From a bacterium (GTDB lineage Bacteria > UBA8248), in assembly GCA_965221165.1 (NCBI GenBank), contig CBDCRP010000003.1:1824001-1888000 (forward strand): a stretch of 64,000 nucleotides of DNA. Direction: 5' to 3'. Of the stretch, positions 1 to 64,000 are shown one piece after another. The notes beneath the pieces were generated by a model. The model was not told the origin of the DNA, did not search any database, and worked only from the letters and a program-made list of their open reading frames with translations. The position numbers and the translations under genes were made by a program. Each line of letters opens with the position of its first letter. Within the stretch, counting starts at the first letter, position 1.

Positions 1-365
1 AAGTCTTCGAGGTATAAATCGCGCTGCGTCTGCGTGGTTTCGATCGTGAGCAGTTGGGCGAATTTATAGGTCTGATCCATCGAGACGGCGACGCCCAGAT
101 CGCCGTAGGCGAGTTCTTCGGCCACCATGGCCTGGACCAGATGCCGCGCGCCGAAGCCGCCGAATTTCTCGGGCACGGTGAGCGTTCTGAGTCCCGCGGC
201 GTCGAGTTTATCGGCGATATGCCAGGGATACGCCTCGCCGGGCGCGTGGTTCCTGTCCCTCGCCGCGGCGATGGGGAGGATGTCCTCACGCGCTATCCGG
301 CGCGCGCGGCGCACCATCTCGGATTCTTCGGGGGTCAGGTCCGGCATCATGGCGTTCGGGCGCAT
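1..365 (-). CDS. Acyl-CoA dehydrogenase, N-terminal part (runs off window)
   Basis: Manual translation MRPNAMMPDLTPEESEMVRRARRIAREDILPIAAARD...YPWHIADKLDAAGLRTLTVPEKFGGFG...VAEELAYGD, typical ACAD N-terminal domain; not in ORF track. Confidence 0.8.
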   Translation of the reverse strand, partial: MRPNAMMPDLTPEESEMVRRARRIAREDILPIAAARDRNHAPGEAYPWHIADKLDAAGLRTLTVPEKFGGFGARHLVQAMVAEELAYGDLGVAVSMDQTYKFAQLLTIETTQTQRDLYLED

Positions 366-519
366 CCTTCTGGAAACGAGGTGGGACAACGATGATTCGT
401 CCGATTCCATAGCACTACTTGAGACGTTATGTTCTGTCAATCATATTGGGGTATACCGTGGGAGTAGAAACCCCGAATCCAGGAGGTTTTGGGGACTTAG
501 GCGAGCGGAGCGTGCGCGC

Positions 520-1486
520 ATGAAAATCGTGATTCCAGACGACTACGGGGGAGAGTTCAGGGGCTCGCCCCAACTCGCGCGCCTCGATAAGCTTGGCGAG
601 GTGGCCCATTTCACCGAGCGGCCACGAGATGACGAGGAGATGGCGGCGCGCATCTTGGATGCGGAAATCATCTTGACCGTGCGCTATCAGACGGACTTCA
701 AAAACACAGGCCTGCTCGACGCCGCGCGTGAACTGCGCTTCATCTCTATATGGGGCACGCGCCCCCGTGCGGTGGACATGAAGCGCGCGCGTGCGCGGGG
801 GATTTGCGTTTCCGTGACGCCCGGAGCGGGTAGTCCCTCGGTGGCCGAGCACACGATGATGATGGTCTTAGCCCTGGCGAAGCGGCTCCCGTTTCAGGGA
901 CCCGCCATGCGGGCGGGGGAGTGGGAGCGCGTGCAGGGCGTGGAGCTTCTGGGCAAGAGTCTATCCGTCATCGGTTTCGGGCACATCGGGAGCAAGGTCG
1001 TCCCCATGGCGCGGGGTTTCGGCATGGACGCCCTCGCCTGGTCGAAGAACATAACGGCGGAACGCGCAGCCGAAGCCGGAGCGCGCGGCATCGCTCGATG
1101 AGTGCATGCGCGCCGATTTCGTGACGATACAGCTTCACGTGACGCCGGAAACCAGGGGCATCATCTCGCGGGAGCGAATTGCGCAGATGAAGCCCGCGGC
1201 GTTTTTGATCAACACCTCGCGCGCGGCCCTGGTGGATATGGACGCTCTTCTCGAAGCCTTGCGCGAGCGGCGCATCGGGGGGGCGGGGCTGGACGTGTTC
1301 GAGCCGGATGAGCCTTTGCCGGGCGATTCTCCGTTTCGCTCGCTTGCGCTTGATAACGTGATCCTCACACCCCACGTCGCCGCGCACACTGAAGGTGCGG
1401 TGGAGAGAGAGGCGCGCATGTCCGTGGACAACGTGGAGGCCTACGTTCGGGGAGAGCCTGAGAACCTGGTGTTCGAGGACGCTTAG
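520..1486 (+). pseudogene. D-2-hydroxyacid dehydrogenase (SerA-like), frameshifted near 1085-1095
   Basis: MKIVIPDDY... GFGHIG motif in ORF 127..1101; C-terminal half (LINTSR, GLDVF, TPHVAA) in ORF 1106..1486; adding GC to the GCGCGC run restores ARAASLDECMRADF. Confidence 0.8.
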
Positions 1487-1594
1487 TTTTTCATGCGGGA
1501 GGCGCTTTCAGTCATGCGCGGAAATTAAAATGACTTATAGTAATCGTGAGGAAAACCTAAGTTTTCATACCTTTGTCAAAGAGAGGGAAAAGAG

Positions 1595-2314
1595 ATGTCG
1601 TATCGAATCGAGATGACGGAAGTAGAAGGCAGCGAAATGGAGATTTTTCTGTATGAACCTGAAGGATCGGGACCGCATCCGGGGCTCGTGCTTTGCCAGC
1701 ACATACCGGGCCATCAGGGAATCGAGGGCGATCCCTTTACGGTGAAAACGGCGGAACGCTTCCGGGCGAACGGCTACGCCGTGTCCGTTCCGTTTCTCTA
1801 CCACTGGTGGTCCAAGAGTGACGACATGCAGATAAAGCGCGATGAGTTCAACGACGCGCAGACGGCGCTCGACCTAAAAGCGGGCTTCGACGCCCTGGCG
1901 GCTCTTGATAGCGTGGATGCGGGCCGAATCGGCGTCGTCGGGCATTGCTGGGGCGGGCGCGTGAGCTGGCTGGGCGCGTGCACGGATTCTCGCTATCAGG
2001 CGTGCGCGGTCTTCTACGGCGGCGGCGTGAAGGAGGTGCGCGGCGCGGGCAACCCGCCCGCCATCGAACTGAGCGGGAACATCGCGTGTCCCGTCATCGG
2101 GGTTTTCGGCAATGAGGATCAGAATCCCTCGCCCCAAGACGTGGACGATTACGAGGCGGCGCTCAAAAACGCGGGCGCGGAATACGTGCTCCACCGCTAC
2201 GACGGCGCGGGCCACGCCTTTCAGTGGGAGGACAACCCCGAGCGCTTCCGCGCGGAGCAGAGCGAGGACTCATGGGTGAAGACGCTGGCGTTTTTTGATG
2301 CGAAGCTGAAGTGA
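1595..2314 (+). CDS. Dienelactone hydrolase family protein
   Basis: GHCWGG nucleophile motif, FGNED, YDGAGHAF. Confidence 0.9.
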   Translation: MSYRIEMTEVEGSEMEIFLYEPEGSGPHPGLVLCQHIPGHQGIEGDPFTVKTAERFRANGYAVSVPFLYHWWSKSDDMQIKRDEFNDAQTALDLKAGFDALAALDSVDAGRIGVVGHCWGGRVSWLGACTDSRYQACAVFYGGGVKEVRGAGNPPAIELSGNIACPVIGVFGNEDQNPSPQDVDDYEAALKNAGAEYVLHRYDGAGHAFQWEDNPERFRAEQSEDSWVKTLAFFDAKLK

Positions 2315-2397
2315 GGGGGGAGCCTGAATGGAGGCGCGTGTGGTTGATATAGGGCATCCGGGTTCGTTAAAAAACCCCACAAAACGCTCTTAGCCCC

Positions 2398-2496
2398 CTA
2401 AAAATCAGATTCCAGTATCCACACGCCGGCGCCGAGGCGTTCGCTGATGTAGGTTCTGCCGTCCGCCGCCATGTAGAGGTCGTCCACCTGGACTTG
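2398..2496 (-). pseudogene. C-terminal remnant of an LVIVD-repeat/beta-propeller-like protein
   Basis: Manual translation QVQVDDLYMAADGRTYISERLGAGVWILESDF*, no start or upstream part. Confidence 0.45.
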
Positions 2497-2667
2497 CAAG
2501 AGTTCGCAGTCTCTTCCCCACAGGGGGCGGATCGATGAGATGCCGGATTATACCCGCGCCAGGGAGGAATCGACCAGCCTCGCCTAATCGGCGGACTTAC
2601 CCCTCGGGCGATGCCGCAGGTGCTGCGTGATATTTATTTTCACGGGGTTTTTATGTAGTCTTTCTCC

Positions 2668-2946
2668 ATGCCGAAATTATCCTTGAACCGCTTGATCCAC
2701 GACATCCAGCCCCTCGAAAAACGCGAGGCGTTCCTGCGCGACCCGCTCGAATTCGCTGAAGGGTATGACGTCACCGACGCGGAACTGGCGGCGGTTCGCG
2801 ATTCCGACGTGCGCGCGCTGTGGTCGTTCGGCGCGAATCCCTATCTGCTGCGGGTGCTGCAAATGCGCTCAAGCATATCGGATGCCGATTTCCGGGCGGC
2901 GCTGGCGGGCCTCTCCTATCCGCGACCCGATGAAGGGGAAATATAG
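2668..2946 (+). CDS. Aromatic ring-opening dioxygenase small subunit (LigA-like)
   Basis: 92 aa, REAFLRDP..AEGYDVTDAELAAV...GANPYLL; directly upstream of LigB-like gene. Confidence 0.75.
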   Translation: MPKLSLNRLIHDIQPLEKREAFLRDPLEFAEGYDVTDAELAAVRDSDVRALWSFGANPYLLRVLQMRSSISDADFRAALAGLSYPRPDEGEI

Positions 2947-2947
2947 G

Positions 2948-3775
2948 ATGGCGGAGATAGTCGGGGCGTTCGCGGCGAGCCACACGCCTCTTTTCTTGCT
3001 GAGGTATGACATGCCCGCCGAGGACGTGAAAGAAGAGGTCTTCTCCGGCTACCGCAGGATGGCCCGCGAAATCGTCGAAAGGGGCGCCGAGGCGCTGGTT
3101 CTTCTGGGAAACGACCATCTGCATGCCTTTTCTCTCGACAGATACCCCGCCCTGGCGGTCGGCGCAGGCCCTCGCTTCGGTCCGGTGGAGACGGAGCCTT
3201 TTCTGCCGCGCGATGTATATGAGGGCGCCGAGGCGCTGGCTTCTCATCTGGTGCGCGGATTGCTGGCGAGTGGTTTCGACCCCTTGCTGTGCCGCGAACT
3301 GACGCTTGATCATTCCTTCGTCTCGCCCCTGGCCCTGATGGGCGATATGGGTCTTCCCATCGTTCCGGTTCTTCAAAATACCGTGGCCCCGCCCCTGCCG
3401 CCCGCCGCGCGGTCGTACGATCTCGGCGTATCGCTCAGACGATTGTTGGAGAGCTATGCGGGTCTCGAGCGCGTGGCCGTCGTGGCGACGGGCGCGCCCT
3501 CACACTGGATAGGAACCCCTGAGCAGGGCGAGGTCGACGAGGCGTGGGACCGCGAGGTGATCGACATGCTGCGCCGCGCGGACGCGAAGGGTCTTTCCGC
3601 GTGGCCGCAAGCGAGGATCGATAAGGGCGGAAACGGCGGAAACGAGATCAGGACGTGGATATCCGCCGCGGCCTTGAGCGGAGACACGGAGGCCAATCTG
3701 TGGATATACCGGATAGAACCCCTGTGGTTTCTGGGGGTGACGATTATCGAGTGGCCCATCGGGCCTGCTCTGTGA
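2948..3775 (+). CDS. Class III extradiol dioxygenase catalytic subunit (LigB/DesB-like)
   Basis: MAEIVGAFAASHTP, NDH, LDHS, SHW, NEIRTW motifs; ATG at 2948. Confidence 0.85.
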   Translation: MAEIVGAFAASHTPLFLLRYDMPAEDVKEEVFSGYRRMAREIVERGAEALVLLGNDHLHAFSLDRYPALAVGAGPRFGPVETEPFLPRDVYEGAEALASHLVRGLLASGFDPLLCRELTLDHSFVSPLALMGDMGLPIVPVLQNTVAPPLPPAARSYDLGVSLRRLLESYAGLERVAVVATGAPSHWIGTPEQGEVDEAWDREVIDMLRRADAKGLSAWPQARIDKGGNGGNEIRTWISAAALSGDTEANLWIYRIEPLWFLGVTIIEWPIGPAL

Positions 3776-3797
3776 GCGAACGAGGGAGGATGAGGGT

Positions 3798-4787
3798 ATG
3801 CCGAAAGCGATTCTGTTCGACGAGCTGGGTGGTGCGGACGTGCTCCGCGTGGCAGAAGTTCCTGACCTTGAGCCTGGGGAGGGCGAAGTGCGCATCGTCG
3901 TGGAAACGCTCGGGATCAACCGGGCGGAGATTATGTTTCGAGAGGGACGCTACCACGACAAGCCCGTGTTCCCCTCCCGCATCGGTTACGAGGCTTGCGG
4001 GGCGATAGACGCCGTGGGTCCGGGCGTGGAGGGTCTGGCGGTCGGGGACCGCGTGAGCACGATTCCTTGTTTCTCGATGGTGGAGCACGGGGTGTGCGGC
4101 GAGCAGGCGGTCGTGCCTGCGTTCGCCGCCGCCCGCTACCCGGACAACCTGACGCCCGTGAAGGCCGCGGCCATCTGGATGCCGTATTTCACCGCGTACG
4201 GGGCGCTCGTCGAGTTCGGGCGGGTGAAGGAGGGGGATACCGCCCTGCTCACGGCGGCGAGCAGCAGCGTCGGCATCGCGGCGATCCAGATTGCGAAATC
4301 AAAAGGCGCGCGGGTCATCGCCACGACGCGCGGGGCTGGCAAGAAGGATTTTCTTCTGAACATAGGCGCGGATCACGTCGTCGTGACGGATGAGGAGGAT
4401 TTGGCGGAGTCGGTGATGGATATCACGGGAGGCGTGGGCGCGAACGTCATCTTCGACCCCGTCGTCGGGTCGTCTTTGCCCAAACTCGCCGACGCGGCCG
4501 CCTACCAGGGCGCGATTTTCCTGTATGGCCGCCTCTCGCCCGAGGATGCGGTCATACCCCTGTACCCGGCTATCAGGAAAGGGCTGACATTCAGATGCTA
4601 TACGATTATGGAGATAACGAAGTTCCCGGAAAAAAGAGAGAAAGGGAAGAAATTCATCTATGACGGCCTGGAATCGGGCGCTCTCAAGCCCATCATCGCC
4701 AAGACGTTCCCGCTCGATGACATGGTGGGGGCGCACAAGTACATGGAATCGAACGCGCAGATGGGCAAAATCGTCGTCGAGGTGTAA
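3798..4787 (+). CDS. NADPH:quinone oxidoreductase-like MDR family protein
   Basis: GINRAE, GYEACG, AASSSVG, GKIVVEV. Confidence 0.9.
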   Translation: MPKAILFDELGGADVLRVAEVPDLEPGEGEVRIVVETLGINRAEIMFREGRYHDKPVFPSRIGYEACGAIDAVGPGVEGLAVGDRVSTIPCFSMVEHGVCGEQAVVPAFAAARYPDNLTPVKAAAIWMPYFTAYGALVEFGRVKEGDTALLTAASSSVGIAAIQIAKSKGARVIATTRGAGKKDFLLNIGADHVVVTDEEDLAESVMDITGGVGANVIFDPVVGSSLPKLADAAAYQGAIFLYGRLSPEDAVIPLYPAIRKGLTFRCYTIMEITKFPEKREKGKKFIYDGLESGALKPIIAKTFPLDDMVGAHKYMESNAQMGKIVVEV

Positions 4788-4804
4788 GGCGCGATGCGCC
4801 GGAA

Positions 4805-6454
4805 CTACCCGAACGGGCGGGCGTGGGAGTAGGACAACTCCTCGTTCGTGATGAATTCCAGCAGAGCGGGCGTTCCCTCTTCGGTTTTTCGCCTCGCTTC
4901 CAGGAACGCCGCGCCTACTTCCGCCGGATCCTCCACGCGCTTCGCCCAGCCGCCCAGCGCTCTGGCGATGTCGGCGTATTCGCCGCCCACGTCGCGCGTG
5001 CCGTATTTCTCGTGGGAAATCGCCATGTGGTTGGTCTCCACCGCCATGGTGGAGTTTTTGAGCACCACGGTGCAGATGGGCAGGTTCTCGCGCACGGCGG
5101 TCTCGAAATCGAGCCCCGTCATGCCGAACGCCGCATCGCCCATGAAGTTCACGCAGAACTTATCGGGCGAGGCCAGCTTTGCGCCCATGGCGAGGCCGAG
5201 TCCCGTGCCGAGCTGGTGGGATTTCCCCCAGCCGAGATATGACCTCGGTACATCGGAGAGATACAAGGGCAAGACCTCGTATCGCGGATTGCCCGAATCA
5301 TGGGTGACGATGGCCTCTGCGGGCGGCACGTTCTGCATCAACTCCCAAATCACGCGGTAGGGGTTGATGGGTTTTTCATCAGATGTGAGTTTGGGCGCCC
5401 ATTCATCGAGCCAGGCCTTTCGCGTCTGCGCTACTTGTTCCCTGACTCCCTCGCCTCTTTTGACGCCCTTCACCCGCTCGGCGCAGCAGTCTATGAACTG
5501 GCGCAGCACGAGCTTCGCATCTCCGAGCACGGGATGATCGGCGGCGTAATTCTTGTTGATGTCGACCGGGTCGTTCGTCGCGTGGATGATGATCTTGCCG
5601 CCGGGTACGCGCGTGGCGAGGCCGTGGTCGGTGAGGCTCGTGCCGACGGCGAACACGAGGTCCGCGTCTTTCAGGAAATGATAGGCTGGGCCGCTCATGA
5701 CGCTCGATCCGACGCCGAGAGCCAGGGGATGGTTCCTCTCCGAGATCGCGCTTTTGCCCTCCATGGTGGTCATCACGGGAATCTGGAGGAGTTCCGCCAG
5801 TTCTTTTAACTCATCGGTCGCCTCGGCGTAGAGCACGCCAGCGCCCGCGAGGATCACCGGGCGCTCGGCGTTCAGCAGCGCATCGGCGGCGCTATCCACG
5901 TCCTTTGGGTCTCCCTGGGCGCGCGTTCGCTTCACGGGCGTGTAGCCGCCGAGCATATCCTCAGAGACTTCCACCCCGGCCACGTCTTCGGGCAACTCTA
6001 CGAGCACGGGGCCGGGACGCCCGTTCCTGAGCGCGTGAAAGGCGCGGCGCATGGCGTCCGCGGTGCGCTCGGGCACGTTGATCTGCTCCGCTGATTTCGT
6101 TACCGAGGCGTAGGAGTCGACGGAACTGAACATGGGGAACACGCGGTCGCGCCCCCTGGCGTGGCCGAGGGGGAGGAGCAGCATGGGCGTGGAATCGGAA
6201 TAAGCGGTGGAGATGCCCGGAAAGGCGTTTTCCGCCCCCGGCCCGTACTGCATGGTGAACACCGAAGGCGTGGCGCCGTTGGTGACGCGGGCGAAGCCAT
6301 CGGCGATGCCCACGCCCACACGCTCCTGGCGGCAGACGATGGGCCGGATACCGATAGCGGCGGCCGCTTCGATCTGGACGGTGGTGGGATAGCAGTTCAG
6401 GTGTTCCGCCCCTTCGCGTTTCAGGATTTCAGCGATGACGTCGACGACGCGCAT
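4805..6454 (-). CDS. Thiamine pyrophosphate-requiring enzyme (acetolactate synthase-like family)
   Basis: RQER, GPGAEN, GRPGPV, GDAAFGM TPP motif. Confidence 0.9.
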   Translation of the reverse strand: MRVVDVIAEILKREGAEHLNCYPTTVQIEAAAAIGIRPIVCRQERVGVGIADGFARVTNGATPSVFTMQYGPGAENAFPGISTAYSDSTPMLLLPLGHARGRDRVFPMFSSVDSYASVTKSAEQINVPERTADAMRRAFHALRNGRPGPVLVELPEDVAGVEVSEDMLGGYTPVKRTRAQGDPKDVDSAADALLNAERPVILAGAGVLYAEATDELKELAELLQIPVMTTMEGKSAISERNHPLALGVGSSVMSGPAYHFLKDADLVFAVGTSLTDHGLATRVPGGKIIIHATNDPVDINKNYAADHPVLGDAKLVLRQFIDCCAERVKGVKRGEGVREQVAQTRKAWLDEWAPKLTSDEKPINPYRVIWELMQNVPPAEAIVTHDSGNPRYEVLPLYLSDVPRSYLGWGKSHQLGTGLGLAMGAKLASPDKFCVNFMGDAAFGMTGLDFETAVRENLPICTVVLKNSTMAVETNHMAISHEKYGTRDVGGEYADIARALGGWAKRVEDPAEVGAAFLEARRKTEEGTPALLEFITNEELSYSHARPFG

Positions 6455-6650
6455 GTGCGTTCTCCTATCGGTTCGGTGAATGTGTTTCGTCCGGTGTCAA
6501 GAGTTTCTCACAAGTTTCGGGATAAAGAAATTTGCGCGCACAGGAGCGCGCATTCCGGCGGTTTTGGGTACAATGGCGATCTTCGACCCGCGATGATTTC
6601 ACGGAGCGACAGCGCCGCTCCCGCATCTATCAGAAAAAGGAAGCTCGGCC

Positions 6651-7418
6651 ATGGCGAATCGAGAGGCAACCACGTATGAAGTGAAAAATCACGTCGCATA
6701 CCTGACCCTGAACCGCCCGGAGAAGAAAAACGCCATCAACTACGCCATGCGCAAGGAGGTGCAGGATGCGTACGTGGACATCAAGCACAACCCGGATATC
6801 TGGGTGGCCATCATCACGGCGGCGGGCGATGTTTTCTGCTCGGGCAAGGACATTGTGGAGAAGACGCCGGAAAACGACGGGCAGGTGATGTCGAACGATG
6901 AACTCTATCTCTACCTGCGCTATCTCTATAAGCCTGTCATCTGCGCCATCAACGGGCCCTGCCTGGCCCAGGGAGCGGGCTTTGCGCTGAACTCGGACAT
7001 CCTGATTTTTTCGGAGCGCGGGTCCATGGGCTGGCCGCAGGTGCTCCGGGGAATCTCCTCGGTGAGCGGCCCCGCCATGTGCGCGCACGCGATTCCCTGG
7101 ACAAAGGCGATGAGCTACCTGATGCGCGGCAAGTTCATCCCCGCCGATGAGTGCCTTCGCCTGGGCGTAGCCACCGAGGTGGTGCCGCACGAAGAGCTTC
7201 TCCCCACGGCGGAGCGCTACGCCACCGAAATCCTGGAAGCTGCGCCTAAGGCGGTTTGCGCCATCAAGGAGGCGGCGCGCCGGGGCGAGGACCTGGCCTA
7301 TCAGGACAGGGTCTACATGTCGCGCGACGTGGCGGACCGCATCCTGCACACGGAGGATTCGAAAGAGGGAATCCTCGCATTCAGGGAGAAGAGAAAACCC
7401 GAATGGCGGGGCAGATAG
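6651..7418 (+). CDS. Enoyl-CoA hydratase/isomerase family protein
   Basis: LNRPEKKNA, FCSGKD, KPVICAING, EGILAFREKRKPEW. Confidence 0.9.
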   Translation: MANREATTYEVKNHVAYLTLNRPEKKNAINYAMRKEVQDAYVDIKHNPDIWVAIITAAGDVFCSGKDIVEKTPENDGQVMSNDELYLYLRYLYKPVICAINGPCLAQGAGFALNSDILIFSERGSMGWPQVLRGISSVSGPAMCAHAIPWTKAMSYLMRGKFIPADECLRLGVATEVVPHEELLPTAERYATEILEAAPKAVCAIKEAARRGEDLAYQDRVYMSRDVADRILHTEDSKEGILAFREKRKPEWRGR

Positions 7419-7474
7419 GCTGTAACTTTCCGTATTTTCCTGGGCACAGACAAGAACGATTGAAATGGAGATGA

Positions 7475-8488
7475 ATGCGGATGAGCGATAAACCCGTGGT
7501 CTGGGTGGGAACCCCCTTCATACTGAATTTCGATGATCCGATGGAGATTTTTCAGCCCCTGGTGGATGAGGGGCTGGAGGTTCGCCTGGACGAGTGCCGG
7601 GGCTACATGCCCGAGGAAGACGTCATCGCCAGCCTGCCCGACGTCACCGCCGTCATCGCAGGGGCGGAGCCTTATACTCCTAAGGTGATGGACAACGCGC
7701 CTCTCGTGAGGATTATCGCGCGCGCGGGCGTGGGCGTGAACAACGTCGACATTCCGGCGGCCACCGAGCGGGGCATACTCGTCGCGAACGCGGCGGGGCA
7801 GAATTCCCAGTCCGTGGCGGAGCACCTCTTCGGCCTGATGCTCTGCGCCGTTCGGCGCATCGGCTGGCTGGACGTGAACATCCGAAAGGGCCTCTGGCGG
7901 GAGATTCAACCACCCATGCGCCCTCTGAACGGCATGACGATGGGGATTCTGGGGTTCGGCGACATCGGTAAGCAGGTGGCGAAAAGAGCCGTCGCCTTCG
8001 ACATGAAGGTGATCGCCCACGACATCGTGCAAGACGAGGAAACGGCTGCCGAACTCGGCGTGCGTTTCGTGGGTCTCGAAGAACTGGCGAGAGAATCGGA
8101 CTACCTGACCTGCCACGTGCCCTTGACGCCCGAGACGACACACATCATAGGCCGCGAGATTTTACGCCTCATGAAGCCCGACGCCTACGTCTTCAACACC
8201 TCGCGGGGCCTTGTTTTCGATATCGACGCGGTGGCGGACGCTCTGCAAGAGGGCGTCATCCGGGGCGCAGGCATCGACGTGTTCCCCGAGGAGCCGCCCG
8301 ATTATGCGCATCCCATCTTCGCGCTCGAAAACGCCGTGCTCGCCCCCCATCTAGGCGGCCGGGGCGAGGATGCGATTCGCAACACTCTGCGCCACGCGAC
8401 CAAGTGCGTTCTCGCGTACTTTCAGGGCGAGAAACCGCCCACGCTCGTGAACCCCGAAGCCTATGAGGTACGGGAGCGGGGGAGGTGA
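7475..8488 (+). CDS. D-2-hydroxyacid/phosphoglycerate dehydrogenase family protein
   Basis: GVGVNNVD, GFGDIG, NTSRG, DVFPEEP, PHLGG. Confidence 0.9.
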   Translation: MRMSDKPVVWVGTPFILNFDDPMEIFQPLVDEGLEVRLDECRGYMPEEDVIASLPDVTAVIAGAEPYTPKVMDNAPLVRIIARAGVGVNNVDIPAATERGILVANAAGQNSQSVAEHLFGLMLCAVRRIGWLDVNIRKGLWREIQPPMRPLNGMTMGILGFGDIGKQVAKRAVAFDMKVIAHDIVQDEETAAELGVRFVGLEELARESDYLTCHVPLTPETTHIIGREILRLMKPDAYVFNTSRGLVFDIDAVADALQEGVIRGAGIDVFPEEPPDYAHPIFALENAVLAPHLGGRGEDAIRNTLRHATKCVLAYFQGEKPPTLVNPEAYEVRERGR

Positions 8489-8557
8489 CCTCTCCTACAA
8501 AACCCCGGCGCGTTACTGTGTAGGTCGTTCCCGACCGAAGAGAGAGGGAACGCATAT

Positions 8558-8761
8558 GGGGTTGTTGAAAAAGCCTGATGAACGAGAGTTTGACGCGACC
8601 GATGAAAGAGCAAGAACCACTCCCCCCTTGAGGGTCAGCCTCGACTGAGGAAGGAGAGGCTGCGCTTCCCGAGGGGAAAGCCCGACGCAGAAGCCGAGCG
8701 TTTTGAGCGAAGGCTGATGCGGTGGGGGATCTATTCCGAGCGAGGAGGGGTTGTTGAAAAA
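8558..8761. repeat. Intergenic repeat element bounded by direct copies of GGGGTTGTTGAAAAA
   Basis: Identical 15-mer at 8558-8572 and 8747-8761; GC-rich imperfect palindromes between. Confidence 0.5.
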
Positions 8762-8850
8762 CCCGGTCCTGGGAGCGAGCGCAAATGCAGTTCCTCCTTT
8801 ATCAGTCGGATTTAACCTCCCATTTGCCGTAATGATGATCGTGCGGAATG

Positions 8851-8936
8851 GGTGAAAATATCGAAAAAAAGGTGAAAAATAGAGAAAATATCTGAAAATA
8901 TAAATATTTAATAAATAAGGCGTTATGTTTATTTTC
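8851..8936. repeat. AT-rich phased A-tract element, copy 1
   Basis: GGTGAAAATA..AAAAAAAGGTGAAAAA..GAAAATATCTGAAAAT; inverted homolog at 34621-34716. Confidence 0.65.
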
Positions 8937-9273
8937 CCCCTGGAAACGACCCTGGCGGGGGGAGCCGTTCCCCGAGGTGGTCCAATCCCGACCGGGGAGG
9001 GAGGCCGCCTTTCCAGAGATAGGCCGGTGAACAATCGGACGGCGTTTGGGATGGGGCGGAGTCCTCGCCCGGAAAAGCAACGTCTCCTTATTCCTCGGCT
9101 TTCGCCCACCGGTCGCCTTCGTTCCACGCCCGACTCGGCTCGGAAAAAGCATCGACGGGCGGATTGCGTGAAAGAAGAGAGCCGACCCCACGCCCAAAAG
9201 ACGGGAACTTGGGCGTAGCCCGATCCGCCGCGCTTGGTCATGGTGAAAAGGTTATACAGGGTCGATCGGACGC

Positions 9274-9749
9274 TCATGCTGGAATGAGGCACTTGGACGA
9301 GAAGAATATGGAGTCGGTCTTTTTCGCCGTCCGCTTAGCAGTGAGACGTTTCTCTAGTTGCGACCATCCCTTCGGCAATGGGAACGAATCCGTCGCGCAG
9401 GCATAGGCGACTTTGAATCGCTCCCCGTTTTCTACCGCCCACTCATAAGAATCCTCGGCGGCGTTCTTTGTTTCTCCGGGATAGCTGACGGTGTGGTCTT
9501 CGCCTTGTATGGTGGGTCCAGAAAAACCGCGATGTCGAACTTGCCCTCGACGGATTTCGTGTTGCTCAAGATCCTGGGCGTCACCCCTTGCTCCCACCCC
9601 CGATTCAGGACGCAGACCCTGGCGAGCCTTTGCGCCAGGGCGTGAAAATAATCAACTAACCGCTCGCCCCACCCGATCTCGAATTTACCCATCTCTCCCC
9701 GTTGCGCATTGACACCTCTTCCACTGGCTCTGCTGCAGACGTGCGGCAT
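9274..9749 (-). pseudogene. Truncated, frameshifted DNA adenine methyltransferase (phage-like)
   Basis: AVFLDPPY catalytic motif in ORF 9432..9749; continues in another frame as ...YEWAVENGERFKVAYAC...FPLPKGW (ORF 9274..9597); N-terminus missing. Confidence 0.6.
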
Positions 9750-10649
9750 ATAATCGGGGAAATGCCGCCGAGACCCCTTCGCCTCCGGCCAACAGAGAGG
9801 CCGAGGGCTTGATGAGGGTGTATGAAAAGATTGCCGATACGGACCCCGAACTCGGGGCGGTGATATGCCCCCTGGTAAGCAAAGTGCTGCGGAGGGAAAA
9901 CGGTGCCAAGTCTCAATAAGCTATTCCATCAAGACGAACTCAACCGGATCGCCACGCGCCATCGCGGATGGGATGAGGCGGTTCTCGACGCAATACGGAA
10001 TCGAGGTCACCGGAGCGCAACGCGACATTTTCGGGGTGGTGGCGGTGGCGGTCGAGGAAGGCGTCAGATCCGAGATCGGGATAATCGAGAACCTCCCCCA
10101 GGTGGACGTCTCCCAAATAGAAGCGAGCCAGGCGGTCACGATTTCGTGAGTACAACGTGCTGAAATTTTTCAGCTCGGCCACTGCATCCTTCACGCGAAA
10201 TGCGGGAGCAATGCGTTTGCGAATACACTGATTGCCAGAGCCGCGAGGATGACGATGACGGATTTCTGCAGTCTGATTTCGTGCGGGACGACTCGTTCGC
10301 GAATGATTGCCTCCTTGGAGCGAGATGCGGTTTTTGGAACCGTAGAGGTGGTCGGACTGGATTCGGGGCCACGGTGCATCCGGATTTCCATGAAGCGGAT
10401 AACGGCACCATGCCTGGAACTCGGCGGAGTCGGCGACCCGAACGTCCCTGTCGGTAAATGCATTGAAGCGCGGGCCTTCACGGCGCTGGCATCTAAGGCA
10501 AGCGGCATCCCGTCGCCATGGTCGAGGCGGGAAGCCCAGAAAGTCGAATTCCGAGTGAAGCCGCCCCGGTTCGCAGATTTTCCCGGGGGTGCCCAGCTTG
10601 TTCCGCTCCCCGATGGGAGCGTCGGTTCCCGCTCGCCGGCGGGGACGCG

Positions 10650-11972
10650 TCAGCGCACGATGGTTCCGGCGACATCCGGCTTGCGTACCTCTAGGCGATT
10701 CTTCATGCAGATGTCATGGGCGGCGTGGATGAACACGTGGGTGCCCTTGGTGAGATCTTTGATCGACGCGTGCTCCCCCTCTTTCGGGTAGTAGCCTGTG
10801 CCGCCGCCGCGGGCGCGGCCCTGGGGGCCGTAGCAGATCGCCGGAATTCCGGCGCGGGTAAGGGGTGCGGTGTCGGCGTACCAGCCGTCCCAGGTGATCT
10901 CGGGGCGCTCGCCCCAGATGGCGTCGTGCGACGCGGAGATGCTGCGCACGACATATTCCTCGGGCGATATCTCTGCCGCGAACGCCGTCTGCACGACCTG
11001 CAGCTCGATCTCGATGGCGGGGTCCTGCTCCCGCAGTTGGCGAACCACCTGATCCAGCTCAGCGATGATGTCGCCGTGCAGCTGGCCCGGCAGGATCCCG
11101 ACTTCCAGATAGAGCCGGCAGAAGCAGGGCAGCTTGCTCGCGCGGAACGGATGTCCGCCTTCGATGGCGATGATGTTGACGTTTCCTGCCGGCTCTCCTT
11201 GATAGCGGGTCCTGCCCAGGTAGTCCTCGCCCCAGCGCTTGAGGGCGGGGATGGCGGTCAGCATCTTCTCGATGGCGTCTTCGCCGGGCTTGATCTGCAC
11301 CGTGGTGCCGCCGCGGCTGTAGGTGGCGCCCGGATTGCCCCGGGTCATGAGCTCGAAGAACACGTATCCACCCGAGGCGACCGAGATCCGGTTTGAGGTC
11401 GGCTCGGGTATGACCACCATGTCGGCGGTGATGCCGTTGTTGACCATGAAGCGGGCGCCGATTCCACAGCCACGGTAGCGGGCGCCCTGATAACGCCCGA
11501 CCGGCATGTGGCAGGTCTCGCCGACGACGCCGGCGATCATCAGGCTGCCGCGCAGCTTCGCCTTCGACCTGGCCAGGGCCTCCACGGCGAGGATGGCCGA
11601 TGCGTGGCCGCTCTTCATGTTGTAGGTGCCCACGCCGTAGACCCATTCGTCCTCGCGCCAGGATTTCGGCTGATACCCCGGCCCGAGATCGCGTATGCCC
11701 TCCTCGTCGCCGCCGTAGGTCGTGTCCAGGTGGCCGCAGTACAACAGGGTCGGTCCGTCGCCCGTGCCCTCGATCCGGCCGAACACGTTATAGCGGTCCG
11801 GCTCGACCTCCTGTATCGAGGTTTGCAGGCCCGCCGCCCGGAAGCGATCGGCGAGGTATCCGGCGAGCGCCTTCTCGCCGCCCGTGGGGCTCGGGATGTC
11901 GACCATCTCCATGGTCAACTGGGCGATAGCTTCCTCGTCGACGAATGCCAGGGCATCTTCGACCATGCTCAT
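10650..11972 (-). CDS. M20 metallopeptidase / ArgE-DapE-like deacylase
   Basis: IPSPTGGE, GHLDT, GTYNMKSG, VGE, PEPT, YGP motifs. Confidence 0.85.
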   Translation of the reverse strand: MSMVEDALAFVDEEAIAQLTMEMVDIPSPTGGEKALAGYLADRFRAAGLQTSIQEVEPDRYNVFGRIEGTGDGPTLLYCGHLDTTYGGDEEGIRDLGPGYQPKSWREDEWVYGVGTYNMKSGHASAILAVEALARSKAKLRGSLMIAGVVGETCHMPVGRYQGARYRGCGIGARFMVNNGITADMVVIPEPTSNRISVASGGYVFFELMTRGNPGATYSRGGTTVQIKPGEDAIEKMLTAIPALKRWGEDYLGRTRYQGEPAGNVNIIAIEGGHPFRASKLPCFCRLYLEVGILPGQLHGDIIAELDQVVRQLREQDPAIEIELQVVQTAFAAEISPEEYVVRSISASHDAIWGERPEITWDGWYADTAPLTRAGIPAICYGPQGRARGGGTGYYPKEGEHASIKDLTKGTHVFIHAAHDICMKNRLEVRKPDVAGTIVR

Positions 11973-12047
11973 CGTTCGTTCCTCCTCGGTGCGCGCGATC
12001 CGCGGCTAAGGGGCGCCTCGGCCTCTCGTGGCGGGCGGCCCCGGTGA

Positions 12048-12314
12048 CTACATGCCAAGATACATTTGTCGGATGTTCGGGTCAAGCAGAAGCTCCGCCG
12101 AGTCTCCCTCGCGACGATTCCGACCCATGTCCGGCACGTATCCCCGGTCGGAATTTTCCAGGGCCTTGGCCGAGTTCTGCTCCACGACCAGGATCGATAC
12201 ACCGTCGCGGTGAATCCGCTCGATGCTCTCGAAGATGGCTTCCATCACCGTGGGCGCCAGCCCGATCGTCGGCTCGTCGAGCAGGATGAGGGTCGGTCTG
12301 GTGACCATGTCCAT
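12048..12314 (-). pseudogene. C-terminal fragment of LivF-like branched-chain amino acid ABC ATPase
   Basis: LILLDEPTIGLAP, VEQN, IRQMYLG; no Walker A. Confidence 0.75.
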
Positions 12315-12431
12315 CCCTCAGCCCCGAATACGAACGGGCCGGGGAAACATCGCGCCGCCCTTTTCCCTCTCCCGGCGGGGGTCTTGCCGTTGGACCCAAA
12401 TGGAAGGGGACAACGGGCCGAATGAAAAACC

Positions 12432-13205
12432 TTACTCCTGCGTGCTCTCGTGCCAGCGGAGAAAGTGGTTGCGGACCGCGCCCAGGCCGTAGATGGCGCA
12501 AAAACCAATCACCCCGATGAGCGCCATGCCCATGAAAGCGTCCGCGGTCAAGTTGTCTTCCCGCGCCAGCATGATCATGAACCCGATTCCCTCCTGCGCC
12601 CCCGCCAACTCGGCCGCGATGAGCCCGCGGAAAGCATAGCCGAGTCCGATCCACAGCCCGGTCATAATGTGGGGCAAGGTGGCGGGCAGCGTGACCCGCC
12701 AGAAAAGCTGCCCCCGGCTCGCGCCCAGGGAGCGCGCCGCGCGGATGATGGCGGGCTCGGTCATCTTGACGCCGTCAAAGGTGCAGATGATGGCGGGAAA
12801 CAACGCTCCATAGGTGATGATGAAAATCTTGGAACCCTCCCCCATCCGGAACATCAAGATGGCGAGGGGAATCCACGCAACCTCGGGTATTTGCCGAAAT
12901 ATGTCCACGAGCGGTTCGAGCGCCTCGCCGATGATTCGGACCTGACCCATGAGCAAACCGATCAAGATGCCCATGACGGAGCCCAAAAAGAACCCCTCGG
13001 TGATGCGAACCACCGAGGCAATGATGTGGTGAAGAAGCTCACCCCCTTCAGCACGCCTGATTCCGGACTGGATGGCCATCCAGGGAGACGGCAGGATGAG
13101 CGAGTCCACCAATTCGAGGGTGACGGTGAGTTGCCAAAGGACGACAAACCCCGTCACCGAGATGGTGGATATTCCAAAGCGACCTGACAAAGATTGCGTT
13201 TGCAA
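12432..13205 (-). CDS. ABC permease, SsuC/TauC family
   Basis: ILPSP, IPEVAWIP, AARSLGA, AELAG; likely TTG start after AGGAGA. Confidence 0.85.
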   Translation of the reverse strand: MQTQSLSGRFGISTISVTGFVVLWQLTVTLELVDSLILPSPWMAIQSGIRRAEGGELLHHIIASVVRITEGFFLGSVMGILIGLLMGQVRIIGEALEPLVDIFRQIPEVAWIPLAILMFRMGEGSKIFIITYGALFPAIICTFDGVKMTEPAIIRAARSLGASRGQLFWRVTLPATLPHIMTGLWIGLGYAFRGLIAAELAGAQEGIGFMIMLAREDNLTADAFMGMALIGVIGFCAIYGLGAVRNHFLRWHESTQE

Positions 13206-13213
13206 CGTCTCTC

Positions 13214-13984
13214 CTAGTAGAACGCGCCTTCCCGGCTCGTGGAATGCCAGCGGAGAAACCACCTCTCCGCGATTTCCACGAGGCGCGTGATGCTAAATCC
13301 CAAGGTGCCGATTACGGCCATACCCAAGATGACCAAATCCCCGCGGAAATAATTCCGGGCGTCCTGAATCAGAAATCCCAGGCCCGATGTAGAACCCACC
13401 AACTCCGCCGCAACCAACAAGGCGAAGGAGACCTGAACGCCCAGCCGAAAACCGGTGAAGATGTAAGGGAGGGCTCCGGGAAGGACCACGCGGAAGAAAA
13501 TGTCCCGGCGGTTGGCCCCCAGGCTGCGCGCGGCGCGCACCAGAACGGGATCCAGCGAGCGGACCCCCATGAAGGTATTGGTGACAACGGCGAGGAACAC
13601 TCCCATGGATATGATGAATACTTTGGAGGCGTCATCGATACCGAACCAGATAAGGGCCACCGGAATCCAGGCCAGGCCGGGAACGGGCCGGATGATTTCG
13701 ACCAATGGCCCCACCGCCGCGTGGAAGAACCGGAATTGGCCCATCAGGATTCCGATGATTACGCCGGTAAAAGAACCAACGACGAAACCCTTGAACATTC
13801 GCCAAAGGCTGACGGCAATGTGCTCTCGCAACTCACCCGCTTGAAAAAGATCAACCGCTCCCTCCCAAACTTCCCTAGGAGGTGGCAAGAAGAGCGGATT
13901 GACCAATTTGTAATTCGTGACCACGAACCAGAGGATAATCAATCCCCCGATAGAGATGGCGCGCGTCACCATTTTTCTGTTCAT
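13214..13984 (-). CDS. ABC permease, SsuC/TauC family
   Basis: FLPPP, PVPGLAWIP, AARSLGA, LVAAELVG. Confidence 0.9.
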   Translation of the reverse strand: MNRKMVTRAISIGGLIILWFVVTNYKLVNPLFLPPPREVWEGAVDLFQAGELREHIAVSLWRMFKGFVVGSFTGVIIGILMGQFRFFHAAVGPLVEIIRPVPGLAWIPVALIWFGIDDASKVFIISMGVFLAVVTNTFMGVRSLDPVLVRAARSLGANRRDIFFRVVLPGALPYIFTGFRLGVQVSFALLVAAELVGSTSGLGFLIQDARNYFRGDLVILGMAVIGTLGFSITRLVEIAERWFLRWHSTSREGAFY

Positions 13985-14793
13985 GCACCCTCTCCCAAAG
14001 CCGCGGAATCCGAATCCTGCACTTCCAACGACTTCTCCACCTCGACCCGAATGAGGTCGTCCATCATCCGATACAGTTCGTTGAATTCGGGAGAAGTCCT
14101 CTCCCGGGGACGGGGAAGGTCAACGCCGAGAAGAGCCTTCACCTGGCCCGGGCGGGCCGTCATGACCACCACCCGGTCGGCCAGAACGATGGCCTCGTCG
14201 ATGGCGTGGGTCACGAAGAGGACGGTTTTCTTCGTTTCACCGAGAAGCTTCAGGAGCTCTTCCTGCATCACCCGACGCGTCTGGGCGTCCAATGCTCCAA
14301 AAGGCTCGTCCATCAACAGCACTTCGGGATCGTTCGCCAGCGCCCGGGCGATCCCGACGCGCTGCTTCATTCCGCCCGAAAGCTCGAAGGGAAATTTGTC
14401 CTCAAATCCCGTAAGGTGGATGCGCTGGATGAGCTCCCGTGCGCGGGCGTGCCGGTCGGCTTTTTCCATCCCCTTCAGGACAGGACCGAATTCGATATTT
14501 TGGAGCACCGTCCGCCATGGGAAAAGTGCGAATTCCTGGAAGACGAAACCCCGGTCGGGTCCCGGCTCGATGACCGGACGTCCATCGACGCGAACCTCCC
14601 CCCCCGAGGGGGGGAGGAATCCCGCGACGATGTTCAGGAGGGTGGATTTTCCGCATCCGCTGGGACCGAGGATGCAGATGACTTCGCCTTTTTGGACCTC
14701 GAGGTTTATTTCATCCAGTGCCCGCACCGTTGATTTGGTGCGCCGGTCGACGAATTCTTTCGAGACTCGATTTACTTGCAGATTAACCGTCAT
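13981..14793 (-). CDS. ABC ATP-binding protein, SsuB/TauB family
   Basis: GPSGCGKS, LSGGMKQR, LLMDEPFGALD, VTH. Confidence 0.95.
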   Translation of the reverse strand: MTVNLQVNRVSKEFVDRRTKSTVRALDEINLEVQKGEVICILGPSGCGKSTLLNIVAGFLPPSGGEVRVDGRPVIEPGPDRGFVFQEFALFPWRTVLQNIEFGPVLKGMEKADRHARARELIQRIHLTGFEDKFPFELSGGMKQRVGIARALANDPEVLLMDEPFGALDAQTRRVMQEELLKLLGETKKTVLFVTHAIDEAIVLADRVVVMTARPGQVKALLGVDLPRPRERTSPEFNELYRMMDDLIRVEVEKSLEVQDSDSAALGEGA

Positions 14794-14845
14794 ATCGGAA
14801 ATTCACAATACAGACACCCCAAACCGGTAAAGTGAAACTGTCCTG

Positions 14846-15892
14846 CTAAAGCTTGCAGGCCCCTTCGGTCTTCGCCAGATCCTTCGCGACCGACTTCAGG
14901 AGATCCGTATAGACGAATTCTTTCATGTTCGGCGTTCTTTTGAGCTTCCTGCCGACCCTTTTCATATTATCGGCCACCGCCTGCTCGGCGTTCACCATTT
15001 CATCCGTAATTTCAAGCCTGTAGAAAGTGTTGTCAAGAATGGGTTTCATCGCGGGAGCGGACATCTTATATGCCTTGCCCAGGATATTGAGAAACTCTGC
15101 GCGATTTCCCGAATCGTTCATGAACCGGTAGGACTTCAACATCGCGCGCATATACGCCCTCATGGCGTCCTGCTTGTTTTTCAGGGCCTCTTTCCGCGCG
15201 CTGATGAGGGTGAAGGAAAGATGGATGTTGGCGGGCTTCGCCATTCCGCTAAACTTGTTGAGCAACTGGGAATGCGCAAAATGCGTCGGCCGGACCTGTT
15301 CCGCTGTCGTCAGATGCGGATACCAAACCACCCCGCCGTCCACGTCCTTGTTCTTGAAGGCGGCGATGAGATCGTTCGGTGTCAGATTCACCACCCGGAT
15401 CTTTTTGGCGTCCAAGCTGTATTTTGCAAGAAAATTAATCCACAGAATGTGGGCCGCAGATGCAAACCGCAACCCGATCTTTTTCCCGTAGAAGTCGGTA
15501 GGTTTCGTCATGCCCAAGTCCTTGCCGACAAAAATCTCGAGGTAATCCTTGTCCTGCCCGTTCTGGGCGATGATGCAGGCGGGCACGTTGGCGGCAGCCA
15601 GCGAGACAAATGGCAAATCCCCCGAGTGGCCCAGCTCGACTCCGCCCGCCGCGAGCGCCTCAACCATGGCCGCGCCGGAGGAGAATATCTTGTGTTCAAT
15701 CACAAGGTCCTCTTGCGCGAAGTAGCCCTTCGTCTTGGCGACGTGGATGGGCGCCCCGATGTTGCCACCGCCCGATCCCACGACTAGTTTGTACTTGGCC
15801 GCTTCCGAGACGCCGGCGCCCGAGCCAAAGGCCCAGACCGCCACAACCGCAACGAGCATTAAAAAATTGAATCGTTTCCACGCGCACTTCAT
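14846..15892 (-). CDS. ABC substrate-binding protein, SsuA/NMT1 family
   Basis: Signal peptide after MKCAW (ATG 15892, RBS AGGAGGG), GYFAQEDL, FSSGAAMVEAL. Confidence 0.85.
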   Translation of the reverse strand: MKCAWKRFNFLMLVAVVAVWAFGSGAGVSEAAKYKLVVGSGGGNIGAPIHVAKTKGYFAQEDLVIEHKIFSSGAAMVEALAAGGVELGHSGDLPFVSLAAANVPACIIAQNGQDKDYLEIFVGKDLGMTKPTDFYGKKIGLRFASAAHILWINFLAKYSLDAKKIRVVNLTPNDLIAAFKNKDVDGGVVWYPHLTTAEQVRPTHFAHSQLLNKFSGMAKPANIHLSFTLISARKEALKNKQDAMRAYMRAMLKSYRFMNDSGNRAEFLNILGKAYKMSAPAMKPILDNTFYRLEITDEMVNAEQAVADNMKRVGRKLKRTPNMKEFVYTDLLKSVAKDLAKTEGACKL

Positions 15893-16249
15893 ATCGCAAG
15901 CCCTCCTTTTGACTACGTTTTGGTGAGCAAAAACCCTCAAGTATGCACTCACCCCCGCCAACCCGGAGACGGGCTCAACGCGGACGCGCAACTCCGTTCT
16001 CCAGATCCTCAAATATGCTTTTAGCCAATAATCGAATGAAGAGAAATATTACTTAATTTGTCAATGAAGTGCAAGATTGGAAAATTCGTTGGGGCCGGGG
16101 CGGTTTTCCCCTCCCGCAGAACGGGGCAAAAACGGTAAGGCCAAAAGAAAATTTCATGAGGTATTCTTATGCCCGCATGGAGAAACAAGCGGGATCGGGG
16201 AGACGGAACATGTACGGCCGAAATGGACCACCAAAATAAATTCTTTTTT

Positions 16250-16510
16250 TTACAACTCCAAAACGATCCGCCCGACGGGGTCCTCCTGCCGGAGTTTGTC
16301 CAAGGCCCCGTTCGCCTCTTCCATCGCGTAGCGGTCAGAGATGATGGGTTTGACGCGCCCGTCGCTCACAAGCGATGCCACATCCTCGACGTCCTTCACC
16401 GTATGGTTATGGGACGCGATGATCTGGATCCACTTGGAGACGAGCGTGAAGGGTTCCAGCGGAAAGGTCTGCCCGGGCTGGTATCCCAATATGATGAGGC
16501 GGCCCCGGGC
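16250..16510 (-). pseudogene. C-terminal remnant of zinc-binding alcohol dehydrogenase
   Basis: RGRLIILGY...GRVKPIISDRY...EANGALDKL...GRIVL; N-terminal domain absent. Confidence 0.65.
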
Positions 16511-17149
16511 CGGAGGAGTTCCAGGCATTGCTGAAGAACGATGGGCATTCGGATCCGGCGACTGGGTGGTCGAGTATGCGAGCACAAAGCGGAGAGTATT
16601 GGCCACTGGAGCATCCGAAGGTGTGCTTCTCGTGCCGGTCGGGACGCTGCTGAAAGGAACCGAGCTTCCCGGTTGACTGTAACTGATGATGTACCCGTCT
16701 GCGGGGTCACACCTCCCCACCCAAGTGGCGTGGAAGTTTGTCTCTGTCATTTCCGCTCGCGCTTGATATCTTGCGGTGCTTTATGGTTGGCCCATGGCCT
16801 GCTTAGTCTGAAACGACGGACGGACGACAGCAAGCGTAGCACCTTCGCACCGAAGTAAATGAACGGGCGTTTGGCACGAATCCCAAGGCGCCTGGACCAT
16901 TAGGAGCATCTGTTCACGATGTTCGCACCATGATGGGAGGCAGGCACCATGCGAGCATCCATAGTCCTTTGTTCAGGTGGAATTTTATCATACGCCGAGC
17001 CTCGATTCCACCACGGTGACCAGGCACCGCCACAAGCATGTCGGAAGCAGGTTATCTTCAAGGTCTGCGCGTTGTAAGGCCATGAAGGTGGCAAAGGATT
17101 CAGCATTGCTTCACAACCGCCGCTTATTCCGACGAAGGCCGCCCGTTGG

Positions 17150-17567
17150 GCAGCCGTTGGCGGGCGGGGTGAGCATGGGAATTGCCGCTGCGCTGGTCAC
17201 GCTCTGGGTCACGTTCGCACCCTGTTTCCTGTGGATATTCGCCGGCGCGCCCTACATCGAGCAACTCCCGTCCCAGCCTCGGCTGAAGGGCGCCCTGGAG
17301 TCGATTACGGCGGCGGTGGTGGGCGTCATTCTCAACCTGTCCATCTGGTTCGGTCTGCACGTCCTGTTCGCCGAACTGCCGTCCCGGCAAATCGGTCCGG
17401 TCAAGCTCCTGCTGCCGGTTTGGCATTCCCTGGACTGGCGGGTTCTGCTCGTCGGCGCCGTGAGCGCGATCATGCTCCTCTGGCGACACCAGTCTCTCAT
17501 GAGAACCCTGGGCGTTGCGGCGCTGATGGGTATTGGATTCGCTGCGATGGGTCACTTTGCCGGATAA
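17150..17567 (+). pseudogene. C-terminal remnant of ChrA chromate efflux transporter
   Basis: TLWVTFAPCFLWIFAGAPYIE...ITAAVVGVILNLSIWFGLHVLF; upstream part missing. Confidence 0.8.
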
Positions 17568-17731
17568 CGGAACATACGGGCGCTCGGGCTGATCAGCCGT
17601 CTGCCGTTACCGATTTACGCGCATGGCGACCTTCGAATTCATCGTAGACTACTACAATCCGAAATTCTAGTACCCTGCCTTGGATTGTCTTGGTTCCAAC
17701 GACTTCGAACGGACTGCGCCAGAGCATGGCC

Positions 17732-18272
17732 GCAAGTAGGCCGCTACAGGCCGGACTTTGGAGGATGACTGCACAACGATTCGACAGGGACGCGCCGGGA
17801 TCCGCGGGAGTTTTAATTAGCTCGCTTTCGTTTTGATTACATGCCGCGGAAGGCAGCGGCGCGGTGCAATCTCTGGGAGAACCGACTGTGGAGCGTATCC
17901 GGGCCTGGCGAGCGCAGGCGCCTCCCTGGTCGAGATGCAGGCCGCGGCGCGCTGGCGTTCGCCGGTCATGCCGGGGCGCTACGCACTAGGACAACTGGTG
18001 AAATAGGGAGCCGTGGCGAGGCTTCGGTACGGCATGTTAGAACGGTCGGAACGAGCCTGATCGACACTTCATCAATCAGGGTTTCGGAACCCCGGTAGAA
18101 CTTGATGAAAACGTCAAAAACGGAGAGTTGCGGGGCATCGGAACGTAACCACAAGTAAGCTGTCGTGACTCGGATTTTAGAGGATTGCTACAAAATGGTC
18201 CGACAGGAACTCGCCAGGATGCACGGGAGTTGTAATGTATCCGCTTGCGTTTTGATTACATGCCGCTGAAGG
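17732..18272. repeat. Two diverged ~120-bp direct repeats (17732-17853 and 18151-18272) beside the tRNA-Ser 3' end
   Basis: Shared core CGTTTTGATTACATGCCGC-GAAGG and CGACAGG..CGCC.GGAT; period about 419 bp. Confidence 0.65.
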
Positions 18273-18370
18273 TGGATTCCTGATGAGATTGGTAAAAATG
18301 GATATTTGAAACGATACCAATAGGGTAAGGGGATTTTATGGCCGATGAAAACGGCTCGATATATCTAAAA

Positions 18371-18462
18371 TGGCGGAGAGGGAGGGATTCGAACCCCCGG
18401 TGCAGTTGCCTGCACAACAGATTTCGAGTCTGCCGCCTTAAACCGGACTCGGCCACCTCTCC
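18371..18462 (-). tRNA. tRNA-Ser(CGA)
   Basis: GGAGAGGTGGCCGAGT...GCAGA CTCGAAA TCTGT...GTTCGAATCC...CTCTCCGCCA, long variable arm. Confidence 0.95.
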
Positions 18463-18477
18463 AGATAGGTTATCTCT

Positions 18478-18993
18478 TCAGCGCGCGGCCTGCCTCGCCT
18501 CGCGGGCGATGCGGCGGCGCTCCTCGAAAAAGGCGCGCAACATCGCGGCGCTCTCCTCGGCCATGACGCCTGAGGTTATCGGCACGCGGTGGTTCACGCG
18601 CGGGTCCGAGGGAATATCGAACAAAGAACCACAGGCCCCGCCCTTGGGGTCTTTGGCCCCGAACACGAGCCTCGCGATCCTCGAATTGACGATGGCGCCC
18701 GCGCACATGGGACACGGCTCGAGGGTGACGTACAGGGTCGCACCGTCGAGCCGCCATATCCCGTCGGTCTCGGCCGCTTCTCTCAGCGCCAGGACTTCGG
18801 CGTGCGCCGTGGGGTCGCAGGCGGCTTCGCGTCTGTTGAACCCCCGGCCCAGCACCCGCCCTTCGCGCACCACCAGCGCGCCCACGGGCACGTCGCCCGC
18901 CTCTTCGGCCTGCTCGGCCAGCGCCAGCGCTTCTTTCATCCAGCGCTCGTCTTCGCTCATCTGCTCTATCGAATACACTTTCATCTCCCCCAT
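18478..18993 (-). CDS. tadA: tRNA adenosine(34) deaminase
   Basis: DVPVGA, DPTAHAE, TLEPCPMCAGA, DPKGGA. Confidence 0.93.
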   Translation of the reverse strand: MGEMKVYSIEQMSEDERWMKEALALAEQAEEAGDVPVGALVVREGRVLGRGFNRREAACDPTAHAEVLALREAAETDGIWRLDGATLYVTLEPCPMCAGAIVNSRIARLVFGAKDPKGGACGSLFDIPSDPRVNHRVPITSGVMAEESAAMLRAFFEERRRIAREARQAAR

Positions 18994-19202
18994 CCAATCT
19001 GCTACGCGGCCCTTAAAAGACCACGAATCGAAACCGCTGGCAAGCGGGGAAGCGCCTCACGCGCATGATGTCGGTGAATACAACACTTGTCGGCCGTAGC
19101 ATCACCCACTGGCGAGGACGCGCGGCTCTTGCCCGATGCGGAAAAACCTGAGAGTCTTTGGGTTCTTACCCATCACTCACACTTTTTTTGAAGGATGCCC
19201 CT

Positions 19203-19958
19203 ATGCTTTGGGAAGAATTGAGTTGGCCGCAGCACAAGGAAATGGCCCAAAACGGGGCCGTGGTCGTCATCCCCTTCGCCTCGATGGAGCAGCACGGGCC
19301 GCACAACCCCGTCGTGGTGGATACGCTGCTTTGTGAGAACGTCTGCAAAAAGGCGGTGGACGGCCTCGATAACGTGCTCCTGACCCGCACCATGTGGACG
19401 GGCACGTCGCATCATCACTTCGAGTATCCGGGAACCATCTCGCTCAGGCTCGAAACCTACGTCGCACTCATCAAGGACATCATCCGCTCCGTGGCCCATC
19501 ACGGCTACAAGAAGATATTCGTCGTGAACGGCCACGGCGGCAACGTGCAGCCCTTGCAAGCCACGTTGAACGACATCGGCTACGACATCGAGCTCACCAT
19601 CTGGATGATCACCTACTTTCATCTGGGAAACGAAATCGCAGGCGAGATCAGAAAAAGCGAGGTCGGCGGTATGGCTCACAGCGGTGAGTTCGAAACCGCC
19701 ATGATGCTGCACTTACGCCCCGACCTGGTGAACATGGACGAGGCGGTGGATCAAACCAACGCGAACACGCACCCCCTGGCGACGAAGGACATGCACCACC
19801 GGGGAACCCTCTTCCGCCCCGTGGACTTCAACAGGCACCGCGCGCCCTCCGGCGTAGCGGGCACGCCCACGGCGGCCACGGCGGAAAACGGAGCACAATA
19901 CTTCGAAGCCGTATCCACCCGCCTGCGCGGGCTGATTGAAGATTTGGCTGCGCTCTAG
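19203..19958 (+). CDS. Creatininase family amidohydrolase
   Basis: SMEQHGPH..VD, GTSHHH, NGHGGN, HSGEFET. Confidence 0.9.
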   Translation: MLWEELSWPQHKEMAQNGAVVVIPFASMEQHGPHNPVVVDTLLCENVCKKAVDGLDNVLLTRTMWTGTSHHHFEYPGTISLRLETYVALIKDIIRSVAHHGYKKIFVVNGHGGNVQPLQATLNDIGYDIELTIWMITYFHLGNEIAGEIRKSEVGGMAHSGEFETAMMLHLRPDLVNMDEAVDQTNANTHPLATKDMHHRGTLFRPVDFNRHRAPSGVAGTPTAATAENGAQYFEAVSTRLRGLIEDLAAL

Positions 19959-19960
19959 GC

Positions 19961-20842
19961 ATGGTCCGCATCGCTGGCGAATCTTCCCGCACAGCCAGAT
20001 ACCTGAACCTCAGTCCTCCCGGGGCGGATGAGGCGATCGTCTTGTGCTATGAGGCATCAGGAGACGGCACGCCGCTCCTCTTCATCCCGGGCCTGGGCGA
20101 TACGGCTTGGGTGTGGCGCAAGGTCATCCCCACGCTGACGAGCATGCACCGCGTTATCGCCATGGAACCGAGGGGGCATGGGCGCTCCTCGAGCCCGAGG
20201 GGAAAATACACGCTCGCCGAGATGGCGGGCGACATCGGGGATATCGCCGAACGCCTGGGACTGAACCGGCCCGTCCTCATCGGGCACGGCCTTGGCGCGA
20301 GGGCCGCACTTTTGCTCGCCATCGAGCAACCCCGGCTGCCAGGCGCGCTCATCCTCATCGCGACGGGGGCTGCGCCCGCCGCCAAGAACGTGCGCAGAAG
20401 CGTCGCCGAGCGCATCCATCTGGCCGAGGCGGGAGACATGCAAGAGGCCTACAGAAATAAGAAAAGCGAGGGCAGAGAACCCAGAGGCATGAATCCCAAA
20501 GAGCGCGCGGAGCGTCACCGCCTGTTTTTACGAAACGACGCTTCGGGATACGCATCGGCGGGGTACGCCGAGCTTCTCGCACCCGACCTGACGGAGCGCC
20601 TGGGCGAAATATCCTGCCCCGTGCTCGCGCTCACGGGCGAGAACGACCCCGAATACCACGAGGACGCTCAAACCCTATCCATGAAGATTCCCCGTTGCGA
20701 GTCCGTTTCGATAGAAGGAGCGGGACGCTACGCGCAACTGGACAGGCCCGAGGCGGTGCGCGCCCTCATCCACGATTTTTTCAGGAAACACTATCTTTCA
20801 GTCGCCAAATCGACGGAGGAAATCCATGAGCCGATTGATTGA
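19961..20842 (+). CDS. Alpha/beta hydrolase fold protein (catalytic residues appear altered)
   Basis: IPGLG, PRGHGRS, GHGLGA where GxSxG is expected. Confidence 0.8.
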   Translation: MVRIAGESSRTARYLNLSPPGADEAIVLCYEASGDGTPLLFIPGLGDTAWVWRKVIPTLTSMHRVIAMEPRGHGRSSSPRGKYTLAEMAGDIGDIAERLGLNRPVLIGHGLGARAALLLAIEQPRLPGALILIATGAAPAAKNVRRSVAERIHLAEAGDMQEAYRNKKSEGREPRGMNPKERAERHRLFLRNDASGYASAGYAELLAPDLTERLGEISCPVLALTGENDPEYHEDAQTLSMKIPRCESVSIEGAGRYAQLDRPEAVRALIHDFFRKHYLSVAKSTEEIHEPID

Positions 20843-21506
20843 CCTCACAGCCCCTCTCGGACACCCCGATCTTTGCGAGGTGCCGACGTTTCCCCCGGTG
20901 GAATACTGGCAGTTCCACGAACATCCCACCCACGGTCGCCAGAACAGCGCGGTCAGGATGGCGATTCACCAGGGAACGCATCTCGACGCGCCCAACCATT
21001 TCTATCCCGACGGTGTCACCATCGACGAAATGCCGCTCGAGACTTTCTGCGGCCGCGCCGTGAAGATCGACTTGAGGGGAACGGCGCGCGAGGCGAACCC
21101 CATCACCCGGGAGATGATCGAATCTAGCCCCGGCTTCAAGCCCGAGCGCCTCGATGGCGCCATCGCCGTCACGTGGACGGGCTGGTCGAAGGAAAAATTT
21201 TTCACGCCCGATTACTTCGGCCCCAACCCCTACCTCGACAAGGAGGCGTGCCACTTTCTGTGTGATTGCGGCATGAAGGCCCTTTGTATGGATCACGCCA
21301 TCGACCCGGGTATGCAGCCCGACTCCGTGGTGCACCACGAGGATTCCCCCGGTCACCGCGCGGTGCTGGGCCGGGGCGTTCCGCTCATAGAGCACGTCAT
21401 CAACCTGGATACGTTCGAGGAGACCGAATTCGAAATGTTCGCATTTCCGATGAAACTCTACAGAATCGAGGGTGCGCCTGCGCGCGTGGTGGCGCGGCTA
21501 GATTGA
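20826..21506 (+). CDS. Cyclase family protein (kynurenine formamidase-like)
   Basis: HQGTHLDAP.H motif, IEH, GAPARVVA. Confidence 0.9.
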   Translation: MSRLIDLTAPLGHPDLCEVPTFPPVEYWQFHEHPTHGRQNSAVRMAIHQGTHLDAPNHFYPDGVTIDEMPLETFCGRAVKIDLRGTAREANPITREMIESSPGFKPERLDGAIAVTWTGWSKEKFFTPDYFGPNPYLDKEACHFLCDCGMKALCMDHAIDPGMQPDSVVHHEDSPGHRAVLGRGVPLIEHVINLDTFEETEFEMFAFPMKLYRIEGAPARVVARLD

Positions 21507-21524
21507 AAAGAAAGGAGCACAGAC

Positions 21525-21917
21525 TTGCCGTTTTACAGAATATCCGAGATGGAAACGAAATACGTCGACATGGGCAAGGCCCAGACGCAAAGCGTTGCCG
21601 GGGAGTTCATGAAGGCTGGTATGATCACCTATCCCGAAGGCGGCGGGCCGCCGCCTCATTTTCACCCGAACGAGGAGCAGTTTCTTCTGGTGATGGCGGG
21701 GGAGGCGAACGTGATTCTGGGTGAGGAAACCCGCCTCGTTGGTCCCGGCGATTTGGTCCACATCCGCCGCAACGAGCGCCACGGTCTTCGCATCATCAAG
21801 GGGCCGTTTGTCTTCTTCACCGTGAAGAGCCCCCCAGGGGACGGCGATCTATATCAAGACTACAACAAGGCCGAAGACGCCGATGAGGCGCGAATAAAAC
21901 TGGAATCCACCTCATAA
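21525..21917 (+). CDS. Cupin domain protein
   Basis: PPPHFHPNEEQ, GDLVHI..NERH. Confidence 0.85.
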   Translation: MPFYRISEMETKYVDMGKAQTQSVAGEFMKAGMITYPEGGGPPPHFHPNEEQFLLVMAGEANVILGEETRLVGPGDLVHIRRNERHGLRIIKGPFVFFTVKSPPGDGDLYQDYNKAEDADEARIKLESTS

Positions 21918-21948
21918 AAGTATCAACCTGAAGACAAGGAGATTGTGC

Positions 21949-22334
21949 ATGCCCTTTTACAAAATAGAAGACTTCCAAAAGGCTCCTCGGCGGTGGGTCC
22001 CGCCACCAGCCACGCGACAGCGGGCGAGTTGATGAAGGTGGGCTGGGTGATATACCCCCAGGGAGACGGCCCGCCGCCGCACTTTCATCCCAACGAGGAG
22101 CAGTATATCCTGATGCTCGAGGGCAAGATGAACATGATCTGCGGCGAGGAGGTGCGCGAAATCGGCGCAGGCGACTTGGTCCACATCCCCAGAAACACGC
22201 GCCACGGCATCCACATCACCGAAGGGCCGGCGAAGTTCTTCGCCGTCAAAAGCCCGGCGGGCGACGGCACGCTGGATCAGGACTACAACAAGGCGTCGGA
22301 TGCGGACGAGGTGGCGGAGCGTCTCAAGAATTAG
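21949..22334 (+). CDS. Cupin domain protein, tandem paralog (apparent 1-nt frameshift near 21975)
   Basis: RBS+ATG gives MPFYKIEDF, matching paralog start MPFYRISEM; the rest lies in ORF 21945..22334. Confidence 0.8.
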
Positions 22335-22347
22335 CAAACTGAACCAG

Positions 22348-22385
22348 AAAAGCCGGTGGGCCGCCCCACCGGCTTTTTGTTTTTC
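22348..22385. terminator. Bidirectional intrinsic terminator
   Basis: AAAAGCCGGTGGG-ccgc-CCCACCGGCTTTTTGTTTTT between convergent genes. Confidence 0.85.
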
Positions 22386-22909
22386 TACTGCTGCGCCTGG
22401 GCCGCCATCCGTTTTTTTCTGAACTGAACGGCCTGGATGACATCCTGCCAGACGAGACGACCCAGCGGGCCCGAACTGTAGAGCGAGATGTTCACCTTGC
22501 CGTCGGGTGAGAGCAGAAAGTTGGTGGCGTGAAGAAACGGTCTCGGCTTCTCGCCCGCCTCGGGGGCGTAGAAAGCGCCCGTCATCTCGGATATATAGGC
22601 GGGGTCCACGCTGTGCCCCACCGGAAAGTTCACCTTGCTCGCCTCGATGGACTGCACCGCCTCACTTTCCGGATCGGTGGACGCCGCGACGACCTTGATG
22701 CCTTCGGTTTCGAGCCTTTCTCCCGCCCGGGAGAATCCCGCCATCTGGGCGAGGCAGTAGGGTCACCAATGGCTGCGGTAGAACAGGACAACGCCCCACG
22801 AACCCCGCAAATCATCGGGCAGGGCGATTTTTCCGCCACCCACCTTGGAGATACGCAACCTCGGGAAATCATCCCCGGTATCCAGGAAGAACCGGTTCAC
22901 TTTCGGCAT
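22385..22909 (-). CDS. Peroxiredoxin-like (AhpC/TSA, thioredoxin fold) selenoprotein, UPYC; TGA at 22763-22765
   Basis: MPKVNRFFLDTGDDFP...WGVVLFYRSHW-TGA-PYCLAQMAGF... in frame with ORF 22385..22744. Confidence 0.85.
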
Positions 22910-23017
22910 GATGCGCTCCACTCTTGTTCAAGAAATAATCGAGTCCGTTTCATGTACTCGGGATGTTACCGCTCCGGCGGAACGATGAAAACCGGCCTGC
23001 TGAATCTGCGCACAAAA

Positions 23018-23054
23018 TAACACTCCCTCAATGTCGGCCATCGAGGGAGTGTTA
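23018..23054 (-). terminator. Hairpin/terminator between the two Prx-like genes
   Basis: TAACACTCCCTC...GAGGGAGTGTTA followed by TTTT on the minus strand. Confidence 0.65.
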
Positions 23055-23068
23055 TAAAAGGTTCGCTA

Positions 23069-23569
23069 CTAGTTCTGGGCCGCCATCATCTTCTTATAAA
23101 ACTGAACCAGACCCAGGACGTCCTGCCACACGAGCCGGCCGATGGGCCCGCTGCTGTAGACGGCCACGGCGACCGTTCCATCGGGCTTTAAGACATAGCC
23201 CGTGCTGTGAATGATCTGGCGTTTTTCCTCATAAAAACAACCGGTGAGCTCTGAAATCTGCTTGTTGTCAAGGCTATAGCCCACAGGGAAGTTGATTCCG
23301 CATTCATCCATCGTTCCCTTGGCTTGCTCCTCCGTGTCCACGGAGGCGGCAACAACTTTAACACCCTCTTCCTTGAGCTTCGCAGCCCTATCGAAGGCCG
23401 TAAGTTGCTGCTTGCAATAGGGTCACCAGTGACCTCGATACAGCAGAACCACCCCCCAGTCGCCCGCGAGATCGCCCGGAAGGGAGATTTTACCTCCCCC
23501 TACCTGGTCCACCTCGATGCCCGGGAAGGCATCTCCCGAATCGATCATCTTGTCCGTCATACGTGGCAT
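23069..23569 (-). CDS. Peroxiredoxin-like (AhpC/TSA) selenoprotein, UPYC; TGA at 23423-23425
   Basis: MPRMTDKMIDSGDAFP...WGVVLLYRGHW-TGA-PYCKQQLTAF...VAASVDTEEQ joins ORFs 23423..23605 and 23069..23341 in frame. Confidence 0.85.
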
Positions 23570-23802
23570 CAACGCGCCCTCCGAAAATGAATGAAGCAAA
23601 AACAAGCCTAAAATAATAAGCCCCGAACGCGATCATTTATACCCGCGCAATAGGGATATTTCAAACCGAATCGAATCTCTCTTACAACATCGCATCGATA
23701 ATTCCTACGATTTCTCCTCCCATGGTCTTGACACCGAGAGGCTTGGTTTTTAGCATAGGCCTACTTTTTCTGAAGGCTCGCAATGAGCGCAGGAGACTCT
23801 CA

Positions 23803-24081
23803 ATGAGCAATGCAATTGCTTGTGAATGCAAGAAAATAAAGCTCGAAGGTGAATACGAAAAAGCGGCCGGCGCCTGCAACCGGGAGATTCATCTATCCGA
23901 TGAGGATGCGGAGCGCTACCTCCCCCGCGATGAATCCCAGCAAAACCAGATCATCTCCAAAGAATGCCAGATTCCACCTCTCACCAGCGTCATCCGGTAT
24001 GGCGAGGGTTATTATGTCCTCAAAAAAGGCCGGGTCATGCGGGAGGGGTTCAGCAGGACGATCCCTGAATATAAGCAGTAA
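23803..24081 (+). CDS. Hypothetical small protein
   Basis: RBS AGGAGA + ATG 23803, MSNAIACECKK..., 92 aa with 4 Cys. Confidence 0.55.
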   Translation: MSNAIACECKKIKLEGEYEKAAGACNREIHLSDEDAERYLPRDESQQNQIISKECQIPPLTSVIRYGEGYYVLKKGRVMREGFSRTIPEYKQ

Positions 24082-24288
24082 ACGCGCCGGCGGGTTTCGC
24101 CGCCGCGCAAACGCTCAGCAGAACATTCCCGGATGCGAGCCAAGCGCGTCTTCGAATTGGCATGTCCATTTGCGTGAAACGCACACTCCTTCCATCAGCA
24201 CCATCCCTTGGCTCCTGGCTGTTTTTTGATGCTAGAATGAGACTCTTTGAATTTATTCCCGAAACACCCGACGCTGAGGAGATGGACC

Positions 24289-24651
24289 ATGCGCGCCAAG
24301 AGATATAATTGGAATGAAATGCCCGAGGAAGCCGTGACCGATACTTTTTCGAGAAAAATGGTGGTGGGCGAAAAAGAAATGCTTTGCTGGCTCAAACTTA
24401 AACCCGGCTGCCTGGTACCCATGCACAGCCACGAGAACGAGCAGATATCCCACGTCATCAAGGGAAGACTCCGGTTCTTCATCGATGATGAATCCGTGGA
24501 AATAGGCCCCGGGGAAACGCTCCTCATCCCGCCGAACGTGCCCCACGCCGTGGAAGTCGTGGGCGATGAAACGGCGATAGATTACGACATCTTCAGCCCT
24601 ATCCGCGAAGACTGGCTCGATGGGAGCGATAATTACTTAAGAGACGAATAG
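24289..24651 (+). CDS. Cupin domain protein
   Basis: PMHSHENEQ, IPPNVPH, DIFSPIREDWL. Confidence 0.88.
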   Translation: MRAKRYNWNEMPEEAVTDTFSRKMVVGEKEMLCWLKLKPGCLVPMHSHENEQISHVIKGRLRFFIDDESVEIGPGETLLIPPNVPHAVEVVGDETAIDYDIFSPIREDWLDGSDNYLRDE

Positions 24652-24812
24652 CGGAGAATCCCTGCCCGGCATCGCGGGTGCAGAAAAAGCATCCAGAACA
24701 CGGGGGTGTTTCGTTTTGCCCTTCTTTGGATGCGCCTTGGCAGTAGACTTGATGATTCAATCACCAGAGCCACCAGCCACTAACCGTATTCCCTTCTCAT
24801 ATTCAAGATATT

Positions 24813-25006
24813 GTATCCACAATTCAGCCTTACACAACATATAGATTCCCTGTAACCAATTGCTTTTTATGTGGTAGTTCGCTTTTCCCCATCTGAATAA
24901 CCTGTGGGTAAGGTTCTATATTTACCGCTATATATTGTGCAGGAATAAAAAAATCCACTACATTTTGTGGAAAATTGTTGACATATGGAAAAATTCGACC
25001 TACATT
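24813..25006 (+). promoter_or_regulatory. Sigma70 promoter with clustered DnaA-box-like and NrdR-box-like motifs
   Basis: TTGACA(24978)-17 bp-TACATT(25001); DnaA-like at 24813, 24883, 24892, 24903, 24966; NrdR-like 16-mers at 24832, 24925, 24955. Confidence 0.6.
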
Positions 25007-25008
25007 AA

Positions 25009-25190
25009 GGGAGAAGAGTAGCATCAAATAGACATATCACCATCCGTTTAAGCAGGCGCATCCGCCCATCGTTTCCGCTTGAAGAGTGATTTGACCGAAT
25101 AAGTTTGTTGAAGCCTCTTCGAATCGTGAACGACAAATGACCTTTCCGGGCATCGCCTGCCCTTTCCTTCCAGAAGATGCCTCTATCCCA
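25009..25190 (+). ncRNA. Candidate 6S-like rod-shaped ncRNA
   Basis: Nested pairings GGGA/TCCC, AGAG/CTCT, GCATC/GATGC, then a central bubble, then GCAGGCG/CGCCTGC, GCCC/GGGC, TCGTT/AACGA, GAAGAG/CTCTTC; about 180 nt, no ORF. Confidence 0.5.
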
Positions 25191-25277
25191 CCCAGGGGCC
25201 CCCACGGGGCCCCAAAATTATGAAAAGCCAGGGTGCGAGTCCTTACGCCAGACGCTTTTCATAAACCACGCACCACG

Positions 25278-25313
25278 AAAAAAGCCCCCTCGCCGGGAGG
25301 GGGCTTTCCTTTT
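25278..25313. terminator. Intrinsic terminator downstream of hflC (possibly bidirectional)
   Basis: AAAAAAGCCCCCTC-gccgg-GAGGGGGCTTT. Confidence 0.8.
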
Positions 25314-25325
25314 CCGGAACCGGAT

Positions 25326-26246
25326 TTATTCCGTTTTTTTCGCGGCTTTGTCTTTCAAGTCCCTGTTCTTTGATCCTTGCAGGAATCTGAGGAAATCGCT
25401 GCCCGCGGGCAGCAGGAGCGTCGTCTTGTCTTTCAAAGAACTCCGGTACACCTCCAGGCTTTTCAGGAAAGCGTAGAATTCCTCATCCTCCCCGAACGCC
25501 TTGGCGTTGATGTCGATGCTCTTGGCGTCGCCCTCGCCCTTGGTGATTTGCTCTTTCTCATAGGCTTCCGCCAGGAGCACGTCGCGCTCGCGGTTGGTTT
25601 CCGCCCGAATCTTCTGGGCCTGCTCTTTTCCTTCCGAGCGGTACTGGCGGGCGATTCTCTGCCGCTCGGCCTGCATGCGCCCATAAATCGCCTTTAAGTT
25701 CTCCGTGGGCAAATCGGCGCGCTTCAAGCGCACGTCCACTATCTCGATGCCGTATTCGCGCGCTTTCTTGTCGCTCTCCCTGGTGACTTTGGCCATCAAC
25801 TGCGCGCGGTCTTTCGCCACGATGTCGATCAAATCCTTGCGGCCGAGTTCCAGGCGCAATTCACTGTAGATGATGTCGTCGAGCCGGGCTTGCGCCCCGG
25901 TTTCGTTGCGGACCGTGCGCAGAAACTGGAGCGGGTCGATGATGCGCCAGCGCGAGAAGTTATCCACCACGAGGGATTTCTTGTCTTGGGTGATGATCTC
26001 CGTGGGGTTGGAGTCATACTCCAGCAGGCGGCGGTCGAAAAACGTGAGCTGCTCCACGAATGGAATCCGGTAGTTGAGCCCCGCGTCACGCAAAACGCGG
26101 ACGGGCTTACCGAACCGGGTGACGACCACTTGCCTGTCTTCACGAACCGTAAATAAAAATGAATTGAGAGCAAAGACAAAAACAAGGACCAAGACGAACA
26201 ACGCGATTGTCTTTTTGGGCAATTTTATGGCTCCCTCGGCGCTCAT
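25326..26246 (-). CDS. hflC: FtsH protease modulator HflC
   Basis: SPFH domain, TQDKKSLVVD, RMQAER, FYAFLKSLEVY. Confidence 0.93.
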   Translation of the reverse strand: MSAEGAIKLPKKTIALFVLVLVFVFALNSFLFTVREDRQVVVTRFGKPVRVLRDAGLNYRIPFVEQLTFFDRRLLEYDSNPTEIITQDKKSLVVDNFSRWRIIDPLQFLRTVRNETGAQARLDDIIYSELRLELGRKDLIDIVAKDRAQLMAKVTRESDKKAREYGIEIVDVRLKRADLPTENLKAIYGRMQAERQRIARQYRSEGKEQAQKIRAETNRERDVLLAEAYEKEQITKGEGDAKSIDINAKAFGEDEEFYAFLKSLEVYRSSLKDKTTLLLPAGSDFLRFLQGSKNRDLKDKAAKKTE

Positions 26247-27289
26247 CGTTTCGTTATCCCTTCTATTCCACCTCCCCGCAGCGGGAGTATCGGCAGCACG
26301 CCGGATTTACCCTGATCCAGGATCACTTTGTCCACCGTCGGCATCACCTCCTGCATCATTTCGAGATACAGGCGCTCGCGCGTAATGGCCGGCGCTTTTT
26401 TGTATTCCTTGAGCGTGGCGAGGAAGCGGTTCGCATCTCCGCGCGCATGGCGAATCTTGGTCTCGCGGTAGGCTTCCGCTTTTCTGAGGACGGCGGCCAC
26501 CTTGCCGCGCGTCTCCGGTATCACCTGGTTTTGATAGCCTTGCGCCTCATTCACGAGGCGGTTCCTGTCCTCACGGGCGCTGGCCACGTCCTTGAAGGCG
26601 TGAATGACATCCTTGGGCGGCGTCACGTCCTGAAGCTGCACCGCCGCCACGCGCAAACCGGTTTCGTAGCGATCCAGTATCTTTTGCATCTCCACCATCG
26701 TCTCTTGCTGGATCGCGCCCTTTCCGGTGGTGAGCGCCTCGTCGATGGGCTTGCTGCCCACGACTTGCCGGATGGCGGCTTCGGCGGCGTGCACCACCGT
26801 CTCTCTGGGATTGCGAACCTTGAAGAGATACTTGTCCGCCTCCACGATGCGGTACTGCACGATCATGTCGACGTCGACCATGTTTTCATCCCCGGTCAGC
26901 ATTCTCGACTCATGGGGCTTGTCCGAATACCTCGCGGGAGGACCCGGATCAATGGTGCGGAAACCGATTTCCACGCGCTTCACTTCCGTCACCTTCGGCG
27001 TATAGGCGGTCTCCATCGGGTAGGGCATATGATAGTTCAAGCCCGAGGACACCACCCGGTCGATGCGGCCGAACCGAAGAACGATGCCCTGCTCGTCCGG
27101 CCCCACGCTGAAAATACCCGAGGCCAGCCATATCAGAGCCACCACCACGAATATGGCCGCGGAGGGAAGCTTGAAATTCGGCAAACGAAACTGCGGCAGC
27201 TTGATCTGCGGCATGCCGCCGCCTCCACCGCCACCTCCACTACCACCACCTTGTCTTCTCGATTTGAACTCATCCCAATCCATCGGCAT
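26243..27289 (-). CDS. hflK: FtsH protease modulator HflK
   Basis: Gly-rich N-terminus, MLTGDEN, AFKDVASARED, TRERLYLE. Confidence 0.93.
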   Translation of the reverse strand: MPMDWDEFKSRRQGGGSGGGGGGGGMPQIKLPQFRLPNFKLPSAAIFVVVALIWLASGIFSVGPDEQGIVLRFGRIDRVVSSGLNYHMPYPMETAYTPKVTEVKRVEIGFRTIDPGPPARYSDKPHESRMLTGDENMVDVDMIVQYRIVEADKYLFKVRNPRETVVHAAEAAIRQVVGSKPIDEALTTGKGAIQQETMVEMQKILDRYETGLRVAAVQLQDVTPPKDVIHAFKDVASAREDRNRLVNEAQGYQNQVIPETRGKVAAVLRKAEAYRETKIRHARGDANRFLATLKEYKKAPAITRERLYLEMMQEVMPTVDKVILDQGKSGVLPILPLRGGGIEGITKR

Positions 27290-27399
27290 GAGTGTTTCTC
27301 CTATGAGCGACGCATCATTACTTTAAGAGGCGACATGGGAAAGAAATTTCGACCACCCAACAACTATCACGTTTACCCTAAGCGGGTTATGGATTGAAG

Positions 27400-28377
27400 T
27401 CAACCAACCCGAATCTGTTTTTGACGCACTTGCCTTTGGTTTTTCATGATTTGACGGCGCGAAGGCGAACCTTCTTGCGCGCCATGTCTTCTCACGGAAC
27501 ACGATCCTGCGCTGACGGCGAAGCGCACCGCATCCTCGAGCGCCGCGCCTTCTGCGAATCTGGCCGCCAACGCTCCGCAAAAAGCATCGCCCGCACCCGT
27601 CGTATCCACCACCTCGATACCGGCGGGAGGCCTGAGCCAGGAGGCTTTGTTTGCATCCAGGAGAAAAGCACCCTTTTCCCCCGCAGTGATGACGACCCGC
27701 GAAGGCCCCAACGCCCGCAAGGCGCGCGCCGCACCCAGGAACTCCTTATCGGTTTCGGGTGTTTTTTCGAGTTCGGTCAGATGCGCCGCTTCCGTTTCGT
27801 TCGGCGCCAGCACATCGGTCAAACGGAGCAATTCCCGGGGCAACTCCCCCGCCGCCGGTGCCGGATTCAGGATGTTGCAAGCCCCGCGCTTTCTCCCTTT
27901 TCGGAATGCTTCCGTAATCGATGAAACCGGAACCTCGAGCTGCGCCAGAACGACATCACCAAAATCCAAAAGCCCCAGCTTTCTTCTGATTCGGCCGGGA
28001 GTCAGGAACGCATTCGCGCCGGGGGCCACGGCGATTTGGTTTTCCCCTCCTCTTTCCACCACTATCAGTGCCGTTCCCGTGCTCGACTTGCAGCGCAAGA
28101 TGCCATCCGATGATATCCCGCTCTCCACCAGGTAATAGCGATAGGCATCGCCGTCTGAGTCACCACCCAGCATGGTGACGAAACGGACCTCTGTACCGGC
28201 GCGCAAGGCAGCCAGGGCTTGATTCGCCCCTTTTCCGCCCCAATACTCCTGCCGATCTTCTCCCAGGACAGTTTCACCGGGGGAGGGAAGTCTATCCACT
28301 CGAACAACGATGTCGATATTCGAGCTTCCCAACACCAAAACGGTGGCTTTTTTATTCTTCATCGTCGTCCCATCCAC
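27400..28377 (-). CDS. rbsK: Ribokinase (PfkB family)
   Basis: GSSNID, GGKGANQA, NPAPA, PNETEA, DTTGAGDAF. Confidence 0.88.
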   Translation of the reverse strand: MDGTTMKNKKATVLVLGSSNIDIVVRVDRLPSPGETVLGEDRQEYWGGKGANQALAALRAGTEVRFVTMLGGDSDGDAYRYYLVESGISSDGILRCKSSTGTALIVVERGGENQIAVAPGANAFLTPGRIRRKLGLLDFGDVVLAQLEVPVSSITEAFRKGRKRGACNILNPAPAAGELPRELLRLTDVLAPNETEAAHLTELEKTPETDKEFLGAARALRALGPSRVVITAGEKGAFLLDANKASWLRPPAGIEVVDTTGAGDAFCGALAARFAEGAALEDAVRFAVSAGSCSVRRHGAQEGSPSRRQIMKNQRQVRQKQIRVG

Positions 28378-29380
28378 GATATTTGCGCAGATGCGAGATG
28401 AAAAACGCCAAAAAACCCCTTACATCCAGGTCCAGAGCCACTTCGACCGGGTTTTTGACCCGTATTCCCTTGTTTTCCCTCAAATCCACCAACGTCATCC
28501 CCCGAGCAAGGCCCTTGCTCGTGTCCACATCCACGTGACACCGCCTAGTCTCCACCAAATCCGGCTTTATCGCGACGGCGAGAGCCAGGGGATCGTGCAG
28601 GGTGATGTCATCCACACCTCTTCGTTTTTTGGAGAATCGCGCGTATACCTTTATGATATCTCGAAACGCCGCCCGAAACGGGCCTCCTCCTCCAAATTCA
28701 TCGACGCCAAGGAGCGCGCGCCTCGTAACGTCAAGCCCCACCATGGTGATGGGCAGTCCCGATGAGAACACATCGGCCGCCGCCTGGGGGTCGCAATAGA
28801 TGTTGAACTCAGCCGCCGGCGTCACGTTCCCGGGCATCCGGGCGGCTCCTCCCATCACCACAATCCGCCTCACACGCGACAAGACCTTGGGCGCGCACCT
28901 GAGCGCCAGGGCCAGATTCGTCAGTGGCCCCAGGGTGATGATCGTCAAATCCGAACCCTGTTCTGCGGCCTGCTCGATGATCACGTCGCAGGCCGATTTC
29001 GAACTGCCGCCACCCAGGCGGCGCAAGCGTCCTTTTTTCTGGAACATCACACCCAGGCCTTCCGCCCCGTGAATCATGCGCGATTCGCTTCGGTTTAAGC
29101 GGCTTCCATCCAAGGCCAGTGAGGCCCCCCGGTAAACGGGAACTTCCGGGATGGGAGACGGGAGATGATCCCGCAGAAATGCGGTGAGTCTTCTCGCATT
29201 CCGGTAGGCCAAACGTGCGGAAACATTGCCATGCACGGTCGTCACGGTGATGTACTGAAAAAACGAGGATGCGAAACCCATCGCCAAAGCCAGCGCGTCG
29301 TCCACACCTGGGTCGCAATCCACCAAGGCGTATCGAACAACTGATTCCCTGTTATTTTTCACCATCGAATCACGCCTCAC
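28352..29380 (-). CDS. Nucleoside hydrolase (IUNH family)
   Basis: DCDPGVDD, GPLTNLA, AEFNIYCDP, HDP. Confidence 0.92.
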   Translation of the reverse strand: MRRDSMVKNNRESVVRYALVDCDPGVDDALALAMGFASSFFQYITVTTVHGNVSARLAYRNARRLTAFLRDHLPSPIPEVPVYRGASLALDGSRLNRSESRMIHGAEGLGVMFQKKGRLRRLGGGSSKSACDVIIEQAAEQGSDLTIITLGPLTNLALALRCAPKVLSRVRRIVVMGGAARMPGNVTPAAEFNIYCDPQAAADVFSSGLPITMVGLDVTRRALLGVDEFGGGGPFRAAFRDIIKVYARFSKKRRGVDDITLHDPLALAVAIKPDLVETRRCHVDVDTSKGLARGMTLVDLRENKGIRVKNPVEVALDLDVRGFLAFFISHLRKYRGWDDDEE

Positions 29381-29786
29381 TCTCGCTTAAGAAAATATAC
29401 ATCATATCGTATGAACACTCAGGTTAATCCATAAAAATTGTTGCCCTTCATCGAATGATATCACCTGTTTCATCCTTCAGCACTTGATTATTGGAGGAAA
29501 ATCCGGGGAGTCGATTCTACAACTATAAATATATCAACAGGTTAATCTAAATATTTCATTTAGTTTTATTATTTTTATTATTGTCCTTTGCCCTACACAA
29601 TCAATTAACTGGTTAAAATTCAACGTCTTAAAGCGTTTCCATATGACCAAGAATTGACAAAGCATGTATTTTCATATACTTATGTCTAGCTTTTAGAATT
29701 TGCGTTCCATAGAATGATCCTAAAATTACATGATGACTCATTAATCTTTCTTATCTCCTCTTCAAGAGGCTTGCCACAACTTAGAA

Positions 29787-31886
29787 ATGGCCAAATCTGC
29801 TTCATCTTCCACATCAAGAAAGCGAATCATCGCCGCTATCGATATCGGGGGCACATTCACCGACATTGCGATTTACAATCCATCGAACGGAAACACCGCC
29901 GTAGGAAAATATCTCACGACGCCGAACGATCCCTCAATCGGCGCGCTTGCGGGTCTGCGGACTTTACTCGATGAAGAGAATTTGCGTTTTCGTGATCTCG
30001 GGCAAGCGATCCACGCAACCACCCTCGCCACCAACGCGATCATCGAGAAGAAAGGAGCGCCAACGGGCCTGCTCGCAACAAAGGGATTCGCCGACATCCT
30101 ATTGATGGGCCGTGAATCCAGATACGACATTTATGACATCGTGCCTGAATTTCCGGAACCTCTGGTATCCGGGCCTTTTCGCCGCGAATTGACCGAGAGA
30201 ATTTCCGCGACCGGCGAAATTCTCCAGCCGCTGAGCACCCAGGAGGTGAGGGTAACGATTCAGGAACTCGTCGAAAAAGGGGCGAAATCCATAGCGGTTT
30301 GCCTCTTGCACTCCTACATCAATCCGGAGCACGAAGATGAAGTCGGCGAAGCGATAGCGCAATCGTTCCCCGAAGTGAGTTTCAGTCTCTCCTCGCAAGT
30401 TTGTCCGGAAATAAGAGAGTACGAGAGAACATCCACCACAGTAGCCAACGCCTACATCCAGCCCATCGTCTCGAAATATCTCGAAGACCTCGAAGTCAAC
30501 CTCGAAAACGTCTCGCTATATATCATGCTCTCGAACGGCGGCATCGCCACGGCAAAGTCCGCCGGACGCAGCCCCATACGTATGTTCGAATCGGGACCCG
30601 CAGCCGGGGCGCTTTCCTCGGCCTACTACGGAAAGCTCGGTGGATTCGAAAATCTGATCGCCTTCGACATGGGCGGCACCACCGCCAAATCCTGCATCAT
30701 TGAGAATGGCGAACCTCACCTGTCCGTTCAATTCGAGATCGCCCGCGTCAAACGCTTCACCAAAGGCAGCGGAATGCCCATCCAGGTACCGTGCATCGAT
30801 CTTATCGAAGTGGGCGCCGGTGGCGGCAGCATTGCGCGAATCGATGACATGGGGCTGCTGAAGGTCGGCCCCGAGAGCCAGGGGGCGTTCCCCGGACCCG
30901 CTTGTTATGGACTGGGCGGCGAGGAGCCCACGGTAACCGATGCCAACCTGCTTCTCGGCTACATCAACCCAGATTATTTCCTTGGCGGGGAGATGCCCGT
31001 TTTTCCAGAAGCGGCTTCCGAAACCATCCGTACCAAAATCGCCGAGCCAATGAAGATTGAAGAAATTGAGGCGGCCTGGGGCATTCACGAGTTGGTGAAC
31101 GAAACAATGGCCGCCGCCGCGCGTATCAAGCTCTCAGAGCGCGGCAAGGACCCACGCAACTTCACCCTCATGGCTACCGGCGGCGCAGGCCCGGTACATG
31201 CCTTCAGACTTGCGCGCAAAGTGGGTTTGAAGCGCATCGTTTGCCCGCCGGGCGCAGGCTTGGCTTCCAGCCTGGGACTCCACACCGTTCCCTTCAAGGT
31301 GGACACCGTAGACAGCCAGGTGGCGCCACTCGAAAGTGTGAACCTTTCCGAACTGAACGACACGCTCACCCGCCGAGAAAAGCGGATCCGCGAGGTACTC
31401 ATCGACGCAGGAGTAAGAGAGCGCGAAATCAGAATCCAGCGCATGGCCGACATCAGCTTCGAGGGTCAGGGCTTCCCGCTCACCATTCCCATCCCGAGCG
31501 GAAAACTGACGCGCAACCACTTTGGGGAAATCAGAGACACCTACCACGAGCACTACGCCTCCGTCCATGGGCGCGCCATCAAGGAAGTCCCCCTTCAGGT
31601 GTTCAGTTGGCGAATCTTCGGCATGGGGCCGGAACCCAACGTGAACTTTAATTTCTCGAATCTGTTCGAAACGGACGTCAAAAACGCCTTGAAGGGCAAC
31701 CGGCGCATCTACATGCCGGAGAACAAGGGTTTTCGAAAAGTGAATATCTTCGACCGCTATCTGTTGAAGCCAGGCCAGAAGTTCAAGGGTCCCGCGCTCA
31801 TAGAAGAGCGGATGACGACGACCGTCATCGGGCCACGCTCGAACTTTCAGGTCGATAAATTCCAGAACCTGATTATCGAACTCTAG
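29787..31886 (+). CDS. Hydantoinase A / oxoprolinase alpha subunit
   Basis: DIGGTFTD, EYERTSTT, SGPAAG, DMGGTT, GAGGGSIA, PTVTDANL. Confidence 0.93.
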   Translation: MAKSASSSTSRKRIIAAIDIGGTFTDIAIYNPSNGNTAVGKYLTTPNDPSIGALAGLRTLLDEENLRFRDLGQAIHATTLATNAIIEKKGAPTGLLATKGFADILLMGRESRYDIYDIVPEFPEPLVSGPFRRELTERISATGEILQPLSTQEVRVTIQELVEKGAKSIAVCLLHSYINPEHEDEVGEAIAQSFPEVSFSLSSQVCPEIREYERTSTTVANAYIQPIVSKYLEDLEVNLENVSLYIMLSNGGIATAKSAGRSPIRMFESGPAAGALSSAYYGKLGGFENLIAFDMGGTTAKSCIIENGEPHLSVQFEIARVKRFTKGSGMPIQVPCIDLIEVGAGGGSIARIDDMGLLKVGPESQGAFPGPACYGLGGEEPTVTDANLLLGYINPDYFLGGEMPVFPEAASETIRTKIAEPMKIEEIEAAWGIHELVNETMAAAARIKLSERGKDPRNFTLMATGGAGPVHAFRLARKVGLKRIVCPPGAGLASSLGLHTVPFKVDTVDSQVAPLESVNLSELNDTLTRREKRIREVLIDAGVREREIRIQRMADISFEGQGFPLTIPIPSGKLTRNHFGEIRDTYHEHYASVHGRAIKEVPLQVFSWRIFGMGPEPNVNFNFSNLFETDVKNALKGNRRIYMPENKGFRKVNIFDRYLLKPGQKFKGPALIEERMTTTVIGPRSNFQVDKFQNLIIEL

Positions 31887-31899
31887 GAGACATTCAAAC

Positions 31900-33561
31900 A
31901 TGGCCCGCAAGGGTATCGATTCGATTACCTTGGAAGTTCTCTGGAACCGGTTCATCGCCATCGCCGAGGAAGCGGCCACCGAGATCGTGCGTACCGCTTT
32001 TTCCACCACGATACGCGAATCGAGAAATTTCGCCGTCATCATTTTGAACCCCAACGGACAGTCCATCGCCCAGGCCAGGTCCACCATGCCCAGCTTCGTG
32101 GGTGCGCTGCCGATTACGGCCAAAAAACTTTTGCAGATTTTCCCGCAGGAAACGCTCGTGCCCGATGACCTCATCCTCACGAACGACCCCTGGATGGGAA
32201 CCGGCCATCTTCAAGACCTTACTTCTCTCACACCCGTGTTCTACAAATCGAAGCTGGTCGCCCTCATCGGCATCACCACCCAGGTGACGGACATGGGAGG
32301 GAAACTCAGATCCCCGGAAGTGCGTGAAATTTACGAAGAAGGCCTCCAGCTTCCGCCTTGCAAGTACATGGCGGCGGGTAAAATCAACGAAGATATCCTG
32401 CGCATCGTCAGAAACAACGTGCGCGTGCCGAACCAGGTGGAGGGAGATTTGATCTCCCACATGTCTGCCGGAAGACTCGCCGCCAAGCGCATCAGCGAGA
32501 TGCTCGAAGAATACAAACTCGCCGACCTCGATGCACCGTCCAACACGATCTTCCAGCGTTCTGAAAACGCCATGCGCGAGGCCATCAAGAAAGTGGAAGA
32601 CGGGGAATACCGCTTTCAGGTATCCACCGACGGGTATGATGAACCGCTCGTCATCCGCGTAGAAGTCAAGGTTCGCGGCAGCAGCATTCTGGTGGATTAT
32701 ACGGGCTCATCCCCACAGGTGGACCGCGGACTGAATTCCGTTTTGAACTACGTATATTCCTATTCCGCCTATTCGCTCAAATGCCTGTTCTGTCCGCAGA
32801 TTCCCAACAACGAGGGCAACTTCCGGCCCGTGACGGTATCGGCCCCTGAGGGCAGCATACTGAATCCGCGCTATCCAGCGCCCGTGAACGGCCGCTCCAT
32901 GGTGGGGCATTTCATCCCTTCGGCAATTTTCGGCGCGCTGTGCAAAGCGGTTCCCAATCTCGTGCAAGCGGCCAGCGGCAGCCCCACGTGGGCCATTAAC
33001 GCGGCGGGCATCACGAAGGAAAACAGGCGCTTCGCCGGCAACTTCTTCCTGCATGGCGGACAAGGCGCTACGGATAGGCACGATGGGCGGGTATGTCTCG
33101 ATTTCCCATCGAACACCTCGAATACGCCTATCGAAATTCTCGAGCATCTCGTGCCCTTGCTCGTGGAGAGAAAAGCATCCATCAGAGACAGCGGCGGCGC
33201 GGGCAAATACGCCGGTGGAAACGGCCAGCAGGTGATCGTGAAATCGCTCTCCGAAGGGCCGATTCTCCTCACCTTCATGAGCGAGCGAACCCGACACCCC
33301 GCATATGGTTTGTTCGGCGGGAAAAACGGACGCGTCGGCAAAGTGACCCTGAACGGACGACCCATCAACCCCAAGCGCCAATGGATGATGAACCAAAGCG
33401 ACAGACTCGTGTTGGAAGTACCGAGCGGTGGCGGCTACGGCGATCCGAAAGACCGCTCCTTCTACTCCATCGAGCACGACTTGCTAGAGGGGCTGCTTTC
33501 GATTCAAAAAGCCAGAAGCGAATACAACTATGATGGTGATTTCACCGCCGTGGACATGTAG
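31900..33561 (+). CDS. Hydantoinase B / oxoprolinase beta subunit
   Basis: TAFSTTIRE, NDPW..TGHLQD, EEGLQ, SGGAGKYAGG, GGGYGDP. Confidence 0.93.
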   Translation: MARKGIDSITLEVLWNRFIAIAEEAATEIVRTAFSTTIRESRNFAVIILNPNGQSIAQARSTMPSFVGALPITAKKLLQIFPQETLVPDDLILTNDPWMGTGHLQDLTSLTPVFYKSKLVALIGITTQVTDMGGKLRSPEVREIYEEGLQLPPCKYMAAGKINEDILRIVRNNVRVPNQVEGDLISHMSAGRLAAKRISEMLEEYKLADLDAPSNTIFQRSENAMREAIKKVEDGEYRFQVSTDGYDEPLVIRVEVKVRGSSILVDYTGSSPQVDRGLNSVLNYVYSYSAYSLKCLFCPQIPNNEGNFRPVTVSAPEGSILNPRYPAPVNGRSMVGHFIPSAIFGALCKAVPNLVQAASGSPTWAINAAGITKENRRFAGNFFLHGGQGATDRHDGRVCLDFPSNTSNTPIEILEHLVPLLVERKASIRDSGGAGKYAGGNGQQVIVKSLSEGPILLTFMSERTRHPAYGLFGGKNGRVGKVTLNGRPINPKRQWMMNQSDRLVLEVPSGGGYGDPKDRSFYSIEHDLLEGLLSIQKARSEYNYDGDFTAVDM

Positions 33562-33569
33562 TTTGCCTG

Positions 33570-34574
33570 ATGCCTTCCAGAAAACGATGGGCCGCCGTCA
33601 CCTCCACATCTGATTTTCCAGTCGCCATGGCGTCCGTGAAAAAGGCGATGGCCGGCGTCGCGCCCGTCCGCACCGTGGCGCTGCCCTTCAAGCCTTTGGA
33701 CAAAGAAGAAGAGGCTGTCTTCGCCGAGAAACTGAAAGGGGCGCAAGGGGTTCTGCTGCGCCCGGGCTACATCACCGCGTCCTTGCTCACGCTGTTGCCG
33801 GACTTGCGCGTGGTGGCCGTACATGGCGCAGGCGTGGATCAGGTCGACGTGGACGCCTGCACGGAACACGGCGTACTCGTCACCAACACGCCGGGTGCGA
33901 ACGCGAACGCCGTGGCCGAACTGACCCTCGGTTTAATGCTCTCCGTGGCCAGACGCATTCCCCAGGCGGCTTCCCGCGTGGGCGGGGAGCGGGTATGGGG
34001 AGAGGCGCGCCACACAGGTGTCGAACTTCAGGGTAAAACGCTGGGCTTAATCGGCATCGGGCAGGTGGGGGGCAAGCTTACGAAAATGGCGGGCGCGATG
34101 GGCATGAAGGTCCTCGCCCACGACCCGGGCCTCACGAGCGAAGAAATCAAGGCCCGCGGAGCGAGACCCTCACGGATTGACACCCTGCTGGGCCGGGCCG
34201 ACTTCGTCTCCCTTCATGCGCCGCTCACGCCCAAGACCCATCACCTGATCGATAAGCAGGCGATCTCGAAAATGAAAAAGGGAGCCTTTCTCGTCAACGC
34301 CGCCAGAGGCCCGCTGGTGGATGAGGCGGCGCTGGCGCATGCGCTCAAGAGCGGCAAAATCGGCGGGGCGGCCCTCGACGTGCTCGAAGGGGAGCCGCCG
34401 CATCCCGAAAGCGCCATCTTCGGTGCGCCCAACCTCATTCTCACCCCGCACATGGCGGGTTCCACCAAGGAGTGTCTCGAAGCCATCGCCACCCGGGCGG
34501 GGGAGGATATCGCCCGCGTCCTGAGCGGCAAGAAGCCGAAGTATCCGGTGAACAAGCCCGGGAAAACCGCTTGA
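33570..34574 (+). CDS. D-2-hydroxyacid dehydrogenase family protein
   Basis: GAGVDQVD, GIGQVG, NAARG, DVLEGEP, TPHMAG. Confidence 0.9.
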   Translation: MPSRKRWAAVTSTSDFPVAMASVKKAMAGVAPVRTVALPFKPLDKEEEAVFAEKLKGAQGVLLRPGYITASLLTLLPDLRVVAVHGAGVDQVDVDACTEHGVLVTNTPGANANAVAELTLGLMLSVARRIPQAASRVGGERVWGEARHTGVELQGKTLGLIGIGQVGGKLTKMAGAMGMKVLAHDPGLTSEEIKARGARPSRIDTLLGRADFVSLHAPLTPKTHHLIDKQAISKMKKGAFLVNAARGPLVDEAALAHALKSGKIGGAALDVLEGEPPHPESAIFGAPNLILTPHMAGSTKECLEAIATRAGEDIARVLSGKKPKYPVNKPGKTA

Positions 34575-34620
34575 GCCGCCTCGCGAAAACCGCCTGAGCC
34601 CACCTCGCGCCATTTCGGCT

Positions 34621-34716
34621 GAAAAACAACGTAACTCATTATATTTCAACAATATAAATTTTCAGATATTTTCAGGTATTTTCCCCTTTTTTCACCTTTT
34701 TTTACTTATTTTCACC
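34621..34716. repeat. AT-rich phased A-tract element, copy 2 (inverted relative to 8851-8936)
   Basis: Reverse complement GGTGAAAATAAGTAAAAAAAGGTGAAAAAAGGGGAAAATACCTGAAAATATCTGAAAAT. Confidence 0.65.
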
Positions 34717-35003
34717 ATGCTGGAGAAGGCGGACGCACCCCCCGGACACCCCCGGCCCGGCGGAACGCCCCGAACGGCGGGTACGGAAAATGCGGGGAAA
34801 TGCGCGCTTCGCCGATACCGGGCATTGCGGAGAACGCGGCGGGGCACCGAACTTCGCGAAAACACCAAACGACGAGTTTATCCCGTCTGTCTAGCCCCGG
34901 ACGTTTTATGGTGGATGGCATTCGCCCTCCGCGCATGAAGACCCGCGCGGCGGAGCATCCGAAACCGAACTCCGCGAAAGCGCCCGAGCGGACTCAGGCC
35001 CCT

Positions 35004-37529
35004 TCAAGGCCCGAAGGTGTATTTGGCGTTTAAGAACAGCGTGCGCCCCTGGGCGGAGGCGAACGTGAGGTCCGGGACGTCATCGGCGATGGACGGCCCG
35101 CGATCGGCGATGTTCAAGACGCCGCCGATGAGCTCCAGCTCGCGAAAGCCGAACGCCTCGCGCCAGCGCAGCGTGACGTCGTGCCCTGCCCACTGTCCGT
35201 AGCGGGCGGTTCTATCCGTATTCCAATACCCCGAAACCCCGTAAACGCTCCAGTTCGCCGTCACGCTGCCCCTGCGGGCGCGCATGGAGACGTGGACGCG
35301 GTCGCGCGGGTAGTCCCCCGGAACCTTCTGGCCGGCCGCCCGAGTTTCGTCTTCGGTCACGCGCGACCAGCGCATGTCGAAGGCCACGTCTCCGAAATCG
35401 GTCTTCCAGTCGAGGCGCGCCCGCAAGTCGACCCCTTCGACGTCGGTTTCCCCGATGTTGGCCCAGGAACCCTCGATCCGCCGGAGGAGGTTTCCATCGC
35501 GCACCACCCGCTCGCCGGCGGGCAACTGCCCTTTCGTCTCCAAATCAATGATGTGCTGCGCCAGCCATCGCGTCGGCACTTCGGAGAGATTGATCCGGAA
35601 CCAGTCCAGACTTAACGAAAAAGGCCCCAGGCTCGCCGCCGCGCCGATGCCCAGGCTCTTCGCCTCGTCCGGCTCGAGTTCGGGGTTTCCGCTGCTCAAA
35701 CGCTCCACCTGCGTTCTGTCGCAATCGACGATATCGCCGGTGTGCGTCGTCACGTCGCACACGTATGGGTAGTCGATCGATTGACCACGCAAGCCCAGAA
35801 CACTCAGATCTGGCGGTTTGCCGCCCGTCCCCCAGGATGCGCGGAGCGCGAGGTTTTTGTTCGGCCGGTAGCGGCTCGCGACTTGACCGGAAAACGTCGC
35901 GCCGACGTCGTCGTGGTCGTCATGCCGCCCGGCGAGAGTAACGTCCCAACCCTTGATCAGAGGCAGAGAGACTTCCGCGAAGGCCGAGAAGGTCTGCCGG
36001 TCGCCGACCGACGAACTCCCTCCGGAGCCGAGCACGTCGGTCGGGTCGTAGGAGCGGCGGTTCATATCCCGATAATCATGGATGCTTTTCCAGTCTTGGG
36101 AGGCGACTTCGGCGCCCACCGCCCACAGAACGTTGCCGCCCGGGAGCGGGAAGGCCTTGCCGTTGAACGAGACCCGCGCCGCCGTGTATTCGGCAACCTG
36201 CTCATGCTCGAGCACGAGGCTGGTCTCCCGAACCGCCGCCAGATGGTCGGAGTCGGTCGAAAACGGGTTTTCGACGTCGTAGCGTCCATCGCCAATCACT
36301 CCGGCGATTGCGCTCTCGCTCACGAACGTATTCCCGTTCACGACCGCGTCGTGCAAGTAGTAGCGAACGTGCGCGTCGTAGCCGACCTCGCCCAATTTGC
36401 CCCGTAAGCCGAGTGTAACGTCGCGCTCCTCGACGTCCGTCACCCATTCGCGGTTGCCGTGGCCGACGAACCGATGGGCCACGATTATCTCATCGGGAAG
36501 AGCGTCGATCTCTGGGTCCTGAAGCAGCTTCTCTCTGAGCGACTGCGGGGGGGCGAAGGCGAAGGTGCCGACCGAGGGAGCATACCGGCTCCTGCTTTCA
36601 CTTCGCGCGGCGCGGGCGTCGAGATAGACATCGGCGCTCTCGCCGAGTGGGTGCTCGGCGCTCAGGAACAGGCCCTCACGGGCGAGACGCTCCCAACCAT
36701 CATGCCATTTGACGGCGGTGTAATCGAAACCACACCCTACGCCCGGATGGTTGCGAGGGTTGGTGAGCCCGGCCACGTAGCCGCTTCCCTCGCAGGCGCC
36801 GAGAGGACGTGCGATGGTGCTTCCACCCGGAGGAGTGATGAAGGCGGTATTACCGCCCACCGAAATCTCCCGCGAGTCGGCGAACGAGCCGCCCGGCGTC
36901 CACGAACCGCGTGAATACTCCCTGTCGGCGTCGCGTATCTCCTCTCGCCGGACGACGTCGAGACCGACCACTACGCGCCCGCGCCCGAGCGCGCCTCCCC
37001 ACACGAAGCTGCCCTGTTCGGAATCACCTCCCGCCTGCCCCGGCCGCGCCGCGCCGGCCCCGACTTCGATGCCCTTGAAGTCGCGCCTGAGCACGATGTT
37101 GATCGCCCCGCCCACGGCGTGGCCGCCGTGTATGGAGGCGGCGTTGTCGCTCAGTATCTCGATCCGCTCCACCGCCGATAAGGGAAACGCTTCGGCGTCG
37201 AAGCCCGCATAGGATGCGCGGCGTCCGTTGATGAGAAACACGAGGCGGCCGGCTCCCGCGACGAAAGGCCGGTAGAGGCCGAAGCTGTTGAACACCACGC
37301 GGCTCAGCAGCAGGTCCCGCACGTTCTGGGCGCCCGAGAGTTCGATGTCGCGCCGCGTAATGACGGCGACGGGGCGCGGGGTCTCCGGCGCGGGGCGGGG
37401 AATGTGCCCGGCCACCGACGCGCCTGCGCCCTTCTCCTGGGCGGCGGCGTCTCTCGCCCCTGCAAGGAAAATCGCCAGAAAAAGCGCCGGAAGGATTGCG
37501 TGAACGCTTTGTTTGCGGGTCGTGCGCAT
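35004..37529 (-). CDS. TonB-dependent outer membrane receptor
   Basis: Signal peptide, PVAVITRRDIE, LINGRR, VERIEIL, GGAINIV, GNPELEP, C-terminal GRTLFLNAKYTF; RBS GGAGG before ATG 37529. Confidence 0.9.
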   Translation of the reverse strand: MRTTRKQSVHAILPALFLAIFLAGARDAAAQEKGAGASVAGHIPRPAPETPRPVAVITRRDIELSGAQNVRDLLLSRVVFNSFGLYRPFVAGAGRLVFLINGRRASYAGFDAEAFPLSAVERIEILSDNAASIHGGHAVGGAINIVLRRDFKGIEVGAGAARPGQAGGDSEQGSFVWGGALGRGRVVVGLDVVRREEIRDADREYSRGSWTPGGSFADSREISVGGNTAFITPPGGSTIARPLGACEGSGYVAGLTNPRNHPGVGCGFDYTAVKWHDGWERLAREGLFLSAEHPLGESADVYLDARAARSESRSRYAPSVGTFAFAPPQSLREKLLQDPEIDALPDEIIVAHRFVGHGNREWVTDVEERDVTLGLRGKLGEVGYDAHVRYYLHDAVVNGNTFVSESAIAGVIGDGRYDVENPFSTDSDHLAAVRETSLVLEHEQVAEYTAARVSFNGKAFPLPGGNVLWAVGAEVASQDWKSIHDYRDMNRRSYDPTDVLGSGGSSSVGDRQTFSAFAEVSLPLIKGWDVTLAGRHDDHDDVGATFSGQVASRYRPNKNLALRASWGTGGKPPDLSVLGLRGQSIDYPYVCDVTTHTGDIVDCDRTQVERLSSGNPELEPDEAKSLGIGAAASLGPFSLSLDWFRINLSEVPTRWLAQHIIDLETKGQLPAGERVVRDGNLLRRIEGSWANIGETDVEGVDLRARLDWKTDFGDVAFDMRWSRVTEDETRAAGQKVPGDYPRDRVHVSMRARRGSVTANWSVYGVSGYWNTDRTARYGQWAGHDVTLRWREAFGFRELELIGGVLNIADRGPSIADDVPDLTFASAQGRTLFLNAKYTFGP

Positions 37530-37701
37530 GGGGAACCTCCTCGTGTAGGTTTCCGGGCCATGTGGCAACTGGGCTATGGATCATTGGTAAGAGCGAATCG
37601 CAATATTGCCAATTTTTTTTCGGCAGATCAAAAGTGAACGCATTCCTCAAGGGGGCGAAGACGGGGGACATTCCCGATTCGATGAGGGTGGGAAAGACGT
37701 A

Positions 37702-37729
37702 GTAGGGGCGGTTCGCGAACCGCCCCTAC
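37702..37729. repeat. GTAG-family REP-like palindrome
   Basis: GTAGGGGCGGTTCGCGAACCGCCCCTAC perfect inverted repeat. Confidence 0.75.
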
Positions 37730-37825
37730 ATTATCGGTATGAAAGACAAACGGGGTTGATCTCCCCCTCCTCGGGGAAGATCAACCTCCTGGGGATTGTC
37801 ATGCGGCGAGACGAATGATTCAAAC

Positions 37826-38383
37826 TCACTCCGAAAAATAGCGCTCCATCCACTGCTCGACGTCGAAGCTCCACATCTGGACGCCTTCTTCGCGGAAAAT
37901 GCTCTGAAACACCGGCTTCGCCTCTCCGGGCTTGATGACCCGAAAGCCCCAGCGCACCTCATAATTCGCATCGCCTACGTCATCTCCCTCGTCCGGCTCA
38001 CCATCCCTGTCGCCGCCGCTCACGAGCACGAATCTGGTGAACCGCCTCGAGAGAAAAGAGTGCTCATCGATCAAGTCGTATTCTATATGGACGATGTAGT
38101 CGGGCTTTTTCAGAGGCTCGCCAGCCTTGTTCATCTCAACGCAGCGAAATCGGGAGGTGAACGACAAACCCTTGCAGGCGGCTTCGCGCACCTCGAAATC
38201 CTCGGGGGCGAGGGACGAAGGCACGTGATAATCGGTGGGAACCAGCCTGGCCTGAACGGCCACCAGATAACCTTTCTTCGGCTGGGCGCGGGTGATCCGC
38301 TGAAACGGGGAATCGCTGAGCTCGAAACTTCCGCATCCGCTCAGGAAAACCAACATGGACAGGCAAAAGGCAAGACGTTTCAT
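37826..38383 (-). CDS. Hypothetical lipoprotein
   Basis: MKRLAFCLSMLVFLSGC lipobox. Confidence 0.65.
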   Translation of the reverse strand: MKRLAFCLSMLVFLSGCGSFELSDSPFQRITRAQPKKGYLVAVQARLVPTDYHVPSSLAPEDFEVREAACKGLSFTSRFRCVEMNKAGEPLKKPDYIVHIEYDLIDEHSFLSRRFTRFVLVSGGDRDGEPDEGDDVGDANYEVRWGFRVIKPGEAKPVFQSIFREEGVQMWSFDVEQWMERYFSE

Positions 38384-38384
38384 C

Positions 38385-38819
38385 TCACATCCTTTGGCCG
38401 GCGGCTAGGGAAACTTTTTTCTGCTGCGCGTCGTTCACATATTCAATCTTCGGCCATAAATCCCAAGCGCGGGCGAGCACGCGCGCCTCGCCCTGATCCA
38501 GCAGGCTCACCCGCACCCCGCGCGATTGGTTCACGAGTTTTTTATAAAGGATCGGCACGTCGAGATCGCCGACGGCCTCATCCACCTCCCGGAAGCGCTC
38601 GAGGCCCTTCTTCAGATTGGCGAGCGCGCCCTTGTAGTGGCGCTGCTGGAGCTTCACGTAGCCCGCGGCGATCTGAATCAGCCCCTGGTAGAATTTCTTG
38701 GGCGTAGGCTCGGCGTTCATCCAGATGCCCTCCCACGCCTCGTGCGCGCACCAGTATTCCCCCTGATTGAACAGGAAAACGCCCGCGTCGCTGCGCGCCT
38801 CCCAGGGGATGGGGAACAA
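38385..38819 (-). CDS. DUF309 domain protein
   Basis: LFNQGEYWCAHEAWEGIW...FYQGLIQIAAG; start uncertain. Confidence 0.8.
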   Translation of the reverse strand: MFPIPWEARSDAGVFLFNQGEYWCAHEAWEGIWMNAEPTPKKFYQGLIQIAAGYVKLQQRHYKGALANLKKGLERFREVDEAVGDLDVPILYKKLVNQSRGVRVSLLDQGEARVLARAWDLWPKIEYVNDAQQKKVSLAAGQRM

Positions 38820-39063
38820 TTTCTATCCTCCGCGAAAAGAGAGGTTTCTCCTGACTCGCCGAAAGCCTCGCGCCTCCGAACTCCATGAAAGCAACCCTTG
38901 ATGCGGACGATGCGCCCGGCCACCGGAGGCGACGCCCTTCTCTATAAGATAAACCCCTTTGCGCGAGGGCGCTACAAAAATCATCCATTATTCCCGAACT
39001 TCAAGAGCCGCCGCGTCATTACAGACCCGGGGGGCAAAGGCGGCAGGAGAGGGGTAGATTGCT

Positions 39064-39093
39064 GTAGGGGCGGACCTGTGTGTCCGCCCTTAC
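39064..39093 (+). repeat. GTAG-family REP-like element (left flank of mrr)
   Basis: GTAGGGGCGGACCTGTGTGTCCGCCC. Confidence 0.75.
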
Positions 39094-39125
39094 GGAAAAG
39101 GCGCTACCAAGAGCTTAGCGCTATC

Positions 39126-39986
39126 TTACAGAGAGGAGAAAAATTTCTCATCCGGCGTGATGACCTCGACGGACTCTGTCTTTACGCCGAGTTCTAATTT
39201 CTTCAGCAAATTACAGAGTTCAAGGCCATCGATAAGGTCGATGGCCGGGGCCCCGTCTCGAACCGCCTCCCGCTCCGCTTCTTTTGTGAATCTTCCCGTA
39301 GTGATAAACAACCCTTTGTCCGCGCGGCCAACCATCGCGCCCCTGAAATCGCGAATCGCACTCGCTCCAACCGACTCTGTGTATCTTTTGCATTGGAATC
39401 GAACATGAAACGAAATAAGATTGACGCGCAAGACGCCGGCGCCATCAATACCGCCATCACCAGACCTTCCCGTGACTTCCACTTTCGTGAAGCCCGCCTC
39501 GCGAAGCACACGCTGGCAAAGTCGTTCAAAAGCACCGGGATCAATAGCACGAACGATGTCGAGAAGCTCTTCTCGCCAATCCGATTCAGTCAAGCCTACA
39601 TCTTCGGCATCACCCACATCCGCCGATACGGCAAGAGCCGCCTTTCGAGCGTTGTACGCTTTAACCCACTCTCGGACAAGAGTACGCGCTTCATTGCCGT
39701 CCTGAATTTGACGACCCAGTTCCGTGATCGTCCAAACACCCCTGGATGTGTTCTCAACCGCGCCAATCAGTTTGAGGTCCGTACGCGCCCATGCAGAGCG
39801 ATATTCAACCTCGGATTGAGTGCCATTTTCTTTATGTGAAACGTCCAGAATTTCATCGGATAGTTCCATATCCGATACAATCTGCTCCGAGAGTTCCTGA
39901 ATAGAAGCGGAACCTCCTTTCGCTTCCAAGGCCTTGAGGGTAGGCCAAAGCAAGTCTTCGCGTTTCGGAATCTGTTGTTCTGCTAT
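39126..39986 (-). CDS. mrr: Mrr type IV restriction endonuclease
   Basis: Mrr N-terminal domain (LWPTLKAL..KGGSA, YRSAWARTDLK, SRGVW) and catalytic domain (AFERLC, GDGGIDG, QCKRY, IDG); probable start codon ATA at 39986. Confidence 0.9.
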   Translation of the reverse strand: MAEQQIPKREDLLWPTLKALEAKGGSASIQELSEQIVSDMELSDEILDVSHKENGTQSEVEYRSAWARTDLKLIGAVENTSRGVWTITELGRQIQDGNEARTLVREWVKAYNARKAALAVSADVGDAEDVGLTESDWREELLDIVRAIDPGAFERLCQRVLREAGFTKVEVTGRSGDGGIDGAGVLRVNLISFHVRFQCKRYTESVGASAIRDFRGAMVGRADKGLFITTGRFTKEAEREAVRDGAPAIDLIDGLELCNLLKKLELGVKTESVEVITPDEKFFSSL

Positions 39987-40186
39987 ACGTTATCCTTTCT
40001 ATTCGTGCTTCACTCCGTACATGGTCATCTTGAGACGTAGGTTAATAAACGCTGTCAGGTTTGGATTCCGGCATTCGCCGGATTGACGGACGGAATCATT
40101 CCAGACCTATAAGAGGAGGTCAATCTCGACCGAGGAAGGATGCGTAGCGGGCGGTTCGAGAACCACTCGCCGGGTCGAGAGAAACC

Positions 40187-40212
40187 GGGCGGACACACGG
40201 GTCCGCCCCTAC
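40187..40212 (-). repeat. GTAG-family REP-like element (right flank of mrr)
   Basis: Reverse complement GTAGGGGCGGACCCGTGTGTCCGCCC, 1 mismatch to the 39064 copy. Confidence 0.75.
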
Positions 40213-40254
40213 GGAACCATCACGCCCCGAGGCGGCGCCTGCGATTCGAGACGC

Positions 40255-40290
40255 AAAAAACCCCGCCGGCGCGTACACCGGCGGGGTTTT
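40255..40290 (-). terminator. rRNA operon terminator
   Basis: AAAAAACCCCGCCGG...CCGGCGGGGTTTT immediately downstream of 5S. Confidence 0.85.
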
Positions 40291-40298
40291 GATTCATA

Positions 40299-40414
40299 TT
40301 CCGGCAACGACCCACTCTCCCACGGAAAGGACCGCAGTACCATAGGCGCTGGTGGGCTTAACTGCCGTGTTCGGGATGGGAACGGGTGTGGCCCCGCCGC
40401 TATAGCCACCGGAA
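40299..40414 (-). rRNA. rrf: 5S rRNA
   Basis: CACACCCGTTCCCATCCCGAACACGG, TGGGAGAGT conserved motifs. Confidence 0.95.
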
Positions 40415-40516
40415 ATTCTCTGAAAATTCCGACAATCAAATCGCGTGGTTGGCGTCATTAAGTTCTTGCTGCTACCCGGCTGAAAACCGATGAAAGATTC
40501 GACGATAATTTCAATC

Positions 40517-43512
<2,996 letters not shown>

Positions 43513-43666
43513 AATCTTGAGATTTCGGATTCTCAGCCAATACTGAGAGCCTTAATGATTATGCCAATTCACGCGATTCGATTGTCAAAGAGCAAAAGGC
43601 GGAAGAAACTCCCGCCCAAATTGCTGAAGAATTGAAATTCGCCGCTACGGGCGCCGCCGGATCGGA

Positions 43667-43742
43667 TGGTGGAGATGAGCGGGCTCGAACCGCCGACCTC
43701 CTGGTTGCAAACCAGGCGCTCTCCCGACTGAGCTACATCCCC
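43667..43742 (-). tRNA. tRNA-Ala(TGC)
   Basis: GGGGATGTAGCTCAG...TTTGCAA...TCTCCACCA in ITS. Confidence 0.95.
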
Positions 43743-43867
43743 ATACTGAAATCCGTTTCAGGGACCGGCCCGCGACGATGAGCCTGCGCGGTTCCACTCA
43801 ACGGTTCATCCACGCCGTCACTTCCCGGCGCCTCATGCTATGCGTTTCATCCCCATCCATTCTGGTA

Positions 43868-43944
43868 TGGTGGGCCTACCTGGATTTGAACCAGGGACCT
43901 CGCGCTTATCAGGCGCGCGCTCTGACCAACTGAGCTATAGGCCC
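43868..43944 (-). tRNA. tRNA-Ile(GAT)
   Basis: GGGCCTATAGCTCAG...CTGATAA...GGCCCACCA in ITS. Confidence 0.95.
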
Positions 43945-44265
43945 GCGACCTCGCCCGCGCGGCCTGAAAATCAGGTGCTCGCGCCGAGCTTCACCCAGGC
44001 ATTCAGCCGAAATTCACAAATCCTTGAATTCGGAATAATCCGCATACCCGCTGTGGCGTTATTCTTAAGAACAGGATATGGACGGCCCGAGACGGGCCAT
44101 CGACCTTGAAGCGCCGATTCGTCTTGCAATCATCCTGCGATACGCCAAAGGCGTAAGGCGGCGTCGCACGATCCTCAGGCAAGAAAGCGACCCGCGTCAT
44201 CGGATGACGACAACGGCCTCTCGCTATCTCCCCTCCCGTGCTTTTTGAAAACGAATCATTCAGCA

Positions 44266-45822
<1,557 letters not shown>

Positions 45823-45945
45823 TGATATTTCTGATCCAAAGAGAAAAACACCAAACCGGTTTCCCGGCAGGCTTCCCATCCCTTTGGGTTCAATCGGGAA
45901 TTGTACTACTAGAGCCCGTTCAGGTCCGTCACATATCCTATTCTT

Positions 45946-46199
45946 TTTTCAAAGAGCAGTTCTTCTCGAAACAAGAAGGAAAACTTAGAATATCAATGGT
46001 TGGCAACTCGTGTCAACCAAAAACTCTTGAATACATGCCAAGAAAAAAGCCGTTCAGCGAGCCCTTTCCCACCCGGGAGAAGCTCCTGAACCGCTTGCCG
46101 CCGTGGGCCATGAAGCCCGCCGGGGCCTGCGCATATCGCTTGAAGTTTTCTTGTCTTTCCAGGCTGGCGAACTATAGTGTTTTCAAATGGCTTTGTCAA
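45946..46199 (-). promoter_or_regulatory. Tandem rRNA promoters P1/P2 and boxA
   Basis: P1 TTGACA(46199)-17-TATAGT; P2 TTGACA(46016)-18-TATTCT; boxA TGCTCTTTGAAAA at 45946-45958. Confidence 0.75.
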
Positions 46200-46329
46200 A
46201 GAAAAAATTTATCTTTTTGCGCTTTTTTTCAAGTACCCGAAAAACCTTGCATGTATTTGTTTTTATTGAATTTTTTCTTTCTACTCAAACCGTAGGCCCG
46301 GGAAGAGAGAAAATCACCCCGAATTTTTT

Positions 46330-48084
46330 CTAGCCGACACCGCCCTGTTCCGCGAAGGCCGTGGTCGTGGGCGTTTTGTCGGGTACGGGCGCAGCGGCGT
46401 CTTCGCCGACCACCTCCTCACGCCTCGGCGTCACCTCTCCATTCTCGAGCGAGAGCACGATGTTGCAACGCCACTCCTCATCGATCTCGGGGTAGTCCAT
46501 CCGGAAATGTCCGCCCCGGCTCTCCGTGCGCACAAGGGCCGCCACGGCGAGCATGCGCGCCACGCCGATCAGGTTGTGGGTTTCCTGAATTCTCCTCATG
46601 CAATCGAAACGCTTGCGGGGACTCTCGCCGGCCACCGCGGCCCCCTCGTTCTCGGCTTCTAATTCATCGAGCCGCGCGAGGGCTCCCTCGAGCCTCGCCG
46701 CCTCGCGAATCTGCCCGATCCCCTCCACCCCTACGCACTGCACGTCCAGACGAAGGCGCTTGTCGTCGGGGCCGCTCGCCCTCGCCTCGCGCGCGCGCAG
46801 TTTCTCCAGCCCCTCCTGCCAGCCGCCGCTTTCGGGGTCTGGTTTTTCGAGCCGCGCTCCCTCGCAGGCGGCCCCTATCCCCGAGCGAAGCCCGAAGACG
46901 TAGCTGTCCGCCAGGGCCGCGCCGCCCGTCCGGTTCGCCCCGTGGATGCCGCCGGCGGCCTCTCCTCCCGCGTAGAGACCCGCCAGGTTCGTGCGGCCCC
47001 ACTCATCTATCCGGATGCCGCCCAGGTACGTGTGCGGACCGCTCGCCACCTCGATGGGAGAATCCGCCATGTCTACGCCCTGCGTCTTGAAAACGCGGAT
47101 GATGTCCGCCGTGGCGCCTTCGTTCACCTCCTCGATGACATGGCGCGCGTCGAGGTAGATGCCGTGGTTCTCCGTGCCGCGTCCCTCGAAAATCTCCATG
47201 CCCACGCCCCGGTTCACCACGGCGCGCGTGGCGCGCTCGCCGCGCTCGGGGTCGTAATTCCACATGAAGCGCTCGCCGTCCTTGTTGTACAGATAGGCGC
47301 CCTCATTGATGAAGCCGCTCGTGTGGGGCGGATAGCCCCTGATCTTCAAGGGTGCGGCCGTGAGGAGTTGATAGTCGATGAACTCCATGTCGATGAGTTC
47401 GGCCCCCGCGCGAAGCGCCATGGTGTAGCCGTCTCCCGAGATATAGGGCGGCGAGTCGTTCACCTCGTGCAGCTGGGGAGCGCCGCCCGTGGCCATGATG
47501 GTCGAGCGCGCGTGTACCACGATGGGCACGCCCTCGCGGTACAAATACCCCCACGCGCCGACGACGCGCTCGCCCTCTTTCAGGAGGTCGACGAAAATGG
47601 CGTGCTGGATCGTCTCGACGTCCCATTCCCTCATCTTTTTGGCCAAAGACTGCATGAGCGGCTTGCCCATCAGCTTTCCGCAGTGAAGAAGGCGCGGGAA
47701 ACGATGCGAGGCGCTATTTTTCTGGTCGTATTTGCCGTCTTCCAACTTCACGAGCCCCAGACCCCAACTGTCGAGCTCGATCGTCCTGTCGATGGCCTCC
47801 TCGCTCATGAGCCGCATCAGCCGGTGATTGCAGATTCCGTAGCTCGCCTCGATGGAATCCTCATACAAGAACTCGGGCTTATCGGTGGGATCGGAGTGGG
47901 CCATCGCCGCGGTGTAGCCGCCGCGCGCCATGGATGAGCTGCCGGAGGGAAACGTGGCTTTCGTGATGAGAATGGGCTTGACGCCGGAGCGAATGCAACC
48001 CACCGCCGCCATCATGCCGGCGACGCCGCCGCCGATGATGAGCACGTCCGTCTCGATCTTTCTGACTTCTGGAAATGGACTCAA
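46330..48084 (-). CDS. FAD-dependent oxidoreductase, SdhA/FrdA/NadB superfamily
   Basis: IIGGGVAG, MATGG, GDG, HTYLGGI, GGIHGANR, RTESRGGHFR; TTG start after GGAGG. Confidence 0.88.
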   Translation of the reverse strand: MSPFPEVRKIETDVLIIGGGVAGMMAAVGCIRSGVKPILITKATFPSGSSSMARGGYTAAMAHSDPTDKPEFLYEDSIEASYGICNHRLMRLMSEEAIDRTIELDSWGLGLVKLEDGKYDQKNSASHRFPRLLHCGKLMGKPLMQSLAKKMREWDVETIQHAIFVDLLKEGERVVGAWGYLYREGVPIVVHARSTIMATGGAPQLHEVNDSPPYISGDGYTMALRAGAELIDMEFIDYQLLTAAPLKIRGYPPHTSGFINEGAYLYNKDGERFMWNYDPERGERATRAVVNRGVGMEIFEGRGTENHGIYLDARHVIEEVNEGATADIIRVFKTQGVDMADSPIEVASGPHTYLGGIRIDEWGRTNLAGLYAGGEAAGGIHGANRTGGAALADSYVFGLRSGIGAACEGARLEKPDPESGGWQEGLEKLRAREARASGPDDKRLRLDVQCVGVEGIGQIREAARLEGALARLDELEAENEGAAVAGESPRKRFDCMRRIQETHNLIGVARMLAVAALVRTESRGGHFRMDYPEIDEEWRCNIVLSLENGEVTPRREEVVGEDAAAPVPDKTPTTTAFAEQGGVG

Positions 48085-48180
48085 ATCCCGACCTCCGCCG
48101 CGCCCTGTACGCGGAAAATTACCCGCGACCCCTACAGTGAAGCCAAAGGACAACGAATTCGCGCGATTCGGAATCTTCGA

Positions 48181-49008
48181 TTATTGCCTCGCCAAAAACG
48201 CGGAGATACCCTCCGTCACCGCATCGGTGTCTTCAATCGCCATCAGGTGCCCCACGCCCAGAACCACCATCTTTTCGGCGTTTTCAATCTTCGCGGCCAA
48301 TTCGTCCGCACAGGCGTGGAAGCCGGACAAATCCTTCTCACCCACCATGATGAGCGTGGGCGCCGTGATTTTGCCGGCGATGTTCGCGAGCGACGTGTCC
48401 TGCGGGGGGTTCTGGTCGAGCCAATGCGCACCCGTGTAGGTGAGAAGCATGTCCTCCGCCCAATCGGCGGCGTCCTCGTTTTCTCCCAGGGAGGCGAATA
48501 TGGGGAGGTCCGCCCAGTAATCTTTGGCCGCTCGCAGCCCCTCCGCTCTCAGGGTGGCCATGGTCTGGAGCCTCTGGTCGGCGAACTCGGGCATGAAACG
48601 GGGAAAATCATAACCCGGCCCCATCGCGATGACCGAGGCCGTCTTGTCCGGATGCGCCGCGGCGAAGCCGAGCGCGACCCCGGCTCCGCGGCTCAAGCCC
48701 ACGAGGTGGGCCTTGGGAATACGGGCGTATTCAAGCAAATCGGCCAAGTCCGCCACTTCGACGTCACGGCCGTAGCCCGTGGGTGGTTTTTCCGATCGTC
48801 CATGTCCTCTCAAGTCGTACGTCACGACCCGGTGCCCGCCCCGGAGCGTGAGTTTCTGACGCTCCCACAACGAGCGATTCAACCCATGCCCGTGCAGGAA
48901 GACGATGGGGGGACCCGGGGTGTTCAAGCCGTTGTCGTCGTAGGAAATCTGAACTCCGTTGCATACCGCTTGCGCCACAGGAATCGCCTCCGGCGGGATG
49001 TTGATCAT
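48181..49008 (-). CDS. Alpha/beta hydrolase
   Basis: FLHG, DLRGHGRS, GLSRG, GEKD, GH. Confidence 0.88.
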   Translation of the reverse strand: MINIPPEAIPVAQAVCNGVQISYDDNGLNTPGPPIVFLHGHGLNRSLWERQKLTLRGGHRVVTYDLRGHGRSEKPPTGYGRDVEVADLADLLEYARIPKAHLVGLSRGAGVALGFAAAHPDKTASVIAMGPGYDFPRFMPEFADQRLQTMATLRAEGLRAAKDYWADLPIFASLGENEDAADWAEDMLLTYTGAHWLDQNPPQDTSLANIAGKITAPTLIMVGEKDLSGFHACADELAAKIENAEKMVVLGVGHLMAIEDTDAVTEGISAFLARQ

Positions 49009-49325
49009 CCAAACCCCTCCGCCCGGCTCCTCCTCGAGCCGTCCCGCGTTGGCGGCCGGGTTGGGTTGGAAAAATTGTGTATACAATGATTTGCGGTGAT
49101 CCGCAAAGCGCCGGGCGGACTTCGGCGCGCATCTCCGGGGTCCGACCAAGGACTCCGCCTCCTCGTCAGGGACGGAAATTTCGCGGCGCCCTTCAAAAAG
49201 GGGGTCTTTTGCGCCAGAATGCGGACCGTTCTCTTTCCCCGGTGGAAAAGAAAAGGATTTTCATCGAACGCGCACGCATCCGGCGCGAATCATCAAGACA
49301 CGGCGCGCTTTCGAGAAGGGCTCTC

Positions 49326-49703
49326 ATGAAACTCACCTACGAGCACGCGCACATCCTCCATACGGACCACGACGAGGCGGTGCGCTTCTACCGCGAAATC
49401 CTGGGCGCGCGCATCGTCGACTCGCGCGAGCGCAAAGGAGCGCCCCAGACCAAACTCATGGCCGGAGGCGGCATGCTCATCGTGCGGGGCGTCGACCACA
49501 TCGGCTTTTACGTGGGAGAAGGCGAACTCGAGGCCGCTCGCGCGATGCTCATCGAGCGCGGCGTCCCCATCGTGGAAGAAGACGACATGCCGCACCTCAA
49601 ATATCTCTACTTTCAAGGGCCGGACGGCGTGGTGATCGAACTCATGGAAACGAAGGCTCCGCTTCCCGCCTCAACCGGCCCGGAGCATAGCGAGGAGTTA
49701 TAA
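49326..49703 (+). CDS. VOC/glyoxalase family protein (possibly internally shortened)
   Basis: HAHI...AVRFYREILG...DHIGF...YFQGPDGVVIELME. Confidence 0.8.
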   Translation: MKLTYEHAHILHTDHDEAVRFYREILGARIVDSRERKGAPQTKLMAGGGMLIVRGVDHIGFYVGEGELEAARAMLIERGVPIVEEDDMPHLKYLYFQGPDGVVIELMETKAPLPASTGPEHSEEL

Positions 49704-49707
49704 GCTC

Positions 49708-50460
49708 ATGGAAAAAGCGCGCACGTTGATGGAGATGACGAACCCCGAGGCCGAGAAGATTCTGGAGGAAACCGGCCTCGCCATCCTGCCCCTGGGCAGC
49801 GTCGAGCAGCACGGCTCCCACCTGCCGATGGGGACCGACTACTACGCGGCGGAGTCTTTCGCGCGGCGGGTCGCGGCCATCACCGGCGGATTACTGGTGG
49901 ATTTTTGTCCCTTCGGCGTCACGCCCCTGCACATGGGCTTCGGCGGCAAGGTGTCGCTGCGCTCCGAGACCATGATCCGCCTGATGCGCGACGTCGTGAG
50001 CAGCCTCCACCGCCACGGGGCGAGGAAGGTGGTGTTCCTGAACTGGCACGAGCGCAACCTGCCGGCGATGGAGATTGCGGCGGAAGACGCCCAGAACGCG
50101 CACGAGGGCTTGAGAATCCTCATCGTTCACGCGCATTTCATCGCAAAGAACCTCTATGGCCGGAAGGTGGGCCTGACCCACGGCGGTGAACTCGAAGTCC
50201 TGCCCGTGCTCGCCGACAGGCCCGAACTCGCGCATCTGGAACTCGCCACGGACCCATCCCCCATGGATCACGGAGAAAAAAACGACGCGGCCCGGCGCGA
50301 CCCGGCGGTCTACTATATCCCCAAGGACGTGCGCGATATGTACGAATCGGGCTGGTACGGCGTGATAGAGGATACTTCGCCTGCGCGCGTCGCCGAGGTC
50401 ATGAACGGGGTATCGCAGGAAGCGGCCCGGCGCATCAAGGCGTACTTCGGGTTGGCGTGA
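49708..50460 (+). CDS. Creatininase family amidohydrolase
   Basis: PLGSVEQHGSHLPMGTD, NWHERN, HGGELE. Confidence 0.88.
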   Translation: MEKARTLMEMTNPEAEKILEETGLAILPLGSVEQHGSHLPMGTDYYAAESFARRVAAITGGLLVDFCPFGVTPLHMGFGGKVSLRSETMIRLMRDVVSSLHRHGARKVVFLNWHERNLPAMEIAAEDAQNAHEGLRILIVHAHFIAKNLYGRKVGLTHGGELEVLPVLADRPELAHLELATDPSPMDHGEKNDAARRDPAVYYIPKDVRDMYESGWYGVIEDTSPARVAEVMNGVSQEAARRIKAYFGLA

Positions 50461-50622
50461 TACGAGGGGGCACTCTCTTCATTCGCACAATAACAATTTC
50501 ACCTGTATTCCCACGGATCAAAAAACGCCCGCCGAGTGGCGGGCGCTCTCATGTTTCCCCCAAACCCCGCAGGAGATATGTGTTTTCCGGATCAGTAGCC
50601 TCGTATGCGACACCCCCCCGGC

Positions 50623-52029
<1,407 letters not shown>

Positions 52030-52399
52030 GCGTCCGCTCCCATTTTGTTGAAATCCGGTTGAAATTCGCTTTGTTCTCGAAATGTTCGCTTTGGTGATGA
52101 GGTGAACCGCCTTCAAGAACATCAAGGGGGCATGACGCGCCAGACCGTCATCAGGTCGAGACGGAATTTGAGTCGGCATACGCCCCTCTAGGCTGGGCCG
52201 TGACTAGCGTACAGATGTGGCATTAGAGCATGGGGAGGGCGGCGATTCAAGAAAAAACTTTACCCGCTTCTTCCATCGCCGAGGCCTACTCACGCCATGC
52301 AGTTCTTCGGGATTCGAGTTTCACGGGTCATTTTCAGAAGTGGCGCAAGAGAAAGAAAAGGCCTGGCCCGCTCAGAGTTCTCGCAAGGCTCCTTGAAAC

Positions 52400-52999
52400 C
52401 TATGCAGACGGATTCGGCAGCGGCAAGAGGGCTTCGGCCTGGGAAACAATGGATTGCGGCTGACTCTGATCGGAGGACACGCGCGCCAGCACCCTGAGGC
52501 CGAGGAACAGGCCGAGCAGGGATTTCGCCGTCTGGTCCGGAACAACTTCCGGGCAGATTTCCCCACAGGCTTGGCCCCGCTCGATCGAAGCGCGAAGGAA
52601 GTCCTCCATGCCGGCGAATGCGTTGCCCACGAACGAGACCACCTCCGCATCGTGCAGCCCCAGTTCCAGGGCCGTGTTAACTTCGAGGCAGCCGTCGTGC
52701 GCACCGTTCTCTCCCGCGTCTGAGGCGGCGGCCTCAAACATGGACAGCACCGCTTCGCGCGGTGAGGGATGCTTTTCAAGCTCCGCAATCGGGTCTTCCC
52801 GGTAGATGCGGTCGTAATGACGCAGCACCTGAGCGAACATCTGACGCTTGTCACCGAACGCGTGGTAGAGGCTCCCGCGCAACAGGCCCGTGGCCTCCTC
52901 AAGATCACGGATCGAAGTCGCCGAGTATCCATGGCGCCAGAACCGGAACATCGCCTTCGTCAGTACTTCGTTCAATGCGACCTTTCGCAATTTTCCCAT
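52400..52999 (-). CDS. TetR/AcrR (NemR/ComR-like) transcriptional regulator
   Basis: FWRHGYSATSIRDLEEATGL.RGSLYHAFGDK, GCL.VN. Confidence 0.9.
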   Translation of the reverse strand: MGKLRKVALNEVLTKAMFRFWRHGYSATSIRDLEEATGLLRGSLYHAFGDKRQMFAQVLRHYDRIYREDPIAELEKHPSPREAVLSMFEAAASDAGENGAHDGCLEVNTALELGLHDAEVVSFVGNAFAGMEDFLRASIERGQACGEICPEVVPDQTAKSLLGLFLGLRVLARVSSDQSQPQSIVSQAEALLPLPNPSA

Positions 53000-53486
53000 A
53001 CTGTTCTCTCCTCGTGTTTTCTGCCGAGCCGCAAATTCCATGCTATGCCATTCCACAGATGCAGATCAAATCCTCGGAGCGCAGGGAGAATCCTGCACGG
53101 CCCGGGAGAGGGCAAGTTCCAGATGGGCGCAGCCTGCGAGTCGGGTTGCGGGGGTGAACTCGAAAGTTTCTTGATGGGCGCAGTCGCTTCAACGAGCGTC
53201 TCCCGGCCTGAGGCGTGCCGGACCACCAACGAGGCGAGTTGACGCTCATCACGGAGGAAAAAGCTCCACTGATGCAAAATGGAAACGGGTATAACGCCCT
53301 TCGGCGCACGCGGAGATGAGATCGTCCACGGTCTCACGCTGCGCGGCATCATGCGCCGGCAGGCTTCTCCCCCGCTACTCAGAACGAATACTTCATCACC
53401 AGGCCCAATCCCAAGGAACGGACGTTATCCATCTCGACGTCGTATAGAACCGGAGTGCCGCCGGGCGCGGTGAACGAGGAAAGAAT

Positions 53487-53520
53487 AAAAAAGCGCCCGC
53501 CGGACGGCGGGCGCTTTCAC
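53487..53520 (-). terminator. Intrinsic terminator after the AhpD-like pair
   Basis: AAAAAAGCGCCCGCCG-gac-GGCGGGCGCTTT. Confidence 0.8.
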
Positions 53521-53534
53521 GTCAATGGCGAAAC

Positions 53535-54140
53535 TCAGGCGGGCAGGGGCACGTCTTTCCCGTAAATTTTCTCGGACTGCGCCTGCGTCACGACGTTTCC
53601 CTCCGGATCGTGTATGGGATAGGCCTTGAGCGTGCGCATGAAGACCTGGAGACCATAGTGAAGCGCCACCATCGCGCCGAGTTCCATGATCTGGGCTTCC
53701 GAGAAGTGTTTTTTGCCCTCGTCGTAGAATTCCTTGTCCAGCTTTTTGGCGTCTCGGTACATCCAGTAGGAATAGCGAAGCGCCCATTTCTCGGCGTCTG
53801 AGAACTGCGGGTCGTTCTCGAAATCCCCGCAGGCGGCCTCGATGCGCTTCTCCGTCAGGCCCTCTTTTTTCGCCTGCTCGGAGCGCAGGTTCGCGAAGTA
53901 GGTGTCCTGTGCGGTTCGGGCGAGCTGGATGCGGACCATCTCCTTGAGCTTGTGGTCCACCCCGCCCATGGCGTGGGAGCGGTGCATGGCGTCGTGCATG
54001 GCGGCGGCGTAGCCGGGCGCATGCGCCATGATGCGCGAGAACAACGCATCGGGCGCCTGGGTTTCGGCGGTGCGCTCCATGACGCGCATCCAGTTCTTAT
54101 CGTCAATCGCTTCGGGTTCGAGCGGCTCGATAATCGGCAT
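53535..54140 (-). CDS. AhpD/CMD-like protein lacking the redox motif
   Basis: VDHKLKEMVRIQLARTAQDTYFANLRS, FSDAEKWAL, HFSEAQIMELG. Confidence 0.8.
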   Translation of the reverse strand: MPIIEPLEPEAIDDKNWMRVMERTAETQAPDALFSRIMAHAPGYAAAMHDAMHRSHAMGGVDHKLKEMVRIQLARTAQDTYFANLRSEQAKKEGLTEKRIEAACGDFENDPQFSDAEKWALRYSYWMYRDAKKLDKEFYDEGKKHFSEAQIMELGAMVALHYGLQVFMRTLKAYPIHDPEGNVVTQAQSEKIYGKDVPLPA

Positions 54141-54149
54141 GTCTTCCTC

Positions 54150-54812
54150 CTAGCTTCCGTTGGCTTGCTGCGCTTCACCCTCTTCGAGAGCGCGGGCGAG
54201 CGGGCCGCTCAGGTGCGAGACGGGGCAATCCCCATAGATGCGGCGCGATTCCTCCTGGCTCACCAGCCGGCCGTCGGGGGAGAACATGGGGTAGAAATCG
54301 AGCGTTCTGAAAAAAGTGTGGTAGCCCACGTTGAAGCCGATGAAAGAGCCTAATTCCACGATTTCCTCATCCGAATAGTGGTCTCTGAGCCTCGCGTAGA
54401 AGGCCTCGTCAATCTTCTCGGGTTCTGAATCCATGAGCTCGCTGTATTCGAGAGCGAGTTTTTCGGCTTCGGTGAAATTATCGCTGTCGCTCCAGTTGTC
54501 GATGCCGTCGTCTATCAGCTCCTCGGTAAGGCCCGCCTGCTTCGCCGAAGCAGAACGCACGTTCCCTCAGTAGTTGCAAAAAGCGCGGCGCGAGAGTTGA
54601 ACGCGGATGATCTCCTTGAGCTTGTGGTCGATGACGCCGGTGTTGAACACCGTGCCCCAGGCGAGGTACATCGATTTCGCCAAGTCCTCGTTGTGGCCCT
54701 GCATGGCGTGAAAGGCCGGGTCGGGCGCGCGGTGCTTGAGCGCCTTGTTGACGAAAGGAGCCAGCTTCGTCTTCTTCAGGTCCCCGATGTCGAGCATGGT
54801 GATATTGGACAT
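54150..54812 (-). CDS. AhpD/CMD-like selenoprotein, CxxU; TGA at 54567-54569
   Basis: IDHKLKEIIRVQLSRRAFCNY-TGA-GNVRSASAKQAGLTEE joins ORFs 54567..54812 and 54150..54560 in frame; hairpin at 54537-54553. Confidence 0.85.
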
Positions 54813-54861
54813 ATAAGAATCTCCCTAAAATGAAGTGCGAGATAAATTTTCGTTTATCGAC

Positions 54862-56229
54862 TCAAGCGCCGCTCTCCGCCTGAACGCGGCGCAAGGCGGA
54901 GTCGAGGGCGGACGCTGCGCGCTCGGCCTCTTCTTCGGTAAAGACCAGCGGCGGGCTGATGGTGACGGTGTTCGAGGGACCCGCCGCGATGCCGGAGTTC
55001 TTGCCGAAAATAACGCCCGCCTCCTTGGCGTAGGCCAATACCCTGGAGGTGGCCGCCGTGGACAAGGGCGCGCCGCTCTCTTCTATCAACTCCACACCCC
55101 AGATGAGGCCCACGCCTCTAATGTCGCCCACGCAGGGGATGTCGGCGAGTTTCCCCAAAAGTCCGCCCAGGTAGGCGCCCACCTTCGCGCCGCGCGCGGG
55201 CAACTCCTCGTCCATCATGATTTCGAGATTCTTGAGCGAGGCCGCGCAAGCGGCGGGGTGCCCGCCGTAGGTGTTTATCTGCAGGAATCCCGAATCGCCC
55301 TCCGCGTTTAAAGCCTCGAATATTTCGTTCGTGGTCGCAGTCGCCCCGATGGGCAGGTAGGCGCTGCTCAGCCCCTTGGCCATCGTCATGATGTCCGGCT
55401 CGACCTCATAGAGATCGGAAGCAAATAGCTCCCCCGTGCGCCCGAATCCGGTGATGACCTCATCTGCGATGAACAACACGCCGTGGTTCCGGCACACCTC
55501 GCGCATGCGTTTCAGGTAATCCGCGGGCGGGGGAATCACCCCGCCGCCGCCGATGACGGGCTCCGCGATAAACGCCGCCACGGTCTCGGGGTCTTCGTAG
55601 CGGATGACCTCGTCGAGTTCGTCCACGCACCGCTGCGCCAATTCTTCTTCGGAGCCTGCGTTGCTGCGGTAGAAATAGGGGGCGCTCACGTGAATCACGC
55701 CCGGAAGGAGCGGTTCGAACATCGCGCGCCTGAGCGTCTGGCCGGTGAGGCTCGCGCCGCCGATGGTCGCCCCGTGATAACCCTGGTGGCGGGCGATGAT
55801 TTTATACCGCCTCCCGCCGTTCAGACGTCCATAGACGCGGGCCAGCTTGATGGCGGTGTCCACGGCTTCCGAGCCCGAGTTCACGAACCAGACGCGCTCG
55901 ACCCCCTCTGGCAGCAGGGAAGCGAGCCGCTTGGCGAGCCTGGCTGCCGGCGGGTTCACCTGCGTCAGCGGATAGTAGGCCAGTTCGAGCATCTGCTCGT
56001 ACGCCGCCCGGGCGACCTCGTCGCGCCCGTAGCCGATGTTCACGCACCAAAGCCCCGCCATGGCGTCGATGTATTCCTTACCGGAGGCGTCCTGGATGGT
56101 CGAGCCTTTGGCTTTGACCACGACGTCGAGGGGATTTTCCTCGATTCCGGAATGGTTCATGAGCGGATGCCAGACGTGCTCCTTGTCCATCGTCCGCAGG
56201 GATTCGGCTTCGGCTATGGCTGGGTTCAT
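54862..56229 (-). CDS. Class III PLP-dependent aminotransferase (omega-transaminase-like)
   Basis: DAMAGLWCVNIG, SGSEA, YHGAT, FIADEVITGFGRTG, MAKGLSS. Confidence 0.92.
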   Translation of the reverse strand: MNPAIAEAESLRTMDKEHVWHPLMNHSGIEENPLDVVVKAKGSTIQDASGKEYIDAMAGLWCVNIGYGRDEVARAAYEQMLELAYYPLTQVNPPAARLAKRLASLLPEGVERVWFVNSGSEAVDTAIKLARVYGRLNGGRRYKIIARHQGYHGATIGGASLTGQTLRRAMFEPLLPGVIHVSAPYFYRSNAGSEEELAQRCVDELDEVIRYEDPETVAAFIAEPVIGGGGVIPPPADYLKRMREVCRNHGVLFIADEVITGFGRTGELFASDLYEVEPDIMTMAKGLSSAYLPIGATATTNEIFEALNAEGDSGFLQINTYGGHPAACAASLKNLEIMMDEELPARGAKVGAYLGGLLGKLADIPCVGDIRGVGLIWGVELIEESGAPLSTAATSRVLAYAKEAGVIFGKNSGIAAGPSNTVTISPPLVFTEEEAERAASALDSALRRVQAESGA

Positions 56230-56323
56230 TGGGGTCCCCTCTCGGGTTTCAACGGTTCGGTATTCTATCGATCGATGCGAAAATCTTAATGCGCAAACGG
56301 GTGCGGATCAACCGCCAGGAGAG

Positions 56324-57316
56324 CTAGCCCGGCGTATACTCGGGGCTTTCACTTTTGATTCGAAAGGCCTGGCGCCCGATACGCTGGATTTCGCCCTCTA
56401 TCAGGTCGCCCGGCTCCAGGTATTTCCCCCAAGAAGCGGCGTTGCCCGCAGGCGAGCCGGTGCCGATGATATCGCCCGTCCGCAGCGTGGCGATCCCGGA
56501 TAGATAGGATACCTGCTCGGCGACCCGCCAGACCATATCGCCCGTGGTGGCGTCTTGCCTGAGTTCTCCGTTCACCCAGAGCCTGAGCCTCAAATCGTGG
56601 GGATCCAGCCCTTCTTCGGGGAGCAGGATATAGGGGCCGATGGGAGCGAAGCCGTCCGGGGCCTTCATGGCGTACCAGTCGATGAACTTGCCCATGTTCA
56701 GGCTCGTGCGATCGCTCATGTCGTTGAACAGGGTGTAGCCGCCCACATGGTCCATGGCCCGTTCCACGGGAATGTTCTTGCCTCCCTGGCCGATGAGCAC
56801 GCCGAGTTCGAGTTCGTAGTCGAGCTTTTCCATCGAGGGATAGACGGGCACGTCCTCATTCGGGCCGCTCACGCATGTTGCGGGCTTCAAGAAACAATAG
56901 AGCGGGAGTTCCTCCTTGAAGTCATTCACCTCGATTCGCGCCATCTCGGCGGCATGGGCCACATAGTTCCTCGCCATACAAAACAGCGTGTCCGGAATGA
57001 CGGGAGGAAGAATCTCGACTTCTTCTGGTTCATAGACCACCTGCATCCCGTCGAAGCGAATCGGGTTTTTCCTGCGCCGGTGCTTCTTGAGGGCTTCGGT
57101 AGCTTCTTCCGCCAGGGGGCGGTTCATCTCCAGATCCTCGATGAATTCCTCACAATCCGCGGGCACTTCGGCTTCCGCCTGATCCATGGCCTCGGCCGCC
57201 GACTCATCATTCAGTGACAAGGCGTAGGCCATCTTGAGGTCGGCGATTTTCTCCCCGAACAAGACTCCTGTGCGCGCCTCGCCCCCCAGACTGAAAGTAC
57301 AGATTCTCATGACCAT
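56324..57316 (-). CDS. Fumarylacetoacetate hydrolase family protein
   Basis: RNYVAHAAE, FLKP, DYELELG, NDMSDR, APIGP, GTGSPAG. Confidence 0.9.
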   Translation of the reverse strand: MVMRICTFSLGGEARTGVLFGEKIADLKMAYALSLNDESAAEAMDQAEAEVPADCEEFIEDLEMNRPLAEEATEALKKHRRRKNPIRFDGMQVVYEPEEVEILPPVIPDTLFCMARNYVAHAAEMARIEVNDFKEELPLYCFLKPATCVSGPNEDVPVYPSMEKLDYELELGVLIGQGGKNIPVERAMDHVGGYTLFNDMSDRTSLNMGKFIDWYAMKAPDGFAPIGPYILLPEEGLDPHDLRLRLWVNGELRQDATTGDMVWRVAEQVSYLSGIATLRTGDIIGTGSPAGNAASWGKYLEPGDLIEGEIQRIGRQAFRIKSESPEYTPG

Positions 57317-57453
57317 GAGCCTCCGTATCTTAAATGCGCGATAAAGGGGAATCCTAGCACAGGGACGCAGGCGATGGCGCATTGCTCCTGAAAGCGGGAG
57401 CCTGTCGGGAGAACAAATAGCATGAAATTTCAAGACTCCCGCTTCAAATGCTT

Positions 57454-58269
57454 TTATTCCGCTCTTCGGTGTTTGGAGAGAAAATCAAGAATCAGGCGAC
57501 GCGCGGTATCGTCCCGCGAGAGGTTGTGCTTCCGGCCCTCGAACAGATGGAATTCCATCTTCACGCCCCGCTTTCGGGTCTTGCGCAGACATTGATCGGC
57601 GGGCCTGTTCCGCCGCCAGGGGTCGTCCTCCGAGTACAGCGCGAGCACGGGCGTCCCGCGTGGCGAGCGAACGCCGCGCCAGCATACGGAGCCTGCGATG
57701 ACGTGGGCGGCAAACTCATCCCCCTCATAGGCGGCGACCGCGGTGCCGCCCTGGCTATGTCCCACCAGGAACAGGTTTTTCCGGTCCACCCAAGGGATGC
57801 GCCGAACCCGATAAGCCGCGTGATGAATTTCCTCTTGCCGCATCCGGTTCACCCGCCTGTGAGGCGCTCCTTTTATGCCCCGGTGCCGGGAGGGATTGCA
57901 GGTCTCGGGCCGATAGCGGCGGGCGAAGCTGTCGGGAGCGATTACGGCGTATCCCGCCCGCGCGAGCACTCGCATGTAGCGCAAATTCCCGCGACCAAGC
58001 CCCGCGCAGCCGTGCGCGAAAACGACGGTGGCGCGTTTTTTCTTGAGTCCCGCAAGTTTTCCCTGAACGAATTTATCGCTCATCCTGCCTTCGATGAACG
58101 CATCGCCTATCCGAATCATGAAATAGGCGGAATCGAAGGTGCGTCTTGCTTCATCGTACAAATCGAGGGTTTTGGGGTTCAGTCTTTCGAGCGCTTCAGC
58201 GCCGAAGTGTCCATTTCCCCCAAAAAGAAGAAAACAAACCATCGCCAGGATGAAACCAGAATGCCGCAT
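57454..58269 (-). CDS. Secreted dienelactone hydrolase-like alpha/beta hydrolase
   Basis: Signal-like N-terminus, HGCAG, PDSFAR, GHSQG, D and H triad residues. Confidence 0.7.
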   Translation of the reverse strand: MRHSGFILAMVCFLLFGGNGHFGAEALERLNPKTLDLYDEARRTFDSAYFMIRIGDAFIEGRMSDKFVQGKLAGLKKKRATVVFAHGCAGLGRGNLRYMRVLARAGYAVIAPDSFARRYRPETCNPSRHRGIKGAPHRRVNRMRQEEIHHAAYRVRRIPWVDRKNLFLVGHSQGGTAVAAYEGDEFAAHVIAGSVCWRGVRSPRGTPVLALYSEDDPWRRNRPADQCLRKTRKRGVKMEFHLFEGRKHNLSRDDTARRLILDFLSKHRRAE

Positions 58270-58306
58270 TGCTGAAAAACCGCAGACTTCGCTCACTATG
58301 AACCCC

Positions 58307-59539
58307 CTAGACGACGCCCTCATCTTCGAGTTCCTTTAGCTCCGCATCCGACACTCCGAGCAGACCGCCGAGGATTTCCCCGTTGTGCTGGCCCACGAGC
58401 GGTGCGGGGGAGGCGTAGCCGCCTTTGATTTCACTGAACTTGAGAGGAAAACCCGGCGCCTTCGCGCTGGTGAGCGCTCCGAGCGTGGGGTGTTCGATAT
58501 CGACTATCATCCCGCGCTCTTGCATGTGGGGCCAGGAGAGGATGTCGTCGATATTGTTCACCGGCCCGCAGATGACGTCGTGCGCGCGCAGGGAGGAGAC
58601 CGCCTCTTTCGTCTCACGCCGCTTCGTCCAGTCGGTGATGAGGCCGTCGACCTCCTGGTGTTTGCTCACGCGCCGGCTCATGTCCTCGTATCGCTCATCG
58701 TTGATGAGTTCGGCACGCTCGATGCCGCGCAATATGTTGTGCCAGTGCGCGTTGGTTCCCGAGGCGATGATGACCCAGCCGTCTTTCGTCTCATAGGCGT
58801 TGAAGGGAGCGAGCCGCATGATGCGGTTGCCGATACGGGGTGGAAGCCCGAGCCGTTCGTAGCAATCCATCGGCTCATCGAAGATTAAGGAAAAGATGCA
58901 GTCGATCATCGAAATGTCGACCTGCTGGCCCTTGCCCGTCCGCTCGCGGTGAAAGAGCGCCGTCATGATGGCGCCGAAGGCGAACGTGCCGCCCACGCTG
59001 TCACCCAGGGCGGAACCCGCCTTGGTGGGCGGGCCGTCGGGAAATCCCGTCAGGTTCATCAGACCAGACGCAGCCTGGGAAACGGCGTCGTAGCCCTTGA
59101 GCCCCGCATCCGGCCCCGTCTGCCCGTAGCCCGTGATGGAGCAGTAGACCAGGGAAGGCTTGCGTGTATGAAGCGTCTCGTAGTCGATCTTGAGCCTTTT
59201 GGTGACGCCGACGGAGAAATTCTCCACTAGGATATCGGAGCGATCGACGAGTCCATAGAACATCTCGAGACCCCGGGGGTCCTTGATGTTGAGGGTAATC
59301 GCTTTTTTCGCGCGCGTGCGCTTCAGGTAGGCCATCCCTATGTCCTCATCCGTCTGGGGATGATAGGAGACGCCTTTTGCGCCGATATAGGGAGGGGAGT
59401 AGGCCACCGGATCGCCCGTGGCCGGATTATCGATGCGGATGACCTCGGCCCCCAGACCCGCCAGGAAAAGCGTGGCTTGGGGACCCGAGAGAAACTGTGT
59501 GAGATCCAGGACGCGAATGCCTTCGAGTGGCTTTGTCAT
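58307..59539 (-). CDS. CaiB/BaiF class III CoA-transferase
   Basis: PLEGIRVLDLTQFLSGP, ENF, SITGYGQTGP, GYD, APLVGQHN. Confidence 0.93.
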   Translation of the reverse strand: MTKPLEGIRVLDLTQFLSGPQATLFLAGLGAEVIRIDNPATGDPVAYSPPYIGAKGVSYHPQTDEDIGMAYLKRTRAKKAITLNIKDPRGLEMFYGLVDRSDILVENFSVGVTKRLKIDYETLHTRKPSLVYCSITGYGQTGPDAGLKGYDAVSQAASGLMNLTGFPDGPPTKAGSALGDSVGGTFAFGAIMTALFHRERTGKGQQVDISMIDCIFSLIFDEPMDCYERLGLPPRIGNRIMRLAPFNAYETKDGWVIIASGTNAHWHNILRGIERAELINDERYEDMSRRVSKHQEVDGLITDWTKRRETKEAVSSLRAHDVICGPVNNIDDILSWPHMQERGMIVDIEHPTLGALTSAKAPGFPLKFSEIKGGYASPAPLVGQHNGEILGGLLGVSDAELKELEDEGVV

Positions 59540-59551
59540 GAATAAACGGAA

Positions 59552-60094
59552 CTACCCGCCGAGGAGAACCTTCACCGCCTGGAGAGCAGCATCGCTCGCG
59601 CGCGCGGAGATTTCATCATCCGAAAGCGTGCTCAGGGGGTGTTGAATGACCACGGGGTCCAAGCCGTCCATGCCCAAGGCCGCCCTTTGCACGTGGGCCT
59701 CATGCAGAAAAACCTCCGTCACCACCACGGCGGTGGGCACGCCCTTTTGCTCCAGGGAGATCGCATCGTGCATACAGCACGAAGTGCAGGAGCCTCAGTC
59801 GCCAATCGCCGTCAGGACGACGTCGTTCTCCTCTGCGATTTGCGTGATCAGCTCGGGCGCCGCGTTCTTGGAAAAACTCTCTTTCTTATAGTAGTGCACT
59901 TCGGAAAAGGGGCCTTCCGCCTCCATCAGCGCCGTGGTCTTCTCGAGCAGCCTGCGCCCGTTCCACTTGGTGTTGTCCAGTATCCCGAGCTTTAAGCCCT
60001 TCAAATTCGGGACGCGCTGCGCGGTGGGTTGCGCCTCGGCCTCGACCACCCCACGGGGGTCGTAGACGATCTGGCCGGTGATGACGTCGCTCAT
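59552..60094 (-). CDS. UGSC-family selenoprotein; TGA at 59795-59797
   Basis: LDNTKWN...VVLTAIGD-TGA-GSCTSCCMHDAISLEQKGVPTA joins ORFs 59795..60094 and 59552..59773 in frame; hairpin at 59763-59787. Confidence 0.85.
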
Positions 60095-60120
60095 GGTTTC
60101 CTCCTATTCTCTCTCAAACT

Positions 60121-61215
60121 CTAAAGCAGACAGGTGCCGTCCACGCAGACGGGGCCGCCCTCGAGCGCCTTGCCGTCAATCGCCCGCAGCACCGGGTTCG
60201 TCATGTGGCCCCAGCCGGGAATGAAGGCGGAAAAACGGCCCGCATCCCCCCCCGCCACGAACAGGTGGATGTTCTCGGGACCCGGCACGATGGGGATTCT
60301 CTCGTCCGGCTCGCGCCTGTACCACCTGGGGATGTTGCGGTTATAGATTTTTCCGTAGCGGTGGTTGAACGAAATATCGGCGAACGTGTTTCTCGTGTGC
60401 ATCCACAAATAGCTCTTCACGTCGTTTCGCGTCCAGTTCTTGGCGCTTATGGTCGCCCCATGCTCGGGGCTGATGACGACGGCGCACGAACCGCTGCTCA
60501 CCGAATTGTTGTGCGCAATCGTGCTCATCGCCGAGCAAATGCTGTCGAGTATCCCCTCGGGATCGTCTGAGATATGGTTCGTCACGCTGTGGGGCGCCTC
60601 GGCCGCGATGGCGAAGACCGTGGAATCCTCGGGCGCGTAGCCTTGTTCCACGTGATAGGGCGCCCAGGGGCTCGCCTCTTCGTTCTCCGCGATGCAGTAG
60701 GTGTATTTCGTGGGACAGCCCAGCGTGCTCTTGTCGAGGTCGCCCGGCCACGCGCCGCCCACGTTCAGGAGCATCATCCGCACGGCGCGGCCTATCGTCG
60801 CGTTCGCGCGGTTGCCCGAGCCGAACACGTTGCAGCCCGCGTTCATGCCTATTTCGCCGCGAACCGGCCCGTTCACCACGATGAGCGGACACGCCATGTG
60901 GGTGGTGGCCTGCACGCCGTTCAGGTTGAAATGGGGGTCGCAAAGCGCGAGCATCGCCGCGCGGACGACGGGCGCGTATTCCGTCTTGCAACCCGCCATT
61001 ACCATGTTGATCGCCAGAACCTCTCTCGTGAGGTTGCCCCAGCGCGGGGGCACGCGGCACTCGATGAGGTCCTCCTCTCCCCCCAGGGCCGCGACGGCGG
61101 CGTCTATCTTCTCGGGCGTGGGCGGAACCACGGGAAGTCCGTCCGAGAAGCCCTGCTCGTAATAGTGCTCCACCAAATCGACTTCATGGTCTACTGTCCG
61201 GGTCGTCTGCGTCAT
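60121..61215 (-). CDS. Uncharacterised UGSC-associated protein with C-terminal CxxxxC tail
   Basis: SDGLPVVPPT, AINMVMAGC, NGVQATT, GNRANATIGRA, AENEE, ends GGPVCVDGTCLL. Confidence 0.8.
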   Translation of the reverse strand: MTQTTRTVDHEVDLVEHYYEQGFSDGLPVVPPTPEKIDAAVAALGGEEDLIECRVPPRWGNLTREVLAINMVMAGCKTEYAPVVRAAMLALCDPHFNLNGVQATTHMACPLIVVNGPVRGEIGMNAGCNVFGSGNRANATIGRAVRMMLLNVGGAWPGDLDKSTLGCPTKYTYCIAENEEASPWAPYHVEQGYAPEDSTVFAIAAEAPHSVTNHISDDPEGILDSICSAMSTIAHNNSVSSGSCAVVISPEHGATISAKNWTRNDVKSYLWMHTRNTFADISFNHRYGKIYNRNIPRWYRREPDERIPIVPGPENIHLFVAGGDAGRFSAFIPGWGHMTNPVLRAIDGKALEGGPVCVDGTCLL

Positions 61216-61336
61216 GCTGTATCACTCCTGCTCGTTCATCCCGTAAGAAATCCATCATAAACCGAATCCCGCAAAAGAAAAAGACGTAAGCTGGGGTGGG
61301 AGATGGAGTCAAAACGTTTTTAAAATCGCGTTTTCC

Positions 61337-62029
61337 CTAAGAGTCCGGAAAGAGCGTTTCCGCGTCTTTGAGCGCGCCTTCGGCCTGCTCGGGCGTCAGC
61401 CCCTTCACACCCGAAAGATCGACGCCCCGGATGTCGGCGAGTTCCATGTCGGCATCGTAGATGTGCGCACCCGTGAGCTTCGCTCCTGCGAGTTTCGCCC
61501 GCTGAAGCGAGGCTCCCCTTAGGTCGGCACCCGTAAGATCGGCATTCGTTAAATCCGCGAATTTCAAGGCCGCCGACATCATGTTCGCCCCGGCCATCCG
61601 GGCGCCGTTGAGATTCGCCCCCTCGAGGCTGGACTGGAACAGATCTGCCCCCTCGAGGCGGGCGTTCGATAGGTCCGCCTCGTCCAGGTTCGCCCACTGC
61701 GCGTTGGCGCGGGCGAGATGCGCTCCCTGCAAATTCGCCTTGGAGAGATTCACCATGAAAAAGCTGATGGCTTCAAGACGCGCGCCCGCGAAGTCGGCGC
61801 GTTCCCCGCGCGCGCCGGAACTCTGGAGCCATTTACTATGGGCTTCGATTTTTTCGGCGAAAAGGGCTTCCTGCTCCGCCTGGTCCGGCGCCATGGGCAG
61901 GCCGAAGCCGCCTCCCGACCGGGGCGCTCCACCTCCGGATGAAGGGTCGTTCTTTTTCGCGAACCAGCCGAAAATCTTCTTGAGGATGGCGCACCTCGCT
62001 TTCTGAGTCCCAGTGCCGTCCGGCTTCAT
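61337..62029 (-). CDS. Pentapeptide repeat protein
   Basis: Tandem A(D/N)LxG repeats; HSKWLQSSGARGERADF; start uncertain. Confidence 0.85.
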   Translation of the reverse strand: MKPDGTGTQKARCAILKKIFGWFAKKNDPSSGGGAPRSGGGFGLPMAPDQAEQEALFAEKIEAHSKWLQSSGARGERADFAGARLEAISFFMVNLSKANLQGAHLARANAQWANLDEADLSNARLEGADLFQSSLEGANLNGARMAGANMMSAALKFADLTNADLTGADLRGASLQRAKLAGAKLTGAHIYDADMELADIRGVDLSGVKGLTPEQAEGALKDAETLFPDS

Positions 62030-62164
62030 GACCAAAGGGGATGAAACCGATTTGTTCTTGCCTTAAGCCCAATCCTTTTGTCAAACCGGCGGCGAATTCG
62101 GTCGACCCTTGAAAGATCAGCCAGGCGGCTCATCCGCCCCAAATGCGGGGTGCGGTATGATTCC

Positions 62165-62968
62165 CTAACCCGGTGGCAGGGAGGCGAGGAACTCGTGGCA
62201 AATGCGGGCGAATAAATCTGCCCGCTCGATGAGAGCCACGTGGCCCGTGTCCTCCATGATGATGAGCTCGGAACCCTCGATGCGCTCATGGATCTCTTTT
62301 GCGTGATGGGGGTCGACGATCAAGTCGCGATCGGAACACGTGATGAGCGTGGGGACTTTTATCTGGTGAAGCCGCTCGAGGGTATCTCCCTCCAGACAGG
62401 CGCGCAGTTGTCCTTCCCAGCCGAGGTCGACTCCTGATTGTTCGGTGAGCCATCTCCTTTTCTGCTCCATCACGTCGGCGTTCGCATCGTAATATTCATG
62501 GGAATAAAGCCCCAGGAGGCTCAGTTCCACGAGCGCCTCGCGCTCGCCCCGTTCGGCGAGGCGCATGCGGGCGCGCTGAAAAGAACCCAGGCGCGCGCAG
62601 TTTCTCGCCCAGGTGTGGTGAAGACCCAGGCTCACGACGCGCCCGGGGTGACGCAGCGTGAGTTCGGTGGAAATGTGCCCACCCATGGAAAAACCCATCA
62701 CGTGGGCGCGCTCCACTCCCGCCGTATCGAGAACGCCCGCGGCGTCATCCGCCATGTCCGCGAGCGTATATCCCGGAGCGGGCGCCGTGCTTTTGCCCAC
62801 CCCCCGGTTGTCGAAGACGATGCAGCGGTAATCCCCGCTCAACAAGGGCAGTTGCGCCGACCAGAAAGTGTGGTCATGGCCCGTTCCGCTCACCAGCAGA
62901 AGGGGAGGGCCCTCTCCTTGGGTCTCGTAGAAAATCTCCAAGCCTGAGCGCAGCGTCACGAAGGGCAT
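62165..62968 (-). CDS. Alpha/beta hydrolase
   Basis: DNRGVGKS, GFSMGG, D, TGH. Confidence 0.9.
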   Translation of the reverse strand: MPFVTLRSGLEIFYETQGEGPPLLLVSGTGHDHTFWSAQLPLLSGDYRCIVFDNRGVGKSTAPAPGYTLADMADDAAGVLDTAGVERAHVMGFSMGGHISTELTLRHPGRVVSLGLHHTWARNCARLGSFQRARMRLAERGEREALVELSLLGLYSHEYYDANADVMEQKRRWLTEQSGVDLGWEGQLRACLEGDTLERLHQIKVPTLITCSDRDLIVDPHHAKEIHERIEGSELIIMEDTGHVALIERADLFARICHEFLASLPPG

Positions 62969-63010
62969 AGAAGCGTCCTCGAAAGAATACGGGGCAGTCG
63001 GCGCGCGCCC

Positions 63011-63697
63011 TCACATCTTCGGCTCATCCTCGGGTCCCCAGAAAAACGGATCGAGTAGCAAGCCTTCCCGGGGAATCTGCGCGACGGGCGTGAGCCCCTG
63101 TTTCAGCTTGAGCCGATGAATGGTCCGCAAGTGCACGAGCGCCTCCCAGTACATCTGCCGGATCATTCCCGCCAGAGTGTACGTGAATTTCGTCTCATCT
63201 TCCGCGTCTTGTGAGAGTCCCTCGTCGTGATAGGTGGAGACGTGCATCCAGAACCGATAGACGGGCAGATCCGTATCCCCCATCAGCAACTCCGGCTTGA
63301 ATGCGCGGGTGACGGCCAGCGCCTTCAGTTCATCCGCACTCTTTCCCTCGGCGGCGCGCTCGGCGAAGGCGAGCGCATCGTCGAATTTGGGGAGCAAATC
63401 CTCGAGCTTCCAGTATTTCTCCTCATCCAGCCTGCGGTCATATTGATTGGGAGCCGCTTTGGAGAAATCCACCGGGTCTTCGGGCGGGTTTTCCGGCCAG
63501 AGGGTTTTGCCCCACATCTTCACCCACCAGAAAAAATAGGCGAGCGCCACGTGGCTTATCTGCCGCCTGATGCTCCAGCGCGACCACTCCTCGGATGGGT
63601 CTTCCCAGTCGAGCTGGGCGTCGGTAAGCCCCTCCACTTCCTGGTGATACATCGCGCGCAACGCCTGAAAATCGGGAACTCCCTCGCTCACGCCCAT
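63011..63697 (-). CDS. DinB-like protein
   Basis: LTDAQLDW...WSIRRQISHVA...EALVHLRTI. Confidence 0.6.
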   Translation of the reverse strand: MGVSEGVPDFQALRAMYHQEVEGLTDAQLDWEDPSEEWSRWSIRRQISHVALAYFFWWVKMWGKTLWPENPPEDPVDFSKAAPNQYDRRLDEEKYWKLEDLLPKFDDALAFAERAAEGKSADELKALAVTRAFKPELLMGDTDLPVYRFWMHVSTYHDEGLSQDAEDETKFTYTLAGMIRQMYWEALVHLRTIHRLKLKQGLTPVAQIPREGLLLDPFFWGPEDEPKM

Positions 63698-63758
63698 CTC
63701 CTCCCGAATAGATGCTCCATCATCATGAAGCCGCCAAGCCGGATCAAATACATCCCGG

Positions 63759-64000
63759 TCATGAAATCCTCAAATCCTCCCCCGTCATCTCCGGCGGAAG
63801 GGAAATCCCCATCAAACCCAGCAGGGTGGGCGCCACGTCGCAAAGCGCGCCGCCTGATCTGAGCGGGCCCTCGAACTCGGGCGCCACGACGACGCAGGGC
63901 GTCTCGTTTAGCGTGTGCGCGGTATGGGGGCAATCGTTTTCCGCATCCCACATCGTCTCGCAATTACCGTGATCCGCCGTAACCACCGCCGCCCCGCCGG
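63759..64000 (-). CDS. gpmI: 2,3-bisphosphoglycerate-independent phosphoglycerate mutase, C-terminal part
   Basis: VTADHGNCE, PHTAHT.N, LCDVAPT.L.LMG, EMTG. Confidence 0.9.
   Translation of the reverse strand, partial: GGAAVVTADHGNCETMWDAENDCPHTAHTLNETPCVVVAPEFEGPLRSGGALCDVAPTLLGLMGISLPPEMTGEDLRIS

Follow-up and report, generated by a model that had tools for sequence, protein, structure and literature searches.

The question raised by this locus is whether four minus-strand genes in a 64-kb stretch of bacterial DNA (the window, analysed at its full length of 64,000 nucleotides), each of which is split by a single in-frame TGA, encode selenoproteins, and what they would mean for the selenoproteome of the organism. 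The first-pass annotation had placed these TGAs where a redox Cys belongs and had named three families, UxxC Prx/thioredoxin-like, CxxU AhpD-like and UGSC; the first statement was confirmed for all four genes, the named families are the best reading of all four, and the positions given (22763, 23423, 54567 and 59795) are exact, each being the last base of its TGA. When TGA was read as U in the open reading frame listing of the window, a single Pfam domain was found to run across the TGA in 4/4 genes, so that the two halves do form one domain as had been proposed. Judged from sequence, the four TGAs are very probably selenocysteine codons, within a genome-wide set of about 57 genes.

Four genes interrupted by TGA

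Two of the genes are tandem paralogs with a thioredoxin fold (AhpC-TSA). PrxA (22385..22909, minus strand; 174 aa) carries the motif RSHW-U-PYC with its Sec codon at 22765-22763, and PrxB (23069..23569, minus strand; 166 aa), about 54% identical to it, carries RGHW-U-PYC with its Sec codon at 23425-23423. The AhpC-TSA domain (PF00578; cut-off 26 bits) extends across the TGA at residues 12-139 of PrxA (61.6 bits) and 12-134 of PrxB (68.7 bits). The TGA of PrxA is retained in orthologs across the order, many of which read U-P-Y-U, with TGA also in place of the Cys52 codon, and others U-P-Y-C; PrxB orthologs have one TGA, with a single full-length match per genome in 37 of the order's 44 genomes, down to 59% identity. 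Eight of ten full-length Prx homologs read WCPYC, and the W at the U position of the remaining two is TGA translated as Trp by the gene caller. Typical peroxiredoxins (AhpC, BCP, PrxU) were considered and rejected, since scores against all peroxiredoxin equivalogs were 17-40 bits where the cut-offs are 140-456; for PrxA and PrxB the best NCBIfam models of this kind gave 34-40 bits, with cut-offs of at least 211. ResA-type CxxC proteins are the closest relatives of solved structure, and in a ResA structure WCPHC aligns to HW-U-PYC, which places U on the first Cys of the CxxC. PrxA and PrxB would be 'Prx-like UxxC' thiol:disulfide oxidoreductases with a thioredoxin fold, in which Sec would stand in for the N-terminal, attacking Cys of the CxxC motif of ResA/TlpA-type proteins and the resulting selenenylsulfide would be resolved by Cys52.

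The third gene (54150..54812, minus strand; 220 aa) is AhpD/CMD-like (COG2128/YciW-type), with the motif FCNY-U-GNVRSA and its Sec codon at 54569-54567. The CMD domain (PF02627) crosses the TGA at residues 49-122 (27.6 bits; cut-off 23), and the predicted Sec occupies the second Cys position of the CxxC, as in CMD/AhpD CxxU proteins; in the solved CMD proteins 7xw1 and 2ijc, CAYC aligns to CNYU. Membership in TIGR01926, NF053654, NF041047 and NF041238 was rejected, as the protein falls under the curated cut-off of every NCBIfam model that it touches (NF053654 is best, with 68.1 bits against 310; TIGR01926 gives 35.5 against 81.8), and the gene is a related subgroup outside those models. One TGA is present in the orthologs of 39/44 genomes of the order, and in all 80 AhpD-like loci examined, from several phyla, it lies within C-x-Y-U-GNVRSA. 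Directly downstream is a CMD paralog without Cys or Sec (53535..54140, minus strand), which has D-T-Y-F where its partner has C-N-Y-U. This Cys-less sister adjoins the AhpD-like gene in 79/80 loci across several phyla, the lone exception stopping at a contig end, and the AhpD-like protein, whose Sec would take the place of the second Cys of the AhpD/CMD CxxC, probably cooperates with it.

The fourth gene (59552..60094, minus strand; 180 aa; IGD-U-GSCTSC, Sec codon 59797-59795) belongs to the UGSC family. The UGSC domain (PF24696) runs across the TGA at residues 10-178 with 197.1 bits (cut-off 25), and the protein matches NF041046 with 159.8 bits (cut-off 125). A match was obtained in 43 of the 44 genomes of the order, with exactly one TGA each among the matches listed. 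Next to it lies a gene for a 364-aa protein (60121..61215, minus strand) with the motif GFSDGLP and no Pfam family, which has 13 paralogs in the genome. The present genome holds seven copies of UGSC; a paralog of the partner gene stands directly beside six of them and about 3 kb from the seventh. A Trx-like fold had been guessed for UGSC in 2008 (PMC2398784). In an AF2 model (pLDDT 87.3) the protein forms an alpha/beta domain of five strands, closest among solved folds to flavodoxin-like ones, and Sec would lie where a helix of this domain begins.

Reading TGA as selenocysteine

As the first-pass annotation had stated, selA, selB, selC and selD are absent from the window; all are encoded elsewhere in the genome, and the search for the Sec machinery that it had proposed was positive throughout. 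The tRNA-Sec (anticodon tca) is on contig C2, selA (507 bits) and selB (383.8 bits, spanning 1-580 of 581 model positions) are adjacent on contig C3, and selD (329.8 bits) contains one TGA itself; the three genes score over their curated cut-offs. SelD would provide selenophosphate, SelA would convert Ser-tRNA-Sec to Sec-tRNA-Sec, and SelB would deliver the latter to a UGA with an intragenic SECIS hairpin on its 3' side.

A hairpin just 3' of the UGA with a G in its apical loop was found for three of the genes, by covariation in the AhpD-like gene and by conservation of its letters in UGSC and PrxA. In the AhpD-like hairpin (54536..54554, minus strand; UCUGCUUC-GGC-GAAGCAGG), pair 18-32 is UA in 37, CG in 23 and UG in 3 sequences and is unpaired in none, which marks it as a compensatory pair, and third codon positions are invariant at 4/6 sites inside the hairpin versus 0/15 outside (Fisher P = 0.0025). 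The candidate hairpin of UGSC (59766..59782, minus strand; UCGUGC-UGUAU-GCACGA) is identical in 20/20 orthologs of 69-99% protein identity, and the flanking third codon positions vary. With pairings read by eye, the letters of the PrxA candidate (22719..22736, minus strand; UUCUCCC-GGGC-GGGAGAA, apical loop 34 nt past the UGA) are unchanged in 20/24 orthologs, synonymous sites included, and among the remaining four, loci L237 and L241 form a hairpin from other letters (in L237, UUCGC-GCGG-GCGAA). The PrxB candidate (23378..23396, minus strand; CUUCG-(9 nt)-CGAAG) is weakly supported: its orthologs allow hairpins with GG in the loop, but their letters drift, and RNAalifold drew other pairs. Minimum free energies of the 63-nt segments that start at the four TGAs were not unusual relative to shuffles (z = -0.58, -0.99, +0.11 and -1.11).

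Sec insertion competes with termination, and recoding might be rare, with the genes yielding mainly truncated N-terminal fragments and full selenoproteins being minor or selenium-conditional products. This is improbable, since the downstream halves, motifs and hairpins are under purifying selection across wide phylogenetic distances, which makes sense only if it is the full-length protein that is selected. Far less credible is a reading of the four genes as pseudogenes, with TGAs that arose by nonsense mutation or through errors of assembly. Gene callers do split the four genes, and a 110-kb stretch that is duplicated in the genome contains likely pseudogene copies, with TGA opposite R, G or W of the paralog; an enoyl-CoA hydratase with TGA at a non-catalytic F-C-A-G position may be another such case. 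The four TGAs, in contrast, always fall on a redox Cys, with coding signal retained on both flanks, and the same TGA recurs within the order, in orthologs from 37 to 43 genomes that were assembled independently, and beyond it, throughout the AhpD-like loci of several phyla, a conservation by which this explanation is refuted in practice. Contigs from runs X1 and X2 also repeat 59709-60200 with zero differences, these being probably the source sample and hence not independent. The proposal that TGA encodes a standard amino acid (Trp or Gly; NCBI tables 4 and 25), which could cite the W printed in the two database homologs, is just as implausible, given that TGA is the commonest stop (terminating 1258 of the 2839 open frames with 300 codons or more), that among the tRNAs listed the sole TGA-reading anticodon is that of tRNA-Sec, that homologs have Cys, not Trp or Gly, at the U position, and that most TGA read-throughs join adjacent genes and not one domain.

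Selenocysteine is thus the preferred reading of the four codons. They exceed what chance would give, because each belongs to a known redox motif, two residues from a Cys, and orthologs retain it (in about 37-44 of the 44 genomes of the order, by family). The comparison with homologs that had been suggested as a check gave Cys or TGA at the U positions; for UGSC, what was followed in the genomes was conservation of the TGA, and the Cys forms were taken from Table 2 of the GOS ocean metagenome survey, which lists 255 Sec and 21 Cys forms (PMC2398784).

A selenoprotein-rich genome

A family domain was found across the TGA in 55 of 209 read-through ORFs screened in the genome, the other 154 being rejected; with the seventh UGSC gene and selD this gives about 57 candidate selenoprotein genes, a count that comes from the analysis's own filter, which missed selD and one UGSC gene, and not from a validated pipeline. 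The assembly (3 contigs, 3.69 Mb) is rated 8.47% contaminated. The expected density is one such gene per 64 kb, and four in the window has a Poisson P(>=4) of 0.018, two of the four being a tandem duplicate. The screen supports the earlier suggestion of an unusually large selenoproteome, and the suggestion that gene callers miss these genes is supported by public protein entries, 91-104 aa long, that begin immediately after the TGA.

The candidates include paralog sets of 14 AhpD-like, 7 UGSC (with a partner gene near each), 7 Prx/Trx-fold, 6 DsbA-like and 5 OsmC-like genes. Two are Sec forms of a DUF442/TIGR01244 phosphatase-fold sulfur transferase with the motif H-U-x-x-G-x-x-R, a Sec form that was not found in the available text of a 2026 review. 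Two rhodanese genes, on C2 and C3, are 95% identical copies. The genome encodes a heme-copper oxidase, and the organism can therefore probably respire oxygen. Tentatively, and with rather more doubt than confidence, the set may have been built by paralog expansion in an oxygen-respiring lineage with two obligate selenoprotein gene pairs, and may be level with the second-largest bacterial selenoproteome in the BSepDB list, for which the methods differ. If so, a selenium-based thiol and peroxide redox network would operate in an oxic habitat, contrary to the stated rule by which Sec-rich bacteria live anaerobically, and UGSC with its partner and the AhpD-like Sec protein with its Cys-less sister would be testable two-subunit selenoenzymes.

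The UGSC, AhpD-like and Prx-like families have been catalogued since 2005-2008 (PMC1088965, PMC2398784), and the 'UGSC-containing protein' was described as among the most abundant selenoproteins in the GOS survey (Zhang and Gladyshev 2008; PMC2398784). Table 2 of BSepDB (2026) places MAGs of the Nitrospinota/UBA8248 lineage in the bacterial top ten, three of them with 54, 50 and 48 selenoprotein genes (PMC13326102), figures obtained by a different method and not directly comparable with the present count of about 57. One of these three MAGs, FO_M_Nitrospinota_01, carries an AhpD ortholog that is 84% identical (locus L121). The observation is correct, well supported and ordinary, with both the families and the Sec-richness of the lineage already in print in these sources, and it raises no new question. 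It adds one further well-assembled genome for a lineage already flagged as exceptionally Sec-rich. The four genes and about 50 more are split or truncated in public protein sets, so that the redox capacity of the lineage is under-counted, and since both conserved pairs lie within one window, constructs for biochemical work could conveniently be taken from this organism.

Comparison with known selenoprotein systems

PrxA and PrxB resemble the Prx-like thiol:disulfide oxidoreductase selenoprotein tabulated in a review as PF00578 with UxxC or UxxU and 1-2 Sec (PMC13188914), with which they share the AhpC-TSA domain and UxxC, UxxU being found in their relatives; with solved ResA/TlpA-type CxxC proteins (3c71, 4nmu) they share the site, U falling on the first CxxC Cys of ResA. 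Here they form a tandem pair. The AhpD-like protein is like the AhpD-like 1 (COG2128/YciW) and CMD-domain CxxU selenoproteins (Zhang, Fomenko and Gladyshev 2005, PMC1088965; GOS survey, PMC2398784) in having CxxU on the AhpD/CMD CxxC site, a CMD Pfam match over cut-off and a G in the SECIS apical loop. The 220-aa subgroup differs from that type in scoring under the TIGR01926 and NF053654 cut-offs, in having Sec in 80/80 loci and in its Cys-less sister in 79/80, a pairing of which no description was found in the available text of these two sources.

The UGSC protein agrees with its own family (PF24696, NF041046) in the U-G-S-C motif and in passing both curated cut-offs, and shows no family-level difference. 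Its other likeness is to GrdB/PrdB (PF07355, TIGR01918) of the glycine/sarcosine/betaine and D-proline reductases, and consists of the C-terminal Sec region and a larger partner protein encoded adjacently: the C-terminal Sec region of the genome's own GrdB matches UGSC with U on U (BLASTP E = 0.002), and hhalign against UGSC residues 95-179 gives 86.7% probability (E = 4e-6). The fold search with the UGSC model matched generic flavodoxin-like folds alone (best TM 0.46), and being generic this match neither supports nor tests the link to GrdB. The similarity is modest; UGSC has no counterpart of the ~340-residue GRDB domain, and the likeness seen so far does not include a pyruvoyl-forming GrdE/PrdA-like partner. 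Identification of UGSC as selenoprotein B was rejected, PF24696 being its sole Pfam match and the likeness being limited to the C-terminal Sec region. Going by these alignments, UGSC would at most work like GrdB/PrdB and is not a member of that family; its domain is similar to the C-terminal, Sec-containing portion of the selenoprotein B found in glycine and proline reductases, and together with the adjacent 364-aa protein it probably forms a two-part reductase of unspecified substrate.

Four TGA-split genes and the selenocysteine machinery

Four minus-strand genes in the window, each interrupted by an in-frame TGA, become continuous open reading frames when this codon is read as selenocysteine (U), and in all four cases a single Pfam domain crosses the TGA. 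The tandem thioredoxin-fold genes PrxA (22385-22909; TGA at 22765-22763, motif RSHW-U-PYC) and PrxB (23069-23569; TGA at 23425-23423, motif RGHW-U-PYC) are spanned by AhpC-TSA with 61.6 and 68.7 bits, respectively, while the AhpD/CMD-like gene (54150-54812; TGA at 54569-54567, motif FCNY-U-GNVRSA) is spanned by CMD (27.6 bits) and the UGSC gene (59552-60094; TGA at 59797-59795, motif GD-U-GSCTSC) by the UGSC domain (197.1 bits). The first-pass annotation, which had proposed four hidden selenoprotein genes from three families at these places, was right both in what it observed and in how it interpreted it. Among NCBIfam models, the UGSC protein matches NF041046, 'UGSC family (seleno)protein', with 159.8 bits (cut-off 125). 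The top match of the AhpD-like protein, NF053654 (a YciW-related (seleno)protein model), reaches 68.1 bits where the cut-off is 310, which places it in a related subgroup rather than within the model, and all peroxiredoxin equivalogs score far under their cut-offs against PrxA and PrxB, which are therefore not typical peroxiredoxins. Positions 59709-60200, which include the UGSC TGA, are matched exactly in contigs from two sequencing runs (X1 and X2) that probably derive from the source sample and so are not independent of the assembly. The Prx pair is separated from the AhpD-like and UGSC genes by a complete minus-strand rRNA operon (40299-45824), which holds 16S at 44274-45824, 23S at 40515-43511 and 5S at 40299-40413, as well as tRNA-Ile and tRNA-Ala.

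The machinery for selenocysteine, which the window (C3:1824001-1888000) lacks, is all present in the assembly (3.69 Mb in three contigs; rated 96.3% complete and 8.47% contaminated). A single tRNA-SeC with anticodon tca was found by ARAGORN on contig C2, which also carries selD (329.8 bits), itself with one in-frame TGA, while selA (507 bits) adjoins selB (383.8 bits, model positions 1-580 of 581) on contig C3, some 240 kb ahead of the window. TGA is not reassigned in this genome: of the 2839 open frames that span 300 codons or more, 1258 end in TGA, and among the tRNAs listed only tRNA-Sec has an anticodon that reads it.

Conservation of the TGA codons and candidate hairpins behind them

In the 44 genomes of the same order, the UGSC query has matches in 43, with exactly one TGA per match among the matches listed and with orthologs down to 67% and paralogs to about 32% identity. 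PrxB orthologs, each with one TGA, reach down to 59% identity and give one full-length row per genome in 37 of the 44, and an AhpD-like ortholog with one TGA is found in 39. When one genome per species was scanned across phyla, 80 AhpD-like loci of 68-95% identity were recovered, whose record titles name Nitrospinota, Acidimicrobiia, Alpha-, Beta- and Gammaproteobacteria, Tectomicrobia, SAR324, Anaerolineales and Chthoniobacterales, and in all 80 the TGA lies within the motif C-x-Y-U-GNVRS(A/T). PrxA orthologs in the order have one or two TGAs, and the second sits at the Cys52 codon to give U-P-Y-U, a direct Cys/Sec exchange. This HW-U-PY-U form, in which both redox residues are Sec, occurs in many relatives (orthologs L033, L034, L040, L231-L236 and L240), where the source genome has U-P-Y-C; its two UGA codons are 9 nt apart, so that one downstream hairpin would need to serve both.

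Cysteine stands opposite U in Prx and CMD homologs, as the first-pass annotation had anticipated. Eight of the 10 full-length database homologs of PrxB have WCPYC, and the other two have HWWPYC, which is what a gene caller using a table with TGA as Trp would print. ResA (3c71) aligns WCPHC to HW-U-PYC, and the solved CMD-family proteins 7xw1 and 2ijc align C-A-Y-C to C-N-Y-U. Four public records, of 91-104 aa, start directly after the TGA, which indicates that public gene calls split these genes and bears out the earlier expectation that standard callers miss them.

The case for SECIS elements rests on comparative alignments and not on single-sequence folding, where the 63 nt from each of the four TGAs gave z from -1.11 to +0.11. 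In the AhpD-like gene, the hairpin UCUGCUUC-GGC-GAAGCAGG starts 13 nt after the UGA (69 sequences), and its pair 18-32 is U-A in 37, C-G in 23 and U-G in three distinct sequences and unpaired in none. Overall, 95.4% of cells pair, against 31-63% with a slid partner, and third codon positions are invariant at 4/6 sites inside the hairpin and 0/15 outside (Fisher P = 0.0025). The candidate hairpin of the UGSC gene, UCGUGC-UGUAU-GCACGA, has the same letters in 20/20 orthologs while neighbouring third positions vary. For PrxA, 20 of 24 orthologs keep the candidate hairpin UUCUCCC-GGGC-GGGAGAA letter for letter, and of the remaining four, two retain a hairpin of different letters (pairing read by eye). 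For PrxB hairpins can be drawn and are candidates only.

Putative functions, gene neighbours and the likeness of UGSC to GrdB

From what is known of their families, PrxA and PrxB would be thioredoxin-fold thiol:disulfide oxidoreductases in which Sec attacks and Cys52 resolves. In the AhpD-like protein, Sec takes the place of the second Cys in the AhpD CxxC motif, which is the nucleophilic one in mycobacterial AhpD. Directly after the AhpD-like gene lies a Cys-less, Sec-less CMD paralog (53535-54140, minus strand), which has D-T-Y-F where its partner has C-N-Y-U. This sister gene follows in 79 of the 80 loci (L051-L130, from several phyla), the one exception stopping at a contig end, and the remaining neighbours are not conserved (an aminotransferase in 27/80, FAH in 19/80). 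The simplest reading of this arrangement is that the two proteins may form a heteromer in which one subunit is active and the other inactive.

A partner gene of 364 aa with no Pfam family (60121-61215, minus strand), which has 13 paralogs in the genome, precedes the UGSC gene by 27 nt. A partner paralog directly adjoins six of the seven UGSC genes and is about 3 kb off for the seventh. Four partner paralogs stand in tandem at C3:2030825-2034933, with a UGSC gene about 3 kb away, and another four have no adjoining UGSC gene.

The Sec region of the UGSC protein resembles the C-terminal Sec region of the genome's own GrdB, with U aligned on U by BLASTP (E = 0.002) and with 86.7% probability (E = 4e-6) by hhalign. 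Neither the GOS study (PMC2398784) nor a 2026 review (PMC13188914) states a link between UGSC and GrdB/PrdB in the portions of their text that were available. In an AF2 model built from 18 sequences (pLDDT 87.3, pTM 0.83), the UGSC protein is predicted to fold into an alpha/beta domain of five strands, in which U100 sits in the loop preceding helix 104-116. Foldseek matched this model to generic flavodoxin-like folds only (TM at most 0.46), so that the thioredoxin-like fold guessed in 2008 (PMC2398784) is not borne out by the model; GrdB/PrdB structures were absent from these matches, which counts neither for nor against the GrdB link. The UGSC profile gave no credible match among the sequences of solved structures (best E = 0.038, an ArsA ATPase). 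Two grd-type clusters (C3:1442167-1446746 and C3:1621555-1625133), each of which holds selenoprotein genes for GrdA and GrdB, coexist in this genome with a heme-copper oxidase, whose subunit I scores 504 bits.

The genome-wide selenoproteome and its published background

The earlier suggestion of an unusually large selenoproteome is upheld by a genome-wide screen, which started from all in-frame TGAs with both flanks scoring as coding and kept 209 loci that had a Cys close by, aligned U to U or U to C with a paralog, or scored highly in their flanks. When the read-through proteins were scanned for family domains across U, these were found in 25 of 105 and 30 of 104 screened ORFs (in five, the span was shown by NCBIfam). 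Together with the seventh UGSC gene and selD, these 55 bring the candidates to about 57, a count that depends on a custom filter which missed two known cases and that includes one CMD gene that looks truncated. They comprise AhpD/CMD-like (14), UGSC (7), AhpC-TSA/Redoxin (7, three of them deiodinase-like), DsbA-like (6), OsmC-like (5), GrdB/PrdB-like (4), rhodanese (3, two being 95% identical copies), GrdA (2), glutaredoxin-like (2) and DUF442/TIGR01244 phosphatase-fold (2) genes, and one gene each for thioredoxin, SelW-like, DsrE-like, DUF3179 and SelD proteins.

The two DUF442/TIGR01244 'sulfur transferase' genes (C3:689732-690184, minus strand, L191:17540-17992; C3:1702777-1703235, plus strand, L219:698-1156) have their TGA at the catalytic Cys, in V-H-U-K-G-x-G-R-A; BLH_phosphatase crosses it, NCBIfam scores are under cut-off, and one of the two lies 13 nt after an OsmC-like selenoprotein gene. 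The available text of the 2026 review (PMC13188914) contains none of 'phosphatase', 'TIGR01244' or 'PF04273'.

A more relaxed screen, with 3025 candidates, was swamped by antisense frames and by diverged duplicates shared between the starts of C2 and C3 and was dropped for the stricter 209. Of these, 154 were rejected, mostly because they join two neighbouring genes that share a frame, end in a natural stop or lack a family match. An apparent multi-Sec protein of seven tandem 70-aa TGA repeats (C3:818509-820021, minus strand) is the antisense of a coiled-coil gene (C3:817572-819880, plus strand, L195; at least 586 aa in repeats of roughly 70 aa), whose antisense frame mimics such an ORF, and several other U-U clusters were likewise rejected as antisense to partner-family genes. 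The TGA at a non-catalytic F-C-A-G in an enoyl-CoA hydratase gene (C2:1289981-1290706, minus strand, L168:8165-8890) probably reflects a nonsense mutation or an error rather than Sec. About the first 110 kb of two contigs (C2:1-110000 and C3:1-110000) hold diverged copies of the same genes with 70-100% protein identity, several broken by TGA where the counterpart has R, G or W; these may reflect mixed strains, a large duplication or an artefact of assembly.

In the portions available, a Sargasso Sea study lists AhpD-like (CxxU), CMD-domain (CxxU), Prx-like (UxxC), DsbA-like, OsmC-like, DsrE-like, rhodanese and deiodinase-like selenoproteins (PMC1088965), to which the GOS study adds the UGSC-containing protein, counted in 255 Sec forms, along with a Prx-like family that has UxxU forms (PMC2398784). 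The 2026 review lists 'Prx-like thiol:disulfide oxidoreductase, PF00578, UxxC, UxxU, 1~2' and 'UGSC-containing protein, NF041046', and gives 57 and 63 genes for the largest bacterial selenoproteomes (PMC13188914). Three UBA8248 Nitrospinota MAGs, with 54, 50 and 48 genes, are among the top ten of BSepDB (PMC13326102, Table 2), and one of them is the source of the AhpD-like locus L121. The three families and the Sec-richness of this lineage are thus already known, and the four genes are ordinary members that extend catalogued selenoprotein families.

What the first reader, a model, noticed from the sequence alone, without database searches (positions are those of the whole stretch)
58307..61215. 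Three-gene operon: unknown 364-aa protein with C-terminal CxxxxC tail, UGSC selenoprotein, class III CoA-transferase
Seen: tightly packed co-oriented genes (gaps of 26 and 12 bp). The UGSC protein carries U-G-S-C-T-S-C-C with a hairpin GCA(CU)UCGUGC-UGUAU-GCACGA-UGC just after the UGA. The upstream protein has a conserved-looking core (DGLPVVPPT, AGC, NRANATIGRA) and ends in CVDGTCLL. Known: UGSC proteins have no established function; C-terminal dithiol tails act as redox shuttles in ribonucleotide reductases. Inference: a two-subunit Sec-dependent reductase acting on a CoA-activated or sulfur-containing substrate, i.e. an uncharacterised catabolic system.
Basis: partly seen in the sequence, partly recalled or inferred. 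Interest (0 to 1): 0.8.

Follow-up and report, generated by a model that had tools for sequence, protein, structure and literature searches.

The report
UGSC selenoprotein with its unnamed partner enzyme
This locus encodes the abundant but still unexplained "UGSC" selenium protein right after its almost constant partner, an unnamed enzyme-like protein that here carries a conserved two-cysteine tail, so the pair is probably a selenium-dependent reductase whose substrate is unknown.

Summary
On the minus strand lie a 364-aa protein (61215-60121), a UGSC selenoprotein (60094-59552, TGA = Sec at residue 100, hairpin just downstream) and a family III CoA-transferase (59539-58307). The gaps are 26 and 12 nt.

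The conserved core is the first two genes. Of 80 related loci from many phyla, 76 carry a full-length UGSC and 75 have it downstream of the partner. All 76 have TGA at the Sec site. All 80 partners end in C-x-D/G-G/D-x-C. This genome holds 7 UGSC and 13 partner genes. Elsewhere the two are fused in both orders, and the partner is also fused to thioredoxin-reductase-like, ferredoxin-thioredoxin-reductase-like and peroxiredoxin-like domains.

The CoA-transferase is an optional neighbour (27 of 80 loci). A LarA-like gene takes its place in 18 loci, and selA or selD genes flank some.

The partner is the "Unknown_1" domain that Zhang and Gladyshev showed fused to UGSC in 2008. This scan has noted the pair before on other DNA (754 notes). 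The link is therefore not new; the function is still unknown.

The partner model (pLDDT 93.5) has no clear solved relative. The UGSC model looks flavodoxin-like, not thioredoxin-like.

Best reading: a two-subunit selenol/thiol reductase fed by thioredoxin-type donors, with the tail as a possible shuttle.

The parts
60121..61215 (-). Partner protein ('Unknown_1' family), 364 aa. It has no Pfam or NCBIfam family. Conserved D25-G-L-P-x-x-P-P, M-A-G-C76, G142-R143, C174-x-x-E177 and G322-G323.
   Evidence: ORF. No family. 7800 of 8000 scored candidates are homologs; 4858 representatives at E<=1e-3. Conservation. AF2 model pLDDT 93.5. Same motif block as Fig. S1A of PMC2398784.
60124..60147 (-). 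C-terminal tail C357-V-D-G-T-C362-L-L. It is predicted as a short beta-hairpin of lower confidence.
   Evidence: 80 of 80 orthologs end in C-x-[DG]-[GD]-x-C-x-x. pLDDT is 72 and 66 in the last two blocks, with strands 356-358 and 361-363. It is absent from the other 12 paralogs of this genome.
59552..60094 (-). UGSC family selenoprotein, 180 aa, motif D99-U100-G-S-C103-T-S-C106-C107.
   Evidence: Alignment A2 has U100, G101 and S102 invariant. The model is flavodoxin-like alpha/beta with pLDDT 92.8, and Sec sits at the start of helix 101-116.
59795..59797 (-). In-frame TGA read as selenocysteine.
   Evidence: 83 of 83 UGSC genes examined (76 related loci plus 7 copies in this genome) have exactly one in-frame TGA at this site. 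tRNA-Sec and SelA are present in the genome.
59763..59787 (-). SECIS-like hairpin. The upper stem UCGUGC/GCACGA (59782-59766) closes the loop UGUAU; the lower stem is GCA/UGC with a CU bulge.
   Evidence: Fold. Conserved in 70 sequences, with loop G23 nearly invariant and U24 invariant. No Rfam family matched.
58307..59539 (-). Family III CoA-transferase, 410 aa. It is closest to dicarboxylate CoA-transferases and is a variable neighbour of the pair.
   Evidence: PF02515 E 1e-112. No NCBIfam equivalog reaches its cut-off. The best solved relative is succinate--hydroxymethylglutarate CoA-transferase, 9br7_A, E 1.3e-76. Present in 27 of 80 loci.
57454..58323 (-). Dienelactone-hydrolase-like alpha/beta hydrolase. 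It overlaps the CoA-transferase end by 17 nt.
   Evidence: Found downstream in 11 close relatives.
56324..57433 (-). Fumarylacetoacetate-hydrolase-family protein. The ORF start is probably too far upstream.
   Evidence: Relatives have 328 aa.
54862..56229 (-). Class III aminotransferase.

Best explanation
The 364-aa protein and the UGSC selenoprotein are the two subunits of one enzyme; in other organisms they are fused into one chain.

Inferred mechanism:
- UGSC is a flavodoxin-like alpha/beta domain. Its selenocysteine sits at the start of a helix and cycles with Cys103 between selenol/thiol and selenylsulfide.
- The partner is the larger, substrate-specific subunit. It has a reactive Cys76 at a helix start, a second conserved Cys174, and invariant Asp25, Arg143 and Glu177.
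- Reducing power comes from thioredoxin-type donors.
- In this very conserved orthologous group the partner has no fused donor domain. It ends instead in a flexible C-x-D-G-x-C hairpin, and its UGSC has an extra Cys106 (and Cys107). I read the tail as a built-in dithiol shuttle between a free cellular reductant and the Sec/Cys centre.

The CoA-transferase and the hydrolase and aminotransferase genes downstream are lineage-specific company. They hint at a small carboxylic-acid or acyl-CoA substrate but do not define it.

Shown: gene linkage, fusions, conservation, Sec decoding signals and fold predictions. Inferred: physical contact, direction of electron flow, the tail's role and the substrate.
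For: Linkage:
- 76 of 80 related loci hold a full UGSC. In 75 it is downstream on the same strand, and 69 of those have an estimated gap of 195 nt or less.
- This genome has 7 UGSC genes. Six are directly beside a partner paralog; the seventh lies 2.7 kb from four tandem partner genes.
- In the phylum sample, 41 of 49 genomes have UGSC. 32 have the orthologous partner next to their best UGSC. 5 of 5 further UGSC-positive genomes have partner genes beside UGSC genes. 0 of 5 UGSC-negative genomes tested have a partner gene.

Fusions (20 proteins scanned, 28 long homologs):
- UGSC-partner: P0144, P0170, P0182, P0189.
- Post-TGA UGSC fragment-partner: P0135, P0148, P0154, P0161.
- Partner-UGSC cut at the Sec codon: P0125, P0142, P0149. 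Each ends in ...GD.
- Partner with a Pyr_redox_2 thioredoxin-reductase-type domain: 15 of 28 long homologs, plus P0199.
- FeThRed_B: P0177, P0201. AhpC/TSA: P0176.

Sec usage: TGA in 83 of 83 UGSC genes, a conserved hairpin with GU in the loop, tRNA-Sec and SelA.

Tail:
- Conserved in 80 of 80 orthologs and of lower model confidence.
- Other subfamilies carry other C-terminal Cys pairs (P0129, P0139, P0196, P0239, P0255), or a roughly 100-aa C-terminal extension with a CxxC motif (P0191, P0213).

Structure: Cys76 lies between helices 64-74 and 78-91, and Sec100 lies just before helix 101-116.
Against:
- The partner has no CxxC motif and no solved relative, so a redox role for Cys76 and Cys174 is inferred from conservation only. 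I could not read their distance in the model.
- The TrxR, FeThRed_B and Prx fusions are in subfamilies about 40% identical to this protein, not in this orthologous group. No thioredoxin or TrxR gene is among the recurrent neighbours here.
- The partner outnumbers UGSC (13 to 7 in this genome; 3 solitary copies). 3 of 80 orthologous loci show no adjacent UGSC, and L017 keeps an intact partner beside only fragments of UGSC. The partner may therefore also work without a dedicated UGSC.
- Hairpin covariation is not significant: 2 pairs change on both sides, 135 of 500 shuffles do as well, and 5 of 8 pairs never vary.
- Neighbours are heterogeneous, so the substrate is open.
- The fusions to AMP-binding, Amidohydro_2 and Cys/Met-PLP enzymes are single clusters and could be gene-calling merges.
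Confidence: 0.55

Rival explanations
1. One reading: the pair is a reductase that acts on a CoA-thioester (or a sulfur compound activated as one), and the CoA-transferase supplies its substrate.
For: - A family III CoA-transferase lies 13-68 nt downstream of UGSC in 24 loci, from Nitrospinota-like MAGs, an alphaproteobacterium (L042) and Burkholderiales (L065, L067, L071, L072, L078).
- Acyl-CoA dehydrogenase or enoyl-CoA hydratase genes flank other copies: L103 and L104 in this genome, and L029 and L020.
- One partner homolog is fused to an AMP-binding enzyme (P0287).
Against: - 53 of 80 orthologous loci have no CoA-transferase within 4 kb.
- In L013 the transferase is cut to its first 195 residues and merged with the hydrolase ORF, while partner and UGSC stay intact.
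- Vicinamibacterales have a LarA-like gene in that position (18 loci). Others have an amidase, a luciferase-like oxygenase or a methyltransferase.
Confidence: 0.15
2. The pair is a selenol-based peroxidase or other antioxidant/repair system. One subunit reduces a peroxide, sulfoxide or disulfide and the other recycles it.
For: - A peroxiredoxin-fold domain is fused to the partner (P0176).
- AhpC/TSA and OsmC genes lie near the four tandem partner genes, and a CMD/AhpD-like gene lies just upstream of another paralog.
- The literature groups UGSC with thiol oxidoreductases (PMC2398784 and PMC13188914, passages).
Against: - 13 partner and 7 UGSC paralogs sit in different catabolic neighbourhoods: CoA metabolism, peptide transport, peptidases, aldolase, monooxygenases. 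That looks like substrate diversification, not one housekeeping antioxidant.
- No peroxidase-type fold was found for either protein.
Confidence: 0.12
3. The pair handles selenium or sulfur itself. It would act as a perselenide/persulfide carrier or reductase that delivers Se to selenophosphate synthetase, or S to a cofactor pathway.
For: - selA lies upstream in 6 loci (L041, L065, L067, L072, L076, L078).
- A Pyr_redox_2-AIRS (Ndh-SelD type) gene lies directly downstream of UGSC in L041 and L054.
- The LarA-like neighbour needs a sulfur-containing cofactor (recalled knowledge).
- One partner is fused to a Cys/Met PLP lyase (P0289).
Against: - sel genes often sit beside a genome's main selenoprotein gene, which explains the adjacency more simply.
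- Many paralogs per genome, and the catabolic neighbours, do not fit a single trafficking role.
- The sel genes are adjacent in only 8 of 80 loci.
Confidence: 0.1
4. The tail cysteines and the U-x-x-C-x-x-C(C) stretch of UGSC do not shuttle electrons. Together they bind a metal or iron-sulfur centre at the subunit interface, possibly with Sec as a ligand.
For: - In this group six S/Se ligands are conserved: U100, C103, C106 (76 of 76), C107 in part, C357 and C362 (80 of 80).
- UxxCxxC resembles the CxxCxxC spacing of cluster-binding motifs (recalled).
- The C-x-D-G-x-C hairpin resembles a metal-binding knuckle (inference).
Against: - The U/C stretch is predicted as a regular helix with pLDDT 93-98, which is unlike cluster-binding loops.
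- Paralogs and fused forms have W at the third position (UGSCTSW / CGSCTSW) and no tail, so the family's chemistry does not need these extra ligands.
Confidence: 0.1

Closest known systems
UGSC-containing selenoprotein and the 'UGSC/Unknown_1' fusion (Zhang and Gladyshev 2008, PMC2398784, Fig. S1A; Pfam PF24696, NCBIfam NF041046)
   Same: The UGSC gene is a full member by both models. The 364-aa protein carries the same block (A-I/V-N-x-V-M-A-G-C-x-x-E-Y-x-P-V ... A-T-T-H ... V-N-G-P) as the Unknown_1 alignment, with the same conserved Cys.
   Different: - Here the two are separate genes, with the partner first.
- The paper shows only N-terminal UGSC fusions from ocean reads, calls Unknown_1 limited to a few aquatic organisms, and gives no function.
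- The tail, the extra Cys106/107, the TrxR and FeThRed_B fusions, the both-order fusions and the many paralogs are not in the passages and supplement I read.
Protein B of glycine/sarcosine/betaine reductase and D-proline reductase (selenoprotein GrdB/F/H or PrdB with the proprotein GrdE/G/I or PrdA); properties recalled
   Same: A UxxC selenoprotein subunit is paired with a larger, Sec-free, substrate-specific subunit. There are several substrate-specific paralog pairs per genome, and reducing power comes from thioredoxin.
   Different: - There is no sequence similarity: no Pfam hit other than UGSC, even at E<=10.
- The hosts here are mostly aerobes.
- There is no evidence of a pyruvoyl-forming self-cleavage.
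- This is an analogy of layout, not membership.
C-terminal redox tails: the Cys pair of class Ia ribonucleotide reductase R1 and the Gly-Cys-Sec-Gly tail of large thioredoxin reductases (recalled)
   Same: A conserved cysteine pair on a flexible C-terminal extension, in an enzyme that must be re-reduced by a thioredoxin-type donor.
   Different: - Unrelated protein and different spacing (CxxxxC in a beta-hairpin).
- The shuttle role is untested here.
- The tail is confined to one orthologous group and a few other subfamilies.
Thioredoxin-coupled arsenate reductase ArsC of plasmid pI258 (low-molecular-weight phosphatase fold, three-cysteine relay; recalled)
   Same: An alpha/beta three-layer domain with the nucleophile at the start of a helix, followed by further cysteines that could pass on a disulfide.
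   Different: - No sequence relation.
- UGSC's best structural matches are generic flavodoxin-like, receiver-like or binding-protein-like domains, none of which stands out.
- UGSC needs a partner subunit.
Class I (iron-sulfur) fumarate hydratase alpha subunit
   Same: It is the top structural match of the partner model in both searches: 7xky_A, Foldseek E 1.2e-3 and prob 0.75; VIA Z 6.5 with 173 aligned residues at rmsd 5.3. It too is a two-subunit enzyme acting on a small dicarboxylate.
   Different: - The match is weak (TM 0.26-0.31).
- Profile-profile comparison finds nothing: probability 0.9% over 18 columns.
- The partner has two conserved cysteines, not three.
Succinate--hydroxymethylglutarate (glutarate) CoA-transferase and other family III CoA-transferases
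   Same: The third gene matches PF02515 over its full length and 9br7_A at E 1.3e-76.
   Different: It reaches no NCBIfam equivalog cut-off: 285 against 750 for succinate--glutarate, 275 against 700 for succinyl-CoA:mesaconate, and 263 against 442 for formyl-CoA transferase. Its substrate is therefore unknown.

Membership tests
UGSC family (seleno)protein | Score above the curated cut-offs of PF24696 and NF041046 | tested here: met
   197.1 bits against 25, and 159.8 against 125.
UGSC family (seleno)protein | U/C-G-S-C motif with Sec encoded by an in-frame TGA | tested here: met
   D-U-G-S-C at residues 99-103. TGA at this site in 83 of 83 genes examined.
UGSC family (seleno)protein | Bacterial SECIS-type hairpin just after the TGA, and Sec machinery in the genome | tested here: met
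   The hairpin is folded and conserved in place, but covariation alone is not significant. tRNA-Sec and SelA at 507 bits are present. No Rfam model matched.
UGSC described as thioredoxin-like fold (PMC2398784, PMC13188914) | Thioredoxin fold of the domain | tested here: inconclusive
   The model (pLDDT 92.8) has a beta-alpha-beta-alpha-beta-alpha-beta-alpha order. The top 50 rows of both searches are azoreductase/flavodoxin, TIR, receiver and periplasmic-binding-type domains, and no thioredoxin-fold entry is listed. Absence from a list does not exclude the fold.
'Unknown_1' partner family of UGSC | Shares the conserved block and Cys of Fig. S1A | tested here: met
   Compared by eye: window residues 68-125 against the printed alignment. 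C76 is conserved in 63 of 66 family members.
'Unknown_1' partner family of UGSC | Encoded next to, or fused with, UGSC | tested here: met
   75 of 80 loci have UGSC downstream. Fusions occur in both orders.
Family III CoA-transferase | Full-length match to PF02515 | tested here: met
   E 1.1e-112, profile positions 1-366 of 366.
Family III CoA-transferase | Assignment to a characterised substrate class (NCBIfam equivalog cut-off) | tested here: not met
   All 7 NCBIfam matches are below their cut-offs.
Glycine/proline reductase protein B type (GrdB/PrdB with GrdE/PrdA) | Sequence membership of the Grd/Prd families | tested here: not met
   At E<=10 neither protein has a Pfam hit other than UGSC, apart from one chance RE_HpaII row.
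Glycine/proline reductase protein B type (GrdB/PrdB with GrdE/PrdA) | Pyruvoyl group formed by self-cleavage of the Sec-free subunit | not testable with these tools
   This needs protein chemistry.
Class I fumarate hydratase / iron-sulfur hydro-lyase alpha domain | Detectable homology to PF05681 | tested here: not met
   hhalign of A1 against an 8-sequence Fumerase alignment gives probability 0.9%. There is no Pfam hit.
Class I fumarate hydratase / iron-sulfur hydro-lyase alpha domain | Three conserved cluster-binding cysteines (number recalled) | tested here: not met
   Only C76 and C174 are conserved. The other 9 Cys of the window protein are variable.
Enzymes with a C-terminal dithiol shuttle (RNR R1 type) | Conserved Cys pair on a flexible C-terminal extension | tested here: met
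   80 of 80 orthologs. pLDDT 72 and 66 in the last two blocks.
Enzymes with a C-terminal dithiol shuttle (RNR R1 type) | The tail exchanges electrons between an external reductant and the active site | not testable with these tools
This needs biochemistry.

The most novel reading that the evidence does not exclude
The partner and UGSC form a so far undescribed class of selenium-dependent reductase with its own fold, widespread in aerobic soil and water bacteria. In this near-invariant orthologous group a ribonucleotide-reductase-style C-terminal dithiol tail carries electrons from free thioredoxin to a Sec100/Cys103/Cys106 relay and on to the partner's Cys76/Cys174 pocket. There a small carboxylic acid or its CoA ester is reduced, of the kind handled by the neighbouring dicarboxylate-type CoA-transferase or LarA-like 2-hydroxyacid racemase.
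Probability: 0.15. Interest if true: 0.85.

Novelty: new member of a known kind. Interest (0 to 1): 0.58.

Why it matters
[quoted passage not shown] A 2026 review still lists it among families whose functions are largely uncharacterised (PMC13188914, passage).

Three points turn this into a concrete biochemical project:
- UGSC always travels with one unnamed, structurally unassigned protein.
- That partner is repeatedly wired to thioredoxin-reductase-type domains.
- One highly conserved group carries a cysteine-pair tail.

The project would be to co-express the two proteins, add a thioredoxin system and screen substrates. A new enzyme fold and a new use of selenocysteine could come out of it.

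For this particular locus the gain is modest. It is one more, well-preserved example of a pairing already printed in 2008 and already noted many times by this scan.

Tried and rejected
- **Pair modelling.** I did not resend it in any form, so whether the tail reaches the Sec site stays open.
- **Solved relatives by sequence.** The partner alone, its profile and the UGSC profile gave only chance rows (E 0.5-2).
- **Fold searches for the partner.** There is no clear match. The class I fumarate hydratase lead was followed with a profile-profile test and dropped as homology. The C-terminal half (about 206-339) resembles RidA/chorismate-mutase-like units only at Z 5-6.4.
- **Rfam on the Sec region.** No SECIS family; there were two chance rows.
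- **Hairpin covariation.** Not significant, because most stem bases are fixed by the conserved peptide.
- **Promoter and terminator scan.** Counts were no higher than in shuffles and nothing lay on the minus strand, so operon limits rest on spacing only.
- **First neighbour census.** It was spoiled by antisense ORFs in GC-rich DNA. I repeated it with a codon-position GC score.
- **Link between Cys106 of UGSC and the tail.** Rejected as strict. The paralogs L082 and L084 have Cys at that position, but the partner genes nearest them have no tail.
- **ESM Atlas.** Only unnamed clusters, plus one with UGSC on 16% of members.
- **Not attempted.** Expression data were not sought.


Full report
**What is there**

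On the minus strand of the window lie three tightly packed genes:
- a 364-aa ORF (61215..60121);
- after a 26-nt gap with an AGGAGG site, a 180-aa ORF (60094..59552) that is open only if the TGA at 59797..59795 is read as selenocysteine;
- after a 12-nt gap, a 410-aa ORF (59539..58307).

The second protein is a full member of the UGSC family: PF24696 197.1 bits, NF041046 159.8 bits against a cut-off of 125. The third is a family III CoA-transferase (PF02515, E 1e-112). The first matches no Pfam or NCBIfam model, even at E<=10.

Its energy is ordinary for the composition (z = -0.98).

A co-oriented hydrolase ORF overlaps the CoA-transferase stop by 17 nt. FAA-hydrolase-family and class III aminotransferase genes follow, so the transcription unit may be longer than three genes. 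A simple scan found no minus-strand terminator.

**Selenocysteine decoding**

I collected 76 UGSC genes from related loci and the 7 copies in this genome. All 83 have exactly one in-frame stop. It is always TGA and always sits in D/G/H-U-G-S-C/S.

In 70 distinct sequences aligned from the TGA, the stem (columns 14-21 with 27-34) is paired in 93.4% of cells, against 7-53% when the 3' side is slid. The core six pairs are almost never broken. The synonymous positions G18 (Ser TCG), C21 (Cys TGC) and T24 are invariant or nearly so. The loop keeps G23-U24.

Covariation proper is weak: two pairs change on both sides, which is no better than shuffles, because the peptide is conserved. No Rfam model matched.

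The genome has a tRNA-Sec and SelA. I take Sec insertion as well supported.

**The conserved unit is the pair, not the trio**

A scan of one genome per species found at least 576 stretches that encode relatives of the 364-aa protein. The best 80 (72-96% identical) come from MAGs and isolates labelled Nitrospinota, Tectomicrobia, Vicinamibacterales, Chloroflexota, Alpha- and Betaproteobacteria, Eremiobacterota and others.

UGSC in these 80 loci:
- 76 hold a full-length UGSC.
- 75 have it downstream on the same strand: 69 at an estimated 195 nt or less, 4 at 341-494 nt, and 2 at about 1.1 kb.
- L061 has only a distant UGSC, 4 kb upstream.
- L022, L055 and L069 show none within the fetched DNA.
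- L017 has only fragments of UGSC and of the transferase beside an intact partner.

The CoA-transferase is found in 27 of 80 loci, in 24 of them 13-68 nt behind UGSC. It is cut down to its first half in L013, while the pair there is intact.

Other neighbours:
- a LarA-like gene, 18 loci in the census, directly downstream in 11;
- a PQQ dehydrogenase upstream, 21 loci;
- an amidase, 3 loci;
- an acyl-CoA dehydrogenase, a luciferase-like oxygenase and a methyltransferase, 1 locus each;
- a Pyr_redox_2-AIRS gene of the Ndh-SelD type, 2 loci;
- selA upstream, 6 loci.

**Within this genome and its phylum**

The genome has 7 UGSC genes and 13 genes of the partner family at 36-46% identity. Six UGSC genes touch a partner gene, in either order. 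The seventh lies 2.7 kb from four tandem partner genes. Three partner genes are solitary.

Their surroundings differ: two acyl-CoA dehydrogenases and a RidA gene; enoyl-CoA hydratases; two luciferase-like oxygenases; an oligopeptide ABC transporter; two S15 peptidases; an HpcH-type aldolase behind a 2-oxoacid dehydrogenase complex; a CMD/AhpD-like gene.

In 49 genomes of the phylum, 41 have UGSC. 32 have the orthologous partner next to their best UGSC. 5 of 5 further UGSC-positive genomes have partner genes beside UGSC genes. 0 of 5 UGSC-negative genomes tested have any partner gene. The same profile did match G000. These genomes are kin, so the counts describe rather than test.

**Fusions**

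Among the best 150 of 4858 representative homologs I scanned 20 multi-domain ones:
- Four are UGSC-partner fusions with Cys in place of Sec.
- Four are the post-TGA part of UGSC joined to the partner, that is, Sec forms whose gene call starts after the TGA.
- Three are partner-UGSC fusions that stop at ...GD, exactly before the Sec codon.
- One has an AhpC/TSA domain.
- One has a thioredoxin-reductase-type Pyr_redox_2 domain.
- Two have the ferredoxin-thioredoxin-reductase catalytic domain.
- Two are partner-partner tandems.

Of 28 homologs longer than 637 aa, 15 carry Pyr_redox_2 domains and several are named thioredoxin reductase by their source. Seven carry UGSC. Single clusters carry Amidohydro_2, AMP-binding or Cys/Met-PLP domains. 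The single cases may be gene-calling merges.

**The tail**

All 80 orthologs end in C-x-[DG]-[GD]-x-C-x-x. Their UGSC partners all have Cys at +6 from Sec (U-G-S-C-T-S-C), followed by C, S or I.

The tail is not a family trait. It is absent from the other 12 paralogs of this genome and from most of 66 aligned members. However, several other subfamilies end in other Cys pairs, such as CDDAC, CREC, CIDC and CEC, or carry a roughly 100-aa C-terminal extension with a CxxC motif and no Pfam match.

Cys at +6 of UGSC also occurs in two paralogs whose neighbouring partners lack a tail, so the two features are not strictly coupled.

**Structures**

The partner model is confident (pLDDT 93.5, pTM 0.92; the tail is at 66-72). 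It has no convincing solved relative.

The best match is the alpha subunit of class I fumarate hydratase: Foldseek E 1.2e-3, TM 0.26-0.31; VIA Z 6.5, 173 residues, rmsd 5.3. RidA/chorismate-mutase-like units follow for residues 206-339 at Z 5-6.4. A profile-profile comparison with a Fumerase alignment gave probability 0.9%. Sequence searches of the PDB gave nothing.

Family-wide conserved residues are D25, G75, G142, R143, E177 and G322 (invariant), plus C76 (63 of 66) and C174 (61 of 66). C76 lies between two helices, at the start of helix 78-91.

The UGSC model (pLDDT 92.8) is a three-layer alpha/beta domain with Sec just before helix 101-116. Its matches are many unrelated flavodoxin-like, receiver-like and binding-protein-like domains at Z 9-11. 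No thioredoxin-fold entry is among the 50 rows of either list. This does not fit the 'likely Trx-like fold' of the literature (passage), though a list cannot exclude a fold.

**What is already known**

Nine papers in the library mention UGSC with selenoproteins. I read passages of four:
- The 2007 Olavius paper calls it a selenoprotein of unknown function.
- The 2008 GOS paper ranks it among the most abundant families, says it was found fused to a conserved domain 'Unknown_1' that has one conserved Cys, and prints that alignment in Fig. S1A. The block there is plainly the same as residues 68-125 of the 364-aa protein.
- The 2022 and 2026 reviews add no function.

A second search for UGSC with thioredoxin reductase and fusion found no further paper on it.

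This scan has 754 earlier notes on UGSC in at least 465 genomes. The eight shown reach the same core reading: obligate partner, fusions, thioredoxin-type donors, and an analogy to glycine reductase protein B. So the pairing is neither new to print nor to the scan.

What I add for this locus:
- the tail-bearing, near-invariant orthologous group;
- its optional CoA-transferase, LarA-like and sel-gene company;
- the co-absence test;
- the both-order fusions;
- the fold results.

**Mechanism I commit to**

I read the locus as a two-subunit selenol/thiol oxidoreductase:
- UGSC carries the redox-active Sec100/Cys103 pair.
- The partner carries the substrate pocket (Cys76, Cys174, Asp25, Arg143, Glu177).
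- Electrons come from thioredoxin-type donors.
- In this group the C-terminal Cys pair acts as a shuttle.

I put about 0.55 on that package, and more on the subunit relation alone.

The substrate is open. The recurrent dicarboxylate-type CoA-transferase (closest solved: succinate--hydroxymethylglutarate CoA-transferase) and the LarA-like gene point weakly to small carboxylic or 2-hydroxy acids or their CoA esters.

The rivals are a peroxidase-type system, selenium or sulfur trafficking, and a metal or cluster site formed by the extra cysteines. None is excluded.

Noticed in passing
own genome G000: C3:2030804-2034933 (L103:9745-14084): Four partner-family genes stand in tandem on one strand. 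A UGSC gene lies 2.7 kb downstream, beyond a molybdopterin-dehydrogenase gene on the other strand. AhpC/TSA and OsmC genes lie a few kb upstream.
   Followed up: partly
L103:2780-3342 minus strand (G000 contig C3): A 6-O-methylguanine-DNA methyltransferase gene has TGA in its active-site motif (P-U-H-R when TGA is read as Sec). It is a member of a known selenoprotein family that a standard gene call truncates at 153 aa.
   Followed up: partly
L041 and L054, about 5157-7382; selA in L041, L065, L067, L072, L076, L078: In some Alpha- and Betaproteobacteria the pair sits between selA and a Pyr_redox_2-AIRS (Ndh-SelD type) gene, that is, inside the selenium-utilisation cluster.
   Followed up: partly
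L013:5673-7010: One close relative has the CoA-transferase cut after about 195 residues and merged in one ORF with the dienelactone-hydrolase-like gene. Partner and UGSC are intact.
   Followed up: no
L017:5130-5577: A Longimicrobiales MAG keeps an intact partner gene (81% identical), but only short fragments of UGSC and of the CoA-transferase lie behind it. This is either decay or an assembly fault.
   Followed up: no
G040:C152:2605-3597, G040:C84:6686-7720, G041:C1:829444-830478: Three partner-family matches in two genomes of one genus each contain one in-frame TAG. The cause is unknown; it could be a broken gene, two genes, or a recoded stop.
   Followed up: no
window 61337-62035 minus strand: A pentapeptide-repeat protein gene lies directly upstream of the partner gene. 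It is kept in that place in 12 close relatives but not in distant ones.
   Followed up: partly
window 57454-58323 minus strand: The dienelactone-hydrolase-like ORF has, after a possible internal start, a hydrophobic stretch (MRHSGFILAMVCFLLFGG) that looks like a signal peptide. If so, it may act outside the cytoplasm and not with the pair.
   Followed up: no
P0191, P0213 (C-terminal about 100 residues): Partner homologs carry an unassigned C-terminal extension with a conserved A-C-x-x-C-L-V-P motif and no Pfam match.
   Followed up: partly
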